NCBI GenBank assembly: GCA_004764695.1
Contig: SMSO01000034.1
Location: 186,001 to 250,000 of the forward strand
Length of the DNA: 64,000 nt
Origin: Schizochytrium sp. TIO01
Taxonomy: Eukaryota > Protista > Bigyra: Labyrinthulomycetes
Direction of reading: 5' to 3'
Positions within the stretch are counted from its first letter, which is position 1; the number at the start of each line of letters is the position of its first letter. Under the pieces are notes generated by a model that ran no database searches, was not told the origin of the DNA, and worked only from the letters and a program-made list of their open reading frames with translations. Of the stretch, positions 1 through 64,000 are shown one piece after another. Position numbers and translations under genes: made by a program.

Positions 1-93
1 TAAGGATAGAATGTATATGCAATCTACCGTGAAAAGATATACCGCCATGCTTCAGTAATGCAATTCGGCAATGGGTAGTATGGTGAACGTTCA

Positions 94-2949
94 TTAGTTC
101 ATCGTGCCACGACAGTTTGGCGCACCACAGAAGCAGGGAACCTTGAGTGCAGGATCCTTCTCAATAGGAAATTTGTAGTCATACGAGAGCTCCTCCCCGG
201 GCTCAATGGATCGCTTTGTATAAATAACGATCTTACGCACTCCCTTGTGATTGATAATATTCGTAAAACAATTCGGATCGCAGCTGTGATTAATAAAGCG
301 TGCAAGAGACCCACGCATTGTTGCATCAACCACTACATCTGCGTCAATACGAAACATGTAGTCTGGCACACCCCGTGCCTCATACCGTTTCTCACGAAGG
401 TCAGTCAAGATAGGCCGAATCAGCTCACCTTTGTATTCAATGACAAATTCATTCGCACTAAGTGGTTCCTCTGCGAAAACACCCCATGCATGGATTGGGC
501 TCTTGCCGAAACGGAGGCGCTTCTCACGCCCGAGTGTCAAGTGCTTTGTGCTCAAGTCTGCACTCAGAGCATCTGCAACACCACGAAGCTGCAGTCGGCG
601 TTTACTCTGGTCCTCATAACTCGTTTTCCCACTGGCACCAGCGCCAGCATGGGAAGCCGCAAAAGATGGAGGGTGGGATTCTGCAGCAGATTTACGGGCT
701 GCTGCAGATCCACTCTGGCGTGCTCGCGCAGAAGTTTTCTCTGTACGATATAAACTCCGCAAAGGAAGCCGGTTGTCCAATGCAGGTCCGACAACCGGAC
801 ACGGGCGTGCACTACTACGCCGGTGATCTGCTTCAGAACGCGGTCTCACACGTGCACAAGTAAACTCTGGGGTACCCTGAGTTCCAACTTGCTTGCGCAC
901 GTAACGTGTGCCGTCCGGAGCAACACCTCCTTCATGATCGCCGAGAGGTGGCAAAGCCGAAAAAGCGCCTGCACTAAACTCTACTTCATAATGTTGCTTG
1001 CGTTTACCTAAATATCCACCACGTGGGCTATGCATTACAAGTTGACCACTTGGGGGAACTGAATAGCGCGCAGCAGGCATGGCTCCGTCAAGAGCAAACA
1101 GAGTTTCAAGGGCCATTCGACGGAGCCTGTTCTCCATTTTAGACCGTCCTGCCTTTTTCCACTTACTCGATCTTCGTTTCAGAACTGGGGAAGGTTGCGC
1201 CTGTTCAGAGAGAAGTCGAGCCATACCATTCGTTGTACAAGGAAAAAGTCTTCCAGACTCCCCAGTGAGCACCTTGCGCCGCGCAGCCTCGCGATCTATG
1301 CTAGACTTGCCATATGGAGTAACTTCCAAACCCTGTCGTGGACATCGCCACTGCGGTGTTGAGGCGTGCGAAATGGCTTCTATCTCAAGCCGCACAAATT
1401 CATCATGCTCGGCACCACACAGATGGCGTAGGTGACGAAGACAGTACACCCACTCGCCCTTGGGCACTGGGATATCATCTGCAAGTTTTCCTCCAAGACT
1501 CAGGGGAACATTCCAATATCTCCACTCACATACAGAATTAAGTCGGGCAGGGGGGGACTTACGAAGATGCTGGTTGGCTATCTTGTAAATTTCTCGGTAG
1601 CGATCAAGCCGCCGAGTTGAATTATTTACCTTTGCTGAAGCGGACTTTGATACTGGTTCTGCATCCTTTGCCGGTCCAGACGTGGCCTGAGAATCAGTAC
1701 CTGTTGTCTTATTGTCTGGTTTGCCCCATTCCTTAGCTTCTTCCATGATCTGATCTGGATCTGCCGTGAGCTGCTTCAGGTCACGATCTGACACCCCTGC
1801 CAGATGATGTGCCTCGCAAAACGCACAAATATACGGTTGGTGCGGTTGTTGTTGCTTACCTAAGTCTTTAGGTTCTTTGCCAGCTGCTGAAGAGATTGAT
1901 ACCGGTTCAACATTCATCTTTGCATCTCCCGTGGCGGTTGTTGCGGCAGCAGTGGTATTATTTGCCGGAGAAGAAGTCGAAGGTGATAATGAATGTGTAC
2001 TGGAATCTGATTTTTCCCCAGTTGCCCTGGAAGATTTTACGATACAGTCTAAATGGTAATGTTGGCCACACGTGGAACACTGCTTCATGCTCTCGCCTGC
2101 AGATGCCGGGTCGTTTTCAGGGAGGTGTGGCACGCGGCAAATACAGACCAAAGGCAACTGCTCGATGCGCTGCAGCAATCCAGCAGTTTCAAGTGATGCA
2201 AGGTCCAGCCAGGCGGCCCATCGAAGACACTGAGTCACTGGATCAGTGGCGCTTTCAAGTCCGTTTGGAGGCCATTCTGAACGCGAGCTTAGCGTGGGAC
2301 TGGATTCACTGCAGATGCAACCATCATAAAATACGCATCTTGCCCACGGCTGGCATAACACTCCTGCGCTTCGAGCGACACTAGGGACCACCAAAATGCT
2401 CCTGCGATCGATCCACTGCTGCCGATAGGCCTCCTTGGGAAGTGATGGTTCGCCAGCAAATTGGCTCGAGTCTAATTCCGTGAGCAGAACGCCTCCGCGC
2501 ACGCAGCGTCCATAAACAATGTCAAAGACCACTAAATGTTTGCCGGATGTTGGTCTATATGCTTCTACAGTACCCCGAAGCCATTGCGCTTGCAAAGGTC
2601 TCGATTCACCAGTCTCTTTGCGCCGTTTTTTTGATAAATCGTTCTTTACAGAGCTTTTGGCGTCGCCATTTTTGTTGTCACTGTCTGTATTGCTCTTGTC
2701 GCTCTTATGATTGTTGCTATTGCTGTCATTATTCTTATCGTTATCATCGCTGCTAGCAGCGTGGGTTTTCCTGTCCTTGTCGTCGTCGTTGCTCCGTGCC
2801 TCGCTGCTCCGCTCTTTCTTGACAGCGCCTTTGTCCGCGCCGCCGTCGCTGCCATTGTTGCTCTTGTCTGCCCGGGAGTTGCTGGACGCGGCCTGCGGCT
2901 TGGCACCGCGCAGCAGTCGAACCTTTACGCGTGCGCCCACGGCCTCCAT
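94..2949 (-). CDS. SET1/Trithorax (KMT2)-type histone H3K4 methyltransferase with Tudor-like and split PHD domains
   Basis: The C-terminal SET domain is recognisable (KSPIHAWGVFA...EFVIEYKGELIR...RFINHSCDPNC...ELSYDYKF), followed by post-SET CFCGAPNCRG at the terminus. Upstream are a Win-like CAR motif (FTCARVR), a PHD-like CICR...CSTCGQHYHLDC...CAFC interrupted by low-complexity sequence, and a Tudor-like WLRGTVEAYRPTSGKHLVVFD. The first ATG is at 2949; the ORF track starts upstream at a non-ATG codon. Confidence 0.9.
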   Translation of the reverse strand: MEAVGARVKVRLLRGAKPQAASSNSRADKSNNGSDGGADKGAVKKERSSEARSNDDDKDRKTHAASSDDNDKNNDSNSNNHKSDKSNTDSDNKNGDAKSSVKNDLSKKRRKETGESRPLQAQWLRGTVEAYRPTSGKHLVVFDIVYGRCVRGGVLLTELDSSQFAGEPSLPKEAYRQQWIDRRSILVVPSVARSAGVLCQPWARCVFYDGCICSESSPTLSSRSEWPPNGLESATDPVTQCLRWAAWLDLASLETAGLLQRIEQLPLVCICRVPHLPENDPASAGESMKQCSTCGQHYHLDCIVKSSRATGEKSDSSTHSLSPSTSSPANNTTAAATTATGDAKMNVEPVSISSAAGKEPKDLGKQQQPHQPYICAFCEAHHLAGVSDRDLKQLTADPDQIMEEAKEWGKPDNKTTGTDSQATSGPAKDAEPVSKSASAKVNNSTRRLDRYREIYKIANQHLRKSPPARLNSVCEWRYWNVPLSLGGKLADDIPVPKGEWVYCLRHLRHLCGAEHDEFVRLEIEAISHASTPQWRCPRQGLEVTPYGKSSIDREAARRKVLTGESGRLFPCTTNGMARLLSEQAQPSPVLKRRSSKWKKAGRSKMENRLRRMALETLFALDGAMPAARYSVPPSGQLVMHSPRGGYLGKRKQHYEVEFSAGAFSALPPLGDHEGGVAPDGTRYVRKQVGTQGTPEFTCARVRPRSEADHRRSSARPCPVVGPALDNRLPLRSLYRTEKTSARARQSGSAAARKSAAESHPPSFAASHAGAGASGKTSYEDQSKRRLQLRGVADALSADLSTKHLTLGREKRLRFGKSPIHAWGVFAEEPLSANEFVIEYKGELIRPILTDLREKRYEARGVPDYMFRIDADVVVDATMRGSLARFINHSCDPNCFTNIINHKGVRKIVIYTKRSIEPGEELSYDYKFPIEKDPALKVPCFCGAPNCRGTMN

Positions 2950-4191
2950 CGCCTCTCCATGGCCCGCGCCGCCGCAGAGTTCGCCTCTCCGCGCGAGCGG
3001 AGCGAGATCTGCGAATGGTGGAGCGACTAACCAAGTGAAACAAAGGAAGAAAAAGCGCCTCGAAAACGAAGAAAAAGCGACAACAAAAAACAAACAACAA
3101 ATCACAAAGATGAATAAACGACAGCCCTACCACTAATAAAATACGCGAATCAATTAAATACCGTCGCCGCTGTCTACCTCTCCCATTACCATATACGCTA
3201 GTATCCCCAGTAGAACGTTCTCAACAGAACATAAAGAACACCCGTGTTTTAGCTGCTGCATGTGCCAGCCAGCAAAGCGCTGTGCAAGAATCGCACAACG
3301 CGACATCCGTGGCAACCAAAAGCACAGGCTTCTCCTCTGAGACATATGCTCGAAGACGCCCAGACTAAACGCCCAGTTCTAGCATTTCAGCAACTTGAAA
3401 CAGCAGTCAAACTCTAATCCTTCGAGTCCACTTCTTTGGCAATCATATATCATCATCGACAAGTTACACAGAAACCGCCCGGCGCACTCGTGCACTAGGC
3501 GCTGGGCTACGCCAATGCTTAGGAGTGTGTTCTTCGCGTGTTCCAACTGTTTTTTTCCCCACTCTGTCTCTTATTGAGGTCCTAGATAGTCCTAGAGATT
3601 GTGGCGATAGAGCTAACTTAACCTGTGAGACGTAGCAGGTAATAATACGTGGCGGTAAAGCTAAATTGAGCGTAAGTAACGTTGGGGGTGTACGCCTACA
3701 TGGTCCCAAGCAGGTGTGTCTCAAGCAAGTGTCGATCTTAAAGCTCCTTCCAGCGATCTGCTGCGACTGCAACATCTCGGCTTCCATAACTTCTTCAAGA
3801 TGGTACTGGCTAGTAGTCATTAAGGAGCAGGCAACTACGAAATGTAAAGTGGAGGTTAGATAGGACGCCTGCTATGGAATACTGTAGGACACTTGGGTAT
3901 AAATGAAAGCGATTTTCGTTTGGGAAAGATAGATAGATGGTTTTATAGGGAGCTAGGTACTAGGAATTTGGGTAGGCAGGTACTACTGCTCTACCTAGGT
4001 AGTTAAACATCACTCCTTTCACGAAATGTAGTGCAAGATTAGGCAAGAACTGGAGTTCGAGCTTATTCGTCTTGCGCGAAGGGCAGTAACTCGCAACAGG
4101 CGTTCGCATGGAGACCTTGTAGTGCGCTCCCGGAAAATCTTACGAACATATTGGGCTGTTGCAAAAGCCTGCGCGGGCCCAAGGTGACGGC

Positions 4192-6672
4192 ATGGCGCAG
4201 GTTTTATCAGCATCGAGGAGCCCAACCACCACGGTAGTGGACCTACTTTCTGATGATGATGATGATGATGATAACAATGTAAATAATGCAAAAGGTGGGG
4301 AGTTTCAAGACTTTGAGACTGATGCTTTGGAAAAGGCTGTGCGTGAGGCTGAAAAGTATGCACAGATAGCATTGAATAACTCAAGACCCAAGTCAAAGCC
4401 AGCAATGCAAACTTCAAAGTCTGCTATTGCTGCTACTATAAATGGCCCGATTAATCTTGCTGACGATGATGATTGTTGGGCGTCCTTTACGCACATAAGT
4501 GGTAACAACACTAATCTGCGTCAACAGAGAAGTTGCGGGGCACTAGAAAGGGCGAGCACAACACAAAAGTTTAAGGCCGCCAGCTCTAGGAAAAGCTCGG
4601 CGATCAACTTAACAGAAGCCAGAAAACCTTTCTTGAATGATACTCAAGAGTTGGCCAATTCGACAACATCCGTGCGCACGACAGCACAAGCAATACCTAC
4701 TTCAAGCAGGCAAGAAAGCCTAACGAAAACATCAACAACCCTTTCTTCAGCTTCTTCAGCTTCTTCAGCTTCTTCAGCTTCTTCAGCTTCTTCAGCTTCT
4801 TCAGCTTCTTCAGCTTCTTCAGCTTCTTCAGCTTCTTCAGCTTCGTCAGCTTCTTCAGCTTCTTCAGCTTCTTCAGCGTCTGAGTTGACAGCAGCATTTG
4901 CCTTGGATCTGAGCGATGATGACGGGGAGAATCACCTTATTATGACAAAATTGTCCCACAAATTTGTCGAAGCACCAATGCCGAAAGCACCTCCGTCCAG
5001 TCCCGATCGTGCGTATACCTCAAGCACACCCACAACGTCAGGAATACGAATTGAAGACGAGAAACAGCGTCGGCGACCAAGAGCATTTGTTCCCCCGCGA
5101 GCTATACGGAAGTCCTTTTTCAAAGGACCCAATCTTGTATACTGTAATGGCACGGGAGACAGTACTGTTGCGATAGTTGACTTAGATTCCGAAGAAACCA
5201 CCAACACTACCACTCTAACAAAGTCACAGGTCCCATCGCAACAATTTCCGCAATCTAGTTCGCAACCGTTGCCACCTATTCCGCAGACACGCAAGGTCTG
5301 TGAAACAACGGTAGCATCTTCCGCGTCAAGACCTGCAAGATCCCAAATTCATGGGTTAAAATCTACTCAAGTTGAGGTCCCGCGGCTTTCCCATGCAGCG
5401 CATGCACAAAACTCGACATGCTCGATTTGTGGTGATACGGACTCCTGCAGTCGACTCGTAGGTTGTAACAGGTGTAGTGCTCGCGTGCATGCGATATGCG
5501 GTGATGTTGACCCTCCTTTTGCAAATTGGCTATGTTCGATATGCAAGCAGGAGAGTCATCCCATGCAGGCCAAAGTACAAGGTCCATATATTCCACAAAC
5601 TCCATCGCGGTTTCCAGGTTGGCAAGCCACTGCTCCATCAACACCAGTATACACTCAAGCTACACGGCCTGGTGTCAGTGGCTCTGCTGAGCAGAGAAGT
5701 AACTCGATTACCCCAACCAAGCCTACAGCGCACCCTAGCTCCAGCAAGTCTATACAACGCCCGCAATCACCAGTTGAGAATCCTCAGAATTCTAATCTCC
5801 CTCCAGGATTTCCTCCCCGATCGTCTTCAAAAGCTGGATCTTCACGTCTCAAGCAGACAAGCATCACTGCGGCATTTTCGAGCAGTAAATTAACCACCGT
5901 TACGACGACAGTACCAAAAACAAATTTCGTAGCGGCACCGTCAGTAACACAACCACCCTCTATACCACCTTCTGCAGTACCAGCGGCACTTGCGAACATT
6001 ACTGAGACTGTAACTTCAGGAAACCCCACAAGTTCATCTGCAACAAATGTACAGGAATTATCAGTACCAAAAGAGCCAAGCCCGGCCCAAATGGCGCATG
6101 CTCCTACCGTTGTTTCTGCTACAACCAATTCTCCAAGGATCGGTTCAACAAAAGGGTCGATTTCTCAAACCTCTGCAGTTTCTAAGGCCGGACAATCTTC
6201 GGGGTCAAATACAAGAACAAGTGTGAATACTGCTGACTCGACTCTCTCGCTAAAAGAACGTCTTGCAGCAGCTGCAAAAGCTAAAAAGGCAGCACTGGCA
6301 ACAAGAGCCATGCCTAAGCTTACAAAATGCAACCTAGAGGATATAAAAAGCAATCGTAGAGGTGTTCATGATAGCGCAACGCCAATGCCCCAGCTGACAA
6401 TGCAACGTCAGCGCATGAAGCTATTACAACTCCCAATGGTCAAGGAAAAGCGCAAGTTCAATATTCCTGGCGTGACCGCGGCAGATTTCTTTGCTCCTGA
6501 TCCAAACCAACCCCAAAATGGTAACTCTTCGAATTCTGTCGGAAACCAAAACAAAAAGCGAAAGCATGTCCAACAAGATACCGATGAGGTAGTGGATGAT
6601 GGTGCTAATGACTTTTTTGCAAGCGATTCAGGCTGGGAGGGTATTGGTGCAATGGGGTTTGGCGGTGGCTAG
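4192..6672 (+). CDS. Ser/Thr/Pro-rich low-complexity nuclear protein with one PHD finger
   Basis: The long ORF has its first ATG at 4192. A C4HC3 motif CSICGDTDSCSRLVGCNRCSARVHAICGDVDPPFANWLCSIC lies at ~5419-5545, and an NLS-like KKRK is near the C-terminus. Confidence 0.75.
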   Translation: MAQVLSASRSPTTTVVDLLSDDDDDDDNNVNNAKGGEFQDFETDALEKAVREAEKYAQIALNNSRPKSKPAMQTSKSAIAATINGPINLADDDDCWASFTHISGNNTNLRQQRSCGALERASTTQKFKAASSRKSSAINLTEARKPFLNDTQELANSTTSVRTTAQAIPTSSRQESLTKTSTTLSSASSASSASSASSASSASSASSASSASSASSASSASSASSASSASELTAAFALDLSDDDGENHLIMTKLSHKFVEAPMPKAPPSSPDRAYTSSTPTTSGIRIEDEKQRRRPRAFVPPRAIRKSFFKGPNLVYCNGTGDSTVAIVDLDSEETTNTTTLTKSQVPSQQFPQSSSQPLPPIPQTRKVCETTVASSASRPARSQIHGLKSTQVEVPRLSHAAHAQNSTCSICGDTDSCSRLVGCNRCSARVHAICGDVDPPFANWLCSICKQESHPMQAKVQGPYIPQTPSRFPGWQATAPSTPVYTQATRPGVSGSAEQRSNSITPTKPTAHPSSSKSIQRPQSPVENPQNSNLPPGFPPRSSSKAGSSRLKQTSITAAFSSSKLTTVTTTVPKTNFVAAPSVTQPPSIPPSAVPAALANITETVTSGNPTSSSATNVQELSVPKEPSPAQMAHAPTVVSATTNSPRIGSTKGSISQTSAVSKAGQSSGSNTRTSVNTADSTLSLKERLAAAAKAKKAALATRAMPKLTKCNLEDIKSNRRGVHDSATPMPQLTMQRQRMKLLQLPMVKEKRKFNIPGVTAADFFAPDPNQPQNGNSSNSVGNQNKKRKHVQQDTDEVVDDGANDFFASDSGWEGIGAMGFGGG
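4744..4877 (+). repeat. Coding 9-bp tandem repeat (TCTTCAGCT)n encoding (SSA)n
   Basis: About 15 near-perfect units are visible directly. Confidence 0.95.
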
Positions 6673-7080
6673 GTTTGCTGTGGACCCACGTTTCTTTGCG
6701 TGGAGAAACACATATCTTTGTACTTTTATCTCTCCTCTATATCGTGCACAATTCTCAAGATCCTATTAGTGCATCTTCCTAGTATTATGTGCCGATGGTG
6801 TGCTCTTCAAAGTCTGGGCAGTTTGCTTTAGAAGGACTGTAATCACCACAATTACGAAATATAGGACCTCTTAGTCAAATCAAGCTGTTTACTCGAAAGG
6901 TTACATCATGGACGTTGCTACTGAAACACAAAACGTATTGCTTTTGTACAATGAACAACAATTTTTAATTTTATCGCATATTGATGGAAGAACTATTCAA
7001 GACGATTTCAAAATCGACAACTTAAAAAGAAAAATATGGACGAGCTTGAAATAAACTGCCAGACCAATCGCAGGAATGCG

Positions 7081-8016
7081 TTAAAGGTCTGGATACATAT
7101 GGGAGAGATAAATTTTGGTGTTGTATTCAGAGAGGTAGTACTTTCCTCCCTGAGGACCTTCGTAAATAGTACGGCCCCTCTCATCATGACCAACGACTTT
7201 GTCCAGGCTGTAAAAGTATGGGTTTGACGACGACGTCGATTTCTCTTCCTTGATCGCAGTTGAAGAAAATTTGATCGCAGTTGCCTTGACGTACGCCTTA
7301 TTGTTGTTAGAGTTGTAGTAGTAATAGCCTCCGCGGGGCCCTCTGTAAACAGGAGCTCCTCGACCAGTATATCCCACTTGTGGGTTACCCAGATTATCAA
7401 GCTTTGCGGTGGGGAAAACAATCTTCTCTTGAACTCGATGCGTTCTATAATATTCCTCCTTTGCTTGGAGGATAGCTGCATAGACGCGGGGATACGCATA
7501 TACACGGTTGCCCTTGTCAGACCGCCGATACACTCCTCCTTGCGGACCAAGATATACACTTCGGTTCTTCACATCTTGTCCGAGATATAATTCTCTCTCG
7601 GGTAGGGGACTGATTAAAGCGTACAATTCTTCATAGGTCTTAGGCCCAGAGAACAGTCCTATCTGTTCATATGTGCTGGTTTGGACCGGAACCGCAGTCT
7701 CATGCTCAGGCTTTCTAGAGCTCTTGGTGGAGCTCTTGGTGGAGCTCTTGGTGGAGCTCTTGGTGGAGCTCTTGGTGGAGCTCTTGGTGGAGCTCTTGGT
7801 GGAGCTCTTGGTGGAGCTCTTGGTGGAGCTCTTGGTGGAGCTCTTGGTGGAGCTCTCGAGACGGCCGTGGTCTATGGCTCCACCATGCTTGATGGGGGTC
7901 TGGTGATATCCATCATAGTTGGCAGTGCCCTGTTTCTTCTCTTCCAAATTCTGGTCAATCTTATGGTACCTTTCGAATACCTGCACTTCACGCGGGGCTG
8001 AATGGGGACGAGTCAT
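7081..8016 (-). CDS. Protein with an STKS repeat tract and three PBCV-specific basic adaptor-like (GPxGG) repeats
   Basis: The three repeats are LGQDVKNRSVYLGPQGGVYRRSDKGNRVY, VGYTGRGAPVYRGPRGGYYYYNSNNNKAYV and VGHDERGRTIYEGPQGGKYYLSEYNTKIYL. The first ATG is at 8016. Confidence 0.7.
   Translation of the reverse strand: MTRPHSAPREVQVFERYHKIDQNLEEKKQGTANYDGYHQTPIKHGGAIDHGRLESSTKSSTKSSTKSSTKSSTKSSTKSSTKSSTKSSTKSSTKSSTKSSRKPEHETAVPVQTSTYEQIGLFSGPKTYEELYALISPLPERELYLGQDVKNRSVYLGPQGGVYRRSDKGNRVYAYPRVYAAILQAKEEYYRTHRVQEKIVFPTAKLDNLGNPQVGYTGRGAPVYRGPRGGYYYYNSNNNKAYVKATAIKFSSTAIKEEKSTSSSNPYFYSLDKVVGHDERGRTIYEGPQGGKYYLSEYNTKIYLSHMYPDL
7718..7856 (-). repeat. Coding 12-bp tandem repeat (GAGCTCTTGGTG)n, read as (STKS)n on the minus strand
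   Basis: About 11 perfect units are visible directly. Confidence 0.95.
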
Positions 8017-9565
8017 GGTTGATTCTTGGTTTCTTTTTTGAAGACGCCGATGCTTGAATCTCAATACTTCGTTTCGCTTGCTTGAATTATCGTTTTGCTG
8101 CCAGAACTTTGATCAACAATTCTTCCGAGTCCACGAGATAGACAAGATACTAGCAATACCTACTACATCAACAACAAGGCATAAACAACTCTAGGCACCT
8201 TCTATAAAGTTTTTTTTAAATAATTATTTTGATAATTAAAACATGGTGTGTGCTATAGTAAACATTGAGTAACCATAGCACTTGGGCGCTCCCAATATAA
8301 ATAAAGAACCATCAAGGAGAATTCTTGTCTCCAAACCCAAAATCAGTCAAAGTTTTGGACACAGCGTGACAGCTCTTAGGGCTTGAAAACTGTCAAGGCG
8401 AAATGTGCCACATTATTTTGGTTTTGGAGCTAAGCACCATGGGCCATCTCTGCTTCAGTCCTGTCGAGCCTACATCGATCCCCCACGCACGAAACGCTCA
8501 GCTCGTAAGTTGGTGTCCTCAAGCAAACTTTACAAAAGTAAAAGCTGTCCAGCGCCCCCTCGAATTAGTTCAGCCTCATTTCGCTCCGCATCGCGGGCGA
8601 GTATCGACTGTTGCTCAAAGAAATCTCAAACGCGTTCTACTCGCGAGTGAGCCCAAGCCTGGACTTGATCCATCTTGAAGTTGCTAGTGCATCAGTAACG
8701 ATATTGAATTCCAGAGAAGATCCAAAGCTAATCAATCTGGGATCAGCGCGTGCACACCCCTATCACCATGGCTCTGTTAATTTCATTTAAAACAGCCAGG
8801 AAATATTTGGTGTAGATGCAGGTGCTGTTCGTTTTGTTTGTTTGCTTCCAAATTGCTAAAATCCGAGCTTTAGCCCGAACAGCTTTGCATGCGTTTGTAA
8901 ACTGGTTAGGGTCAAGCTGCGCGCGTTGGCATCGATTCTGGAGCTGTTATTGGGCAAGGCTTTCAGCACGTTCTCCGTCTGTCTCAGGCTGCTGTTTAAT
9001 TGAAAGTGTGCTCTTTTTCTTGCACGTGATTTGCATTAATACTTTTTTGAGATTTCAGAGATCAAGGGTTTTCAAGTAGCGCTTGGCGTTTGCAACACGC
9101 TCACTGGAAATGTCTGAACGCTGGTCAGGGTTCTTGGCAAATTGGACTTGGTTTTTTGGCGTCTGGAAGCAGCCTCGCGCCGACGAGTGACCAACGTCTC
9201 AGAAGTAAACCAAATCCTTCATAGCTACCGAAGAACTTTGCTCATGTTAGTTCAAGTGAGGTAAAGGTCGTGCACAAGGAAGTCCATTCTCAGGAGCCAG
9301 AATTAGTTTGTAGATACATACATACACCTCCAAGCCTTTCTGCTTGTGTAAGAAACCATAAAACCGTGTCATCATGGGGACTGGCACAGCTCTTCTCTTC
9401 AACAGAAGCCGCGGATATAAATGTGTCACGATCAAAAGTGAAGGAATAGTAGTCGTCTGAAATGAAAAGGGGGCAATCTTTATTACATGTATACTATCTA
9501 GCCACCATAGGACGTGATGGCAAAGGTTTTCAGGGTAGGGTTTGCAGGAACAGGCAGAGTCCGCT

Positions 9566-9904
9566 TTAGTTCTGCTTGTACTCGAGCTTGGCGTCGGACG
9601 GGGTGATGCCAAGAATCTCGCGGTTGTTGGCTCCAAAGAACGTCTTCCACGGGCCCTTGGACGGCTTCATGTCCATGTGGGCGGTCTTCCAGCTGCCTAC
9701 GGAGAGAGCAAAGACGATGCAGCCAACGAGAGGCCAGACCTCGGGGGCCTTGAAGAACATCATCTTCTCGCGAACGGCAGTGGGAGTCTGGATGAGGAAC
9801 TTGGAGTGGCCGCCATGGGACTGGCCAGCCTCAGGGAACTTGATCTGCTTTGCCTCAGTGGAGAGCATGCGGCGTGCAGCAGCGCGTGCGGTGGAGGCCA
9901 TCAT
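9566..9904 (-). CDS. NDUFA4/B12D-like small mitochondrial membrane protein, array copy 1 (112 aa)
   Basis: An Arg/Ala-rich presequence-like N-terminus (MMASTARAAARRMLST) precedes PEVWPLVGCIVFALSVG, which resembles the P-E-V/L-x-P-L + TM signature of the B12D/NDUFA4 family. Confidence 0.7.
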   Translation of the reverse strand: MMASTARAAARRMLSTEAKQIKFPEAGQSHGGHSKFLIQTPTAVREKMMFFKAPEVWPLVGCIVFALSVGSWKTAHMDMKPSKGPWKTFFGANNREILGITPSDAKLEYKQN

Positions 9905-10286
9905 TTTTGCTTGGTGAGTTTGTAAGAGTCTAAAGACTTGACTAACAGCGGCTTGTATTGCCTTCGGTTGGAATGTTTTGGTTTTGGTTTTAGAGTTTCG
10001 TGTTTGCTTCAAAGGCATCGCGAGGTTAAGACTCCCTACTCCTATCATCGCCTAGTGACTTCTACGCACAATAACAATATTACCTGAGCTTGGAGTGAAA
10101 GGAGCGCAATCTCAGTTCGATCATGGCCATGGAAGGCCGGGGACGCCCTTGATTCAGACTCACTCAAGATTAGCACCAGCGCCGACCGACGAACTCTCTT
10201 ACGGCCTTGGCGCGGGTTATTGTGTAGAAACTGGCTGGCCTTTGGCTGTCCGGTTCGAGCTTCTGGCGAGCATGCGCGGTTTGCTC

Positions 10287-10424
10287 GAAACGTCCGGGCG
10301 GCACGTGAAGAATTGTTCACGCCCCACAGCTGGCGATCTCAGCTTGTTCCTGAACACATTTTACAGTCGTAGATCTATCACTGTGGGGCACTGGGGGTTG
10401 CCCTGCTTGTTCCTGCGGACGCTT
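10287..10424. promoter_or_regulatory. Conserved upstream motif module GAAACGTCC ... CACTGTGGG ... GCGGACGCTT (example at copy 1; recurs upstream of most array copies)
   Basis: The three motifs occur in the same order upstream of copies 1-5 (GAAACGTCC at 10287, 15250, 17076, 19078, 21886). Partial sets occur at copies 6 and 8. The surrounding spacer sequence is otherwise divergent. Confidence 0.6.
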
Positions 10425-11185
10425 GCTTGCCTTGAAAAGCCGTATCGAGGTGGCTTTTTAAGACCCGCACTGACCCCGCAACGCGCTCCTTCGCGACGGC
10501 TGGTAGCTAGCTAGCTACTTGTAGTAGGTTAATCTAAGCACCTACCTCTTTGAGGGAAGGGGTTTTCATTAGTAGGCGCTCTAATCAGTCTGTCTGAAGG
10601 CAGTCTTGTCATGGTAAGGTTATTAACGTGAACGGACATTGAAACTTATTCAAGTTTTATGAGGAGACGATGAGATTGTTTGACAGCCTTACGGGGATTC
10701 TGATAATATGTCGCCTTATTGTTGGCTAATAACTAGGTGACAGGGAAACTTAGTTGGAAATGCTACATGCAGATCAAATGGGCTGTAAAGTACCCACTCG
10801 AAAGGATTTCGAGACCAGATACAGCAATCTCTTTCAGGCATTACAGCTTGGAAACTTCATTCTCCCACCTTTTGGGTCAGTATAGTATTACAGTCAAGCG
10901 CAAGAGTCAGCGCTTCCTCAGCAACATTATGTATTATGCCAAAGGTTCGAATTTCCGCATTGATCACCACAGGAGCATCATGTTTAAAATTAAAGGTGCA
11001 AGTGGGGCAACGGCTTCATTCTGGCATGGACTAATAAGCCCATATCATTTCATAAATCCCAATCCCAGGAGGACAGATTATACAATTATACCCGAAGAAG
11101 GTTTGATCAAATTGTCCGAGGAAAAATTCCATTTTTATCCACTAAAAACATGATTTAGACGTAAGCAATAAACACAAAAAACCAT

Positions 11186-12553
11186 TCATTCATTGATTCT
11201 CCCTCCCTCCCCCTTGAACTCATTATTTAATCCTCTTCTACTTCGCGCATCTTTCCAGTGGGATTCTGTTTCGGTTGCTTTCCATTGGAGGTTCGCGTAG
11301 AACTGATCTTGATCCTTCACAAACACGAAGGTAAAGAACTCGGTGAAACCATCAATCGTTTTCTCGGCTTTTGTACCTTCTTTCATGTAAAAGGAAAGCG
11401 TCTCACAATCAATGGGTTCAAACCCAGTGACTTTGACCCAAGTTCTCACTCGATTCTCCCCAGCGTGGTCAGTAGCAGTAACATTGTCATTGGGACTGAA
11501 ATCGGGCGCAGGTTCGATCATGATCTGAGGAAACTGGTTGCGTCGACCGTCGAACATGTGACGCATCCCCACCGACAAGGCTAAGCGATTATTGTCGTCG
11601 TCCTCGATGCCCACAGCCGCCACAGACGTCTTGTGAACTAGGTGTGCACAATCCACCATCCCATCTCGAATGCAAATTGGGATCTCAATTGATTGGAACA
11701 TGGCTAAGTCCCCATCAGGTTCCACAGCGGTGTACACTGAGCTATCGCTGTCGTCAGAACACAGAGAGCCTGGCTCATCATCCGAATGATAGTCCCAGCT
11801 GCGAATGTTCTGGAAATTGGCGACACTAACGATTTCAGGGGAACTCAGCTCAATGTTGTCAATATTGTATCCGAGACTATCCGACATGACCTCATTGGAA
11901 AACAGAGCAGCATCTCGAAGGGTAGTGAAGATAATCTCGAAGGTCAAGTCCATGGGTGGGTTGCCTCCTTCGTATCGAATAGCTCTTCTATGCGGTGAAG
12001 CGTCCGTATCTTCGGTCACCTCCGCAAACCCAGCGTTGTTGGCTACCGCGGAGTACACGTAGTGACGCACGCCTTTGGCATTCTTACTATCTTTGAGAGT
12101 ACCACAAACCTTGAAGAAACGCTCGGTTTTGACCTTTCTCGACCTTACCTCGGCCACGATCCCCCGCTGTACTCCGCTTTCATTTAATCTGCTACTTGTT
12201 TCGTTGCGCAGCGCAATCGAATACTGACTAAGCATATCGCGGTTCCGTACAAGGGAATCGAAATACCCCGTTGCCGACCTATATTTTTCCCGTTGGAAAG
12301 CACTGAGGTTGTCGAAGGAAGCACCGTCCGTTTCATCCAAATGATCGATCTTGGCCTCTATGTCAGCGATACGTGCCTCAACGCTCTCGAGCTTTTCTTT
12401 AAGCTGCTGTACAGCTTGATCCATTGCGTCTAGTTTAGCCAACTCGAGGGCTTCTTCGTCCCCTTCCTCAACTGTTGAAAATCGTATGCGGCCACCGCTG
12501 CCTCCGCCACCGCCGCTGGTTTCTTTTCCATTACGAGGGAGGAAGGAAGCCAT
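11186..12553 (-). CDS. Crinkler (CRN)-type protein: N-terminal coiled-coil header plus C-terminal HNH-like nuclease module
   Basis: FQSIE...DCAHLV...DDDNNRLALS...HMFDG...P matches the pattern of oomycete CRN C-terminal HNH-like domains. There is no LFLAK motif and no signal peptide. Confidence 0.7.
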   Translation of the reverse strand: MASFLPRNGKETSGGGGGSGGRIRFSTVEEGDEEALELAKLDAMDQAVQQLKEKLESVEARIADIEAKIDHLDETDGASFDNLSAFQREKYRSATGYFDSLVRNRDMLSQYSIALRNETSSRLNESGVQRGIVAEVRSRKVKTERFFKVCGTLKDSKNAKGVRHYVYSAVANNAGFAEVTEDTDASPHRRAIRYEGGNPPMDLTFEIIFTTLRDAALFSNEVMSDSLGYNIDNIELSSPEIVSVANFQNIRSWDYHSDDEPGSLCSDDSDSSVYTAVEPDGDLAMFQSIEIPICIRDGMVDCAHLVHKTSVAAVGIEDDDNNRLALSVGMRHMFDGRRNQFPQIMIEPAPDFSPNDNVTATDHAGENRVRTWVKVTGFEPIDCETLSFYMKEGTKAEKTIDGFTEFFTFVFVKDQDQFYANLQWKATETESHWKDARSRRGLNNEFKGEGGRINE

Positions 12554-13121
12554 TTTCTTTCACTCGGATGGACTGTTGCTCTGCTGCACCTGCCGGATTT
12601 GCTTCGAGCTATCATGCCCTAGTGATACGGAACTGCCTGAGTCAGGTGCACGGCAGTAGTTCCGTATCAAAATAAACTGGATGCTGCCCTGGCGCGGAAA
12701 CAGCAGCGGCACAAGACGCACGGTACTGCACAGGCGCAGCTGGAACGAGAGGGCGGTGGTTCTGCCCGCCCCCACTCTTACATCCGCTCCGTTATCTCTC
12801 TCTGTGTTACGAAGAAAAGAGAGAAAGACTAGAGATTGAAGAGCGAGAAGATGGAGGATCGATCGCTCCCAACTCAGAATCACGCAGTCGGCTAGCCTTT
12901 CTCTGCAGTCGCTCTCACCTCAAGAAAGCAGAAGTGGCAGCGGCGGTCCCACTCTGGGAGCTAAGGCAGAGATACCACGACGATGACAGGGGGATACTCA
13001 AAGAGTTGCTAGAGAAGTTCAACCGAAAATACATACACCCACAAAGGAACCTCGCCTTCAAAGAAAACACCTGGGGAGCGCGTGGAATATTTCGTCATCC
13101 TACCAAACGACCAACGCTACA

Positions 13122-14210
13122 TTGATCTTTTTTAAGCGCCTTAAGCGGGAGGAGTTGAAGAATTCAACGGGGGGGCGTAATCGGTGCTATGATAGCTTTT
13201 CAAAGTTGTTGAACCGAAGCAGCTTTTCTAAATCGCAGAAAGCTAGCAGCGAGCAGCGCGCTTCAGCGCTTTCGTACACACCGAAGCCTTTTACCAAGGA
13301 AGAAGAGAATGCTCTGGTGTTGATTATGCGAGAAGAGGTGCCGCATGATACAGAGTGGTATTATATACAAAGAAGCCACGATCGCTGTATTGCTTGGACA
13401 GAGGTTTCAAAGCGCTTCGATGAGATTACAGGCAGCTGCGATCGGCCCGAGAGTTCACTCCAAACCAAGTGGAATACTGTACTGCGATGCAAATTTAGCG
13501 AAGACCTGAAATTGGGGGAGCTTGTACGCAAGCACGCCATAGCCAGCGAAGGCCAGGGCTACAGAAATTACAAAAAAAAATCTGAAGTGGATTGGGGGGA
13601 AGTTCTTAGAGATTATAAGGATGATTTATCGAATCCTACAATTGTCAAAAGGCGCGTTCTTCGCCTTGGTTTGGTGCGTAAGAAGGAGGCAAGTAAAAGT
13701 CTGGGCAGGCCTCTCGTGCGACCGAAGCCCGTTGCGATTTATTCTGATCGACTGAGCGCCACCGGCTTGAGCGACATTCGTCTGAAGAATCGTTATTCGA
13801 AGGTGGAGTACGCAAGGATCTTTGAGGGCAATGCATACAGTTTCATTTTCAACTTGCATTCCCGTCAGGATTCGACGAACCCTTGTTACGATTTGCTAGC
13901 GCCTGTGTTCACGCATTTAAAGACTGAATTAGAGCCTAAGAGGGAACCGATAGATCCGCAAGACACTTCATTTCTTTTCACTCTTCATTTGAACGAATGG
14001 AAGGCTGTAAAAGTTTGCCTGGAGAACTATGTTTTCACAGCGGAGCGCCATAGAAAGCTCTTTAAACGATGCCTTATTAATTGGCTCTTTCCTGGTTCTA
14101 GGCCGCAGAAACTATGTTCTCATCACTTCATCCAACAGCATCTTATAACCAATGCGAGAGGAAAGAAGTTTCATTGTATAATAGCCAACGCTTGCATAAT
14201 TTTATCGTAA
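13122..14210 (+). CDS. Myb/SANT-like DNA-binding domain ORF (5' end unclear; possible pseudogene or spliced gene)
   Basis: PFTKEEENALV...IAWTEVSKRF...RPESSLQTKW is followed by a second degenerate repeat (FSEDLKLGELVRKH...VDWGEV). No in-frame ATG precedes the Myb motif. An upstream frame (12934-13125) overlaps the start. Confidence 0.55.
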   Translation: MIFFKRLKREELKNSTGGRNRCYDSFSKLLNRSSFSKSQKASSEQRASALSYTPKPFTKEEENALVLIMREEVPHDTEWYYIQRSHDRCIAWTEVSKRFDEITGSCDRPESSLQTKWNTVLRCKFSEDLKLGELVRKHAIASEGQGYRNYKKKSEVDWGEVLRDYKDDLSNPTIVKRRVLRLGLVRKKEASKSLGRPLVRPKPVAIYSDRLSATGLSDIRLKNRYSKVEYARIFEGNAYSFIFNLHSRQDSTNPCYDLLAPVFTHLKTELEPKREPIDPQDTSFLFTLHLNEWKAVKVCLENYVFTAERHRKLFKRCLINWLFPGSRPQKLCSHHFIQQHLITNARGKKFHCIIANACIILS

Positions 14211-14482
14211 AAACTTAGTTTTGAAGGATACTAAAGATAACGTATCTATGTATTATCACGTAAATCTCAACGTTTCTTTTAGTTTGTTAAGTTGAAACTG
14301 GCACTCGATCCCATTCTCACTTGAGACAACCGTCGATATAGCATACGGGCAATTCATTAATTTGATTCAGTTTCAAGGTGAACGAAGAATGTATTCAACA
14401 AATTTTCTCAAATAATCTTTGTCTTTCTTTAATACAATGGTCAATTAAGGTGGCAAATCGTTCGTCGCGTCTCTTGAAGAGT

Positions 14483-14821
14483 TTAGTTCTGCTTGTACTC
14501 GAGCTTGGCGTCGGACGGGGTGATGCCAAGAATCTCGCGGTTGTTAGCACCAAAGAACGTCTTCCACGGGCCCTTGGACGGCTTCATGTCCATGTGGGCG
14601 GTCTTCCAGCTGCCTACGGAGAGCGCAAAGACGATGCAGCCAACGAGAGGCCAGACCTCGGGGGCCTTGAAGAACATCATCTTCTCGCGAACGGCAGTGG
14701 GAGTCTGGATGAGGAACTTGGAGTGGCCGCCATGGGACTGGCCAGCCTCAGGGAACTTGATCTGCTTTGCCTCAGTGGAGAGCATGCGGCGTGCAGCAGC
14801 GCGTGCGGTGGAGGCCATCAT
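14483..14821 (-). CDS. NDUFA4/B12D-like protein, array copy 2
   Basis: The protein is identical to copy 1. Confidence 0.7.
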   Translation of the reverse strand: MMASTARAAARRMLSTEAKQIKFPEAGQSHGGHSKFLIQTPTAVREKMMFFKAPEVWPLVGCIVFALSVGSWKTAHMDMKPSKGPWKTFFGANNREILGITPSDAKLEYKQN

Positions 14822-16378
14822 TTTTGCTTGGTGAGTTTGTAAGAGTCTAAAGACTTGACTAACAGCGGCTTGTATTGCCTTCGGTTGGAATGTTTTGGTT
14901 TTGGTTTTGGTTTTGGAGTTTCGGGTTTGCTTCAAAGGCATCGCGAGGTTAAGACTCCCTACTCCTAATATCACTTAAGGACTCTTATCCGCATTGATTA
15001 ACTTGTATCAAATTATAAACGTGCAACTTTCTTAGCGTTATAATGTAATGCAGAAGTGGAAAGCAGCTGTTCTTGGAAGGCCATGGGAACGAACCGAGAT
15101 TCCCATTGCCAGAGCTATTTATCTATCTATCAAGCTAGCTACCCAGCTAGAGACGCCACGCTTACTTATATTACATTTCGCCCAACTCCATGAGTTCGGG
15201 ACGCGAGCGACTTTCTGTCTGTCCAGTTGAGCAGGCAGAGGATTGCTCGGAAACGTCCGGGCGGCACGTGAAGAATCGTTCCCGCCCCGCCCCACAGCTG
15301 CCGAGCTCAGCTTGTTTCTGAACACGTTTTAGAGTCGTAGGTCTGGGCACTGCGGGGGCGCTGAGGGGCGCCCCAGGTTGGCTCTGCTTGTTTCTGCGGA
15401 CGCTTGCTTGCCTTGAAAAGCCGCATCGTAGCGGCTTTAGATACATCGTGGTGCTCATAGAACCTTTTAGCAGTTGGTAGGATACTTATCCTTCCTATCG
15501 AAAAAGGGACTGCGCAAAGGCTTCAGATAGATTCCGGGGTCACTGGAGTCGAACGCATAAGATTCGAATCATCTTTATATTGGTTTGGTGCTCTATTTTG
15601 TGAATATGGCCAAATGCAATCAGCAGGAGGTTTTATCGAAAGGATTGAATATGTAAAATGTCGAGGATTTCAAGGCTAAATGCTACTCTCAAATATAGGC
15701 ACGGCAACCAAGAGACTCCATTCGCACAGATTTTCAATCATTCTTAGCAAAGTGTTGGGCCACGGGCCTGGTGATACAGTATTTGAGTCAAGATTAGAAT
15801 CCTCAGCAGCATCATGTATTATGCCAAAGGCTTACAATTTATCACCAAAGCTTTATCTTCAAGATTAAACGTGCAGAAGGCAACGGCTTTATTGGGAGCT
15901 TCGTGGTTCATTTAGATCGTGACAGAAGTCCGAATCGCAGCATAGATTTTTAATTGTTTGGGAGGGTACAATGTCGTAGTCAAATTTGTCCGATGAAAAA
16001 TTCCATGTCTTTTATAATATTAAAACAATAAATTCATTTTTTTAAAAACTAAATGTAGCACCAGCACTCAGCTATTGTACTATTGTAGGGCATGAAAGCT
16101 TTCGACACAGGTTGACAAAGATTAAAAGAGCTTTAGGGCATGCAAGCATCAGCATTTGTGGTTGAAGTCCCATCATTCCAATTTAGCTCTGCTGTAATTC
16201 ATCCATGCAATTGCCGTAAGTGATTCAATCTTTATACAAGGCCAAGTCGACTGTTTGTAGTATTAGTTTCAAGGTGAACGAAGAATGTGTTCAACAAATT
16301 TTCTCAAATAATCTTTGTCTTTCTTTAATACAATGGTCAATTAAGGTGGCAAATCGTTCGTCGCGTCTCTTGAAGAGT

Positions 16379-16717
16379 CTAGTTCTGCTTGTACTCGAGC
16401 TTGGCGTCGGACGGGGTGATGCCAAGAATCTCGCGGTTGTTAGCACCAAAGAACGTCTTCCACGGGCCCTTGGACGGCTTCATGTCCATGTGGGCGGTCT
16501 TCCAGCTGCCTACGGAGAGCGCAAAGACGATGCAGCCAACGAGAGGCCAGACCTCGGGGGCCTTGAAGAACATCATCTTCTCGCGAACGGCAGTGGGAGT
16601 CTGGATGAGAAACTTGGAGTGGCCGCCATGGGACTGGCCAGCCTCAGGGAACTTGATCTGCTTTGCCTCAGTGGAGAGCATGCGGCGTGCAGCAGCGCGG
16701 GCGGTGGAAGCCATCAT
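16379..16717 (-). CDS. NDUFA4/B12D-like protein, array copy 3
   Basis: The protein is identical to copy 1. An in-frame stop upstream limits this ORF to the 112-aa product and supports the MMAST start. Confidence 0.7.
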   Translation of the reverse strand: MMASTARAAARRMLSTEAKQIKFPEAGQSHGGHSKFLIQTPTAVREKMMFFKAPEVWPLVGCIVFALSVGSWKTAHMDMKPSKGPWKTFFGANNREILGITPSDAKLEYKQN

Positions 16718-18344
16718 TTTTGCTTGATGAGTTTGTACGTGTCTAAAGACTTGACTGACAGCGGCTTGTGTTGCCTTTGATTGCGGTGTTTTGGTTTTGC
16801 TTTTGGAGTTGCAGGTTTGCTACTCGAGCTTTGCCATCTCCAGGCTCGACTCTTAACGGCATATAGTAAGTTCTATTGACCACCTTGAATTTGTATCTAA
16901 TCAGAAAAGTGCAACCTCCACCTCCATAGTGTTCCCAATTGTGAAGGGCCCTTCAAGCTAAGCTTTCCTTTTTCGCAGTGTCTCGAGGACGTTTCTGGCA
17001 AGATGCAGCAGATATGCGTCAGTTCGATACGCAAGGTGCACTGCTGGTGGCCTCGGACGGCTTGGCAATTGCTCAGAAACGTCCCAGCGCAGTAGGTCCC
17101 TTCGATTCCTTCATAATTGACTGCCGAGGCAGAATATTTTTCCATCACTAGAACTCGCCTATGCACAGTTTCTCGGCCCGCACTGTGGGTGAAAGCCATC
17201 GAAGTGCGGGAAAGTCTAGCTTTCTTTGCGCTCTGTTCCGCGGACGTTTCTTCCCTTATCGACCGCCCTTTGGCTTCTTTCTCTTCTTTCCACTTTCGAA
17301 GTGCATTGTCTCGAGCAAGATCCGATTATATATGGCGTGTACTTGGTGAGACCAAGGAGTTGGCATCAGCCAATCGCAAGCTTTGGTGATGCAGACAAGG
17401 CAGCATGTCCACTCATGTAGATTCGAGGTTTTTGCGCAGTGCGTGATGGACGAGGTAGTAATCGGTGCTGGAGACGAGAAATTTTGACATCAGAGGACTT
17501 CTAACTTTTTTCTTTTTTTTTTTCTAAACTTACTTGACCTCGAGAGCAGGTTTTAGCTTCAAGAGGTTTTACATAGTAGTTGTATGAAATGGGGGAAAGG
17601 GGATCCTCAGAACCCACTGGCAATGATCCGTCTTGAATTTTACGCGAAATTACAGTTGTCACTGTTCACCGCACTGCTGTCTTGTAGTACGTTAAAGATC
17701 TGTAGAAGCTTGGTCTAATTTGTAATTGGCATAAGGGTCAGCACATTTGTATGCAGATGTTTTCGAAAGAATGCTGTATCACTGCATGGTACGCTCGCGT
17801 TATGTACTATTTGTGTGAGAAACTTGGTCAGATTTAAACTTCGTCTTTACTTCAACAATCGTCAAGGTTTTTCAGAGCTTAGCACTGCGAATTTGCAACT
17901 GTTAAGAAATTGTATTTTTATTTCGTCTTCCGTTGACTAATGTACTTCATAATCGTCAAAGTTTTTCAGAAATTAGCACTGCGAATTTGCAACTGTTAGG
18001 AAATTCGGTTTTAATGAATGAGGTGAATGATTCTATTGTCCGAACTCTCAAAATGTATCAATTCAAGTTTTAGGAGTGCTGCTCTATTCCGGGGGTTGAC
18101 TAAAATCAGACTTAGTCTTTCTACTTTGTAAACTTAAAGCGCGCAACAACTTAACTAGCAACTCTTCAAAGGATAAACGATGGTCTGCTGAGTTTTCTCA
18201 TTAGTCAACTTCTGAACCATCCAGTAGGCACGATGAAAGATCTGGCAAATCAATATATCTTGAATATTTCAAATATGTTTATCTTTATACATTAGTCAAT
18301 TTGCAGGTAACTATAACAACGTGATGAATTGAAAGATTGTGCGT

Positions 18345-18683
18345 CTAGTTCTGCTTGTACTCGAGCTTGGCGTCGGACGGGGTGATGCCAAGAATCTCGC
18401 GGTTGTTAGCTCCAAAGAACGTCTTCCATGGGCCCTTGGACGGCTTCATGTCCATGTGGGCGGTCTTCCAGCTGCCTACGGAGAGAGCAAAGACGATGCA
18501 GCCAACGAGAGGCCAGACCTCGGGGGCCTTGAAGAACATCATCTTCTCGCGAACGGCAGTGGGAGTCTGGATGAGAAACTTGGAGTGGCCGCCATGGGAC
18601 TGGCCAGCCTCAGGGAACTTGATCTGCTTTGCCTCAGTGGAGAGCATGCGGCGTGCAGCAGCGCGTGCGGTGGAGGCCATCAT
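18345..18683 (-). CDS. NDUFA4/B12D-like protein, array copy 4
   Basis: The protein is identical to copy 1. Confidence 0.7.
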   Translation of the reverse strand: MMASTARAAARRMLSTEAKQIKFPEAGQSHGGHSKFLIQTPTAVREKMMFFKAPEVWPLVGCIVFALSVGSWKTAHMDMKPSKGPWKTFFGANNREILGITPSDAKLEYKQN

Positions 18684-20918
18684 TTTTGCTTGGTGAGTTT
18701 GTAAGTGTCTAAAGACTTGACTGACAGCGGCTTGTGTTGCCTTTGATTGCGGTGTTTTGGTTTTGGTTTTGGAGTTGCGGGTTTGCTCCAAAGGCATCGC
18801 CAGGGCAAGACTTCCTACTCCTAGCATCGCCTAGCAACTTCTATTCCCGCTGGTAAACTTGTATTGAAAAGTAAAAGTGCAACTTCTCCCAGAGGTACCT
18901 TCTAAGCAGAGCATGATAAAAAGACAGCGCAAACAGTATGTTTATAAATAAAAATAACTCGTGCTCGCTACCCGAACCGGTGTCCATGATTGGCTGAGGA
19001 CGCACGCACGCGGCTCAAGTTTTCATAGTTTTCATACAGCGTCAGGGGCTTCGGGCATCGCGGACGGGGCCTGCTCAGAAACGTCCCAGCCCTCGCGTGC
19101 ATCCATTTTGATCTTGAACGAGGGTGCGCTGCATCGACGACGATGATAATTTTGGGGTCTCCTTCTTTTGAGAGTCTTGAAAGAAATGGCTCGCACTGTG
19201 GGAGCGAACTAGGCATTTCGCGGCTGCGGGGAACTTCTGCTTTCGCGCTGTTTTGTTTCTAGGGACGCTTCTCTACTCCGGCTTCTAACTTTTCCCCGCA
19301 GCGCCCTTCATACTACTGAGAGCCATAGCGAGTCCCTGTGTCTTTTTATTTTATTATTTTGTTATTCTATTATTTTAATTTAATTAATTAATTTAAAAAT
19401 AAAACTCATGAGTGCGCTAAGGTTGAGAATGGGACGGATAGATGGGACGAACTTGAGCTGGATATTACGAGCAGATCTAGTGGAACAGACGCACCGGCAT
19501 GCCAAGGCTTTTAGCAGAGCGGATCCTTCGCTGCGCAGCGCAGCGCTTGGATGGTTTAGACAAAGTTCTGAGGCGGAATTATTGCTGAGAAGAGACTTGG
19601 CGTATTGACCAAACAGCACTGCTGGTTACATGCCCAGGATGACGTATTCGAACCACCGAGATCTCAAGTAGGCTCCCTCAATGCATGAAATGCACCGGCT
19701 CAGCTATTGCCAACTATGGTGATGGACTGGGTAAGTTTTAAAATCAAGAGGACACCTCCGCATTTGTTGCAGTTTTAGATTCAATGCGACTTGAGAGTCT
19801 TTATTTGACAAAGGGCCATAACACCGACCAAAAGACTCCGAAGAGTCTATATGAAATTTGCCGTACTTACCATTCAACGCTGCCAAGAAGAGAGTACCCG
19901 GGTATAGGTGAAAGCTGTTGTATGAAATTTAGAAAGCATGGGATAACGATGATAAAGTTTTATTTTTGAAAGTCAAGGTTGCATTGAGTCTAGTCAATTA
20001 CATTTGGTATCAATCAAATATGTGAATTCTGCGTGTGATATTTTTTTACAGGAAACTTCGATGCAGCATTACTAGTATTGGTAAAGATTGTCTCTTCAAG
20101 GATTACCTATCATTGTGGTTGCTCCGTAATTAATGCTCATACTGCATGTATGGAATTTCAAAATAAAATAGAAAAAGGGTCAATCTATTTACTTGGCAAA
20201 GGAGGAGTCTTTAGACATACCTATAAAACGTATATCAGCACCAATGATTCGTCGGATCAAAAGGAGTCCTAGTTTAATGAAATCACGAGACAGCTTTCGA
20301 ATCAAAGAATGTATTTAAATGCTCTGTAGGCTTATCTAAACGCGGTTTTGTTTGCTTGCTTGCAAAGCCATAGCCTAATGCTATGCCCATTTTCTTTGTT
20401 CAGTAGGGACTTTGTACATGCTGCAAAGCTGGGCTAAAACCATGATTGTTGAAACGTTTCTCCAGAATTCCTGGTTTCAGGACTGTTTGGTCTTGAGCTT
20501 TACCTATATGTATATATATATATATACATTAAGGTGGCAGTTTGCCAGAGATAAGGTGGTGGCAAAATCCTTCGTCGTAGCTTTCATATTAAGTCAGTGT
20601 CTAGCACATAGATTGTGCCATGCATCATTTGCCACTGATTCGTTAATGGGTTAATCCGTGTGCTGTTGATCACCTTACTAACACCAAGTCTAAATGCTGT
20701 CTGTGCAAGTTACAATCTCTCGATTATCGTCTTTGATTACTGTCGCCCCCATCGAGATTTATGTAGCCGCCTCTTTCGCTAACACTGCCAGAAACACTGT
20801 GTCACCTGCAACTTGAAAAGCAAAGGATTCGTTGTAAGAATAGAGAAAAAAGTATTCCAAATAAGTTGATCTTTAATACAATGGTCAATTAGGGTGGCAA
20901 ATCGTCACGCCTCTGGGT

Positions 20919-21257
20919 CTAGTTCTGCTTGTACTCGAGCTTGGCGTCGGACGGGGTGATGCCAAGAATCTCGCGGTTGTTAGCTCCAAAGAACGTCTTC
21001 CACGGGCCCTTGGACGGCTTCATGTCCATGTGGGCGGTCTTCCAGCTGCCTACGGAGAGCGCAAAGACGATGCAGCCAACGAGAGGCCAGACCTCGGGGG
21101 CCTTGAAGAACATCATCTTCTCGCGAACGGCAGTGGGAGTCTGGATGAGAAACTTGGAGTGGCCGCCATGGGACTGGCCAGCCTCAGGGAACTTGATCTG
21201 CTTTGCCTCAGTGGAGAGCATGCGGCGTGCAGCAGCGCGTGCGGTGGAGGCCATCAT
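20919..21257 (-). CDS. NDUFA4/B12D-like protein, array copy 5
   Basis: The protein is identical to copy 1. Confidence 0.7.
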   Translation of the reverse strand: MMASTARAAARRMLSTEAKQIKFPEAGQSHGGHSKFLIQTPTAVREKMMFFKAPEVWPLVGCIVFALSVGSWKTAHMDMKPSKGPWKTFFGANNREILGITPSDAKLEYKQN

Positions 21258-23429
21258 TTTTGCTTGGTGAGTTTGTACGTGTCTAAAGACTTGACTGACA
21301 GCGGCTTGTGTTGCCTTTGATTGCGGTGTTTTGGTTTTGGTTTTGCTTTTGGAGTTTCGGGTTTGCTTCAAAGGCATCGCGAGGTTAGGCCTTCTGCTCC
21401 TAGCATCGCTTAAGGGCTCCTATATCTTTCCCTGAGTTCCTGTGCAACTCTAAAAACGAAACTTCTACTATCTCCACATTAGTGCCTATATAGTCCTACC
21501 GCCAGTTTCCTTCTAATTCCAAAGGTCTTTTCCATCTAACTTTTTATTTTAATCTTCAAACTATAAAAAATAAAACATCGCAGGCCCTCTATATATATGA
21601 TATATATATATTTTTTTTAGAAAAAGTCATTTAAAAAACCACACAAATAAAAGCAATCATAAAATACTATATAGCGAGAAGACAGCGAATCTCAAGGCAG
21701 GTCAGCGAACGAAAGGCCTCGCGGTAAGGCGGAACAGCGCATTCTCTGCGGACACCCTCAGACGGACGGACGCGTGATCTGCGAGCACTTCGGTTGTGTG
21801 CGCGCAGATGCGCAGATAACCAGAGCTCTGGAGCGAGCGGCCTCGGACGGCTTGCGCGCCGTGTGTTTGTTTGCTGAGAACTTCAGAAACGTCCCAACGC
21901 CGGCTGCGGGCCCACAGCTTGGCGCCGCCGCGACTGGCTCTAGGTTCTCGGCACCCACACTGTGGGGTGGTGTATGTCCTCCCCCTTTGGCGGCGGTGGG
22001 AAGATATCTCGTGCTCTCGTTCCCGCGGACGCTTCCCTCTAAACATATGTATTTACGTATGTTTGTATGGTACAGAGAGAGCATTCACTCGCTGCTGTAG
22101 ATCGCAGCGAGTGCCGCGTTGAAGTTGGTTGCTCAGGATGTTTGCGCTTTCATGGAATCGAGGTCGCTTCGCGAGGGACGCGTGGTTGTTTGGGGTCAAG
22201 AGTTTGATTTGATTTGATCTGATCTGATTTTATTCGATTCGATTCGATTCGATTCGATTCGACCGTTTGTTTGTTCTGTTTGTGAAGGCTCGGTTGAGGT
22301 TTTAGGCTGTACGAACGAAGACGGGCGCAGTGGAATTCCAAGAGGTTGCATGAAGATTATGTCCGCGAGGCACCTACGGAGAAGTGCTCCAGCTTTGGAA
22401 TTTATATATAACTAACTCTGCCAGGGTCTTGTGAAACCCAGGTTTTAGGCTTAATGCTCCAAGCTGAGCGGGAGCCCAACATGTTTTATGTCCAATGAAT
22501 GATCTGAGTTTGAAGTGCTATGCAGGTGTCTTTACACAATCTAGGTTCAAGCTCTAAAGCCTGTTTGGCCACGTGGGGGTGTTATTGTAGATTTGGCATC
22601 TCTACAAATTTGTCCGGTGGAATTCCCCATGCATGCGTGTGACCAAATTTCTGCAAGCAGCCCAATCTAGGCACCAGCAACAGCGATATACTTTACAATA
22701 GAAAGAGTTTTGCGAATGTCTTAGAGACCACTTGAAGAAGAAGGAACTCAACAAAAAAGTCGAGCCATAGAGCCCAGACTCATGCAGACTTCGAACGCAC
22801 GTTCAATTTTGATATTCATCATCATTCACTCATATTTTAACATTTTGTGTATATCTTCAAGGGGGTGCAACGAAACGCCCTTGCATCCAAGGTTCTGTAA
22901 GTAATTACAATTAGTCAGATTATGTCCACCTACTATGAGTTTGATTTGTTTGATATCTTGCAAGCGAGGGTGTGGAATCAATAAAAAGGAGCAAGCTTTA
23001 ACATATAAATTTAACTGTACTAAAATCCACTTGCAAGAGGGACCAGAGTGGAAAGCATCTCAACTTTATTGATGTACTGTGCTTGCTGGAAACTCCTAAT
23101 GCTGTATATCACCATTCGGCTAGGCAAACTAAGCAGGTTGGTCCCTCGACATTGCTGTCAAAGAAAACTCGAACAGTGCAGACTATTCGTAAGTGCTTGT
23201 TCAAATGGTCTCGCGTCTGCTCAAGACGTTTGTTTGTCCTCCATATATCGGCATTGCACGACGCCCCGGAACAAGAAGACTTTCGCGTCGAAGCGTGGAT
23301 GGACCAAGCTCAAGAGATATCAACAGGTTCTGTAAAACATCGCAAACAAGTTTATCATTTATTAATACAGGTGAGTACGTTGTGGCGGCGTTGGAGCTAG
23401 GATGACGAGATAATGTTGCACGTGTTCAA

Positions 23430-23768
23430 TTAGTTCTTCTTGTACTCGAGCTTGGCGTCAGACGGGGTGATGCCGAGAATCTCGCGGTTGTTGGCACCAA
23501 AGAACGTCTTCCATGGGCCCTTGGACGGCTTCATGTCCATGTGGGCGGTCTTCCAGCTGCCTACGGAGAGAGCAAAGACGATGCAGCCAACGAGAGGCCA
23601 GACCTCGGGGGCCTTGAAGAACATCATCTTCTCGCGAACGGCAGTGGGGGTCTGGATGAGAAACTTGGAGTGGCCGCCATGGGACTGGCCAGCCTCAGGG
23701 AACTTGATCTGCTTTGCCTCAGTGGAGAGCATGCGGCGTGCAGCAGCGCGTGCGGTGGAGGCCATCAT
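23430..23768 (-). CDS. NDUFA4/B12D-like protein, array copy 6
   Basis: It differs from copy 1 only at the penultimate residue (YKKN vs YKQN). Confidence 0.7.
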   Translation of the reverse strand: MMASTARAAARRMLSTEAKQIKFPEAGQSHGGHSKFLIQTPTAVREKMMFFKAPEVWPLVGCIVFALSVGSWKTAHMDMKPSKGPWKTFFGANNREILGITPSDAKLEYKKN

Positions 23769-25090
23769 TTTTGCTTGGTGAGTTTGTACGTGTCTAAAGA
23801 CTTGACTGGCAGCGGCTTGTGTTGCCTTTGATTGAGGTGTTTTGGTTTTGGTTTTGGAGTTGCAGGTTTGCTTCAAAGGCATTCCCGTCTTCAAGACTCG
23901 ACCCTTAGCGCCGTGTACGAGGTCCTAATTCCTTGCCTAAACTTGTATGTAACTGCAAATGTGCACCTCCCTCGTCCTGGCCATTGCCACCGTCCTGGCT
24001 GGCGACTGCTTCGTAGGAAGGACCTGCTACAGCGTAACAAACCTACCAGGCCTCGACCCTTCGTGGTTGGCCAGGGACGTCTTACGGTCCTTCTCGCCAG
24101 CGACCGCCCGCCACCACGCAACCAACCAAGCAGTTAACCAGGCAAGCAGGCACTGAGACCACGGCGCGATGGCTCAAACCGCTTCGAAGATGTAAAGCGA
24201 AGGCACGAAGGCACTTCTCAGTTCTTCTCAAGTTCGAGCTTTTTAATTAGTAATCAATTAATTAAGAAATTAATTAATTAATCAATTAACAATGAAGCGA
24301 GAACAGAGACTCCCTCTCACCCTCCCCCCCTCACTCACACACGCTGTCCCTGCTGAGAAAAAGGCGAAGACACCAGCATCCCGTCCCCTCCGGCTCCACT
24401 CGCACGGCCCCGCAGTGGCGGCTTGTGGCAGCACATCGCCCCCTCACAAGGCCTGCGGCTGTGGGAGAACGGTGATGGCGTCTCTGCACGGCAGGCATTT
24501 TACCTCTCTTGTGAGAGCGATCTGCGGACGCTTCGCAGTGAGCTTTGCTTAAGTCATCGATCCCTCTTTAAGTTCGTCGAGTTCTTGAGCACAGATCCGA
24601 CATTCCTGCGAGTTGGAGAACTCAGTGTGGATTTCGGAAGGTCAATTGTGCTCGGGCGGTGGAGATGTCTTTGGTGACTATGCACAGATGCAGTACACTC
24701 GTGTGAGCTTGGCTGGCATGGCAGCCGCTTCTGGGCTGGCCAATAAACGTATGGGGAGGCAGTCTCTCCAAGGCTCAAAGCTGCAGCGCTTGTTCATGGC
24801 ATTGCTTGTTTGATTGCCATGTCAGGTGCATCGAGTTGCAATTAAAGAAATTGGAGGAGTACGAAAACAGAGCTGGACGACCCTGAGGCTAGTCTTCATC
24901 TTCATCTTCATCTTCATCGTGAATCTTTGGCCTAACCTTGCAGCATGTGGTCCAAAGCAGTCCCCATTGGAAGAAGCTAAGGTAATGTACTGATGAAGGT
25001 AGGATCGAAAGGCTTTAAAAAACTAGTGACCGAAGCCCGAGATGAAACGTTTCATATGTAGTCAGTTACCTTTCCAGCGAGTGCTCTAGC

Positions 25091-25355
25091 TTGAAGAAAA
25101 CCATTGAAGCCCACGATGCAAGATATATCTCTTGACAGTCTTAAATTGAAGAGAATCATTGAAGCCCACGATGCAAGATATATCTCTTGGCAGTCTTAAA
25201 TTGAAGAGAATCATTGAAGCCCACGATGCAAGATATATCTCTTGGCAGTCTTAAATTGAAGAGAATCATTGAAGCCCACGATGCAAGATATATCTCTTGG
25301 CAGTCTTAAATTGAAGAGAATCATTGAAGCCCACGATGCAAGATATATATCTTGA
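25091..25355. repeat. 55-bp minisatellite, ~4.8 copies
   Basis: The unit CATTGAAGCCCACGATGCAAGATATATCTCTTGGCAGTCTTAAATTGAAGAGAAT starts at 25102, 25157, 25212, 25267 and 25322. Confidence 0.95.
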
Positions 25356-25577
25356 TAATCTTCTTACGTTGGAGAAATATCGAACGAAGCATTTGCAAAT
25401 ATATAACCCCCATTCAAGAAATTAAGGGACACTGTACTACCAAGCCGCCAAACGTAGCAAACCCGTTTCTTAGCAAGAAGAAATACATAAAAGCCTGAAT
25501 GTTAGGATGGCACGATTCTAAATCCAATTATTTTTATACAAATGTGTGTGCGTTGTACGTACGTTGAGTGGGGGTAT

Positions 25578-25928
25578 TTACTCCTTCTTTTTGTACTCGA
25601 GTTTGGAGTCAGATGGAGTAATTCCAAGGATAGCTCGGTTGTTAGCCCCAAAGAATGTCGCCCACGGGCCTTTGGATGGCTTCATGTCCATGTGGGCGGA
25701 TTTCCAAGTGCCTACAGAAAGAGCAAAGGCGAGGCAGGCAACGAGGGGCCATACTTCAGGGGCCTTGAAGAACATCATCTTCTCGCGAATCCCAGTAGGC
25801 GTCTGCGTGAGGAATTTGGAGTGGCCGCCATGAGATTGACCGGCCTCGGGGAACTTGATTTGCTTGGGTTCGGTGGAGAGCATACGGCGGGCACCTTTGC
25901 CAGCAAAACGCATTGCGGAGGACATCAT
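25578..25928 (-). CDS. NDUFA4/B12D-like protein, divergent array copy 7 (116 aa)
   Basis: MMSSAMRFAGKGARRMLSTEPKQIKFPEAGQSHGGH...PEVWPLVACLAFALSVG is clearly paralogous, with many synonymous changes. Confidence 0.7.
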   Translation of the reverse strand: MMSSAMRFAGKGARRMLSTEPKQIKFPEAGQSHGGHSKFLTQTPTGIREKMMFFKAPEVWPLVACLAFALSVGTWKSAHMDMKPSKGPWATFFGANNRAILGITPSDSKLEYKKKE

Positions 25929-27922
25929 TTTCTCTTGATGATGCAACGAGTACTTCGAAACCTTTGAAAGATTAATGGAGTGTGTTGCACTGTCGCGGTT
26001 GTCGTCGATCCGAATTGCTCGAAATTTGAGTTTGAGTTTGGGTTTTGCTTTTGCTCTTACTTTGGATTTTGGATTTCTCATATATTTGTTTCAAAATATT
26101 ATGCTGTACAAGAAAGCACTTTAAATGTATGAGAGTCATTTTAAATTGCACGTAGTTATCCATCCTAAGAAGGCTTTGTATGTTTAATTAGATTTCCCTT
26201 ATTGTAAAGTCTAATCAGTCCAGCTCTCTTTTTTTCATGACTTCTGGTAAATATTAATTAGTTTGCCGCAAGAAGAATGATCAGCTCTTATGGTTCGTTA
26301 TGGAAAGAATACCCATGGGACGTTTTGCCATGTACGCTCCCGAAGTCGGCGCATTTGCACAATAGCGAGCGACCAAATTTGCCTTTGGATAATATGATTC
26401 GTGACAACGTCACCTCATGGAAGTAGGGTTAATTGGGTTTGCGCGAAGGGTTAACGGGCACGATATAGAGCATTCTATGGCCCTATTAGCAGATTCTAGT
26501 GACCTTGTATAGAAATGTACCAGAACAGTTCAACCTACCCACAGTATAGGTTGGAGTTACTTAATACAACTATTCCAAGGAGATTTCTTGCATCTCAATG
26601 TGGAGGGGACATAGCCTTTGCTGTCCTCTGCGTACTTCCCTCAGTCATTACTTTTATCCCCCACAGACCATGTCTTTCTGTAGCTATCATTACTATTAGG
26701 CCCTACTAATTTTTGAAATTAAAAAGATTTGTTTTTAAAATTAAATTATAACAGATTAAAGTAGAAACTAACGCATTGCCGATATTATGTGAAACAAGCA
26801 GCAATAGGCGGTATTATTGTCATAGCTCTGACCATGTTGACAAAATCGTAGAAGCTGATCATGTTTGCTTCGGACGGAAGGGTGACTACTAAAAGAACAA
26901 ACTCTCCTTGGCGCTTCTCAGTTTGCAGTTAGGCCACGCGTATTTGCGATAGTAACTCTTACACCATGCGACAAAAGTTTGTTTTAAGAATCGTAGGAGG
27001 GACGGACGCACGCATCCACATACCAAGTGTGACGTTTGGTGAATACATCTCCATCGCAGGAGTGAAGAAAGAAAGAAAGTTCACGGCTTTAATTGTCCAA
27101 CCTTGGACTTCGGCATTGACGTGTGCTCTGACACGTCATGTTGTGTTGTGTTACAAATTGTCAACTGACGACACCACGCCAAGTTCCCGTATGCACAGCT
27201 GGACCCAAAATGCAAAGTGCCAAGTCATTGAACACCCACCATTGGTGACAATCTCGCAGGACGAAAGCTTAGCCAAGGAATCCTCCTGGTCCAGTCCGCA
27301 AGCCTCGCTATCTGCTATGTACATGAAGGGGTCCTCCATATTCATGAACTCTTGATTGATGGCCAGAGCAATCCAGGCGCGCTTGATTGCTAGACTTACT
27401 GAGGGTTCCGAAGAAGGAAACTAAACTCTAGATTTGCCCGTGCTCGAACATCCTTTGTCCATGCTCCTTCGATGAGCAATACATCTAATTAAGAAACAAA
27501 TAAATGAAACAACGCTCTGCATTTATAATATCTCTACTGCAAAGCTTTGAGCCTTGAGCCGTATGATTTTATACAATATCAAACGCCATGGGGCCAGCTC
27601 GATAGCTCTGATCTCGGATATCTACAGACTAATGACGCTGCTGCTCGCCGCAGCCTCAGAAGCTATGAATCTTCATCAATCATACACCAGAAAACTCGGC
27701 AAACATGAATTTCGCAATTCCACAGCGGCACCTGCTTTTGAGAATTTTGTTGACTGCGCTAGACCAGGACGATCCAAGTGGAGCTTTGGACTCAAGTCAA
27801 TGATCATCTTCAATAGATATAAAAAAGAGAATTAAAAAACGGTTCATCAATACAAAGTAGGTCTACGGAGGGGGGGGGTTCTTCATGCAAAGCGAGCGAT
27901 GTGCCACTTGCTGTTAACACAT

Positions 27923-28276
27923 TTACTCCTTCGAGTCCTTGTACTCAAGCTTGGAGTCAGACGGCTTGATGCCAAGAATCTCACGGTTGTTGGCGTTAAA
28001 GAAGGTCTTCCACGGGCCGGCAGACGGCTTCATGTCCATGTGAGCGGACTTCCAGGTGCCTACGGAGAGAGCGAAGACGATGCAGGCGACGAGCGGCCAG
28101 ACCTCGGGAGCCTTCATAAACATCATCTTCTCGCGAATTCCGGTGGGCGTCTGGACGAGAAACTTGGAGTGGCCGCCGTGAGACTGGCCAGCCTCAGGGA
28201 ACTTGACCTGCTTGGACTCGGTGGAGAGCATGCGGCGGGCACCCTTGCCGGCAAAGCGCATCGCAGAGGACATCAT
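27923..28276 (-). CDS. NDUFA4/B12D-like protein, divergent array copy 8 (117 aa)
   Basis: It has the same MMSSAMRFAGKG N-terminus as copy 7, GC-rich codons and PEVWPLVACIVFALSVG. Confidence 0.7.
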   Translation of the reverse strand: MMSSAMRFAGKGARRMLSTESKQVKFPEAGQSHGGHSKFLVQTPTGIREKMMFMKAPEVWPLVACIVFALSVGTWKSAHMDMKPSAGPWKTFFNANNREILGIKPSDSKLEYKDSKE

Positions 28277-29322
28277 CGTTCTGAGAGGAAGGCTTATAAC
28301 AATCGTCTATCTCAAGACAACCTGGCTGACTGACTGAATAAGGGCTGAGCTCTTGAACTGCTTCGCAATTTGGATTTGCTTTTGCTTTTGCTTTTGCTTT
28401 TGGATTTGCTTTTGCTTTTGCTTTCGCTTTCAAGTGAGCGAGTTCTTCGGCGATTTTAGCGGAACTGCGCCCCTCAGACCCCGTGCTTAAATTTGTATCA
28501 ATCTCTGGGCGCAAAATGCAAAATCTTGAAGAAATCCGGGCCAGCGCATATATTTCAACGGGAAATTAAATCCCTGGCAGAACGAATGCCTTCAAAGTGG
28601 AAGCTCACCGGTTCAGGCTGCGCTCCAGCGCCCTTCGGGAGGATTTCTGAAAGAACGCGATCAACGGAGCAGGCGGAACCGGACGGCGCCCGGTCTCCCT
28701 CTCGCGACGCCCTGAAGGCACGGAGCTCGAGCCCCTCAAATGCAGTCATCCATTTCGAAACGACGTGAGCAGACAGCAGCAAAACGGCTGACGGACAAAA
28801 ACGAAGTGCCGCGCGTGGCTGCTCGCACCCGCAGCGGTCCCCCAGGCCAATGTACGGCACTTCTTGGCGTTTCACTGTGGGACGCGCTTCCTCACAAGCC
28901 AGCCCTGCCCACCGAACCTTTCCAAAGCCGCAGCTTTCCCCGCTGTTTCTGCGGACGCTTCCACTGCCCACAGTGCTTCCCTCGCGCCGCCCCCCCCCCC
29001 CCGGAGTTTTCCCGACCCTCGCGTTGCTAGCTGAGCGATCTCCTATTGCGCGCCTCGAAACCTAAGGCGTCCCAACGGATCCTGCTTTGGACGGCCCTGG
29101 ACTTCGAAGGAATGACCGGCCGACTCGCTCACTGTCTGTTTGCCGCCAGACCAGCACATCTTGCGCGTTCGGAAAGATAAAGATAGACAGACGGACAGAC
29201 GGACAGGCCTCCGACGGTCTGTCTGGTGGCCTCTCTCGAGCGCCGGGTTTTCGTGTCCTCCACGAGTCGTCATGAATCTTGGGCCAACTTGAAGCATTCA
29301 AGCACGAATGTACGTATATAAT

Positions 29323-29323
<1 letters not shown>

Positions 29324-29357
<34 letters not shown>

Positions 29358-30342
29358 CAGAAAGATAGATAGATAGAAGATATCTGTGGATCCGTCCATT
29401 ACGAATAAGAAGAAAGAAAGAAAGGAAGAAAGTGCGTGCCGAGGGACGGATCCAGGCGCCGCACTGCAGGCACTGCAGGCTCTCGGCGGCCCCACAGCGC
29501 CCCGCAGCGCCCCGCAGAAGGGCGAAGATCCGCCGAACAGCGCGAGATCCGCCCTTTGGCAGCGGGAATCGTACAGCACAGCGTCCTTTACAGATGAATG
29601 AATGAATTAGATTGAATGAATGAATGAATTCGATTGAGTGAATGAATTAGATTGAATGAATGAATGAATGAATGAATGATCGATGCGAAATCAGCAGAGC
29701 TGGAAGAGGCCTTGGCCAAACCTGAGAGGGTTGGTGCATACATATCGATGGATAGAAACAAATGCAGATCAGTGAGTGAATCAGCGAAGTTGAGTCGGGG
29801 CTTTCCGCCCAAACCTGAGAAGACTTGATAAATGAAAAGGTGAATAAGTAAGCCTTCAAATAGAATTGGAACACACATACGCAGGCGAATGATAGACAGT
29901 GCATTCGTGAAGAAGTTGGAGATCGTAGACACGAACAACAACAACGACAACAAGAAGAAGATAAGAATAGTAATGATAGTAACAAGCACCAGCACAAGAA
30001 TTCAGAGCTGAGGCAGTTTGCGACGAGCAGCGCCAGAACATCCGCCGCCAGGGACGCTGAGCCTGGCGGCCTTCGCACACGCGACGGCAACAAAGCCGGC
30101 GATGGCTGGTGCAGACATCGAGGACGGCGACGACATCGACATCGACGACGACGACGACGACGAATCTGCGACAATTCAGGGGTGCTGACAGTTGTTCGTG
30201 CGGTCGGTGCTCGAGCCCTCTGAAGATGTGCAATCGTCAGAGTAAATCAGATTGAATCAGAGTAAATCAGATTGAATCAGAGTAAATCAGAGTAAATCAG
30301 AGTGAATCAGAGTAAATCAGAGTGAATCAGATTGAATCAGAT
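29324..30342. repeat. Microsatellite cluster: (ATAG)n 29324-29376, (GAAT)n 29594-29680, 10-bp (ATCAGAGTAA/ATCAGATTGA)n 30236-30342
   Basis: Visible directly. Confidence 0.9.
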
Positions 30343-33314
30343 TAAGTCGGATTGAGAGCAGCAAAGGTTGGCCGGGCAATGGACAAGCTCGTTCGGTCCA
30401 CTTCCAGGGCCTTGTTGGAGAAGAAGGGAGTGAAGTGCTGCGCTCGAAGAATTAATTATTCCAAGACATGAGGAATCGAAGACATGAGGAATCGAAGAAA
30501 ATGAAGAATCGAAGAAAACGAAGGATCGAAGGAAATGAAGGATCGAAGGCACCAAATCCCGCGTCCCGGACGAGAAGTGGGACGTTCGCAGGAAAGGCCT
30601 GGACGAGCTATGGCGACCGTCCAAGCTGACCTGAGGGAGGCACTGTGGGGAAACGCGGCGGTGACGCGGGAACCCGCACACGGGGCTGGCGAGGGCTCGA
30701 GTTTACAGGGAAGAATTTGGTTTGCGACGAAGAAGGGGGAATGCGAAGAGGCCAATCAATGTACGCGCGCGAAGGCGATTGTTTGAAGGAGGCGCGCCGA
30801 GAAAGATGCAAAATTGCTGATTGAACGCCACGCGGGGCCAGCGAAAGCGTGCGTCAGAAGGGCGCTGGAGTGGAGATTTGGGCGGGGCTTTTGATGATTT
30901 GGGGGAGGGGGCACATGTGGTGTCCAGGGCTTACGCAGGAAGTGAAGAAGCAGAATGATTGAAGCATCGATATTTGCTGAGCGTGTGGGGAGGATAATCA
31001 AGGCCTATGCAGGCGGTTTTAGGCTCAAGATTTGCGCAGAATGACGAGAGTATGGAATGACCGCGTGTTTGTTTGTTTACTTTACTTCACTTTACTTTAC
31101 TTTACTTCACGTGCTGCTGGGTTCCTTTCGTAATTCTGAACACTAACCGGCGCGAAGAATGATTCCCCAGGACATTTGAGACGGTCGAAATGGCTCGGGC
31201 TGTTATTTTCGCCGATAAAAAGCACGCGCCAAATTCTCCGAGGCGACTGTAATGCTCGCTCTGATTCTGATGCTCATCTTTCAGTACCTCTCTAGAGCAA
31301 ACCGGAAATGAGGCTGCACGGCAGTCGCACTTGCAACAGAGCTGCTGCAAGGAGTTCGAGGCTTGTTGTAATCAGCAGGACAATTTACACGAGGATGATG
31401 AGGTGAAGAAGACAAAATTTGGCATCGAGAGGTTCTAGGTTCCTGTGTGGCGTTCAAGATGTGTGGGCCTTGCGTGCTTGTGGAGAGCCCTTGCGATGTG
31501 CTAGGACCAATGAATCTCTTGCTTATTTTTCGTGGACTGTCGAGAAAATAATCCTGGTTGCTTCTGTTCAGGATCTCGAGGTTCGAGGAGTAGACTGTTT
31601 TCTGAGACCTTGGTCGAGTGGCCGCGGTTTGTTTGAACAAGCTATGTCCGCACCGCTATTCAATTCTTGTGAAATAGATTCCGTTCAAGTCATACCGTAC
31701 ATTTCTCAAAGGCTGAAAGCCTAGAGGGTGTGAACGTGGAGGGTATTAAAACTGAGACGCAGAGTAGGAGCGAAGCGCAATTGCTTTGATTTCACCGCTC
31801 GGATCATACCCCACGTATGGTCTTCTGATGTTGAGGAATAAAAATTCGGATTCGCAAAACTGTTGTTTTTTAGTCTGCGTCCTCTGCCCTATAAAAAGTC
31901 TTAATGACTAAACAGACTCTCACTTTTTCGGAAACCCAGTATCGCAAGGGTATTCTTCTCTTGTGAAAATGAATGGCTGGGCTCAGGAGACGTTACGTTC
32001 TAAGCGAATGGTCAACTTTCGAACCCCCTATTTTCATACGGTTGGAGCTAGCGCTAAAACATTAGCCAGAACACACATAGACATGTGGAGCCCAAATTTT
32101 AATTTTGCACAACTTTTAGGATATACCATTGTGCTCATCACATGAAATCATAAAGAAGCAACTTAGGCTTATCTCAGCGGTCAGACTGCAAGTCTACAGA
32201 GGGAGACAGAAAGAAAGAGATTTCACGCAAATAATCCGCTCTAAGCTTCAGAAATAAGGAAGCTGGGTCCACCCAAACATCGGGTGCTTTATGGAGAGCC
32301 TTGCGAATTTTGTATTTGTTATTCACCTCTACAAAATTTCCCCCGCTTCGCTGCAGAATCTACAATCGTTGATAAGATTATTTTTCTGAGGCGATAGAAC
32401 AATTTTACATCACTGCAACGCTCCAGCCGTGTCGAACGGATCAGGTGCTTCGTGATCATTGAATCAGTTTTGGTCCTTGCAAAGAGGTTTTCTAGGGGAA
32501 TTTTATGAACGCATATGGAGCTAATTGCTGAAAGTAGTAATGGAAGATTCTCTTCCTCACTAGCGATGTCTCTGCTGCTGCTCTTCATAGTGAATAAAGA
32601 TTGCTACGCCATAGATGAAGTAGACTTGAAAGGTTTTGGGCAGTTATCTCCTTAAAAGAGAAAAGAAACTACTCTTAAGTTTTGTTGTTGAAAGAGACAG
32701 GGTGGCGAGGCAGTTCGAAAGTTAAAGAAATATGGTTTTACCTATATGCAAGGAGTTAGTCTGCGCTACACAGAAGTGGCTCGAACCTTGCAAACGTTCG
32801 CCTATCACCGGCAAGGCCTATGAAGACCTACTGAAAAAGTTACAGTTGAACAGCTTCGAGGATTCTTGACATAAGTTTGACCGTGCGAACTAGCCGTCAT
32901 GAGGATTGCTCAGATTCTAAGGATGAATAAATGTGAAAAGATAATTTAACTACCAACAGAAACTTGAAAGGTTTTGTTTGAAAAGCGCGGGAAACTGTAG
33001 CTTTATTTTCTTTTTCTTGTTTTGGTGTGATCCGAAAGCATAAGATGTCTTCTTGTCCATACCTTCGCCTTTTAGTTCGAAGTAACTCAAGATTAATTTT
33101 TCTCAACAAATGTGAAAGAGCAACGAGGAAGAAGGAAAGTGAGGAAATATTAACATCACAGTGCAAATCTATTGATGGTTTAGTTAAAAAAAAGTTCGTA
33201 GAGATATAAGTTCAACAACAACAAACGCAGGTAGCAAACAGGAGAAAAGACTTGACTTTGCTCTTATTTGGTCACACTGCTTGTATGAAGAGATTCAAAA
33301 GGAGAAAAAGAATT

Positions 33315-36300
33315 TTACAAGGTGGTGTCCAACGCGGCGTCAAGATCGACGTCCGCGCCAGGCTGCGTGGAGAGCTCCACAGCAAGGTGGATAATCTCAC
33401 GCGGATTGCCAACACAATTTTTGATAAGCTTGTGTTGTGCCACCTCCTGTAAGGTCGCCTCTCGCGGATTGCTTGATGGATTTACAACAATCTTCCGTTT
33501 AAGATGACGAACAAACAAGAGAGCAGCATCACCAGCATGCATAGGCTGCAGCTGATAATTTACGACGTTAACATTGAGTGTATGGCCCAAATGAAGAGGT
33601 TGTGCAGAGGTCACAAGGATGCGCACGTTTGATGTGCGGTCCAAAATGCCATGCAAAACAGCAATAGTTAGTGGGGATTCACGAAAGTCATCAAGAACAA
33701 TCAGGCATTTCGCGGCGCGCTGAGCAAGCGCGCGAGCCAAGACATTGGACTTGGCCACAGCACGCCTGCGCAAATCGCTGAGCGCAAGTCTTTCAAGGCG
33801 GCGCGCCTTATCCGCTTCGCCGTTTGAGAGATCATCATGGATATCATCTTCCTCATCACTGACAGACTCCTCGTCACTGCTAAATGAAGATGATTCCGAA
33901 TTCAGAAGTGATTCCATCGTCATAATTGCCTCCTTAGAAACAGCCCTGCGATCAGCAAAGTGAGGTGCAAACTCAAGAGCATCGTCCTCGATATCGTAGG
34001 TGCTCGCTGAACCATACTGAGTGGATAGCATGGCACTAACGCTGCGCTCTGTAGATGTATTCTGATCAGCAGGTGAGGCTTCAGAAGAGAGAAACGGGTA
34101 CAAAGCATCCCAAAGATTGTCAACGAGACTTGCCAGCTCCATAATTGCTTCTTCCGGCGAGTCCTTTGTGTGGCGATGATGGTGGTGATGATGATAGTGT
34201 GCTGACTTGACATAAAAGATACCATCACGCATGACTGTAGAGCACCGACGTTGATGTAGGTGATGAGCTACGGCAAGAGAAACTTGTGTTTTGCCCATCC
34301 CAGATGCCTCGGAGCAAACTGCAACGAGACGGCGGCGGTCTTGCATCAGGTAGCGCAAAACAGTCCACATGGAGGCATGGCGACCAAGGAAATCTTCACA
34401 CAAGGGAGGGAGTGGTTGCATTGTCTCACTTTGCGGCCAAGTACGAGTTTGGCGGCGGTCTTGCGCAGTTGGGCGCCAAATGACCTCGCGGTGGGAATCG
34501 TTATCCGGAAGCAAAACAAAGGCATCCATCTCATCATCAGCAAATGACGGCGAGCTTTGCACAGCCTCACGGGCTGACTCAAAAGCGTCGCGCACTGTAC
34601 GCCCACAAGCTAAAGCCAAGTAAAACGCACGTGTGAACACTGCAGCTACCTGATCGCGTACGCGCTTGCGATATGCGATCACATGAGCAACCCCAGCTAA
34701 AACGAACTCACGAGCTGCCGCATCCGAATTACAGGCATTGAGCACCACCAAGCGCAGCGTCTTGAATGATCGCTGCGTAATGGTAGAACGCAAAAGGCCG
34801 CGAAGCATATCCATACTCACACTGTGAAGCTGGCCAGCTGCATCTTCAAATGCAATAAAGTTTTTGGTACAGTGGCCGCTGAAATGTAAGCAGCGAACAT
34901 TGCCAAGAGTCATAAGTGTGTGAAAGGACTCTACGGTAGCACACGATACTGACACAGGAACTTCGCTTCGTAGCGACTGTCCTGAGGCAAGAGCAGCATG
35001 TCGCAAACTCCGACGAAGCATGTTATACTCACGCTGAATATCAAGCCCCTGAATTGGACGAAACTGGGAATCAGGGTTTCCAGAGACACCTTCTTTGCCC
35101 ATCATGATCAACGGCGAAGCGAACAGCAAATGGACCACACCTTCCTGGGGGTCGGTTGGTGCAGCCTTGGCAACCGGAATAAGAGAAGGCAAAAGGCTGT
35201 CAGAGTTCGGCGGGCTCTCAACAAAGGGAATATCAGAAGAGCAACGAATGTGAGGTCCTGGTTGTTCTAATGGTTGAAAGGTGGATGAAGAAGACGAGGA
35301 TGCTGATGTAGAAGACGCAATGCTAATCCCACTGTCGCTGTTTGCTGATGTCTGACGAATGTCCACAGCATGGGGCCGGGGTGGGTCAGCAGAAATGCTT
35401 CGCTTCGCCGGCCCACTGACTTTGGCGACAATAATTGGCTTGTCTGCCTCGTCAAGCTCTTCCTCGTCCCCGATACTGACAGAGACCTCACGACGTAACT
35501 TCATTAAATCATTTGGGACACGATAGTTGAGAGATGCCCACACAAAGATGGCCACAAAAACCGAGCCTTGTAAGAAGGAGAGAGCCATGCGGCTGAGCAT
35601 GTAGTCCTCGCAATTCGGTCCACCATACCCAAACTCGCAAGCACACTCCCCATCGATGCACTCACCACGGTGTGAACAGATAGCACCGTCTTGGTTAGAC
35701 TGACACCTGTAGGTATCTCGGTTGGTAATTTCTGCGCCAAAAATTTTCACATCATGAAGCTTAAGCTGCCCAAAGCTCAGGCGCTGGATGCGAATGTAGC
35801 TGCACGCTGTGTGTACGTGCATGCTAAAGTTTCCAGAGTCCTGCAGCACGACTTTTTTCCAACTAAAGGGCAACGGGCTCACGTCCGCGACAAGGTCAAC
35901 GTTGGTTACGTTCGAGCACCATACAAGCAATTTGCTTTGCTCAGAAACCTCATCAACGTTGACCGCAAAAGAGATGTGATCAACATAGTACAAACCATCA
36001 AGATCCATAATGATGTATGGAGAGTCCTCACTAGCTGTAGCGATTGTCTGGCGCCCTGCAGTTAGCCTACAAAAAGTGCCTTCTGAGGAAGACGAGGAAG
36101 ACTGCAGGCAAGTTTTGTTGGTAGCGATATTGGGAAGAAACTCAACAGGGTGTTCCTTGCCATTATTTTCCGTCTCAAACTGCGGACTAATGCGTGCAAA
36201 ATTAGACCCTAATGGAGTAGGAGACAAAGAAACACCGTTTGCGCGCTTGTGCTTGTCGGCAACAAGAAGTTGTTCTTTCGTGGGGCGGTATTGCTCACCA

Positions 36301-38135
36301 GCCATGGGAGACGCTGCTGGAGTCCCAACAAAACCGTTAAAGTTCCAGTCTTCAACATCATCCATGAAGCTCTTGGGCTTGCGTGCTTTGTATTGTGGCG
36401 GATGCTGATGACCAGGACCCCGGCGGTAAGGTGGTGAAGCCACGGGTGTTTTACCAAGGCTGGGAGAGAGGGAAGATGTGTGCACATGTGTAGATGTCCT
36501 GAATTCAGGCGACGCAGCTGGCGTCTCTGCCATCTCGAATTCTGGTGATGCAGAAGGTGTCGAGTACAAATACGAGCGAGTGGCCGCTACAGCGGCGTTT
36601 ACAGCTGCGGGGGCTGCTCTTGCAGCAGCAATTTTAGCTGCCACGAAATGTGGCGACGCAGCAGGTGTTTCTGCAATGCCTCTTTTGTAGGGTGCTGACG
36701 CAGGAGCAGCATAACCGCTGTACCTCTCTGCAGCGGCCGCTCTGGCTGCAGCAAAGTTAGGTGAGGCTGCTGGTGTCTCAGCGATATTTTCATTCCTCGA
36801 AATTGATGGCGTTGACTGAACATGATGCTGGCGGACAGCCTGTGCCGCGTACGCTTCTCGCCTGCGCTGCGCTGCCTCGACAGCTCTGACATTTTCAAGA
36901 TGAGGCGACGCGGCAGGTGTATCTGTTACGCCAAATTCTGGCGAGGCTGCTGGAGCAGAAAATGATGCAGCTCTTCGCCTTGCTGCAGCATACACATCGT
37001 CAAGATGAGGCGATGCAGCCGGTGTATCCGCAATCCCAAAATCAGGGGAGGCAGACGGGGCTGTATCGTATCCGTACCGCCTTGCTGCCGCAGCAGCAGC
37101 AGCAGCGGCTGCAGCGGCTGCTCGCACATCTTTCATGTGTGGTGATGCAGCTGGAGTATCTGCAACTCCAAACTCTGGTGAAGCGGAAGGTGCTGAGTAT
37201 GAAGACGTGTGTCGATGTTTTGCTGCTGCAGCTACTGCTGCAGCTGCCTCTGCTGCACGTACATCGTGAAGATGAGGCGAGGCTGCTGGTGTGTCTGCAA
37301 CCCCAAAATTAGGTGATGCTGCAGGTGCGGAATAAGAGTCTTCTCGATGGCCCCTCGCCGCTGAGGCAGACGCTGCAGCCGCTGCCGCTGCTGCCGCTGC
37401 TGCAGCCGCCCTTACGTCCTCCATATGCGGAGATGCTGCTGGTGTGTCAGCAATACCGAACTCTGGTGATGCTGCTGGAGCAGAAAATGCTTCCTGGTGA
37501 TGATGGCGCCTTGCTGCGAAAGCTGCTGCTGCAGCCGCTGCTGCCCTTACATCTTCCATGTGTGGTGAAGCTGCTGGTGTATCTGCAATTCCAAATTCTG
37601 GTGATGCAGCAGGTGCGGAAAAGGTCTCGTGGTGTTGACGATACCTTGCTTCAGCGGCGGCGGCTGCTGCTGCCCTAATATCCTCCATATGTGGTGATGC
37701 TGCAGGTGTGTCTGCAACCCCAAAGTCTGGTGATGCAGCAGGTGCGGAAAAGGTCTCGTGGTGTTGACGATACCTTGCTTCAGCGGCGGCGGCTGCTGCC
37801 CTAATATCCGCCATATGTGGTGATGCTGCAGGTGTGTCTGCAACGCCAAAGTCTGGTGATGCTGCTGGCATAGAATAGGAGCTTCGTTGCATAGGTATCC
37901 TAAAATCTGGTGATGCAGCTGGTGTGTCTGCGATGCCGTTAGCCTCGAAACGTTCGCGTTTATGTCTCTCTCGCATTATGAGAACCCTTCTCCTCATTTC
38001 AGGTGAGGCCGACGGAATGTCCACGCCTTCGATTTCTGGTGATGCTGCTGGTGTGTTTGACTCTGCTCCGACCAACGAACATGCGCCAATAAAGAGCAGG
38101 AGCCATGCTGCCAGCAGTTTCCCAACACGAGCCAT
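33315..38135 (-). CDS. Type I membrane protein: signal peptide, PAASP repeats, EGF-like domain, TM, CHAT (caspase-like) protease, STAND/NB-ARC-like P-loop NTPase
   Basis: Signal peptide MARVGKLLAAWLLLFIGACSLVGA. About 25 P(A/S)ASP motifs. EGF CSHRGECIDGECACEFGYGGPNC. TM MALSFLQGSVFVAIFVWASL. CHAT motifs LLFASPL, LHFSGH, LVVLNAC and FTRAFYLALACGRTVRDAF. NTPase motifs DFLGR, SGMGKT and LIVLDD, with C-terminal GNPREI. Confidence 0.85.
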   Translation of the reverse strand: MARVGKLLAAWLLLFIGACSLVGAESNTPAASPEIEGVDIPSASPEMRRRVLIMRERHKRERFEANGIADTPAASPDFRIPMQRSSYSMPAASPDFGVADTPAASPHMADIRAAAAAAEARYRQHHETFSAPAASPDFGVADTPAASPHMEDIRAAAAAAAEARYRQHHETFSAPAASPEFGIADTPAASPHMEDVRAAAAAAAAFAARRHHHQEAFSAPAASPEFGIADTPAASPHMEDVRAAAAAAAAAAAAASASAARGHREDSYSAPAASPNFGVADTPAASPHLHDVRAAEAAAAVAAAAKHRHTSSYSAPSASPEFGVADTPAASPHMKDVRAAAAAAAAAAAAARRYGYDTAPSASPDFGIADTPAASPHLDDVYAAARRRAASFSAPAASPEFGVTDTPAASPHLENVRAVEAAQRRREAYAAQAVRQHHVQSTPSISRNENIAETPAASPNFAAARAAAAERYSGYAAPASAPYKRGIAETPAASPHFVAAKIAAARAAPAAVNAAVAATRSYLYSTPSASPEFEMAETPAASPEFRTSTHVHTSSLSPSLGKTPVASPPYRRGPGHQHPPQYKARKPKSFMDDVEDWNFNGFVGTPAASPMAGEQYRPTKEQLLVADKHKRANGVSLSPTPLGSNFARISPQFETENNGKEHPVEFLPNIATNKTCLQSSSSSSEGTFCRLTAGRQTIATASEDSPYIIMDLDGLYYVDHISFAVNVDEVSEQSKLLVWCSNVTNVDLVADVSPLPFSWKKVVLQDSGNFSMHVHTACSYIRIQRLSFGQLKLHDVKIFGAEITNRDTYRCQSNQDGAICSHRGECIDGECACEFGYGGPNCEDYMLSRMALSFLQGSVFVAIFVWASLNYRVPNDLMKLRREVSVSIGDEEELDEADKPIIVAKVSGPAKRSISADPPRPHAVDIRQTSANSDSGISIASSTSASSSSSSTFQPLEQPGPHIRCSSDIPFVESPPNSDSLLPSLIPVAKAAPTDPQEGVVHLLFASPLIMMGKEGVSGNPDSQFRPIQGLDIQREYNMLRRSLRHAALASGQSLRSEVPVSVSCATVESFHTLMTLGNVRCLHFSGHCTKNFIAFEDAAGQLHSVSMDMLRGLLRSTITQRSFKTLRLVVLNACNSDAAAREFVLAGVAHVIAYRKRVRDQVAAVFTRAFYLALACGRTVRDAFESAREAVQSSPSFADDEMDAFVLLPDNDSHREVIWRPTAQDRRQTRTWPQSETMQPLPPLCEDFLGRHASMWTVLRYLMQDRRRLVAVCSEASGMGKTQVSLAVAHHLHQRRCSTVMRDGIFYVKSAHYHHHHHHRHTKDSPEEAIMELASLVDNLWDALYPFLSSEASPADQNTSTERSVSAMLSTQYGSASTYDIEDDALEFAPHFADRRAVSKEAIMTMESLLNSESSSFSSDEESVSDEEDDIHDDLSNGEADKARRLERLALSDLRRRAVAKSNVLARALAQRAAKCLIVLDDFRESPLTIAVLHGILDRTSNVRILVTSAQPLHLGHTLNVNVVNYQLQPMHAGDAALLFVRHLKRKIVVNPSSNPREATLQEVAQHKLIKNCVGNPREIIHLAVELSTQPGADVDLDAALDTTL

Positions 38136-39905
38136 TGTGAAAAAAAGAAGATTTACCTGTGTATATAATCAATAAATGTGCGAAAGAAGGTATGTATATT
38201 ACGTATTTTTTCGCTTCCTCGTTTGTGAGTTTGTGAGAGTGTAGGCTGTTTAAATTTGCTGCTACACCCTGACAAATTCTGCTTATGTAATGGAAATCAA
38301 TTCCTTGCGTCGAGAGAGTGGAGGAGAAACCCCAAATATTAATTACAACACAGCCAATAGATCAGAGACCACTGCACGACGGCCTTCAACTAAATTAAGC
38401 TACTCCCAACTCCAACCAAGGTGATCAAGCCGAAGAGTATCACAGAAGAATGATGCGCGAGCTTTCGCACCTTTTATTCTTTGATAATAGAAAAACGAAA
38501 GGCCAAAGAACGAGATAGTAAAACACTACAACAAGATAGTGAAAACGAAACCCAAGATGAAAACGGTCTCCTGAACGGGGCGGGCTCAACCCGGCTCGTC
38601 TACAGTCTCCGTTCCCTTCTTCGCGTATAGCACTGCGCTTCCACCGCGACAGAAGTAGTAGAGGCCGACGGACTAGTCGAAAAACCTAGTTGAAATAGTA
38701 GTTGAGAATCGAATTGACCAGACGACCAGCAGAGCGTCCGCGGACGCGATGATGGGTCGCCTTGCAGCCGACCACCAGTCCTGCGACCTAGAGCTATGCT
38801 CCCGCCTGCGCTCAGGGCGTCTGGCGGGAGCTGATTCGTCCTCGGCCGCGGCTCCTCGCGGCGATGGGCGGTGTCTAGGGGCGGTCTCGCGCGGCCGCTC
38901 CTGACGTCCTCTATCAAAGTTGTTTACACTGACGATTTCGAAAAGAGTGAAGCGGCCTTCCTCTATGCCCCCCTCCGATGGGGCCCCTCAATGCCTCACA
39001 GGGTTATTGCGGGAGTCTATGCTCCTAATGTCCACTATATGGGCACTATGCGGCGAAGTTTGCTCCGCAACACCGGAAGGGGCCGCAATTGAGGTTGTCT
39101 CGGTGTGCAGTTGTCTTATTATACTTGTATCAAAAGGACAGGTGCAAGGCGAAGCGGCCGCGCCTCAGCTAAAACTTGTATCTGTGGTCGGCAGCAAAAT
39201 CCGGGTGAAAGACACGAGCGAAAGGGCCGAGAGGCGCCAGTGTGTATGAGAGGAGAACACCACTGAAGAACTAAACTAGAGGGACAGCCACTCACACGCC
39301 ACTGACACACTACCCTCTGCAGAAATGTTGTGATTATGTTCCCAATTTGGCTTGGGCGGCAGGACAGTGGATATGCTGAAGTTACGAAGTGCCAGACTTA
39401 TTCAAATTTACATTTTTAAATTTTCAAATTAGCTATTCAGACACACTAACACTGGAAACGTATTTAAGGACATCACTACGACCAATCATTTGCAGAGGAA
39501 AACATTCTAGAAAACTCCGATCGGAGCAGGAAAAAAAGAAAAACGAAGCTTTGGGAATCCTTCGAAAAAACCAGCCCCTCCAGTCAAGCGCACTGCGGGC
39601 AGTCCCTCCCCTCACAAATCTATCACCAAAGTACCACAAGTGCTCAGAGTCGCCTCACGAAGCTCAGACTCCCAAACCGCAGCTTTCCCACCGTCTTGGC
39701 TTTCTGCTCCAACTGTGGACCATAGTATCTCTATCACATCTCCACAGTTCCAAACCGGCCGTCCTCCGAGCCAACTCACCTTCTTCCTTTTCTTTTTCTC
39801 TACTCCATACTTCTATTCGTTGAATATAGGCACCCCTATATAAACAGAAATATAAATACCTCGTTTGATGTTGCAATATAATAGAAACGCGAGTATTCCC
39901 TGATT

Positions 39906-40108
<203 letters not shown>

Positions 40109-40939
40109 TGGTGTTCGAGCGCATTCGCGAATTCACGTGCTTCTTCGACAATTCGATCGATAGTAAAGCCGAAGGCACTTCGTGATGTCGGTAGCGATGC
40201 CCTCCTTCCTTCAGGGCCGAGCCGGAGGAGGTTGCCTGAGAACCAATGGTGATGGACACGAAGCAACAACTTTCAAAGCAAGCAAGAATGAATGAAAGAG
40301 ACGAAGAAAGGAAATTAATTGGAAGCACACCAAAGAAGTCTCGCCAAAACTGCAAAGGAGTACTGCTAGGGGCCGCCTAGTCCAGACTACCAAGTGTTCC
40401 AAGCGGCGGCAGTGTTCTAAGAACGGCGGCGGGAATCCTCGGCTCAGGGATCATTGAACTTCGAACTTCGAGTTTGTGGCGCATACAATCATATCTCTGC
40501 CTGCGCAGAACTCGCTATAAATAAATAAATCAATCAATACATCAATGAATCAAGGTTGTCGGGAAGCTCGGCGATCGTTTGCGTTGGCTTTGGTGAAGAC
40601 CGCCATGGAGATTGCGGACCCGGGTGTCCTGCAGGAGCACTTGTCCTTCAGTTGTTTTAGTTTGCTCACACGCTCGGACAGGCAATCGATCGATCGATCG
40701 CTCGATCGCTCGCTCGAACGAGGAGGTCAAGATGCCAAAGGTTGGCGACCAGAACTTGAACTTGCGGGAACTGCAGTTCTTCTGCAGGAGCGGATGGCCA
40801 GGACAACGCAATGAATGGCCGGCCTCTGGACCACCGATCGCGACGCGCCGCGTGCCGCCGACTGACTGACTGACTGTCTTGTCGTCGCCCGAGTGAGTGC
40901 TCGTACACCGGTCTGAAACCATCGTGCGCCGAGGATGGA

Positions 40940-41161
40940 GAAGAAGAAGAAGAAGAAGAAGAAGAAGAAGAAGAAGAAGACCAGGTTCTGCGTTCGCAGC
41001 TTGAAGATCTCGGGTGCCTTTCCGCAAATCAATGGAATCCATTCATTCATTCGTAAATGAACGAATGAATGAATGAATGAATGCTCGGTTGAAATCTGAA
41101 CCGCAGCGCAACCCATTTCGAAGGTGCACACCATTCACCTTCGAATGCTCGAGGAATTGAT

Positions 41162-41192
<31 letters not shown>

Positions 41193-42035
41193 TCGCGGTG
41201 CAGCCCAAGAGCTCGGGCTCGGCGCCTTGCAAACCCTCGAGCGAGAGAGCTGGCGAGCGAGAGAGCTTGCCTGCTTCGGGCACTCGCAATCCCGGGTCGG
41301 CGTGAATGGTGGAAGGAATGCTTTGCTTGCTTCTGACGAGCTAGGAAGCGAGTTAACTCATGCAAGCCTCGGGGACGCCGGGTTCAAGTTGGCAGAAAGC
41401 CCTGGGCATTCATTCATTCCAGTTTGCAAACCGCTGACGGTGGCAATGCCCAAGCTCGCCCATCGAGCACGAGGACGAGCACGAGGACGAGCACGAGGAC
41501 GAGCACGAGGACGAGACAGGCTTGAGCTTGGACGTGGCACTACGCAGGTAGCGCGCAGCTGACGTTTGTGGGCAAACTGTAAGGCCGACCTGCGAGGTCT
41601 CCGGCTTGGACGCTGGCAGTCGACCAACTAACTCTTCCTTGAGCCCTCCAGTTGGGCTCTTGGAAAGCTCGCCGTGCCGTGTGAGCTGGCATCCCAAGCG
41701 TCCATGGCCTCCGCGACGGCGAGGTCGCCCGCGCCGCTCACCTCGTCCATTCGCCTTGCATGGTCGCCGCGGGAGCGAGCGCGAGTGAGGAGGAGCACGC
41801 ATCGCCGAGCTCAAGTTGATCGGCGCCTTTCGCAAAGCATGGTCCTTCGTTAAGACGCCACGTCGCAGGATGCTCTTGCGTCGCATTCAAAATCAAACGT
41901 GAGCCTTGGCCTCTAGTGCGGCCCCAAATGACAATCCAGTGCACTGCAATGCAGTCATTTGCTGCAATTGCACTAAACTTGGGCAGCTTGATTCTAGTGC
42001 AAGCCTGAGAAAGCGCCACCTTCCCAGACCGCCCA

Positions 42036-42072
<37 letters not shown>

Positions 42073-42100
42073 AAGTTTGCAAGTTTGCAAGTTTGCAAGT
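40940..42100. repeat. Microsatellite-rich non-coding region: (AAG)n, (GAAT)n, (GCAA)n, 12-bp (GAGCACGAGGAC)n, (TTGC)n
   Basis: Tracts are visible at ~40940, 41060, 41165, 41465 and 42037. Confidence 0.85.
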
Positions 42101-44670
42101 CTGCATGTTTGTACGTATGTAAGTTTTCGCGGCCGATTGTTTGTTGCGACCACAATTTGCCCTCCCAGCAGGAGCTATGGTGGGCCAGCTTGCTCGCGGA
42201 AGTCTTCGCGAGCTCGAAAAGAATTGCCCACAGGGCTGCTAGTTGGTCAGTAAGCGACGCTTACACTTATGATTGCCGCTTCACAGGGCGGGGAACCTTC
42301 CTACCTGAAGCTAGCTACCTACAGTTTCCCAAGCCCGATTCACATCTGCGCAAACTGCCTCGACTCGGAGGAGTACCAGTGAATACCTAAGACGATTTAA
42401 GGGCTCGACCAAGAGCTCGTTAGCAACTTCACCCAGTCTGTGCGAGAGGCAAACGACTCGTTTGCCAAAACTGGCCAAGTCTCAAGACCAACGAACTCTT
42501 GGGACCAACGACCAAGGTTAATTGGAGTGGACTTTTTGTTAAAGGGTGCCTATAAGTTAGAGAGATCGAAATGCTTGGCAAAGGCTCTTTCGTGACCATG
42601 GTGGGATACGGCTTTAAGCGATGAATCAATGCCTCGAGCCTTGTGCCCTCACGCAAAATATTAATTCCATGCCGAAATCTCGTTGTTATCCATGTATATA
42701 TTTCCGCTAGCTAGTCGCCCCATTGTGCAATGCTGATAGCAAAAGTACATTATATCATTTCATAAATATTGCTGAATTCACTAGCCCAATCAAATGTTCT
42801 GCTCATCGCCTCGCCTCGCCCCGCACAACTTATCTTGGACAGAGTGTGTACTGATCCGTGACATGCTATGCTTAAAATTAGTGGTGCACACCTTCTTGTC
42901 CTTTATCTATGCTTGTCTTTATTTTGTATGTATATGCGAAAAGGTCTTGTTTCTGATCGTCACCTGCAAGTTGACGTTGAGTTTGTTTAATGCATCTCTA
43001 TCTTTTATAAGAACCTTAAGAAAGAAAGGACCTGAGCTGAAAGTTGCGCCTGGAAACACCGATCACGTGTGGCAGGTTGCTATCAGGTGAGGACGACCAC
43101 TGTTCTGGTGGAACTCCAAGAGAACATTCCCTCAAAGCGCACTTCTGAGACAACAGATTTTACATGAGCGCGAGCTTTGAAGCGTGACGTAACCACCACA
43201 TATCCTTCGAGCGAAAAGTAGAATTGCAAAGGTGCTTGCTGATCCTTGCGCGTGCTATGCTACTAAACTTCGCGTGTGGCCCATTTGCCTCTTTCGACCT
43301 GCCCAAATTCGTCTGTCGAATATTTTTGTAAAGATTCGGTGAGCTGGCATTTTAAAGATTCAAGAGCGTCAGTCGTCAAGAAAGCCGTGAAGTGAAACCG
43401 TTCAGGAATCGATTCTCTCTAGAGATTAATTATCATGTCATGATGGTACCATGCATGGCGCAGAGACGTTCTTTGAGCCAGTTATGCGGCCTTTGTTTTG
43501 ACTGAGTCTTCATGTAAATGATCATCACTATAGAAAGTACCTCATCTCTTTCGAAAGCGCAACTACGTTGCAAACCCACCAAGGAGTTCTGGCAAGTTTA
43601 TGTGCAAACTCTGAATTGATCAGAATGGCAGCATTTGCAAATTTATGAAAGGGGGGTGAGGAAAAAGTATATTGTACCTAAAAGTAATAGTGTTGCATGT
43701 TGGCAAGGGGGGGAAATGGACATTTGGCCACTTTGTATGTGCCTTGAGTTTTCTACCCAAGTAAAACAATAGGTAGCTGTAGGTGGCTTGTGACCAGTGA
43801 GGGCATTCGCATGCATGCTGGTGAATAGTGACAGTATATGCTTGATGGAGAAGGTATGCTCTGAGGGGAGTGCATGCAAGTCGTAGGTGTGCCAGATATA
43901 TTACATGTTCGTTACCTGTAAAGCAAGACAATTTTTGTTTTAGATCCTCAATTCTTTTCAATCAAGGAACAGAGGCGTCCGAAGTCGAGGCTCAAGCCGC
44001 AATTGCCGCATTCAAAGACTCTCACTAGTCAGAGATGATGGGCTAATATCTTTAAAACTTGGGCCAAAACAAATCACTCATGGCATCCGATGGAAATCCT
44101 GAAAGAAGTACAGATTATGCACCACCAATTACTGGCGACTTACCTCCTAGTTCCTCGAATTCCCAGTCCATCAATCCATGTTTTGCTTTGCTTTGGTCAC
44201 TATCATTGCCCAGCACACTCCTCAAATGTGCGTCGTCGTACATATCTGTGTTGCGAAAGTGCGTCGTTCACTAATCCCGGCAAATCAGCATACTAATACA
44301 CGCCATCTATATTACTCCAATATATCAAACTTAGCGTACTAATACTCGTTTTCGGCACGCGTTGTGTTTTGCCATTGAGCATCAGTAGGTACGTCTTTCT
44401 TTATCATCGTGGCCGCTAAGTGGTCCTATAGATATATGTAGGTGCGAATAGTGCGATAAAAGAAAAAGAAAGGTAAATTGTAGTAGTACTATAGTACATA
44501 ATAATTAGAAGATTTAAGAGTAGATATCTTTCAATTTTGAAATTTTGAAATACTTGTAACTTGAAAAAAATATTTTAAACTTGAAGGTGAAAATGTAACA
44601 ATTTGGAGTTGAATAGTTAGTTTGTGAGGCAGACTCCAATCTTCTGCTGCGTCTGCGTGAAGGTTGAGGA

Positions 44671-44710
<40 letters not shown>

Positions 44711-44794
44711 CTGGTCACCTGGTTTTGCGTTCTTGCGTGCGCTCAAATACCATTCTTGATTAGCTTGCGTGGGTGCGGTTTAGTGTTGTTGAAG

Positions 44795-46471
44795 ATGGCA
44801 GCCTATAAGGATGCTGTGGCGCGGCTGGCGGTGGCGTACCCGCGTGCTAAAGATATGGTGTATAGGTACGGCACCGCAGGGTTCAGAGAACCCGCCGAGG
44901 TCTTAGACTCTGTCTTTTTGCGTGTGGGAATGCTTTCTTGGGTTCGTGCTTTGAGCACAAGAGCCTCAGTGGGACTGATGGTGACCGCTTCTCACAACCC
45001 GCACCGCGACAATGGCGTCAAGCTTGTGGACCCTGATGGTGGAATGCTCAGCCAGAACTGGGAGACCTTTGCAACAGACCTTTGCAATGCTCAAGAGGGT
45101 GATGTTGTTGAGGTTTTGGAGCAAATTTGCAAAGATGCCGGAGTAGACCTTGACCAAAAGTTGCCAGAGAACGTCCAGGTCTACATAGGCTGGGACACCC
45201 GTCGCCACAGCCAGCGTCTTGCAGACATTGCTGCTCAAGGTGTCGAGGCCATTGGCGGCAGGCTTGAGCGCATCGGCGTTGTCACCACACCGATTTTGCA
45301 CCACTGTGTGCGCTCCAGCAACCTCCCCGAGGAAGTTGAACTTGCAACCGTCGAGGGTTATAACGTCAAGCTCGGCAGGGCCTACGCTTCCCTCGTTGAG
45401 GGCTGCGAAAGGCCGTCTAAGCTCATCGTGGACACTGCTTTTGGTGTTGGAGGCCCGTGCTTCGCCAAACTCAACGATTCGCTCGGCGATCTTAAGCTTG
45501 ACGTGGAAGCCCGCAATGTGCCTACTGGCGCTGAGGATAAGCTTGAAGAGGAGGCATCCAAGCTTAACAACGGTGTGGGCGCAGAGCATGTTCAAAAGAA
45601 GCTTCAGTTCCCCGAAAATGTGCCCAAGTTGCCCGAGGAACGTGGCTCTCGCTGCTGCAGCTTCGATGGCGATGCTGATCGCATCGTCTACTACCGCGCA
45701 AGTGATTCGGACGCCCTGAACCTCTTTGATGGGGACAAGATCGCTTGTTTGTATACCTTCTTCATCCAAAAGCAGATGAGCGTTCTTCCTGAAAGTCTTA
45801 CAGAGTATGTCAAGGTTGGATGCATCCAAACCGCATACGCCAATGGTGCCTCTTCAAAGTACATCAAGGAAACCCTCAATGTTGAAGCACCCCTCACGAA
45901 GACTGGTGTCAAACACTTGCACCATAAAGCTGTTGAATACGACGTAGGTGTATACTTCGAGGCAAACGGCCACGGCACGGTCCTCTTTAACCCTACTTTC
46001 ATCAGACAGCTCAGTGATGCCTTGCCTGACCTCTCGGGCGAGAAGGAGATTGCTGCAGTCAAGACGCTGCTTGCTCTTGAGCAACTTATCAACCAGGCCA
46101 CCGGTGATGCCATGGCCGATCTCCTCGCAGTAGAAGCGATTCTTGCAGTGGAGAAAATGACTCTGGACGATTGGGATGAATTTTACACAGATCTTCCCTC
46201 GCGTCAGCTTAAGTGCACCGTTTCGGATCGTACCGCCATCAAGACCAACGATGATGAATCCCGCGTTCTCGAGCCAGAGTCTCTTCAGGACGCAATCGAT
46301 AGCCTCGTAAGCCAATACTCCTCGGGACGGGCTTTTGCAAGACCCTCCGGTACTGAGGATGCAGTGCGTGTATATGCTGAAGCTTCAACTTCTGAGGAAG
46401 CTGACGAACTTGCCAAGAAAGTTTTACAAGCAGTATATGATCATGCTGGTGGAGTCGGAGATCGCCCTTAA
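44795..46471 (+). CDS. PGM3: Phosphoacetylglucosamine mutase (558 aa)
   Basis: YGTAGFR, catalytic-Ser loop MVTASHNP, metal loop FDGDADR, sugar loop GVYFEANGHG and phosphate loop RPSGTEDAVRVYAEA are all present. The ATG is at 44795. Confidence 0.95.
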   Translation: MAAYKDAVARLAVAYPRAKDMVYRYGTAGFREPAEVLDSVFLRVGMLSWVRALSTRASVGLMVTASHNPHRDNGVKLVDPDGGMLSQNWETFATDLCNAQEGDVVEVLEQICKDAGVDLDQKLPENVQVYIGWDTRRHSQRLADIAAQGVEAIGGRLERIGVVTTPILHHCVRSSNLPEEVELATVEGYNVKLGRAYASLVEGCERPSKLIVDTAFGVGGPCFAKLNDSLGDLKLDVEARNVPTGAEDKLEEEASKLNNGVGAEHVQKKLQFPENVPKLPEERGSRCCSFDGDADRIVYYRASDSDALNLFDGDKIACLYTFFIQKQMSVLPESLTEYVKVGCIQTAYANGASSKYIKETLNVEAPLTKTGVKHLHHKAVEYDVGVYFEANGHGTVLFNPTFIRQLSDALPDLSGEKEIAAVKTLLALEQLINQATGDAMADLLAVEAILAVEKMTLDDWDEFYTDLPSRQLKCTVSDRTAIKTNDDESRVLEPESLQDAIDSLVSQYSSGRAFARPSGTEDAVRVYAEASTSEEADELAKKVLQAVYDHAGGVGDRP

Positions 46472-47086
46472 TCTGACACAAACTTAGAGATCATGTCAAC
46501 CTGCATGTTACAGCCTGACCCGAGTCAGGGCAAAGCAATAACACGATGTCTCAATCTCCCTAACATACCCGTGTAGCCGGCTCTTGGAGGCCAATAAAAG
46601 GAGTAAAAAATAAGCATAGCTTCAGTTGTTTGTAATATGTTTGCTATCCAGCTTATAAAGCTTATACTAGAACCTGATGATGTTTTTCAAGGAAACGTAC
46701 AGTACCAGAGCCAACTTGACGATCAATATAATCAATAAGATTGCATTGATTTCCACATATTGGGGCTTCGAGAGGCCCCTTTCTGTAAAATACTCGGACT
46801 TTATTCTCCATTTCAAATGGTTCAAAACAATGAAACAGAGCAAAGAAGAGTGGAAAACGAATATAGGCTATTCTTTGCAAGCTGCACAATAAGCTAGGTG
46901 GCTATAGGACAAAACAAAAATAACGACCTCAATTACATAACACAAGCTAAGTATCAATATGAATATTGGAGTTTACACCGCGCCGCAGAAGTTCTCGTAT
47001 TCTCAGGAGGTGCTTCAATTGATGGACAACTGAGACAGTTGAAATACATATGCACACATGCGACTCTACTGCGTAGGCCCGTAAAA

Positions 47087-48481
47087 TCACTTCTTCTTCT
47101 TGCCCTTCTTCTTCTTCTTCTTCTTTGCCTCAAGACGCTGTCGTTCTGCTTCTTCGGCAGCAAGACGCTCTTCTTCAAGCCTTCGTTTCTCCTCTTCAAT
47201 ACGTTGTTGCTCTTCTCTTTTCTTCTGCAGGCGAGCTTCAGCTCTTTCAACTTTACGGCGTTCTAACCATCTTTCCTCTTCCTCATCCGCTAGACGTTTG
47301 TCCTCTATTCGCTTCCGCTCAGCTTCTATCTGTTCAATGCGAAGACGCTCTTCATAGGCCTTCTGGTCTGCAAGTCGCTTGCGTTGTGCATTGCGATCAA
47401 GCAAGCAAGTTATTTTCGCTTCGCATGTGTTGCTAATACCATTGCAGCCCACCCCGAGGCTGAGCAATGTGTTATTGAATTCGAGTCCTGCCGCCAGTGC
47501 GTTACCTCCAATCTCACCAAGACCTGTTCGCCACACGTTAAGCATGCGAATCGTAATATTATGTTGCAGACTCTGCGAGAACGCGTAGATTCCGTCAAGC
47601 TCATCACCATTCACACCCGTCAAGGCATTATTCTCGAAGGTCACATGTGCTAATGTTGTATTCTCTTCGAGTACCGCGGAAAATGCTCTTAAAGTTTCTG
47701 GCCCAAGGCCACATGACTCCAACTCAAGTCGCTGTATTCCTTTGTTAGTCGAAAGTGCCTGCGCTAATAATACTCCACTACCATCATCGAGCTTGCTGTT
47801 GGACAGATCAAGGCTTGTAATCCATTGATCACGTTGCAAAGGTTTACATAATGCTCGACACAGCGGTGGGGAAATGTAGTGAAGTTGTGCATCACGCGGA
47901 CATTTGCGTGGCGTAATACCAGCAATCCAGAAGCGGACACGGGGGTTCTTTGCGAGGGCCAGCTCCTCCTCTTGCTTTTCGCGCTCCCGCTGGCGCTGTA
48001 ATTTTGCCTCTTCAAGCTCCTGTTGTTTCTGCAAAATCAATTGTGCACGTCTCTCTTTTGCTACGCGTAAATCCTCCTCAAACTCCTCGTCGAAAATTGC
48101 CTGTAACGCCTTTACATCTTCACCTTGAAAGCCACTTGGTTTGAGATTACGAAGTTCAAGCTCTTGCGCTACTGCTTTCATGCTAAGCTTGCTTGCATCC
48201 TGAGGGGCCTCAGGCAAAGTTGCATCAATTTCTGCCAAGACGTCGTCGTCCACCTCGCCCTCCTCCTTTTTAGTCTCGTCCTCTTCGTCATCGTGTTCTA
48301 AAAGCCCCTCGAGACCTTCAACGTCGCGCTGCTTTGACTCCGTCGCATTCCTCACACTGCGTGAACTGTTTGCCCCATTTCCGCGAAGCAGCTTAGCGCC
48401 GTGACTGCGTTGCTGGTGCAACTGTCTCTGTGAATTTTGCTGCGGCTGTTGGTGTGATCGCGCGCTTTTGGTTGGCGGCAT
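47087..48481 (-). CDS. RNI-like leucine-rich-repeat protein with a SAP-like motif, coiled coils and a Lys-rich tail
   Basis: LRR units (ITSLDLSNSKLDDGSGVLLAQAL, IQRLELESCGLGPE, LLSLGVGCNGI) recur at ~28-aa spacing. E/R-rich helices flank them, and the C-terminus is KKKKKKKGKKKK. Confidence 0.8.
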   Translation of the reverse strand: MPPTKSARSHQQPQQNSQRQLHQQRSHGAKLLRGNGANSSRSVRNATESKQRDVEGLEGLLEHDDEEDETKKEEGEVDDDVLAEIDATLPEAPQDASKLSMKAVAQELELRNLKPSGFQGEDVKALQAIFDEEFEEDLRVAKERRAQLILQKQQELEEAKLQRQREREKQEEELALAKNPRVRFWIAGITPRKCPRDAQLHYISPPLCRALCKPLQRDQWITSLDLSNSKLDDGSGVLLAQALSTNKGIQRLELESCGLGPETLRAFSAVLEENTTLAHVTFENNALTGVNGDELDGIYAFSQSLQHNITIRMLNVWRTGLGEIGGNALAAGLEFNNTLLSLGVGCNGISNTCEAKITCLLDRNAQRKRLADQKAYEERLRIEQIEAERKRIEDKRLADEEEERWLERRKVERAEARLQKKREEQQRIEEEKRRLEEERLAAEEAERQRLEAKKKKKKKGKKKK

Positions 48482-50162
48482 AGTCTTCCTTCACAATGCT
48501 TGTGTTAGAATATCTCACCAAACACACAATTGAATTGCTAACTTGCTTGCCAGCTTTCTGGAGCCTTCGCCCGAAGCTGCTGCCGTGCATGCGCAACAAC
48601 CCTCGAGGAGAACGAGCTTCGCTATTCTTGACACCCTCTTAGTATGCCCTTTTAATTGTTACAATGCGCTTTCACGAATAGATAAGGAAAACCTTTGCCT
48701 GTTGAAGACTCGCCAACGGACACTTTTACTTTCTATTTATAGTTGTGTTGTTTTAACCATTTTCAGTAGTACATAGTAAATCACTGCCTAGTAATAATGA
48801 ACTTTATTATCTGCCATTGAGTTGTGCTGAGGGAGGTAGTATTTTGTTTTCGCTGAATCACTCTCAATTGATACGGAAACACTAGGTAGGAAGTTGAAGA
48901 TAAGAAAACAAACAACATAGGTGCTGTACAACCGCAGAGGAATATCGTGTTCTTAGTTAACTTTCGTAAGTAACTTTAGTCTTGAATAATACGAAACCAA
49001 GGAAACCTTGGGAAAAGAGGAGAAGGAAAAGAAGAAGCGAACACAGTTTGGCAGTGAGTAAGACGAACGTCGGGATGCTGATAAGAACCATTGGATATTG
49101 GCTGCTTTCTTGAGTACACCAAACTTTTGATACATAAGTATGCTGGTTTACAGGATATGTACTTATCCCCGCATCGAATCCATGAAAAATTGACAAAGCC
49201 TGCTTGGAAGTTATAATAATATCCCGATGATATCATGAGCAAATGTTGAATAAACAAGCAATCTGGCAATATTATAAATTGTATATTTGGGAATTCGAAT
49301 AATATATGTCGTTGCTGAGATTGCCAAGCGAAGGGTCATTTGGACAAGATATCACCAAACCCCTTGGCGCACACTATAATAATCCTAACTATAAGAACCT
49401 GTACATTGTAAAGATGCGACTATCAAATACGAATGTGTGAGAGTGTACATCATCATAAGGGATTATAAAAGGGCAAACCTGAATTACTGTTTGAGGAAAC
49501 GAGTTAGCCTAGCCCCTTGACGACTAATGCAGATAAGGTCTCTCTTGGTATCCTAATTCGAATATGAACCGTTCCAACTGGGTGTTCTTCTCCAATGTCA
49601 GCAGATCGCTAACCCTATAAGGCTAAAAATACAATCCCTTCATAAGTCTGATCATGCATTCTAAACTCTTTATCTACATACTCTCAGTCAACCTCGGGCT
49701 GATCAGGGCTTAGCAGCAAAACACATAGGTCATATTTTGATGTACTTAAATATGAACAAAATTTCAGCAGAAGAAAATTTTCTTTGAAAACTAGCCGTCT
49801 GACTAGTTAGTTACTCAGACGCGAAGTCAAAAAATAATCAAATGTGTTAGTGGTTAAAGCTATGTTGTTCCTTTTTTAGTGTTTATAGTATGTACTTCTT
49901 GGCCATATTGTCCTTAATCAAATCAATTGAAGGAACTCATAGATTGTAGTAACTTTAAATGATCCATTGCTCGGGTATTCGAAACTTAAATCATATTAAA
50001 ATAGTGTAATTATAGCTCTATACTGTACCTGAATTCATGGTGACCCGGATTCGTTTCATATTAATTTGTTATGTACAATAGTTCTGGGGGGTAGCTTTTA
50101 TGCTTCATGTTTATGGACCAATTAATGTTTTAGTATTTCGTGCTGCAAACAAATCCTGAACT

Positions 50163-50588
50163 ATGAACGCATTTAAACAAGCTCCATGTTGTGATGAATT
50201 GTTGAAATGGATTGATGAATTTGATTGGTTCGATTTCCTGCTTAATTTTGAAAACGATGAATTGGATGAACTAGGGAATTTCCTGATTGGGATGTCAGAT
50301 GATTCAAAATTTCTTGCATGGGACATACTAGTATTTATTATACGAAGAGAAGGTGATAAAAATGTAGGCATACATTCATTGATGCCGACACCTGGTAGTT
50401 GGAGGTATCGATTCTACTATTTCATTGGAAGGGAAATTGTGCAAGTGCGTGGATTGAAATCTTGTAAAATGTTGGTAAAGAATGGAGAATGTTTGTCTTT
50501 CATCGGCATGCGTTTGCTAACTGTAATGCTGAAGTATGTAGAGACAGATTGTAGCAGTGTGGATACCTTCTCTCGCGGTGACGGCTAG
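50163..50588 (+). CDS. Hypothetical protein (141 aa), AT-rich region
   Basis: The ORF starts with ATG and has a protein-like composition; no family was recognised. Confidence 0.4.
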   Translation: MNAFKQAPCCDELLKWIDEFDWFDFLLNFENDELDELGNFLIGMSDDSKFLAWDILVFIIRREGDKNVGIHSLMPTPGSWRYRFYYFIGREIVQVRGLKSCKMLVKNGECLSFIGMRLLTVMLKYVETDCSSVDTFSRGDG

Positions 50589-50786
50589 TGGTCCTTGTTT
50601 TTATGTTTAATGTCTTTGTATGTGATGAATGGTTTGTCGTGGTGGTAGAAATAGGATATAGCTTCTTCATTAGACAGAGCGTTTCTGCGTTGAATGACGA
50701 CATGTTCATTTTTCTGACGGAACAGATTCTGAATGAATTTTCGAATTTTCTCTGATTGGAAGAACATAATTAAGGTTTTGCATGAA

Positions 50787-51818
50787 TTAAATTCTAATAT
50801 TGTATAATTTTTTAAGCTGACTTCTTATTTTCTTAGTATCTATAAGAAACCTTATATTTGTAGAGTAAGTCTGTGTAAAGTGGTCATTGGAATAGAGTTT
50901 ATAAATCGGTAGATATGAGATTCCGTCATTATCATAGATTGCGAGGTAATCTTTGAGGATAAAGAAAATACACTCAGCAGTAAATGTCTGGTAGAACATG
51001 TCAAAGTTGTTTTCTTGCTTATCAAAGTATGTATTGAAAAGCCTTCGCCAGGATTCGCTAGGAGGTAACTTTGTTGTAACATCTTTCTGATCCATCAATT
51101 CATAACCTTTAATGCGGGCAAGGATTTCGTGGAAGGTGCCAATTTTTTTTGATTCAATGTCTTCAATGACTGCGTCGATGTATTCGTCGAAGTCACCACC
51201 ATAGGCTACGCGAATGATATTTTTGAAAAAGTCATCAAATTGTTCGTGACGAGTGCCAAACTCATTCGTGTTGGATGGCATGGTTTGCTGTCTCAAAGTT
51301 GTAGCCATGTGATCTGGTGGTGCGTGAAGTGGTAGAATGGAAGTACATTTGGAAAGGGATTCGAAGCAACTATTAATCATGCAATAAGCGTGGGCTGCGA
51401 ACTTCAAGTTTAATCCTGTTTCATTAACAATGAGGGAACTATCAATATTTGGAAGTCCTAATTTCTCTTTTGTGTGGTCTTTTGTGGTTGCCCAAAATAC
51501 AATCATAGCCTCCATGTGTTGTAGCTCGCTTCGAATGGATTGGATATTAATATTTGTTGGCATTCTTCCGTCGTTGTCATTATGTTGGAGATCGGATAAT
51601 GTGTAAAATGTGATATTGAGGATTTCCCAAAATTCTGCGGCTGTTAAATCCTGGAGAATAATTTGTGAAAACTGATTTGGAAAGTATTGTTTGGGTAGAA
51701 AGCTTCTCAATGCATGTAGGTACCATTTTTGTGAGCATGTAAGGTGAACGTCCTGTTTCCTTTCAGCATACCAGTTCCAGATTTCATGAGAGAAGACAAT
51801 GCCATTGACAATTAGCAT
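50787..51818 (-). CDS. Hypothetical protein (343 aa), AT-rich, possibly virus-derived
   Basis: This long ATG ORF in AT-rich DNA is preceded by AAAAAAATAA and packed tightly against its neighbours. No family was recognised. Confidence 0.6.
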   Translation of the reverse strand: MLIVNGIVFSHEIWNWYAERKQDVHLTCSQKWYLHALRSFLPKQYFPNQFSQIILQDLTAAEFWEILNITFYTLSDLQHNDNDGRMPTNINIQSIRSELQHMEAMIVFWATTKDHTKEKLGLPNIDSSLIVNETGLNLKFAAHAYCMINSCFESLSKCTSILPLHAPPDHMATTLRQQTMPSNTNEFGTRHEQFDDFFKNIIRVAYGGDFDEYIDAVIEDIESKKIGTFHEILARIKGYELMDQKDVTTKLPPSESWRRLFNTYFDKQENNFDMFYQTFTAECIFFILKDYLAIYDNDGISYLPIYKLYSNDHFTQTYSTNIRFLIDTKKIRSQLKKLYNIRI

Positions 51819-51912
51819 TTATTTTTTTAGCTGGTTGAAATTGTTTGCACCAATGTTATTTTGCGCTGGCAATATATAGTAAAAGCAATAAGATTACTTA
51901 TTGTTAGATAGA

Positions 51913-54912
51913 ATGATCCGGTGTTTGCTTTTTGTTTTGATTGTTGGATTTGTTGATGCGAGCACTTATAGCAATGGTGTGACTACAGATACAATTCGAG
52001 CGGTCAGAATTATACCCAACAGCAGCTACTCTTCGTTGGTTCCGAGTGATGAGATTATGGCCGATATAGGCAGCGATTTGAGTACGTTCTATTACTCAAG
52101 TTCTGGTGGTAGTTTTGATGTTCACTTATCGGTTGATGAGACTACCTATGTGATGGAATCTTTTAGTATTGATGAATCAAATAATTGTTACATCAATGGA
52201 GTAGAGGTGACTTCGAGTAGCATGCTTGTTTATGAAGAAGCTTTTGCTCTCGCGGAAGATAGTGCAAATGCGTCTACATATGACTCTGTTGCTCTGTTCA
52301 CCCCTTATTGTAACCTGGGGTATGTTGGAGTTGCTTATGTTGTTGGTTCTCGGTTGCATATGAACGTTGTCGCAAGTTCAGTGAATTCAACCGCTTATCT
52401 CATGGGAGTTTTAGCGCATGAGTTTGGTCACAATCTTGGTTTGCTGCATGCTCATGCTATTGATGGAGAATATGGTAATGAATATGATGAGATGGGTTCA
52501 AAGGCTGAGCCGCTGTTAGCTCAATTTAGTACCTACTACAAGTACTTTTTGGGGTGGATTCCGGAAGAGAGTATTTTGCAAATGTCACATGGTTTGTATT
52601 GCGAAGCGGACGAGTCTTGTGTAAGTGATGATACAACTGTGTGGCTCTACGCTCACGATACAGGAGAGGGGTTTAATTCATCTCTGTACTACTGTATTCT
52701 TTATCGGTTGGAGTATCCAAATACATACATGACGTTGGAATTCCGATCACTCTATGAGAGTGATCTTCCAGGCGTGATGATGGAATGTGTAACAAGGCGT
52801 TATGAAGATATTGCAGGTCCTAGTTACTTGATCGATCCAACTGGCTTGCCCAGATTGGTGACTGATACAACTGGAGCTGCTTTTGTCCCTGTAAATTCTA
52901 CCTATGTGTATGATTATCGCGAGGGGGGGAATGCAGTTGCGGTGACTGTGTTAGAACTTGATGAGGATACTCAGCGCGTGAAAGTCAGAGTAAGGCATAT
53001 GAATAAAAGTGCCAATGATGTAGATGAATTTGAGAATGAACTGCAAAATTTGGCTTCTATTTCTTGCGGCGACACAGTGAATTATACAGAAGCGGTGGGG
53101 CGTACATTGTTTCATTTGGAAACTCCCAACCCTTCAAAGGTTTCTTTGAATGTAACTTGTGGTGACTACCTAGACGCTTACATTTTTGGAGGCAAACCAT
53201 TTCATCTATTCAGTGATAGGCAAGGTGAATTTAACCTTGCCACATTTAATTCGACTAGCTTGTATGATTGGAATCGGGCATTTGATGTTTCCGGTGTTGA
53301 ATACTGTTCTGCGGATGCTTGCAATGTTGCTTTAACGGTTTCTCCATTTCTAAGTTATGCGGGCGAGATGATCTTTTATGCTGTTCCTGGAGTCTCAAGT
53401 GGACCCGCTGGGACTGTTTATGTGAATGACCAATATGAAGTGTACCTTAAATCAGTGTACATGGGGTACTATGGGATTTATTATTATTGCTGGGTCTTTT
53501 GCACCAGTTTGGCATGCGGTTCGTTTTACGGATTGGTCGGTTCGACCACACTCATTTATCTATCCGAACTGACGGAGGACGATATTGCTTTTACTTATCC
53601 TATTACCACCAGTTCTTCGCGAAGTTGGACCTCCGCGTGCACTTCCGAAAGCCGGACTGCAGATTTACAAAATGCTTATGCATACCCTACCCGATACTTT
53701 ACTGAAAATTTTGAGGTACACACCTTTACCAATGACAGTAACTATCTTCTCATTACGGGCGGTGTAGATGGTGCTACTGCGGAAGTTGTTTGTGATGTGA
53801 TTTACTGTGGTAGTAATATGTTCATGAATGAATCGAGTGGTCTTTGCGAACCATGTGGTCAAGGTATGATGTCGGAACCGAACAGCACTAGCTGTGTTGT
53901 GGATTGTTCTTATCTAATGCTGGAATCTCCATACGTGAGTTCAACTGGAGTGATGAAAACGACGGGTAAATATGTAGATTTAAAGGGTTCTTGGGAGTTA
54001 TATTCTAATGGTGGACGGGATACGAGTTATTTACTATACTTCCTTAATACTCAGGGGTGGGTTCTTGGGACCGGTTCTGTTGCTTCTGCAGCCTATTCTT
54101 ATGAGGTGAGTGCGAGCAATTACCGACATCCAGTGCTCGGTGAATCTGGAGTTGAATCTGGATATTCCTTGACATGTATGTGTGCAGATTTCCCTTATTG
54201 TGGAGAATGCGATGGTCTTGGCGATGGTGCAATGGTAAGTCCTCTCGATGGTACCTCTTGTTTTGTTCCGTACGAATCTATCTACGTAACATCTAATGAA
54301 AATCATAGTATAGCAGGGAATTATAACTTCACCACTATGACAGATGGTTATCCAGTCTTTAGCTCTGCGAATTATACTCTGACTCGTGATTACTCTGGTG
54401 AGTGGTCGTTCGTTGCTCTTGTTAACTCCTCGACTGTGGCTACGAAGTCAGAAAGCATTAGCGTCTTTTGGCCAACGAATATTAGCAGTACAACGGCGTG
54501 GTCAACTGGTTATCTTTCTATTGCTCCACAAGAGAACTCTCTTGTCATGCAGGACATCTATTCTTCAACATTTTTTGCTATAACTCCTGCACCAACATCG
54601 TCACCTACTATGCCGACGCCTTTACCAACATCGTCACCTACAGTTTCACCCACGGCTCCAACTCCTGCACCAACAATGAGACCTACGCTTGGAAATCCTT
54701 CTTCAGCACCTACGATTTCAGATGATACTAGTCTTTCTTACTTAAAGGAACTGTTTGAACAAATTGGTTCAAATCATATTTATCTAGGTCTCACAGTCGG
54801 TGCACTTTCTTTGCTCTGTTTTATGGTGATTTATCGTTTTGTTTATTATAATAGGTCTCATCAGATTGCAACACAGTATAATTTCGCGAATCAAATTGAT
54901 GACTTTTCATAA
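51913..54912 (+). CDS. Membrane-anchored zinc metalloprotease, peptidase M11 (gametolysin)-like metzincin
   Basis: Signal peptide MIRCLLFVLIVGFVDA. Zinc motif HEFGHNLGLLH followed by EYGNEYDEMG (M11-type Met-turn). A Cys-rich middle region, a PTxxPT mucin-like stalk and a C-terminal TM (IYLGLTVGALSLLCFMVIY) follow. Confidence 0.8.
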   Translation: MIRCLLFVLIVGFVDASTYSNGVTTDTIRAVRIIPNSSYSSLVPSDEIMADIGSDLSTFYYSSSGGSFDVHLSVDETTYVMESFSIDESNNCYINGVEVTSSSMLVYEEAFALAEDSANASTYDSVALFTPYCNLGYVGVAYVVGSRLHMNVVASSVNSTAYLMGVLAHEFGHNLGLLHAHAIDGEYGNEYDEMGSKAEPLLAQFSTYYKYFLGWIPEESILQMSHGLYCEADESCVSDDTTVWLYAHDTGEGFNSSLYYCILYRLEYPNTYMTLEFRSLYESDLPGVMMECVTRRYEDIAGPSYLIDPTGLPRLVTDTTGAAFVPVNSTYVYDYREGGNAVAVTVLELDEDTQRVKVRVRHMNKSANDVDEFENELQNLASISCGDTVNYTEAVGRTLFHLETPNPSKVSLNVTCGDYLDAYIFGGKPFHLFSDRQGEFNLATFNSTSLYDWNRAFDVSGVEYCSADACNVALTVSPFLSYAGEMIFYAVPGVSSGPAGTVYVNDQYEVYLKSVYMGYYGIYYYCWVFCTSLACGSFYGLVGSTTLIYLSELTEDDIAFTYPITTSSSRSWTSACTSESRTADLQNAYAYPTRYFTENFEVHTFTNDSNYLLITGGVDGATAEVVCDVIYCGSNMFMNESSGLCEPCGQGMMSEPNSTSCVVDCSYLMLESPYVSSTGVMKTTGKYVDLKGSWELYSNGGRDTSYLLYFLNTQGWVLGTGSVASAAYSYEVSASNYRHPVLGESGVESGYSLTCMCADFPYCGECDGLGDGAMVSPLDGTSCFVPYESIYVTSNENHSIAGNYNFTTMTDGYPVFSSANYTLTRDYSGEWSFVALVNSSTVATKSESISVFWPTNISSTTAWSTGYLSIAPQENSLVMQDIYSSTFFAITPAPTSSPTMPTPLPTSSPTVSPTAPTPAPTMRPTLGNPSSAPTISDDTSLSYLKELFEQIGSNHIYLGLTVGALSLLCFMVIYRFVYYNRSHQIATQYNFANQIDDFS

Positions 54913-54936
54913 ATGTTTTATTTTTAATTGAGGTTT

Positions 54937-57084
54937 TCATTTTGGAGTTGTTCTTTCCCTCTCCAACGCAAGTCGAAGTCTAGCAATCTCTCGACTAGCG
55001 CTTAGTGCGAAGTCTTCCTCACTCATTTCTGACTTGCCAACGGACATGCCGAAGTCGATGATGACAGGCCTTTGAGTTTCCTTGTTGTATAGGATATTAC
55101 GGGTCGCCACATCACCATGCAGTACACCATGGGAGTGAATGTCATCGAGAGCATCCACTGCCTTTTCCACAAAGTCATCGGTGATGTCTTCAGGTCTTAA
55201 AGGTTCGCCAGAATACTTTGTTCCGAGGCCGTAAAGAAATCTTTCATCGAAAACGCCACAATCGATGAACACTGGGATGTGTATTCCTTGCAGCGGTTCT
55301 AATTGCTTGTAAATTTCAGCTTCATTGTCAAGTTCGTGCATCTGATCTGCTTGCTTAACAAGGTCCAATACCTTCACCACGTTGTCGCTCTTATCATCTC
55401 CTGCTTCGTGGAAGTTCAAACGAAATACTGCCCCTGTGCGACCGGGTGAAAGCGCGGTGCACCCAGCCTTGCGTAGCTTGACTAGTTCGACCGCTTCACC
55501 ATCCTTTGTATATTTTGCACCATACTTATTTAGTGTCGAAGAAGGTGGTCGTCCATTTGGTGACGAAGTCCGTGGTGATACATTTTTCGGCCTCTTTGGG
55601 TCCAGTCCGCTATTACATTCAGGTGGTAGATCTTTCCTACTAATCGGATCATCCGATTTGCAGGGAACCATCATAGAATATCCATAACCTCGGAAATCCA
55701 TAACTTGTTCATCAGCAGCGAGAAGAATAGCGAGTGCAACGAGCTGCAACGTACTGATTTTCTTATTTTCAGTATCACCCTCTTGATCCCATAAAATAGC
55801 TTCTGTGATAAGCAGATGTCCCCGCCCGTCTCTAATGAAAACATGAGTGTGTATATAGTTCGTGTAAATACCAACCAAAACCTCATTCAAAACCATGTAG
55901 TTGTAAAGTTGACGAATGACCGAATGGTCTTCATGCCGCTGTGAACCACAGAGAGGATTTAGGCATTCTTTATTACAATAATCATTAGCGAGTTTAGCAG
56001 TGGTGGGAAACCCAGGACCTTTGAATTCGCCCATGATCAACGGTTTGCGGTTACCGTCTTCTGACTTACAATTGATAGCAAAGTCTGCGCGACCTACTAG
56101 TCCTCCAGTCACAAGGTTTCCATACAAAGAGAGATCTTTAGGAATGGAATTGTTTTCAGTGGACGTCTGATTGAGTGCATGTGTTAGACATAGGATGGCA
56201 TTTGTAAACGCTTTGTCGACTGAACTTTCATTGTTAAGTTTTGCGAAGAGACCATAATTTGCAAATGTATTGACAAAGTCGACTGTAGTCTCGACGTTAT
56301 TCAGGATATCAATGTAGCCATGGTCTTCACAATAATTCCAGAAATTTGATGGAGAAAAATTATCCACCTGCAAGGGTGATACAGGGTATGATATTAAGTT
56401 CGCAAGACTTGTCTTGTTTGCGGTTAATTCACCCTCCTGTTTCCAGTTTGGTAGATGTACTTTGGTGGCATCCATCATCTTCTTCGGTTCCGGAGATGAC
56501 TGTAACCGTTCTCTTAGCGTTGAGATGTCTTTATCGGTAGAGGTTATAAGATCATGCACTTTTGCAAGGCGGGCACTATCTTCAAGAATTTGTTGCTTGG
56601 TCAGTCTTAAATCCTCTTCTTTTTCGATAATTTTTTTGGACAAATTCACGCAAAGGGCAAGAGTATCGTCCTGTATATCATCGGGCGAGTACCCGTACCT
56701 CTTCCGGAACGATGTTGACTTGATCTCACCACGACAGAAAGCATCGAGAAAGTCGTAGTCGTCCTCATGTCCTAGCTTTTCTTTAATTTTCTTCTCGATT
56801 TGCTTGATTTCTTGCGAAAGCTTGGCTTTTTCATCCTTGAGGTCCTCAAGTGCTCGATCCATACGCTCGTACTCCTCAGTCTTTTTTGCTTGCAAAGTTA
56901 AAGCCCGTTGCAAGAAGGATTCATCATCTGTTGGGAGTGTGCTTACGCGCCTGAAAGTGGTGCGCCTGTTTGGATCGTTTGTGAACATCTGAATTGATGA
57001 GGGGCGAGATTCACGTCTACTAGCGGCACTCCTTGCGAAATTGGAGGCTGCATTTCTAAGTCCCTTGATAGTAGCACCTATCAT
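54937..57084 (-). CDS. Crinkler-type protein: coiled-coil header, PD-(D/E)XK REase-like domain, minimal protein kinase
   Basis: REase-like motifs GRADF...IMGEFKGP and RQLYNYM...VGIYTNY. Kinase motifs GRTGAVF, VVKVLD, ELDNEAEIYKQLEPLQGIHIP, HGVLHGDVATRNIL and IIDFG. Confidence 0.8.
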   Translation of the reverse strand: MIGATIKGLRNAASNFARSAASRRESRPSSIQMFTNDPNRRTTFRRVSTLPTDDESFLQRALTLQAKKTEEYERMDRALEDLKDEKAKLSQEIKQIEKKIKEKLGHEDDYDFLDAFCRGEIKSTSFRKRYGYSPDDIQDDTLALCVNLSKKIIEKEEDLRLTKQQILEDSARLAKVHDLITSTDKDISTLRERLQSSPEPKKMMDATKVHLPNWKQEGELTANKTSLANLISYPVSPLQVDNFSPSNFWNYCEDHGYIDILNNVETTVDFVNTFANYGLFAKLNNESSVDKAFTNAILCLTHALNQTSTENNSIPKDLSLYGNLVTGGLVGRADFAINCKSEDGNRKPLIMGEFKGPGFPTTAKLANDYCNKECLNPLCGSQRHEDHSVIRQLYNYMVLNEVLVGIYTNYIHTHVFIRDGRGHLLITEAILWDQEGDTENKKISTLQLVALAILLAADEQVMDFRGYGYSMMVPCKSDDPISRKDLPPECNSGLDPKRPKNVSPRTSSPNGRPPSSTLNKYGAKYTKDGEAVELVKLRKAGCTALSPGRTGAVFRLNFHEAGDDKSDNVVKVLDLVKQADQMHELDNEAEIYKQLEPLQGIHIPVFIDCGVFDERFLYGLGTKYSGEPLRPEDITDDFVEKAVDALDDIHSHGVLHGDVATRNILYNKETQRPVIIDFGMSVGKSEMSEEDFALSASREIARLRLALERERTTPK

Positions 57085-57965
57085 GGTGTTCGTTCGAACG
57101 ATTGGGTTTTGCTGCTCTTGAGAACTAGGTTTGGATGCTTCCTCTATTGTTTATACTTGATTTACTAATGAATGGTACTAGTAGATATTCCTACTTATTT
57201 TTTGTTTCTTACACACCCTCAAATCAAACCCATATCTTCTTCTAATGACTCATACACTGCACGAGGGATAAACTATAAAACAAGCTATATAGGTGCAATA
57301 GTATGCTAAGTATTCTTTTTTAAAAAATACTACTCAATAAGTGCTAGTATTTTGCGAAACCCATAATAATCTGCGAATTAAAGTCTGCTGTGCTCGTTTG
57401 CATAACTTTGATGCCGTGGCTGGTGGCGTGGCCGCAGCGTCCACGAATCTATTTCTCTCCTCGCACGCGCCGTATGCCGTGTGCGCGCACGCACACGCGC
57501 TCATTCTACCCATCTCTCCCTCCACTGTTCGATCACGCAAGTCAAACGTTGTGATGATTCGATGCAAGTGGGTAAGATCGATACCCCCGCTCGCCAAGGC
57601 CAAGGACAACTTTCCATGCATCGTTTGACTGCGTAAGTCGAAAGTTGTGCAGGTTGTGCTGGCTCGTGCCGGTAGGTAGGAGAAGAGAAGATCGGTCCTC
57701 TCAGTAGACCTTGATCAAGCGTAAGTCGCGAGTTGTGCAGGCAGTGCTAAGCAGGAGAGGAGAATTGAAGATCGGCCCTCTCAGTAGCCCTTGATCGATC
57801 GTTTGATTGAGTTGTGCAGGCAGTGTTGTTTGAGACTTGAAGAACGATCCTCTGACTCGCCAGTGGTAGAGGTTTGACTACTTATCTTTCGATCGCCTAA
57901 GTCGAGAGTTGTGCAGTTTGTGGGATGAGAGAAGATCGATAGATAGATACCCTCCCTCGCTCACT
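56560..57965. repeat. Segmental direct repeat copy A (5' part of the CRN-like gene plus ~900 bp upstream); copy B at ~62165-63570
   Basis: Long near-identical stretches, e.g. 57100-57290 vs 62725-62910 and 57500-57720 vs 63140-63370. Confidence 0.9.
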
Positions 57966-58059
57966 AACTCTCAGTAGACCTTGATCATTAAATCGCGTAA
58001 GTCAAAAGTTGTGCAGAGGGGTAGAAGAAGAAAGGGAGAAGAGAAGATACGAGAGACAT

Positions 58060-58880
58060 CATGGGACGAGTTGATGAACCAAAATTTGACGTTCAGAAAG
58101 TAACTTTGACAAGATGGATCAGTCGGTTCAAGATTCGATTTATCGAATTTACCTAGTAAAAGCGATAAAGCGCCTGATTTGATTTATAACATTGTTACTT
58201 TCATTGAAGGTGTAGAACCAGTATATACGCCAGACGGATTGCCGACACACAATTTCTTAAAATATGCTTTGGAATTTGCTCTACAGTACAAACCCCGCTA
58301 CATTGATTGTGTCAACGAACTTGTGGATCTGGAGGGCTTTACCTTTTGGTTATCTGAACAGAACGCATCAGAGCTTTCTACTCGCGGAGTGATTCTTTTG
58401 AAACTGGTTCTGGTAATCAAAAGATAAAAACATTGAAAGTCTGGGGAAGTTGAGGACGGAGATGTCTAAACTGTTCATGGAGGTTGATTTTCCTTCTGGG
58501 ATAATTAAGAATGTACAACTGCGTGAGGTTCCTAATTATGTTGCGGAGCGCTTCTTGCGCAATGTATTTCCATCAACTACGGACTACCGACGCCATTATT
58601 TATACCACGAATAAACCTTTCTACCGATTCAAAAGAACCTTCTGTCAGAGGGGACATCACATACTCTAAGTCGGTGTCAAAAGTCGGCAAACGATACGGT
58701 CTTTCAAGGGTCCCGGTGGATCTGGCAAGACCCGTCTAGGTGTTGAGTTGGCAAAACATGGAGTGAACTATGTCGATGAAGATAAAAAGAAAGCTTTATC
58801 TGCGTTTATTCAGATGAATAAACACCTTTGTTTAGACTCCTCGTACTTTCGTCAAGAATATAAATTCGGGGCTCGATGAA
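58060..58880 (+). pseudogene. Fragmented ORF remnants ending in a P-loop NTPase fragment
   Basis: A Walker A GPGGSGKT lies at 58709-58732 in the frame KGPGGSGKTRLGVELAKHGVNYVDED. The upstream frames are broken by stops and frameshifts. Confidence 0.45.
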
Positions 58881-59293
58881 CAATGTCCGTCCTGGTTGTT
58901 TGGGCGTATGCTCTCTATTTTCGGACTCCATGGATGGTGCGTTTTCTCCTGCGTATCGCCTTTTTGACTAAACTTGCTTTCCTTTCCTACGTTCCTTTCT
59001 TTTTTTCTTTTTCCCCTTCAGTTCCTATTGCTTGTCAATCTTTAAAAAAAATAAAATAAAAATGTTTGTTGCTTTTTCATGGTCAAATGAACATTCTTTT
59101 TCTTTTTTATTCCTAATCATTAGAATGATTATTTTTTGACTTTTTCATGTTCATTTTTTTTTAATTCTCAATCAAATAACATTTTTTTTTTTTTTAAATA
59201 CCCAATCATTAGAATGAAAATAGCATTTTTCTTTTTTTATTTATTCCCAATCATTAGAATGAGAATAGCATTTTTTTTTTTTTTAATTCCCAA

Positions 59294-59920
59294 TCATGTT
59301 TTTGTTTTAATTGAGAGAATGTCTTGCTCTGCCAGAGTATATTTTGCAAAAGGGTTGACTTCCTTCGCAAGTACGATGGTGGGTAATATTGTTTGCGCAT
59401 AGAACATGATATATGCCATGGCGTCACCGAGGTGGTCTTTTTGAACTGCTTTTCTGAAGGCTGGTAAAGTGTGTAAAAGTTTTGAAGTGATTTCCACGAC
59501 CTGTACGCGCCTTTCAACTTTAGATTGTGACATTTTAAAATATGCATGCATGGAGCGTGGTGAGATCAATCGGACAAAAGATGATCCTTTCCTTGCCCCA
59601 AATCTCTGCTTTAGGAAAACATGGAGAAGCTGTTCAATGTCTTTGTGAGTACTTGTGATGGGCTACGCTTCGATGATGACTTGATCTACTTTTTGAAACC
59701 ATGGTCGGAGCAGCTCCACAAAATGGTGAACGAGATGTGCGCCTTTGCGATCCTTTTCTTCGAAAGGGCATTCTTTGGGTTTTTTACATGTAAGATTGCG
59801 AAGGTCTTGCATGTGCGCATAGACGGGCGTGATTTCAAACGTTTCATTGTCAATGTCTGCAAACGCACAGGCAAGATGGCTGAATCCCACATCTATTCCA
59901 ACGACTCGAGTAAGGTTCAT
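59294..59920 (-). pseudogene. RuvC/poxvirus-A22-like Holliday junction resolvase with one in-frame TAG
   Basis: ORFs 59663-59920 and 59294-59569 are in the same frame and joined by open sequence after TAG 59663-59665: VVGIDVG...VIIEA*PITSTHKDIEQLL...ISPRSMHAYF...KDHLGDAM. This matches the RuvC-family D, E and C-terminal D motifs. Confidence 0.8.
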
Positions 59921-59964
59921 GTTTACTATTTTTTTTTTTTATAAAAATGATAATTTCGTTTATG

Positions 59965-60138
59965 TTATATTACTACAACGGTAGCCGAGGGCGTTTTTGT
60001 GGCTTTTTCCTTTTTAAGAAAGATGTGTGCGAGGATGAATAAAATCAGTATAAAGAACAATAGAATCGCCAAACCACCTCTGTCTAAGCCTAAAGATATT
60101 GCATTCTCCCTGAATGTGGAGTTCGTAATGTTCGACAT
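59965..60138 (-). CDS. Small single-pass membrane protein (57 aa; below the ORF-track cutoff)
   Basis: MSNITNSTFRENAISLGLDRGGLAILLFFILILFILAHIFLKKEKATKTPSATVVVI: two N-glycosylation sequons, a hydrophobic helix and a basic stop-transfer segment. It fills the gap between the resolvase and the endonuclease genes. Confidence 0.55.
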   Translation of the reverse strand: MSNITNSTFRENAISLGLDRGGLAILLFFILILFILAHIFLKKEKATKTPSATVVVI

Positions 60139-60249
60139 GTAAATGTGATAAACAAACTACTAGGATTAGCGTTGATAATGTATTTATTGCAAAATCTTCA
60201 ATAACTAAACCCTTAATAGTGTGAGATTATAAAATAAAAAAGCTATATC

Positions 60250-61132
60250 ATGAGATTGAGGAGTAGTCGCGTTTATGTATTAGATGAAACTTTAAAAAAA
60301 CAATCTAAAAGAAATGAAGTAGTAGTGCATGGCAATAATGCTAAGACTAGAGAACATGTAGTAGATGAAACTTTAAAAAAACAATCTAAAAGAAATGAAG
60401 TAGTAGTGCATGGCAATAATGCTGAGACTAGAGAACATGTAGTAGATGAAACTTTAAAAAAACAATCTAAAAGAAAGAAAAGAAATAAAGTGGTAGATCC
60501 TGTTATTCGTGTATGTGGCAACGCTAAGACTATTTATAAATGTTCTCTGAGTGGTAGAGAATATTGGGTGGATAAGAACCGAGCTGGAGAAAACAGAAGA
60601 ATGTATTGTGGGCATGGACGAAAACCTAACCGGTGTGTAGATTGCGATGGCACGTATATTTGTATCCACAAGAGGCGCCGTACTTACTGCTTTATTTGTG
60701 AGCCTGATTCCAAAAACCTTTGCGAACGTAAGTGTGGGCGTCTTTTATCGAATCGTAGACTTTTCCGTAGGATTCGCATTTGTTGGACGTGTGAAAAGAG
60801 AGAGGAGCGTCATATGAGACTAGAAAATGAGTGGAACGAGCGTTTTCATTCTTGGGGATTTCACCCTTCGAGCCATGATCGCATCATCAAAGATAGTGCA
60901 TGTAAGGTAGTAAACCGTCGGCGTGCTGACTTTGCTTTTTTCAGATAATGACTTACCCTATTATATTGTGGTCGAATGCGATGAAGAAAGTCACAGTGGT
61001 TATGACATAGCATGTGAAATGAAAAGATTGCAGGAAATTCATGATCAGTTAATTGGTAATGGAAGAAGTGTGAAGCCTTTGGTGATTATCCGTTTCAACC
61101 CGTACCCATCAAGTTGTAATAATGGTAAATGA
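60250..61132 (+). pseudogene. Large-DNA-virus-type Cys/His-rich PD-(D/E)XK-like endonuclease, frameshifted near 60940
   Basis: CxHxRxxxxCxxC repeats are followed by RRADF, then in another frame YIVVECDEESHSGYDIACEMKRL...PLVIIRFNP. The shift falls at a T run. The N-terminus contains an 81-bp tandem repeat (60281, 60362, 60443). Confidence 0.7.
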
Positions 61133-61158
61133 ATCACCGCACCATCCTTTGAAAGTTC

Positions 61159-62694
61159 TTAGCCGAGCTTCTTTACGTTCACAGAATAAGTATTTCCGTG
61201 CTTGTCGTTTTCCAAGTTATTACTGCCTCTGCAATCAGATGGTAGAATGATACGTTCTTCACTTATCTCAGGGCCACCTAAACAGGGAACCAATATGTTA
61301 TTTTCAATTTCACTGAAGTTCATCTCGCTTGTATCCGCTGCGAGCAAGATAGCAAGTGCGACAAGTTGCATCGAACTGAGTTTGCCGCGAGCGATATCGC
61401 CAACTTCTTCAGCCCGAACAGAGTTCGTGATCATTAGATTTCCTTCACAGTCCCTGATAAAAACACAAGTCACTTTGTAGTTCGAGTAGACGCCAACCAG
61501 TAGACCATTCAAAAACATGTAGTTGTATAGTTGACGAACAACTGAAAACTTTTTATGACGGTCTGATCCACATCCAGTACAGCCATGATCACAATAAGTC
61601 TCACTGAGGTTGTCGTAGGAGTAATTCTTACCAGGACCTTTGAACTCACCTACGATCAACGGAATATGGGTATCGTTTACTGTCTTAGCAGCAAAACAAA
61701 AGTCTGCTCTACCCTCTACTTTTTCCTGACCAGACGTATAGATGGAGACCTTATAAGGGACTTTTTCGTTGGATTCTTGAGTCATGGCTTTTGTTACAAC
61801 ACGCATAACTTGCTGAAATGCGTCCGTGACAGTTCCTTCGTTTAAGAATTTTACCGTATCACTCACATCCTCAAAGGCATCTTTGAAGTTGACGGTAGAT
61901 TGCAGTTCATTCAGAATATCAATGTACCCTTTCTCGTTACAGTAGTCCACGAAAGACTTTACTAACAAAGACCTGACCTTCGCAGGCGAAGTGGGGTAAT
62001 TATGGAGGTTCGAGATATCTGTGTTGCTTTGTCGTATTTTGGGTGAATCCTGAACATTTGGTAGACGATGACTGGTGACCGACAGAAAATGTTGCGGTTC
62101 CGTACGAGAAATCAAATCACTTAACCTCCTCACTTCAGCTTGATGATCATCGATTATGTCCTGCGTTTTTGCAAGGCGTTGTTCTTTGGCAAGAATTTGT
62201 TGCTCTTTCACTTCTAACGACTTTTCTTTTTCGATAATTTTTTTGGACAAATTCACGCAAACGGCAAGAGTAGCGTCCTGTATATCATCGGGCGAGTACC
62301 CGTACCTCCTCTGGAACAATTTTGACTTGATCTCACCACGACAGAAAGCATCGAGAAAATTGTAGTTATCGAGTCCTAATTTGTCGGTGATTTCCTCTTT
62401 CAGATCCTCGATTTCTTGCAAAAGCTTGGCTTTTTCAGCCTCGAGGTTCTCAAGTTTTCGATCCATACGCTTGTTCTCCTCAGCCTTTTCTGCACGCAAA
62501 GTTCTAGCGTCGGCCAAGAGGGAAGCTAATTCCTGATTCAAGACTACGTGTTTCATAGGAGTGGGTCTGTCTGAATCGGTTGTGAACATCTGAATTGATG
62601 AGAGGCGGGGTTCTCGTCTTCTAGCGGCATTCCTTGTCTGGTTGGTGATCTTGGAGGCTGCATTTCTAACTACCTTGATAGTAGCACCTATCAT
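61159..62694 (-). CDS. Crinkler-type paralog: coiled-coil header and REase-like domain, no kinase (possibly 3'-truncated)
   Basis: The header is highly similar to that of 54937-57084. Motifs GRADF...IVGEFKGP and RQLYNYMFLNGLLVGVYSNY are present. The ORF ends shortly after the REase region. Confidence 0.75.
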   Translation of the reverse strand: MIGATIKVVRNAASKITNQTRNAARRREPRLSSIQMFTTDSDRPTPMKHVVLNQELASLLADARTLRAEKAEENKRMDRKLENLEAEKAKLLQEIEDLKEEITDKLGLDNYNFLDAFCRGEIKSKLFQRRYGYSPDDIQDATLAVCVNLSKKIIEKEKSLEVKEQQILAKEQRLAKTQDIIDDHQAEVRRLSDLISRTEPQHFLSVTSHRLPNVQDSPKIRQSNTDISNLHNYPTSPAKVRSLLVKSFVDYCNEKGYIDILNELQSTVNFKDAFEDVSDTVKFLNEGTVTDAFQQVMRVVTKAMTQESNEKVPYKVSIYTSGQEKVEGRADFCFAAKTVNDTHIPLIVGEFKGPGKNYSYDNLSETYCDHGCTGCGSDRHKKFSVVRQLYNYMFLNGLLVGVYSNYKVTCVFIRDCEGNLMITNSVRAEEVGDIARGKLSSMQLVALAILLAADTSEMNFSEIENNILVPCLGGPEISEERIILPSDCRGSNNLENDKHGNTYSVNVKKLG

Positions 62695-63570
62695 GGTGTT
62701 CGAACGAATTTTGAGGTGTTCGAACGATTGGGTTTTGCTGCTCTTGAGAACTAGGTTTGGATGCTTCCTCTATTGTCTATACTTGATTTACTAATGAATC
62801 TTACTAGTAGATATTCTTACTTATTTATTTGTTTCTTACACACCCTCAAATCAAACCCATATCTTCTTCTAATGACTCATACACTGCACGAGGGATAAAC
62901 TATAAAACAAGCTCTGAATATCATTACAAATCGCATCGATCTATATAGGTGCAATAGTATGCTAAGTATTCTTTTTAAAAAATTACTACTCAAGTTATCG
63001 TTCATAAGTATTTTGCGAAACCCAGAATCCGCGAAGTAAAGTCTGCAGTGCTCGTTTGCATAACTTTGATGCCGCGTGGCCGCAGCGTCCACGAATCTAT
63101 TTCTCTCCTCGCACGCGCCGTTTGCCGTGTGCGCGTACGTGCATGCACTCATTCCACCCATCTCTCCCTCCACTGTTCGATCACGCAAGTCAAACGTTGT
63201 GATGATTCGATGCAAGTGGGTAAGATCGATGCCCCCGCTCGCCAAGGCCAAGGACAACTTTCCATGCATCGTTTGACTGCGTAAGTCGAAAGTTGTGCAG
63301 GTTGTGCTGGCTCGTGTCGGTAGGTAGAAGAAGAGAAGATCGGTCCTCTCAGTAGACCTTGATCAAGCGATTTGTGCAGGCAGTGCTAGGCAGGAGAGGA
63401 GAAATGAAGATCGGCTGATCGTTTGGTTGAGCAGTGTTGTTAGAGACTTGAAGAACGATTTTCTGACTCGCCAGCGGTAGAGGCTTGACTACTTATCTTT
63501 TGATCACCTAAGTCGAGAGTAGTTGTGCAGTTAGAGAAGATCGATAGGTAGATGGATACCCTCGCTCACC
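62165..63570. repeat. Segmental direct repeat copy B
   Basis: It is near-identical to ~56560-57965, with small indels. Confidence 0.9.
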
Positions 63571-64000
63571 AAGGACAAACTTTGATCAATCGTTTGTTTT
63601 ATTTCAAAAGCTGTACTATTCAGAGTTTATATTCATGAGTCCTCTACCAAACGCACACTGATTCGGTGCTTCTTTTTGAAGCTTATATCTATACTTTACA
63701 TAATAATCAAGGTCATTCCAACACTCAGGCTCCACTGTGCTCATAAGTAGGTACTCTTGAATGTCAGAAGCCCAGGGAGGAATGTCCTAAACATGTGAGA
63801 CAATAAAGGCTCTCTGTGTGATATCTTTCATTTTAATTTTATCCCTTAGCCATCTGTCAAATCCGCGCTTGTCACCAGTCTTCAGTATGCCATATGCAAA
63901 ATTTCTCAGACCTGAGACGGAATCAAAATGCCCCTTTTCACACATTAAATTAGCTCTCCAAGGTCCAACATATCTGATACAAGTGAGACACTCATCTACA

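Follow-up and report, generated by a model that had tools for sequence, protein, structure and literature searches.

Among the C-termini of Crinkler-RHS-type (CR) proteins, the combination of an REase domain and a kinase makes up about one-sixth, according to the part of the survey drawn on here (PMC5289972). The same part describes alpha-helical CR headers in free-living eukaryotes and records the proposal that CR headers, which lack true signal peptides, mediate delivery. A second point of comparison is Spok3, which, in the portion of the paper used here (PMC6660238), combines a coiled coil, a PD-(D/E)xK domain with a QxxxY motif, a Cys cluster and a kinase; the nuclease kills and the kinase protects in trans. 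A literature search by titles and abstract openings found no CR-type or Spok-like genes in labyrinthulomycetes; Zhang et al. 2016, the paper that defined the CR class, may list some.

The window analyzed here, meaning the whole stretch of 64,000 nucleotides, carries three open reading frames, g1, g2 and g3, which an earlier note had aligned in colinear blocks; both the reading frames and the quoted blocks are real. We hold with moderate confidence that g2 and g3 form one likely CR-type nuclease-kinase family, in which a copied 5' region and header sit on diverged nuclease-like modules, and that g1 is likely a member of another, HNH-like family.

The g2/g3 mosaic

The features that bear on this pair are as follows.

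54937..57084, minus strand: g2, 715 aa; lead, coiled-coil hairpin, PD-(D/E)xK-like domain with a Cys/His insert, second Cys site and Rio/Bud32-like kinase
56497..56931, minus strand: g2 header (aa 52-196); helix 52-104, knob 112-130, helix 139-196, from an AlphaFold model
55714..56235, minus strand: g2 REase-like domain (aa 284-457); E286, D334, E353-x-K355 and Q392-xxx-Y396, from motifs and strand/helix order
54940..55533, minus strand: g2 kinase (aa 518-715); K571, E588, D658, N663 and D677
61159..62694, minus strand: g3, 511 aa; header of the same family as that of g2, REase-like domain with E286, D331 and E350-x-K352, stopping just short of the kinase
56552..57967, no strand assigned: copy 1 of the recently shared block; codons 1-177 of g2 with the flank upstream of it
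62159..63572, no strand assigned: copy 2 of that block; header of g3 with the flank upstream of it

All nuclease and kinase catalytic motifs checked in g2 were intact. Its back end is likely a DNA-cutting PD-(D/E)xK-like (REase-like) domain, an assignment made from motifs and predicted secondary structure only; the E..D..ExK and QxxxY motifs fall on the expected strands and helices of the model. Sequence searches with this domain against profile libraries and the PDB gave no match, and the whole-model fold searches that bear on the REase and HNH folds were filled by the kinase or by the hairpin. The gene whose 3' end faces that of g2 encodes a metallopeptidase of secreted type. Contigs of run X15, which we guess to be RNA, cover g2, and almost none cover 49-54.6 kb.

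Protein alignment gave 48% identity between g2 and g3 over 499 aa, and judging by their sequences the two belong to one family. This similarity is unevenly distributed. The two copies of the shared block are 81.5% identical over 1484 columns, and within the upstream flank 575 of 599 positions are the same (96%). Nei-Gojobori dS was 0.22 in the header versus 0.99 in the nuclease part, and third positions of identical codons differed in 7/105 cases over aa 1-177 versus 48/120 over aa 178-490 (Fisher p 2.7e-9). The headers of g2 and g3 share 67% identity with each other and 39% and 44%, respectively, with that of the relative P0030, while their nuclease cores, at 53%, are not closer to each other than to P0030 (60% and 55%). 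A seven-row tree placed g2, g3, P0009 and P0010 in one clade with no settled branching order. Loose ends of contigs from runs X1 and X11 show g3-type header letters too, so the second header did not arise by copying of the first during assembly. The pair is a mosaic, with an upstream region and header that were recently copied and nuclease parts that diverged long ago, and the break falls where the hairpin ends, around g2 codons 177-180. It represents a Crinkler-like header exchange within one family, which is new here.

The nuclease core is under purifying selection (dN 0.42, dS 0.86). In the header dN and dS are about equal (0.27 and 0.22, with an interval that spans zero), a pattern compatible with either diversification or relaxed constraint. 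Because the pN-pS interval includes zero, positive selection on this segment was rejected. Gene conversion of the 5' end between old neighbors would yield an identical mosaic without adaptive meaning.

The end of g3 and its virus-like surroundings

Four further features surround the 3' end of g3.

61105..61158, minus strand: pre-kinase remnant past the g3 stop, abutting virus-like DNA; tblastn of g2 reaches 61105
60250..61132, plus strand: Cys-rich virus-like nuclease-type gene, frameshifted, tail-to-tail with g3; GC 0.38; from translation
59297..59920, minus strand: RuvC/A22-like Holliday junction resolvase with one internal stop; from translation, with phrog_159 at E 4.5e-06 on the first piece
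58110..58876, plus strand: P-loop NTPase-like gene, broken, lying between the virus-like pieces and g2; Walker A in translation, Pfam AAA_18 at E 0.012

The nuclease motifs of g3 are intact, and its similarity to g2 continues for about 17 codons beyond the stop, a score attained by none of 5000 shuffles. Thus g3 is a nuclease-kinase gene truncated before its kinase, beside virus-like DNA. The proposal that it carries a different C-terminal module, a divergent REase only, was rejected, because the similarity persists past the stop up to the virus-like DNA. The Cys-rich gene is a putative member of a giant-virus Vsr-like family; it found no match in the profile libraries. GC content ranges from 0.36 to 0.45 from 49 kb onward, and an Rfam scan of the window gave no match.

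A kinase was present in seven of the nine g3 relatives scanned. The kinase-less P0009/P0030 has lost the D and K of the nuclease motif, a loss one would predict if carrying a nuclease without its guard has a cost. The motif lysine is changed in P0010 and P0013 as well, of which P0010 still has a kinase; therefore, family members need not all be nucleases. Elsewhere, searches returned no relatives of the g1 family, g2, the Cys-rich gene or the resolvase piece in viral contigs, of g2 in metagenome contigs, of the g1 family in prokaryote genomes, of the resolvase in phages or of the REase region in plasmids. A word-indexed search with g2 aa 30-480 retained 0 of 7990 candidates, and the ESM Atlas gave no usable match for either header.

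g1 and the kinship of its header

The third gene lies far upstream in the window, within an array of small genes.

11186..12553, minus strand: g1, 455 aa; disordered lead, antiparallel coiled-coil hairpin, ferredoxin-like domain and HNH-like domain
12134..12466, minus strand: g1 header (aa 30-140); helix 30-74, knob 78-91, helix 94-140
11807..12118, minus strand: ferredoxin-like alpha/beta domain of g1 (aa 146-249), from predicted secondary structure
11216..11656, minus strand: HNH-like domain of g1 (aa 300-446), with AHL..H, D.NNRLALS and MFDG
11139..14368, no strand assigned: extra block of about 3.2 kb with g1 and a divergently oriented Myb-like ORF
13122..14210, plus strand: Myb/SANT-like ORF of the extra block, 362 aa from TTG; weak Pfam Myb_DNA-bind_5 match (E 0.018)
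9566..28264, minus strand: eight-copy array of a 111-aa B12D/NDUFA4-like gene, hosting the g1 block; Pfam B12D at E 0.0026, below the cut-off

The gene sits in an extra 3-kb block: spacers 1 and 2 of the array match on its two sides, where the colinear neighboring spacer measures 249 bp. The block edges showed no terminal inverted repeat. The H-R-[MF]-F motif of the g1 family reads R-H-M-F in g1, which displaces a metal-ligand His and makes HNH activity doubtful; the relative P0005 has the canonical form of the motif. Pfam HNH_2 was not matched by g1 itself, and appeared below the cut-off in two of the seven relatives scanned (P0008, E 0.0086; P0006, E 0.032). Weak Foldseek rows for aa 146-249 were acylphosphatase and PII-like folds, none of them at E<=0.001. 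Near-identical g1 proteins (P0023, P0002 and P0026) came from transcriptome sets.

The location of these genes in mobile or virus-associated DNA, much as the earlier note had it, is supported. They could be passengers and decaying remnants of mobile or viral DNA, that is to say nuclease genes which giant viruses or transposon-like elements introduced and which were then duplicated and partly converted, without a current role in conflict. The altered HNH motif of g1 within its extra block, the truncation of g3 next to broken resolvase and nuclease genes, the GC content beyond 49 kb and the match of the g1 model to two Feldmannia species virus proteins (E 5e-11 and 8e-11) all point that way. We nevertheless regard this explanation as quite improbable, given that all three reading frames are long and open, that the nuclease core is under purifying selection, that g2 retains every catalytic motif checked and that transcriptomes contain near-identical g1 proteins.

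Does the g1 header descend from the same ancestor as that of g2 and g3? A single helix-knob-helix header joined to both HNH and REase-kinase modules would make the three genes a lineage-specific polymorphic effector system, which we consider rather unlikely. The predicted plan and block order are equal in g1 and g2, the whole-header score was reached by only 0-8 of 2000 shuffles, and the HHalign score of 22.6 was reached by 0 of 100. Some of these shuffle tests (p about 0.001-0.01) favor a link, header exchange does happen between g2 and g3, and basic R/K-R/K-x-S/T lead motifs are present in P0002, P0005, P0008, g2 and P0012, although absent from g1, g3, P0010 and P0020. On the other side, BLASTP of g1 against g2 gave E 0.63, the HHalign probability was 6.4%, and reversed decoys scored 16-18. 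The g1-family profile gave g2 only 6.2 bits, while 17 unrelated PDB chains among 177,635 sequences scored at least 11.7. When the coiled coil was removed, a test set beforehand, the similarity was largely lost: the knob block alone was equaled by 131-318 of 2000 shuffles, which is chance level, and knob length differs by about 15 residues. The best PDB matches of a joint header profile were designed coiled coils, on the second block. Of 7992 candidates scored with this profile in a crowded search, only P0001 and P0009 were returned; the members from which the profile was built were not recovered. At the DNA level no significant similarity joined g1 to the headers or flanks of g2/g3 (best E 0.14).

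The C-terminal partners tell weakly against a header with several architectures. All eight g1 relatives have the g1-type C-terminus, all 14 g3 relatives match through the protein body and not the header alone, and no protein with the header of one family and the C-terminus of the other was found among the relatives retrieved. Metagenome locus L001 of the g1 family had no neighboring header gene among its nine ORFs of at least 100 aa, judged by eye. P0010 and P0012 were rejected as carriers of either header (HHalign probability <=1.5%). Homology of the g1 and g2 headers is therefore possible but doubtful, and a header common to all three genes is not established. The swappable header claimed earlier holds as an exchange between g2 and g3, not as a single header across HNH and REase-kinase modules. 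More probably, g1 comes from an HNH-like family apart from g2/g3 that has a hairpin of its own, and its front end is likely a generic coiled coil only.

Mode of action and comparison with known systems

All three headers are predicted to be all-helical hairpins after a disordered lead. Hydropathy over 11 residues peaked at -0.09, 0.28 and 0.74 within the first 40 aa of g1, g2 and g3, respectively, and the LxLFLAK...HVLVxxP motif was absent from these proteins and six relatives. Motif, hydropathy and structure checks support the view that the genes look like CR-type genes for nucleases and nuclease-kinases whose N-termini are helical, not of the LFLAK kind, and lack a signal peptide. Of the idea that the lineage has a helical header of its own, the helical, non-LFLAK character stands, whereas helical headers were already on record for free-living eukaryotes in the part of the CR survey cited above (PMC5289972). 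Export against prey, competitors or hosts, in the manner of oomycete Crinklers and with the hairpin as a non-classical translocation signal, would agree with the delivery role proposed there for CR headers and with the metallopeptidase gene beside g2. It appears very unlikely, as a hydrophobic N-terminus and an LFLAK-type motif are both absent and the host is, we infer, a thraustochytrid saprotroph.

Lacking a signal peptide, the three proteins would act within the producing cell. Under the nuclease-kinase family reading, the PD-(D/E)xK-like domain would cut DNA, the Cys site and the kinase might restrain it, by analogy with Spok3, and the hairpin could oligomerize or localize the protein. New variants of the nuclease would be put behind one and the same header and promoter when the shared 5' block recombines or undergoes gene conversion. 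On this view, g3 would be either an unguarded nuclease checked in trans by the g2 kinase or a decaying copy. A bolder version, which we think unlikely, is a polymorphic nuclease system of the thraustochytrids' own, where a helix-knob-helix header with a basic lead, together with its promoter, is placed onto modules of HNH, REase or REase-kinase type, part of which pass between these protists and giant viruses; the REase-kinase form would be a Spok-like poison-antidote gene and g3 a kinase-less poison needing its neighbor g2. The pair matters in two respects: in a culturable and likely free-living marine protist it shows an exchange of headers whose breakpoint is sharp and mapped, and, as a natural pair with and without a kinase, it allows a direct test of whether the kinase guards the nuclease.

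In the strict sense, these are not oomycete Crinklers, and Pfam Crinkler had no match in g1, g2, g3 or the relatives scanned. They agree with CR proteins in the broad sense, in the header without a signal peptide, the g2 kinase C-terminal to the REase-like domain, and the recombination of header and module within g2/g3. Kinship of g2/g3 to CR or Spok would be by architecture, not by sequence comparison. Like the REase-kinase class of CR proteins, e.g., CRN8, as presented in the consulted part of the survey (PMC5289972), g2 has a header followed by an REase-like domain and a kinase, without a signal peptide, and g2/g3 share with that class the association with mobile DNA and the recombination between header and C-terminus. 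It differs in its coiled-coil hairpin in place of an LFLAK ubiquitin-like header, in the Cys/His insert after the ExK motif, in its missing Pfam Crinkler match and in its likely free-living host. With the Spok spore-killer proteins of Podospora, within the portion of that paper used (PMC6660238), g2 would share the order of parts, with a putative nuclease domain carrying QxxxY after the coiled coil, a Cys site before an atypical short kinase and a length of about 700 aa. Its Cys spacing is different, and only two of the family's ligands are left at its pre-kinase site; meiotic drive is not known here.

For g1, the CR-HNH proteins AeCRN13 and BdCRN13, likened by description only from the same part of the survey (PMC5289972), have comparable HNH-like C-terminal motifs behind a nonenzymatic N-terminal part; g1 departs from them in its helical header and the displaced His of the last motif. 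The two Feldmannia species virus proteins, B5LWM7 and B5LWG2 (BFVD), are uncharacterized and shorter than g1 (382 and 273 aa), and its predicted structure matches them over about 300 columns at 20-25% identity. This fold link to a brown-algal giant virus suggests that modules move between protists and their viruses.

The g2/g3 pair, probable nuclease-kinase genes

The window is eukaryotic, and all three genes are open reading frames on the minus strand:

11186-12553 (-): g1, 455 aa; header predicted by AlphaFold as a helix at 30-74, two short helices and a helix at 94-140
54937-57084 (-): g2, 715 aa; header predicted by AlphaFold as a helix at 52-104, short helices at 112-130 and a helix at 139-196; REase-like motifs E286, D334, E353-x-K355 and Q392-xxx-Y396; a Cys/His insertion following ExK, and a second Cys site near 475-490; a short Rio/Bud32-like kinase (K571, E588, D658, N663, D677)
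61159-62694 (-): g3, 511 aa; nuclease motifs retained, stop where the g2 kinase starts

The proteins g2 and g3 are 48% identical over 499 aa. Their putative REase (PD-(D/E)xK-like nuclease) domain is named from motifs and secondary structure, and it had no match in domain library or PDB searches. Beyond the g3 stop, with the stop read as X, the frame still resembles g2 aa 518-541 (0 of 5,000 shuffles), and this remnant abuts a Cys-rich gene on the other strand, at the end where that gene is truncated. The earlier note gave g3 a C-terminal module of its own; it is instead a nuclease-kinase gene truncated beside virus-like debris. Other family members, P0009/P0030 and P0011, likewise stop where the kinase would begin or shortly ahead of it, and kinase loss may be recurrent in the family. 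Of these, P0009 is known from a transcript labelled as complete, and its nuclease no longer has the catalytic D and K.

Between this debris and g2 is a broken NTPase-like P-loop gene (58110-58876, +), which points away from g2 and uses the same intergenic region. NTPases of this kind are often paired with REases in Crinkler-RHS (CR) proteins, so the gene may be a third CR-type remnant; a six-frame scan found no header match in it. Also on the g2 side of g3 lies a resolvase gene of RuvC-like type, interrupted by one stop codon (phrog_159, E 4.5e-06). Skiaviruses of thraustochytrids are described as having an A22-type resolvase among their core genes (10.64898/2026.07.28.741200), and the gene set reported for A. 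limacinum mirusvirus-like elements includes a resolvase.

Similarity between g2 and g3 DNA runs from ~880 bp upstream through codon 177 (81.5%), and the nearest 600 bp of the upstream flank are identical at 575 of 599 positions. Silent differences number 7/105 before codon 178 and 48/120 after it (p 2.7e-9), with dS of 0.22 up to codon 177 and 0.99 beyond. The headers are 67% identical to each other and 39-44% to the relative P0030, whereas the nuclease cores are 53% identical to each other and 60% and 55% to P0030. These contrasts show that the two genes had their upstream region and header in common until recently, but their nuclease modules only in the distant past; the switch falls at the hairpin end. 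Recombination or 5' gene conversion could have produced the mosaic. A tree of aa 215-490, built from the seven rows retaining enough of this region, leaves g2, g3, P0009 and P0010 unresolved. Contigs of sequencing runs X1 and X11 that align to g2 have loose ends with g3-type header sequence, and other contig matches, short and patchy, suggest further paralogues.

The shared flank (57350-58050 and 63000-63570) contains internal repeats of ~110 bp and has many variant contigs in all four runs compared; it may itself be a separate element. Tail-to-tail with g2, across a 24-bp gap, is an M11/M12 metallopeptidase of secreted type that ends in a membrane anchor (51901-54912, +), of which at least two versions occur in contigs of runs X11 and X17. 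Two orphan ORFs at 50163-51818 (GC 0.37-0.38, no Pfam match) lie where the low-GC region begins on the left.

Possible kinship of the helical headers

The header blocks described earlier are genuine and align in the order proposed. The picture of non-LFLAK helical headers lacking a signal peptide also held: helices are predicted for g1 and g2, and neither an LFLAK-type motif nor a hydrophobic N-terminus was found in g1, g2 or g3. Kinship of the g1 header with that of g2/g3 is another matter. Aligned locally, g1 aa 20-140 scored 71 against g2 aa 40-200, reached by 0, 8 and 1 of 2,000 full, 10-residue-window and heptad-preserving shuffles, and 55 against g3 (17, 97 and 15). With a header HMM of seven g1-family rows, just 3 and 5 of 500 shuffles outscored the g2 N-terminus; in bits it gave 7.4 for g2 and -0.6 for g3, and 5.3 and 5.8 for the reversed sequences. 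HHalign of this family against a four-row g2-family header beat 100/100 column shuffles under both nulls, with a probability of 6.4% (0.2% for full-length family profiles). The shuffle results as a group are inflated, the compared regions having been picked once the match had been seen. BLASTP of g1 against g2 and g3 gave E values of 0.63 and 5.3. On the full g1-family profile g2 scored 6.2 bits, compared with 11.7-16.6 bits for 17 of 177,635 unrelated PDB sequences, a competence pilin at their head. A forced joint header profile found designed coiled coils as its best PDB matches, on block 2, and the g1 hairpin model resembles many generic hairpins. Once the coiled coil is removed, the knob scores no better than chance and block 1 is marginal, and that for g2 alone; the significance of the one header proposed for all three genes is largely lost. 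True homology of the g1 and g2/g3 headers is therefore doubtful, and a single new header spanning three modules is unproven and wrong more probably than right.

The HNH-like gene g1 and its surroundings

Past its hairpin, g1 has a ferredoxin-like domain and then an HNH-like motif set; its relatives P0008 and P0006 match HNH_2 weakly. Where five relatives have H-R-[MF]-F, g1, P0001 and P0002 have R-H-M-F, so g1 may be inactive, judging from these residues. The best structural matches of the g1 model are two proteins of Feldmannia species virus (E 5e-11 and 8e-11), with all further matches far weaker. Near relatives of g1 derive from transcriptome sets, among them P0023 (MMETSP0958, marine protist), 97% identical. 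The taxon id printed for P0023, 87120, is that of a fungus and is probably a transposition of 87102, Aurantiochytrium limacinum.

Together with a Myb-like ORF, g1 fills a 3.2-kb block in a spacer of a B12D-like array; the next spacer, colinear with this one, has 249 bp at that point, which makes insertion likely, although the GC of the block is host-like. The inserted or virus-like setting claimed earlier is likely for g1 and is also supported for g3 beside its debris. In the array (9566-28264, -) a 111-aa B12D/NDUFA4-like mitochondrial gene is present eight times in dispersed tandem. Six copies are 98-100% identical, and the spacers of 1.6-4.6 kb are mostly unrelated to each other; the coding unit is in concerted evolution while the spacers turn over. 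One spacer holds a 55-bp tandem repeat (25091-25354, 4.8 copies, 98% identity). An ORF 1.5 kb from the array (7081-8064, -) carries a 12-bp tandem repeat as well as a giant-virus-type domain, the PBCV-specific basic adaptor repeats (PF08789, E 1e-09). Farther along, a 1,606-aa protein (33315-38135, -) combines a signal-like N-terminus, long TPAASP repeats, EGF, a transmembrane segment, a CHAT (caspase-like) domain and a STAND/NB-ARC-like NTPase, by its domains a receptor-like immune architecture.

Module exchange and comparison with known systems

The g1 C-terminus is present in 8/8 relatives (7,832 candidates searched) and the whole hairpin in six, the other two being 5'-partial. All 14 relatives of g3 among 1.84 billion representatives matched within aa 136-503, none by the header only. 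The joint header profile was a weak search: it retrieved P0001 and P0009 alone of 7,992 candidates scored and failed to recover several of the sequences in the profile itself. Two full-length g3 relatives, P0010 and P0012, have helical-looking N-termini that match neither header; the nuclease-kinase module therefore occurs with at least two kinds of N-terminus, as also happens in CR proteins. Of the polymorphic effector system proposed earlier, header exchange within the g2/g3 family stands, and one header over three modules is not supported. This exchange and the pair with and without kinase are real and testable.

By analogy, g2 would be an intracellular DNA-cutting toxin held in check by its own kinase. 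Spok3, a Podospora poison-antidote spore killer, is reported to require the nuclease lysine for killing, and its kinase and Cys mutants to be toxic, with rescue in trans by the wild type (PMC6660238). The CR model as reviewed likewise has a toxic REase regulated by the kinase (PMC5289972). A kinase-guarded nuclease fits the loss of catalytic D and K in kinase-less P0009, and for g3, motifs kept and kinase gone, it would predict rescue by g2 or recent truncation. The target may be viral DNA, competitors or sibling cells without the gene; an intracellular role, selfish or antiviral, is favoured for g2/g3.

The three genes differ from Crinklers in the strict sense. Compared with the CR class of Zhang et al. 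2016 as presented in a review (PMC5289972), they probably form a set of CR-type genes whose headers are alpha-helical, and probably also work like one; that review already describes alpha-helical CR headers as a class in free-living eukaryotes.

Follow-up and report, generated by a model that had tools for sequence, protein, structure and literature searches.

The window analysed here is a 64,000-nucleotide stretch of the Schizochytrium sp. TIO01 genome (contig SMSO01000034.1, positions 186,001 to 250,000), to which all coordinates refer. Its minus strand contains a stop-free ORF of 1606 codons that begins with an ATG at 38135 and ends with a TAA at 33317-33315. The encoded protein combines a predicted signal peptide, a repeat region, a lectin-like fold, an EGF-like module, a predicted transmembrane (TM) helix, a CHAT caspase-like domain and an NTPase, the latter composed of a nucleotide-binding domain (NBD) and helical domain 1 (HD1) (Table 1).

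Table 1 Features of the ORF, ordered from the N- to the C-terminus of the encoded protein
Feature	Residues	Nucleotides	Strand	Basis or remark
Whole ORF	1606 aa	33315..38135	-	No intron required; spanned by single contigs
Signal peptide (predicted)	~1-24	38064..38135	-	Hydropathy peak 4-22, KD 2.11
Low-complexity repeat region	~26-612	36300..38060	-	24 P[AS]ASP motifs (residues 29-610) and Ala runs; differs between runs
F-type-lectin/CBM32-like beta-sandwich	667-805	35721..36137	-	Predicted model, Foldseek, structural alignment; lacks fucose-binding motif
EGF-like module, six Cys	811-843	35607..35705	-	Pfam below cut-off here; Cys positions
Single TM helix (predicted)	851-869	35529..35585	-	Basic residues C-terminal; helix 184-209 of model
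Ser/Pro-rich juxtamembrane linker	872-995	35151..35522	-	Poorly conserved
CHAT caspase-like domain	997-1225	34461..35147	-	Pfam, predicted model, structure search
His1088	1088	34874-34872	-	CHAT domain; next residue Cys
Cys1135	1135	34733-34731	-	CHAT domain
NB-ARC-like NBD	~1240-1530	33546..34418	-	Model, profile, motif counts; acidic insert 1316-1450
HD1 with GxP	1531-1598	33342..33545	-	Protein end; no winged helix or sensor repeats

Contigs were checked in eight of 23 listed public runs, one for each of eight studies; none is recorded as RNA, six being RNA by guess and two of unknown kind. In 8/8 runs (RNA by guess) one contig, free of joints over this part, extends across the lectin fold, EGF, TM, CHAT and NTPase, in agreement with the earlier proposal of one chain and not two genes. 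Seven of the eight bridging contigs start at 33156-33203, barely beyond the stop codon, the eighth continuing into the adjoining region, and upstream contig pieces terminate at 38685-38913. Run X19 contains a single record that extends from 33168 to 38913 minus one repeat unit. X19 and X23, the runs of unknown kind that were tried as possible DNA controls, break at the same places as the other runs. The pattern fits a single unspliced transcript and, read without a DNA control, is only a hint of one. The leader (38913-38136) contains no ATG. The 126-base skip of X19 at 37684-37811 was considered as an intron and rejected; its GT..AG borders lie on the plus strand, opposite the gene, and its length equals one repeat unit, so it would reflect repeat collapse or strain variation. 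Of the listed differences, 5/8 of those between runs in the repeat region alter a residue, while the three SNPs listed across runs from residue 660 to the end are all synonymous and none of those listed in the runs examined falls in the lectin fold.

The protein has the features of a type I single-pass membrane protein, namely a signal peptide, one TM helix and a positive-inside bias, as judged from hydropathy and charge counts only. Topology was assigned from hydropathy, charge bias and homologues. The strongest hydrophobic 19-mers are residues 4-22 (signal-like) and 851-869 (KD 1.85, modest), with the next reaching 1.33, and these two peaks coincide with the signal peptide and single TM of the preliminary description. 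Lys and Arg are commoner after than before the TM in 13 of 15 TM-containing family members and equal in the other two, and a signal-like N-terminus scores above threshold in 6/11 receptors (defined below). The repeats, noted earlier as a repeat ectodomain, are present here but do not characterize the family; in homologues, the lectin fold is preceded by 27-197 residues with 0-1 P[AS]ASP motif (P0002 and P0003 seem 5'-incomplete), and long repeats were seen only in the window's protein. Repeats missing from the homologues were therefore rejected as the family's sensor. The linker between TM and CHAT is 36% identical to that of Hondaea and 2-11% identical to those of the other nine homologues. 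Because some 125 residues of unconserved linker intervene, rigid transmembrane coupling is unlikely and proximity is a plausible signal.

A representative search yielded 772 proteins at E ≤1e-10, of which the best 150 were examined together with word-search hits. The resulting 165 proteins include at least 11 with the order lectin fold-TM-CHAT-NTPase (here termed receptors), a number that includes the window's protein and treats cluster-mates as one, with a recognisable EGF in 10 of the 11, and locus L002 encodes a twelfth in one frame. The search beyond this host that had been suggested for the EGF-TM-CHAT-NTPase layout thus finds the lectin fold-TM-CHAT-NTPase order in at least 11 other proteins; a taxon is given for two, both thraustochytrids, and nine are without taxon. 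Among homologues with a species name, the nearest belong to Hondaea fermentalgiana (69% identity over the cytoplasmic part) and Mucochytrium quahogii, and databases label both thraustochytrid homologues merely as CHAT-domain or hypothetical proteins. Three further TM-CHAT-NTPase proteins (P0054, P0100 and P0156) form one branch (100/99); their ectodomains do not match the lectin-fold profile, and the P0054 cluster contains entries from the dinoflagellates Symbiodinium and Effrenium. The window's protein belongs to a seven-member clade (100/100), and a weakly supported branch (92/57) separates all 15 TM forms, together with P0129 and P0095, from the remaining proteins. A single origin of the 15 TM forms was unsupported (AU p 0.045 against) in an analysis of 54 chosen rows with two long-branch outgroups. 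In the 79 proteins scanned, soluble relatives carry the cassette C-terminal to FHA, SPRY, SAM or LRR modules, or N-terminal to TPR or SH2 modules. An ESM Atlas search with residues 636-1606 returned only leads below 0.9.

The single frame, hydropathy and recurring layout support the earlier proposal of one chain in which an extracellular sensor is followed by a single TM and, in the cytoplasm, a CHAT-STAND unit, with topology as predicted. Starting from the observed frame, domain order, His and Cys, recurrence and missing parts, and from predicted topology and folds, we consider that the protein may be a type I receptor whose ectodomain binds a ligand, clusters and switches on the inner CHAT domain to cut a specific target, a reading that we regard as evenly poised between right and wrong.

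The evidence on the protease begins with Pfam CHAT (PF12770), which matches residues 1027-1213 with an E of 5.4e-17 (62.6 bits against a cut-off of 24). The cytoplasmic model (87 sequences, pLDDT 87, pTM 0.88) superimposes on SAVED-CHAT (8TL0) with a Z of 24.1 and an rmsd of 2.5 over 199 aligned residues, and the corresponding profile match has an E of 1.8e-11. The LHFSGH motif (residues 1083-1088, 34889-34872) and the LVVLNAC motif (residues 1129-1135, 34751-34731) place H1088 and C1135 in alignment with the SAVED-CHAT dyad motifs, the catalytic dyad being defined in the available part of PMC12052993. Compared with 8/10 homologues, CHAT is the most conserved domain, with 84% identity to Hondaea and 34-66% to the rest. 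Motifs were counted in 143 aligned proteins (11 receptors and 132 others), rows that are related, such that the counts are descriptive and not a test. The His and Cys are kept in 11/11 receptors and in 131/132 and 130/132 of the others, respectively. The residue following the His, by contrast, is Gly in one receptor only (Cys in eight, Ser in two) versus 125/132 others. The intact dyad and CHAT fold of the preliminary description were thus recovered, but the His is followed by Cys and not by Gly. His-Gly is the clan CD motif and contributes to the oxyanion hole; its replacement in the receptors means that protease activity may be altered or lost.

These substitutions bear on an alternative that we consider unlikely, in which the receptor is a pseudo-protease, its weak or dead CHAT relaying the signal to partners that dock on it and on NBD-HD1. 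Loss of His-Gly in 10/11 receptors, replacement of the Gly preceding the His in 5/11, decay of the nucleotide motifs across the same group and strong conservation of non-catalytic CHAT positions are all consistent with such a role. However, both catalytic residues have been kept in every receptor despite CHAT identities of only 34-84% to the window's domain, and His-Gly is retained in the receptor P0025 as well as in the TM members P0054, P0100 and P0156. From these sequence patterns, we read the protease of the receptors as retained but changed at the rim of its active site, and their nucleotide switch as in decay. A clustered receptor that cuts a target is the preferred explanation.

The NTPase was first characterized as lacking C-terminal sensor repeats and containing FLGR, GMGKT, LIVLDD and GNP motifs. 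All of these were located, at residues 1249, 1279, 1478 and 1576, respectively, along with the long acidic insert. Pfam NB-ARC gave an E of 0.006, below cut-off, and the best match of the family NTPase profile among solved proteins was AfsR (E 3.4e-17). In the model, NBD-HD1 aligns to Apaf-1 residues 109-346 (Z 16.3) and CED-4 residues 113-356 (Z 15.0), and plant resistosomes also match. We take Apaf-1 residue 346 to be the end of HD1, in which case the aligned part is NBD plus HD1. The winged helix is absent, as the chain stops 17 residues after HD1, and no sensor repeats lie beyond HD1. A pTM this high suggests packing of CHAT against NBD in the predicted structure.

The nucleotide motifs are unevenly preserved. 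The HD1 GxP has its Gly in 11/11 receptors and its Pro in 10/11, and the first Walker B Asp is present in 11/11. Of these motifs, the window's protein has GKT and the Walker B Asp-Asp, but neither the first Walker A Gly nor the sensor-1 Arg. A full Walker A, GxxxxGK[ST], is found in 3/11 receptors versus 86/132 others; the Walker A Lys is found in 6/11 versus 98/132, being R, Q or V in the other five receptors, and the sensor-1 Arg in 1/11 versus 30/74. The truncation is more widespread. Among 154 proteins tested, 69 end within 60 residues past HD1, 60 extend further and 25 were unscored; all 14 scored TM members end within 45 residues past HD1, and 55/115 scored non-TM relatives, some of which may be fragments, also stop just past HD1. 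With so many non-TM relatives likewise short, the absence of C-terminal repeats does not set the receptor form apart. Judged by sequence, the shortened cassette is a widely used module, and what distinguishes the receptors is the ectodomain in front of it.

The preliminary description envisaged a further mechanism, in which ligand drives assembly of an ATP-dependent, apoptosome-like NTPase ring that turns on CHAT and leads to immune cell death. The resemblance of the NTPase to Apaf-1, CED-4 and plant resistosomes, and the GKT and Walker B Asp-Asp of the window's protein, would suit such a ring, and in the available text of PMC12881547 gasdermins are controlled by fungal CHAT-domain NLRs. According to the accessible part of PMC12856790, NB-ARC consists of NBD, HD1 and winged helix domain, the winged helix belonging to both the switch and the resistosome contacts. 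The match to Apaf-1 stops short of that domain at residue 346, in keeping with the uniformly short TM members, and Walker A and sensor 1 are eroded across the receptor group. Moreover, an ectodomain fold that has no listed SNP in the runs examined and is 74% identical to that of Hondaea is unlike an arms-race sensor. With the winged helix missing and the motifs degenerate, the apoptosome reading is unsupported; we judge the ring mechanism as a whole to be distinctly unlikely, and neither an ATP-driven apoptosome nor a cell-death output is supported for the receptor. For a receptor that is activated by clustering, the output need not be death.

The EGF ectodomain of the preliminary description holds in that a six-Cys EGF-like module is present (EGF Pfam families at 807-843 are below their cut-offs here but reach or exceed them in the homologue from Hondaea), but the lectin-fold module at ~667-805 had been overlooked. 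A sequence search of the ectodomain against the PDB gave EGF matches only; the lectin fold emerged from the model (14 sequences, pLDDT 80). The best matches of the beta-sandwich are fucose-binding F-type lectin modules and CBM32 (Foldseek E 4e-6), with a Z of 14.0 and an rmsd of 2.9 over 122 aligned residues to 2J22 and a Z of 13.9 to 3CQO in structural alignments of the model. 3CQO, 4ZXE, IFT25 and 1K12 all fall within one Z unit of the 2J22 match, and IFT25 (Z 13.4), a non-lectin with the same fold, is tied with the lectins. Pfam F5_F8_type_C was below cut-off in P0023, P0024 and P0025, and the DG signature is retained in only 3/12 family ectodomains. A true F-type lectin was rejected, as the fold is there but the fucose motif HX26RXDX4R/K is lacking in 12/12 ectodomains. 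N673, S679, S680, D711, L712, W759, H773 and G800 are invariant in the lectin fold across divergent homologues. The lectin-fold domain, and not the repeats, is likely the sensing module, which would bind either a protein or some glycan different from canonical fucose.

The ectodomain might instead be an anchor to the wall or to a membrane domain, with the protease controlled from inside and no receptor function, which we regard as very unlikely. Soluble proteins with CHAT-NBD-HD1 behind FHA, SPRY or LRR domains may answer cytosolic cues, the Pro/Ala/Ser/Thr-rich repeats may resemble those of wall glycoproteins, and the long unconserved linker makes rigid coupling across the membrane improbable. 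Against this, the lectin fold-EGF-TM block, with its invariant residues, has been kept in very divergent homologues, and a flexible linker is compatible with activation by clustering. That two neighbouring genes or a mis-assembly have been read as one protein is scarcely credible even with runs that are RNA by guess and a DNA control missing among them, given that there is no stop or frameshift, that the same order recurs in 11 other proteins and that no TM-NTPase joint occurs in 8/8 runs.

For the preferred receptor, we infer ligand binding, activation and cutting to proceed as follows. An outside ligand would bind the lectin-fold and EGF unit and cause receptors to cluster, and the clustered CHAT domains could then become active by proximity, by analogy with SAVED-CHAT filaments. 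Active CHAT may cut a cytosolic substrate, or the disordered juxtamembrane linker of the receptor itself, a cut that would set the module free; a linker self-cut could occur in trans, as proposed for DdvA. NBD-HD1 would most likely act as a packed regulatory or scaffold domain rather than an ADP/ATP switch. As to nearby substrate genes, 13 ORFs of the 64-kb window were scanned, and none matched a gasdermin-like or other effector family.

The architecture is real and conserved and seems to be undescribed, that of a CHAT-STAND protein with a new predicted sensing topology. We found no description of this architecture in the literature searched, as far as the accessible parts of those sources extend; supplements of large domain surveys could contain it. 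More broadly, stramenopile and alveolate protists may possess "receptor caspases", an ancient and still undescribed kind of enzyme-linked surface receptor with CHAT under the direct control of a lectin-fold sensor outside the cell, as one branch of a large protist CHAT-NBD-HD1 toolkit with TM, FHA, SPRY or LRR sensors ahead or TPR or STAT-like SH2 domains behind; we hold this view tentatively, at a little less than even confidence. To our knowledge, the known eukaryotic single-pass enzyme-linked receptors have kinase, phosphatase, cyclase, RNase or TIR outputs, and animals reach caspases only via adaptors. A receptor with its own cytoplasmic caspase-fold protease would, if confirmed, be an added output type and an entry point to how protists that have neither caspases nor death receptors perceive external signals and carry out controlled proteolysis or death. 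Since cultures and transformation are available for thraustochytrids, the receptor claim is directly testable.

Among known systems, the closest solved CHAT is that of SAVED-CHAT from Haliangium ochraceum (8TL0), which likewise fuses a sensor to CHAT and has a specific substrate; in the available text of bioRxiv 2023.06.23.546230 oligomerisation activates it, and it cleaves a single partner protease. It is active; unlike the window's protein it is soluble and bacterial, has His-Gly, senses cA3, and has no NTPase, TM or ectodomain. DdvA from Myxococcus xanthus (8ROT/8RW5) crosses the membrane once and carries a CHAT domain (Z 14.1); for this protein, signal-induced autoproteolysis in trans is proposed in the available part of PMC11506125, but its topology is reversed, with periplasmic CHAT and TPRs and a cytoplasmic anti-sigma domain, and it lacks an NTPase. 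Fungal and bacterial CHAT-NLRs (CHAT-STAND-TPR/WD40) share the placement of CHAT immediately before a STAND NTPase, per the accessible text of PMC12881547, and CHAT-NTPase-TPR proteins occur among our homologues. They differ in being intracellular and tripartite, their sensor repeats lying at the C-terminus, and the genes of the fungal members are clustered with gasdermin genes. The window's protein has no further domain after HD1, and its sensor lies at the N-terminus and is predicted to be extracellular. A true NLR was rejected for this protein, which has no repeats after HD1 and has a predicted signal peptide and TM.

Apaf-1/CED-4, plant NB-ARC resistosomes and AfsR-type STAND ATPases share the NBD-HD1 fold (Z 14-16), from which the window's protein departs in its missing winged helix, its degenerate motifs at Walker A and sensor 1, the protease on the same chain and the predicted membrane anchor. 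F-type lectins, CBM47 and CBM32 (2J22, 3CQO, 1K12) resemble its predicted beta-sandwich (Z 13-14, rmsd ~3, 120-132 aligned), the difference being the fucose motif, given in the available part of PMC5297725. PMC10907252 describes STAND and CHAT proteins of bacteria that contain C-type lectin folds and in some cases are bound to the membrane; as far as its text is available, their layout is a different one.

The receptor was also likened to a death receptor joined to a caspase. TNFR-family death receptors have Cys-rich repeats and a cytoplasmic death domain; no Pfam family for TNFR repeats or the death domain matched the protein at E ≤1, and its cytoplasmic model is CHAT plus NBD-HD1. DEK1 calpain and BlaR1 combine a membrane sensor with a cytosolic protease, and are multi-pass, with calpain or zinc proteases. 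Plant S-domain RLKs and WAKs place a glycan-type sensor, EGF and TM before a cytosolic enzyme, with kinase output. We know of no CHAT-STAND cassette in RLKs, WAKs, DEK1, BlaR1 or bacterial CHASE2-caspase fusions. By analogy with these systems, the window's protein would resemble a lectin-EGF receptor kinase in which the kinase has been swapped, and may work like a sensor-CHAT protease.

The cassette found in the receptor, in which a CHAT caspase-like domain precedes an NB-ARC-like STAND NTPase, also occurs behind other domains among the homologous proteins collected by search with the gene's product. An FHA domain precedes the cassette in P0029, P0035, P0045, P0050, P0055, P0058, and P0098, while in P0031, P0063, P0064, and P0079 the order is SPRY, then SAM or LRR, then CHAT and NTPase; Gefionella okellyi is the named source of one of these FHA- or SPRY-type proteins. 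Judged by predicted domain content, CHAT-STAND signalling proteins are a broad family in protists.

In other homologues the additional domain lies C-terminal of the cassette. Five proteins (P0062, P0077, P0088, P0094, and P0106) carry an SH2 domain at this location, and four SH2-bearing proteins form one group in the tree of 54 chosen rows (support 93/97). P0104 has a STAT linker match following its cassette. The presence of SH2 or STAT linker regions behind CHAT-NTPase suggests that these proteins are STAT-like proteins carrying a caspase-like protease.

P0152 is composed of a TM segment, basic residues, CHAT, NTPase, and then a tail of 200 aa. In the tree it branches with an EAD7-CHAT-NACHT protein (support 100/97), a grouping by which P0152 may be a prokaryotic TM-CHAT-STAND protein. 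The 228-aa fragment P0013, a close homologue (identity 54–63%), is labeled in the database as Phycisphaerae bacterium, from a metagenome bin; this label likely reflects eukaryotic contamination of the bin.

At the 3' end of the gene, window 30300–33000 shows contig coverage in the aligned runs, which are RNA only by guess. Only one ATG-started plus-strand ORF of more than 60 aa, of 83 aa, was found in this region, which is possibly a non-coding or repeat-derived transcript adjoining the gene.

Other features of the window
Feature	Position	Strand	Length
STKS-repeat ORF in which PBCV-specific basic adaptor domains match at E 1.2e-9	7081–8112	-		
Small-gene copies, dispersed tandem, n = 8 as assembled	9500–28300	-	about 112–117 aa each	
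M12-like metallopeptidase, predicted secreted and C-terminally anchored	51892–54912	+	1000 aa	
Coiled-coil ORF with C-terminal kinase domain	54937–57150	-	
Coiled-coil ORF ending ahead of kinase domain	61159–62769	-	

Six of the eight small-gene copies are near-identical and two are divergent, and the array may be either a true expansion or a product of the assembly; the match to B12D/NDUFA4 is weak (E 0.001–0.003, below cut-off). The metallopeptidase ORF sits in an AT-richer section of the window. The PBCV-specific basic adaptor domain is typical of giant viruses; the ORF with STKS repeats is perhaps viral in origin. The two coiled-coil ORFs are paralogous, sharing the coiled coil and a middle domain to which Pfam gave no match, and their layout may resemble that of Crinkler-type proteins.
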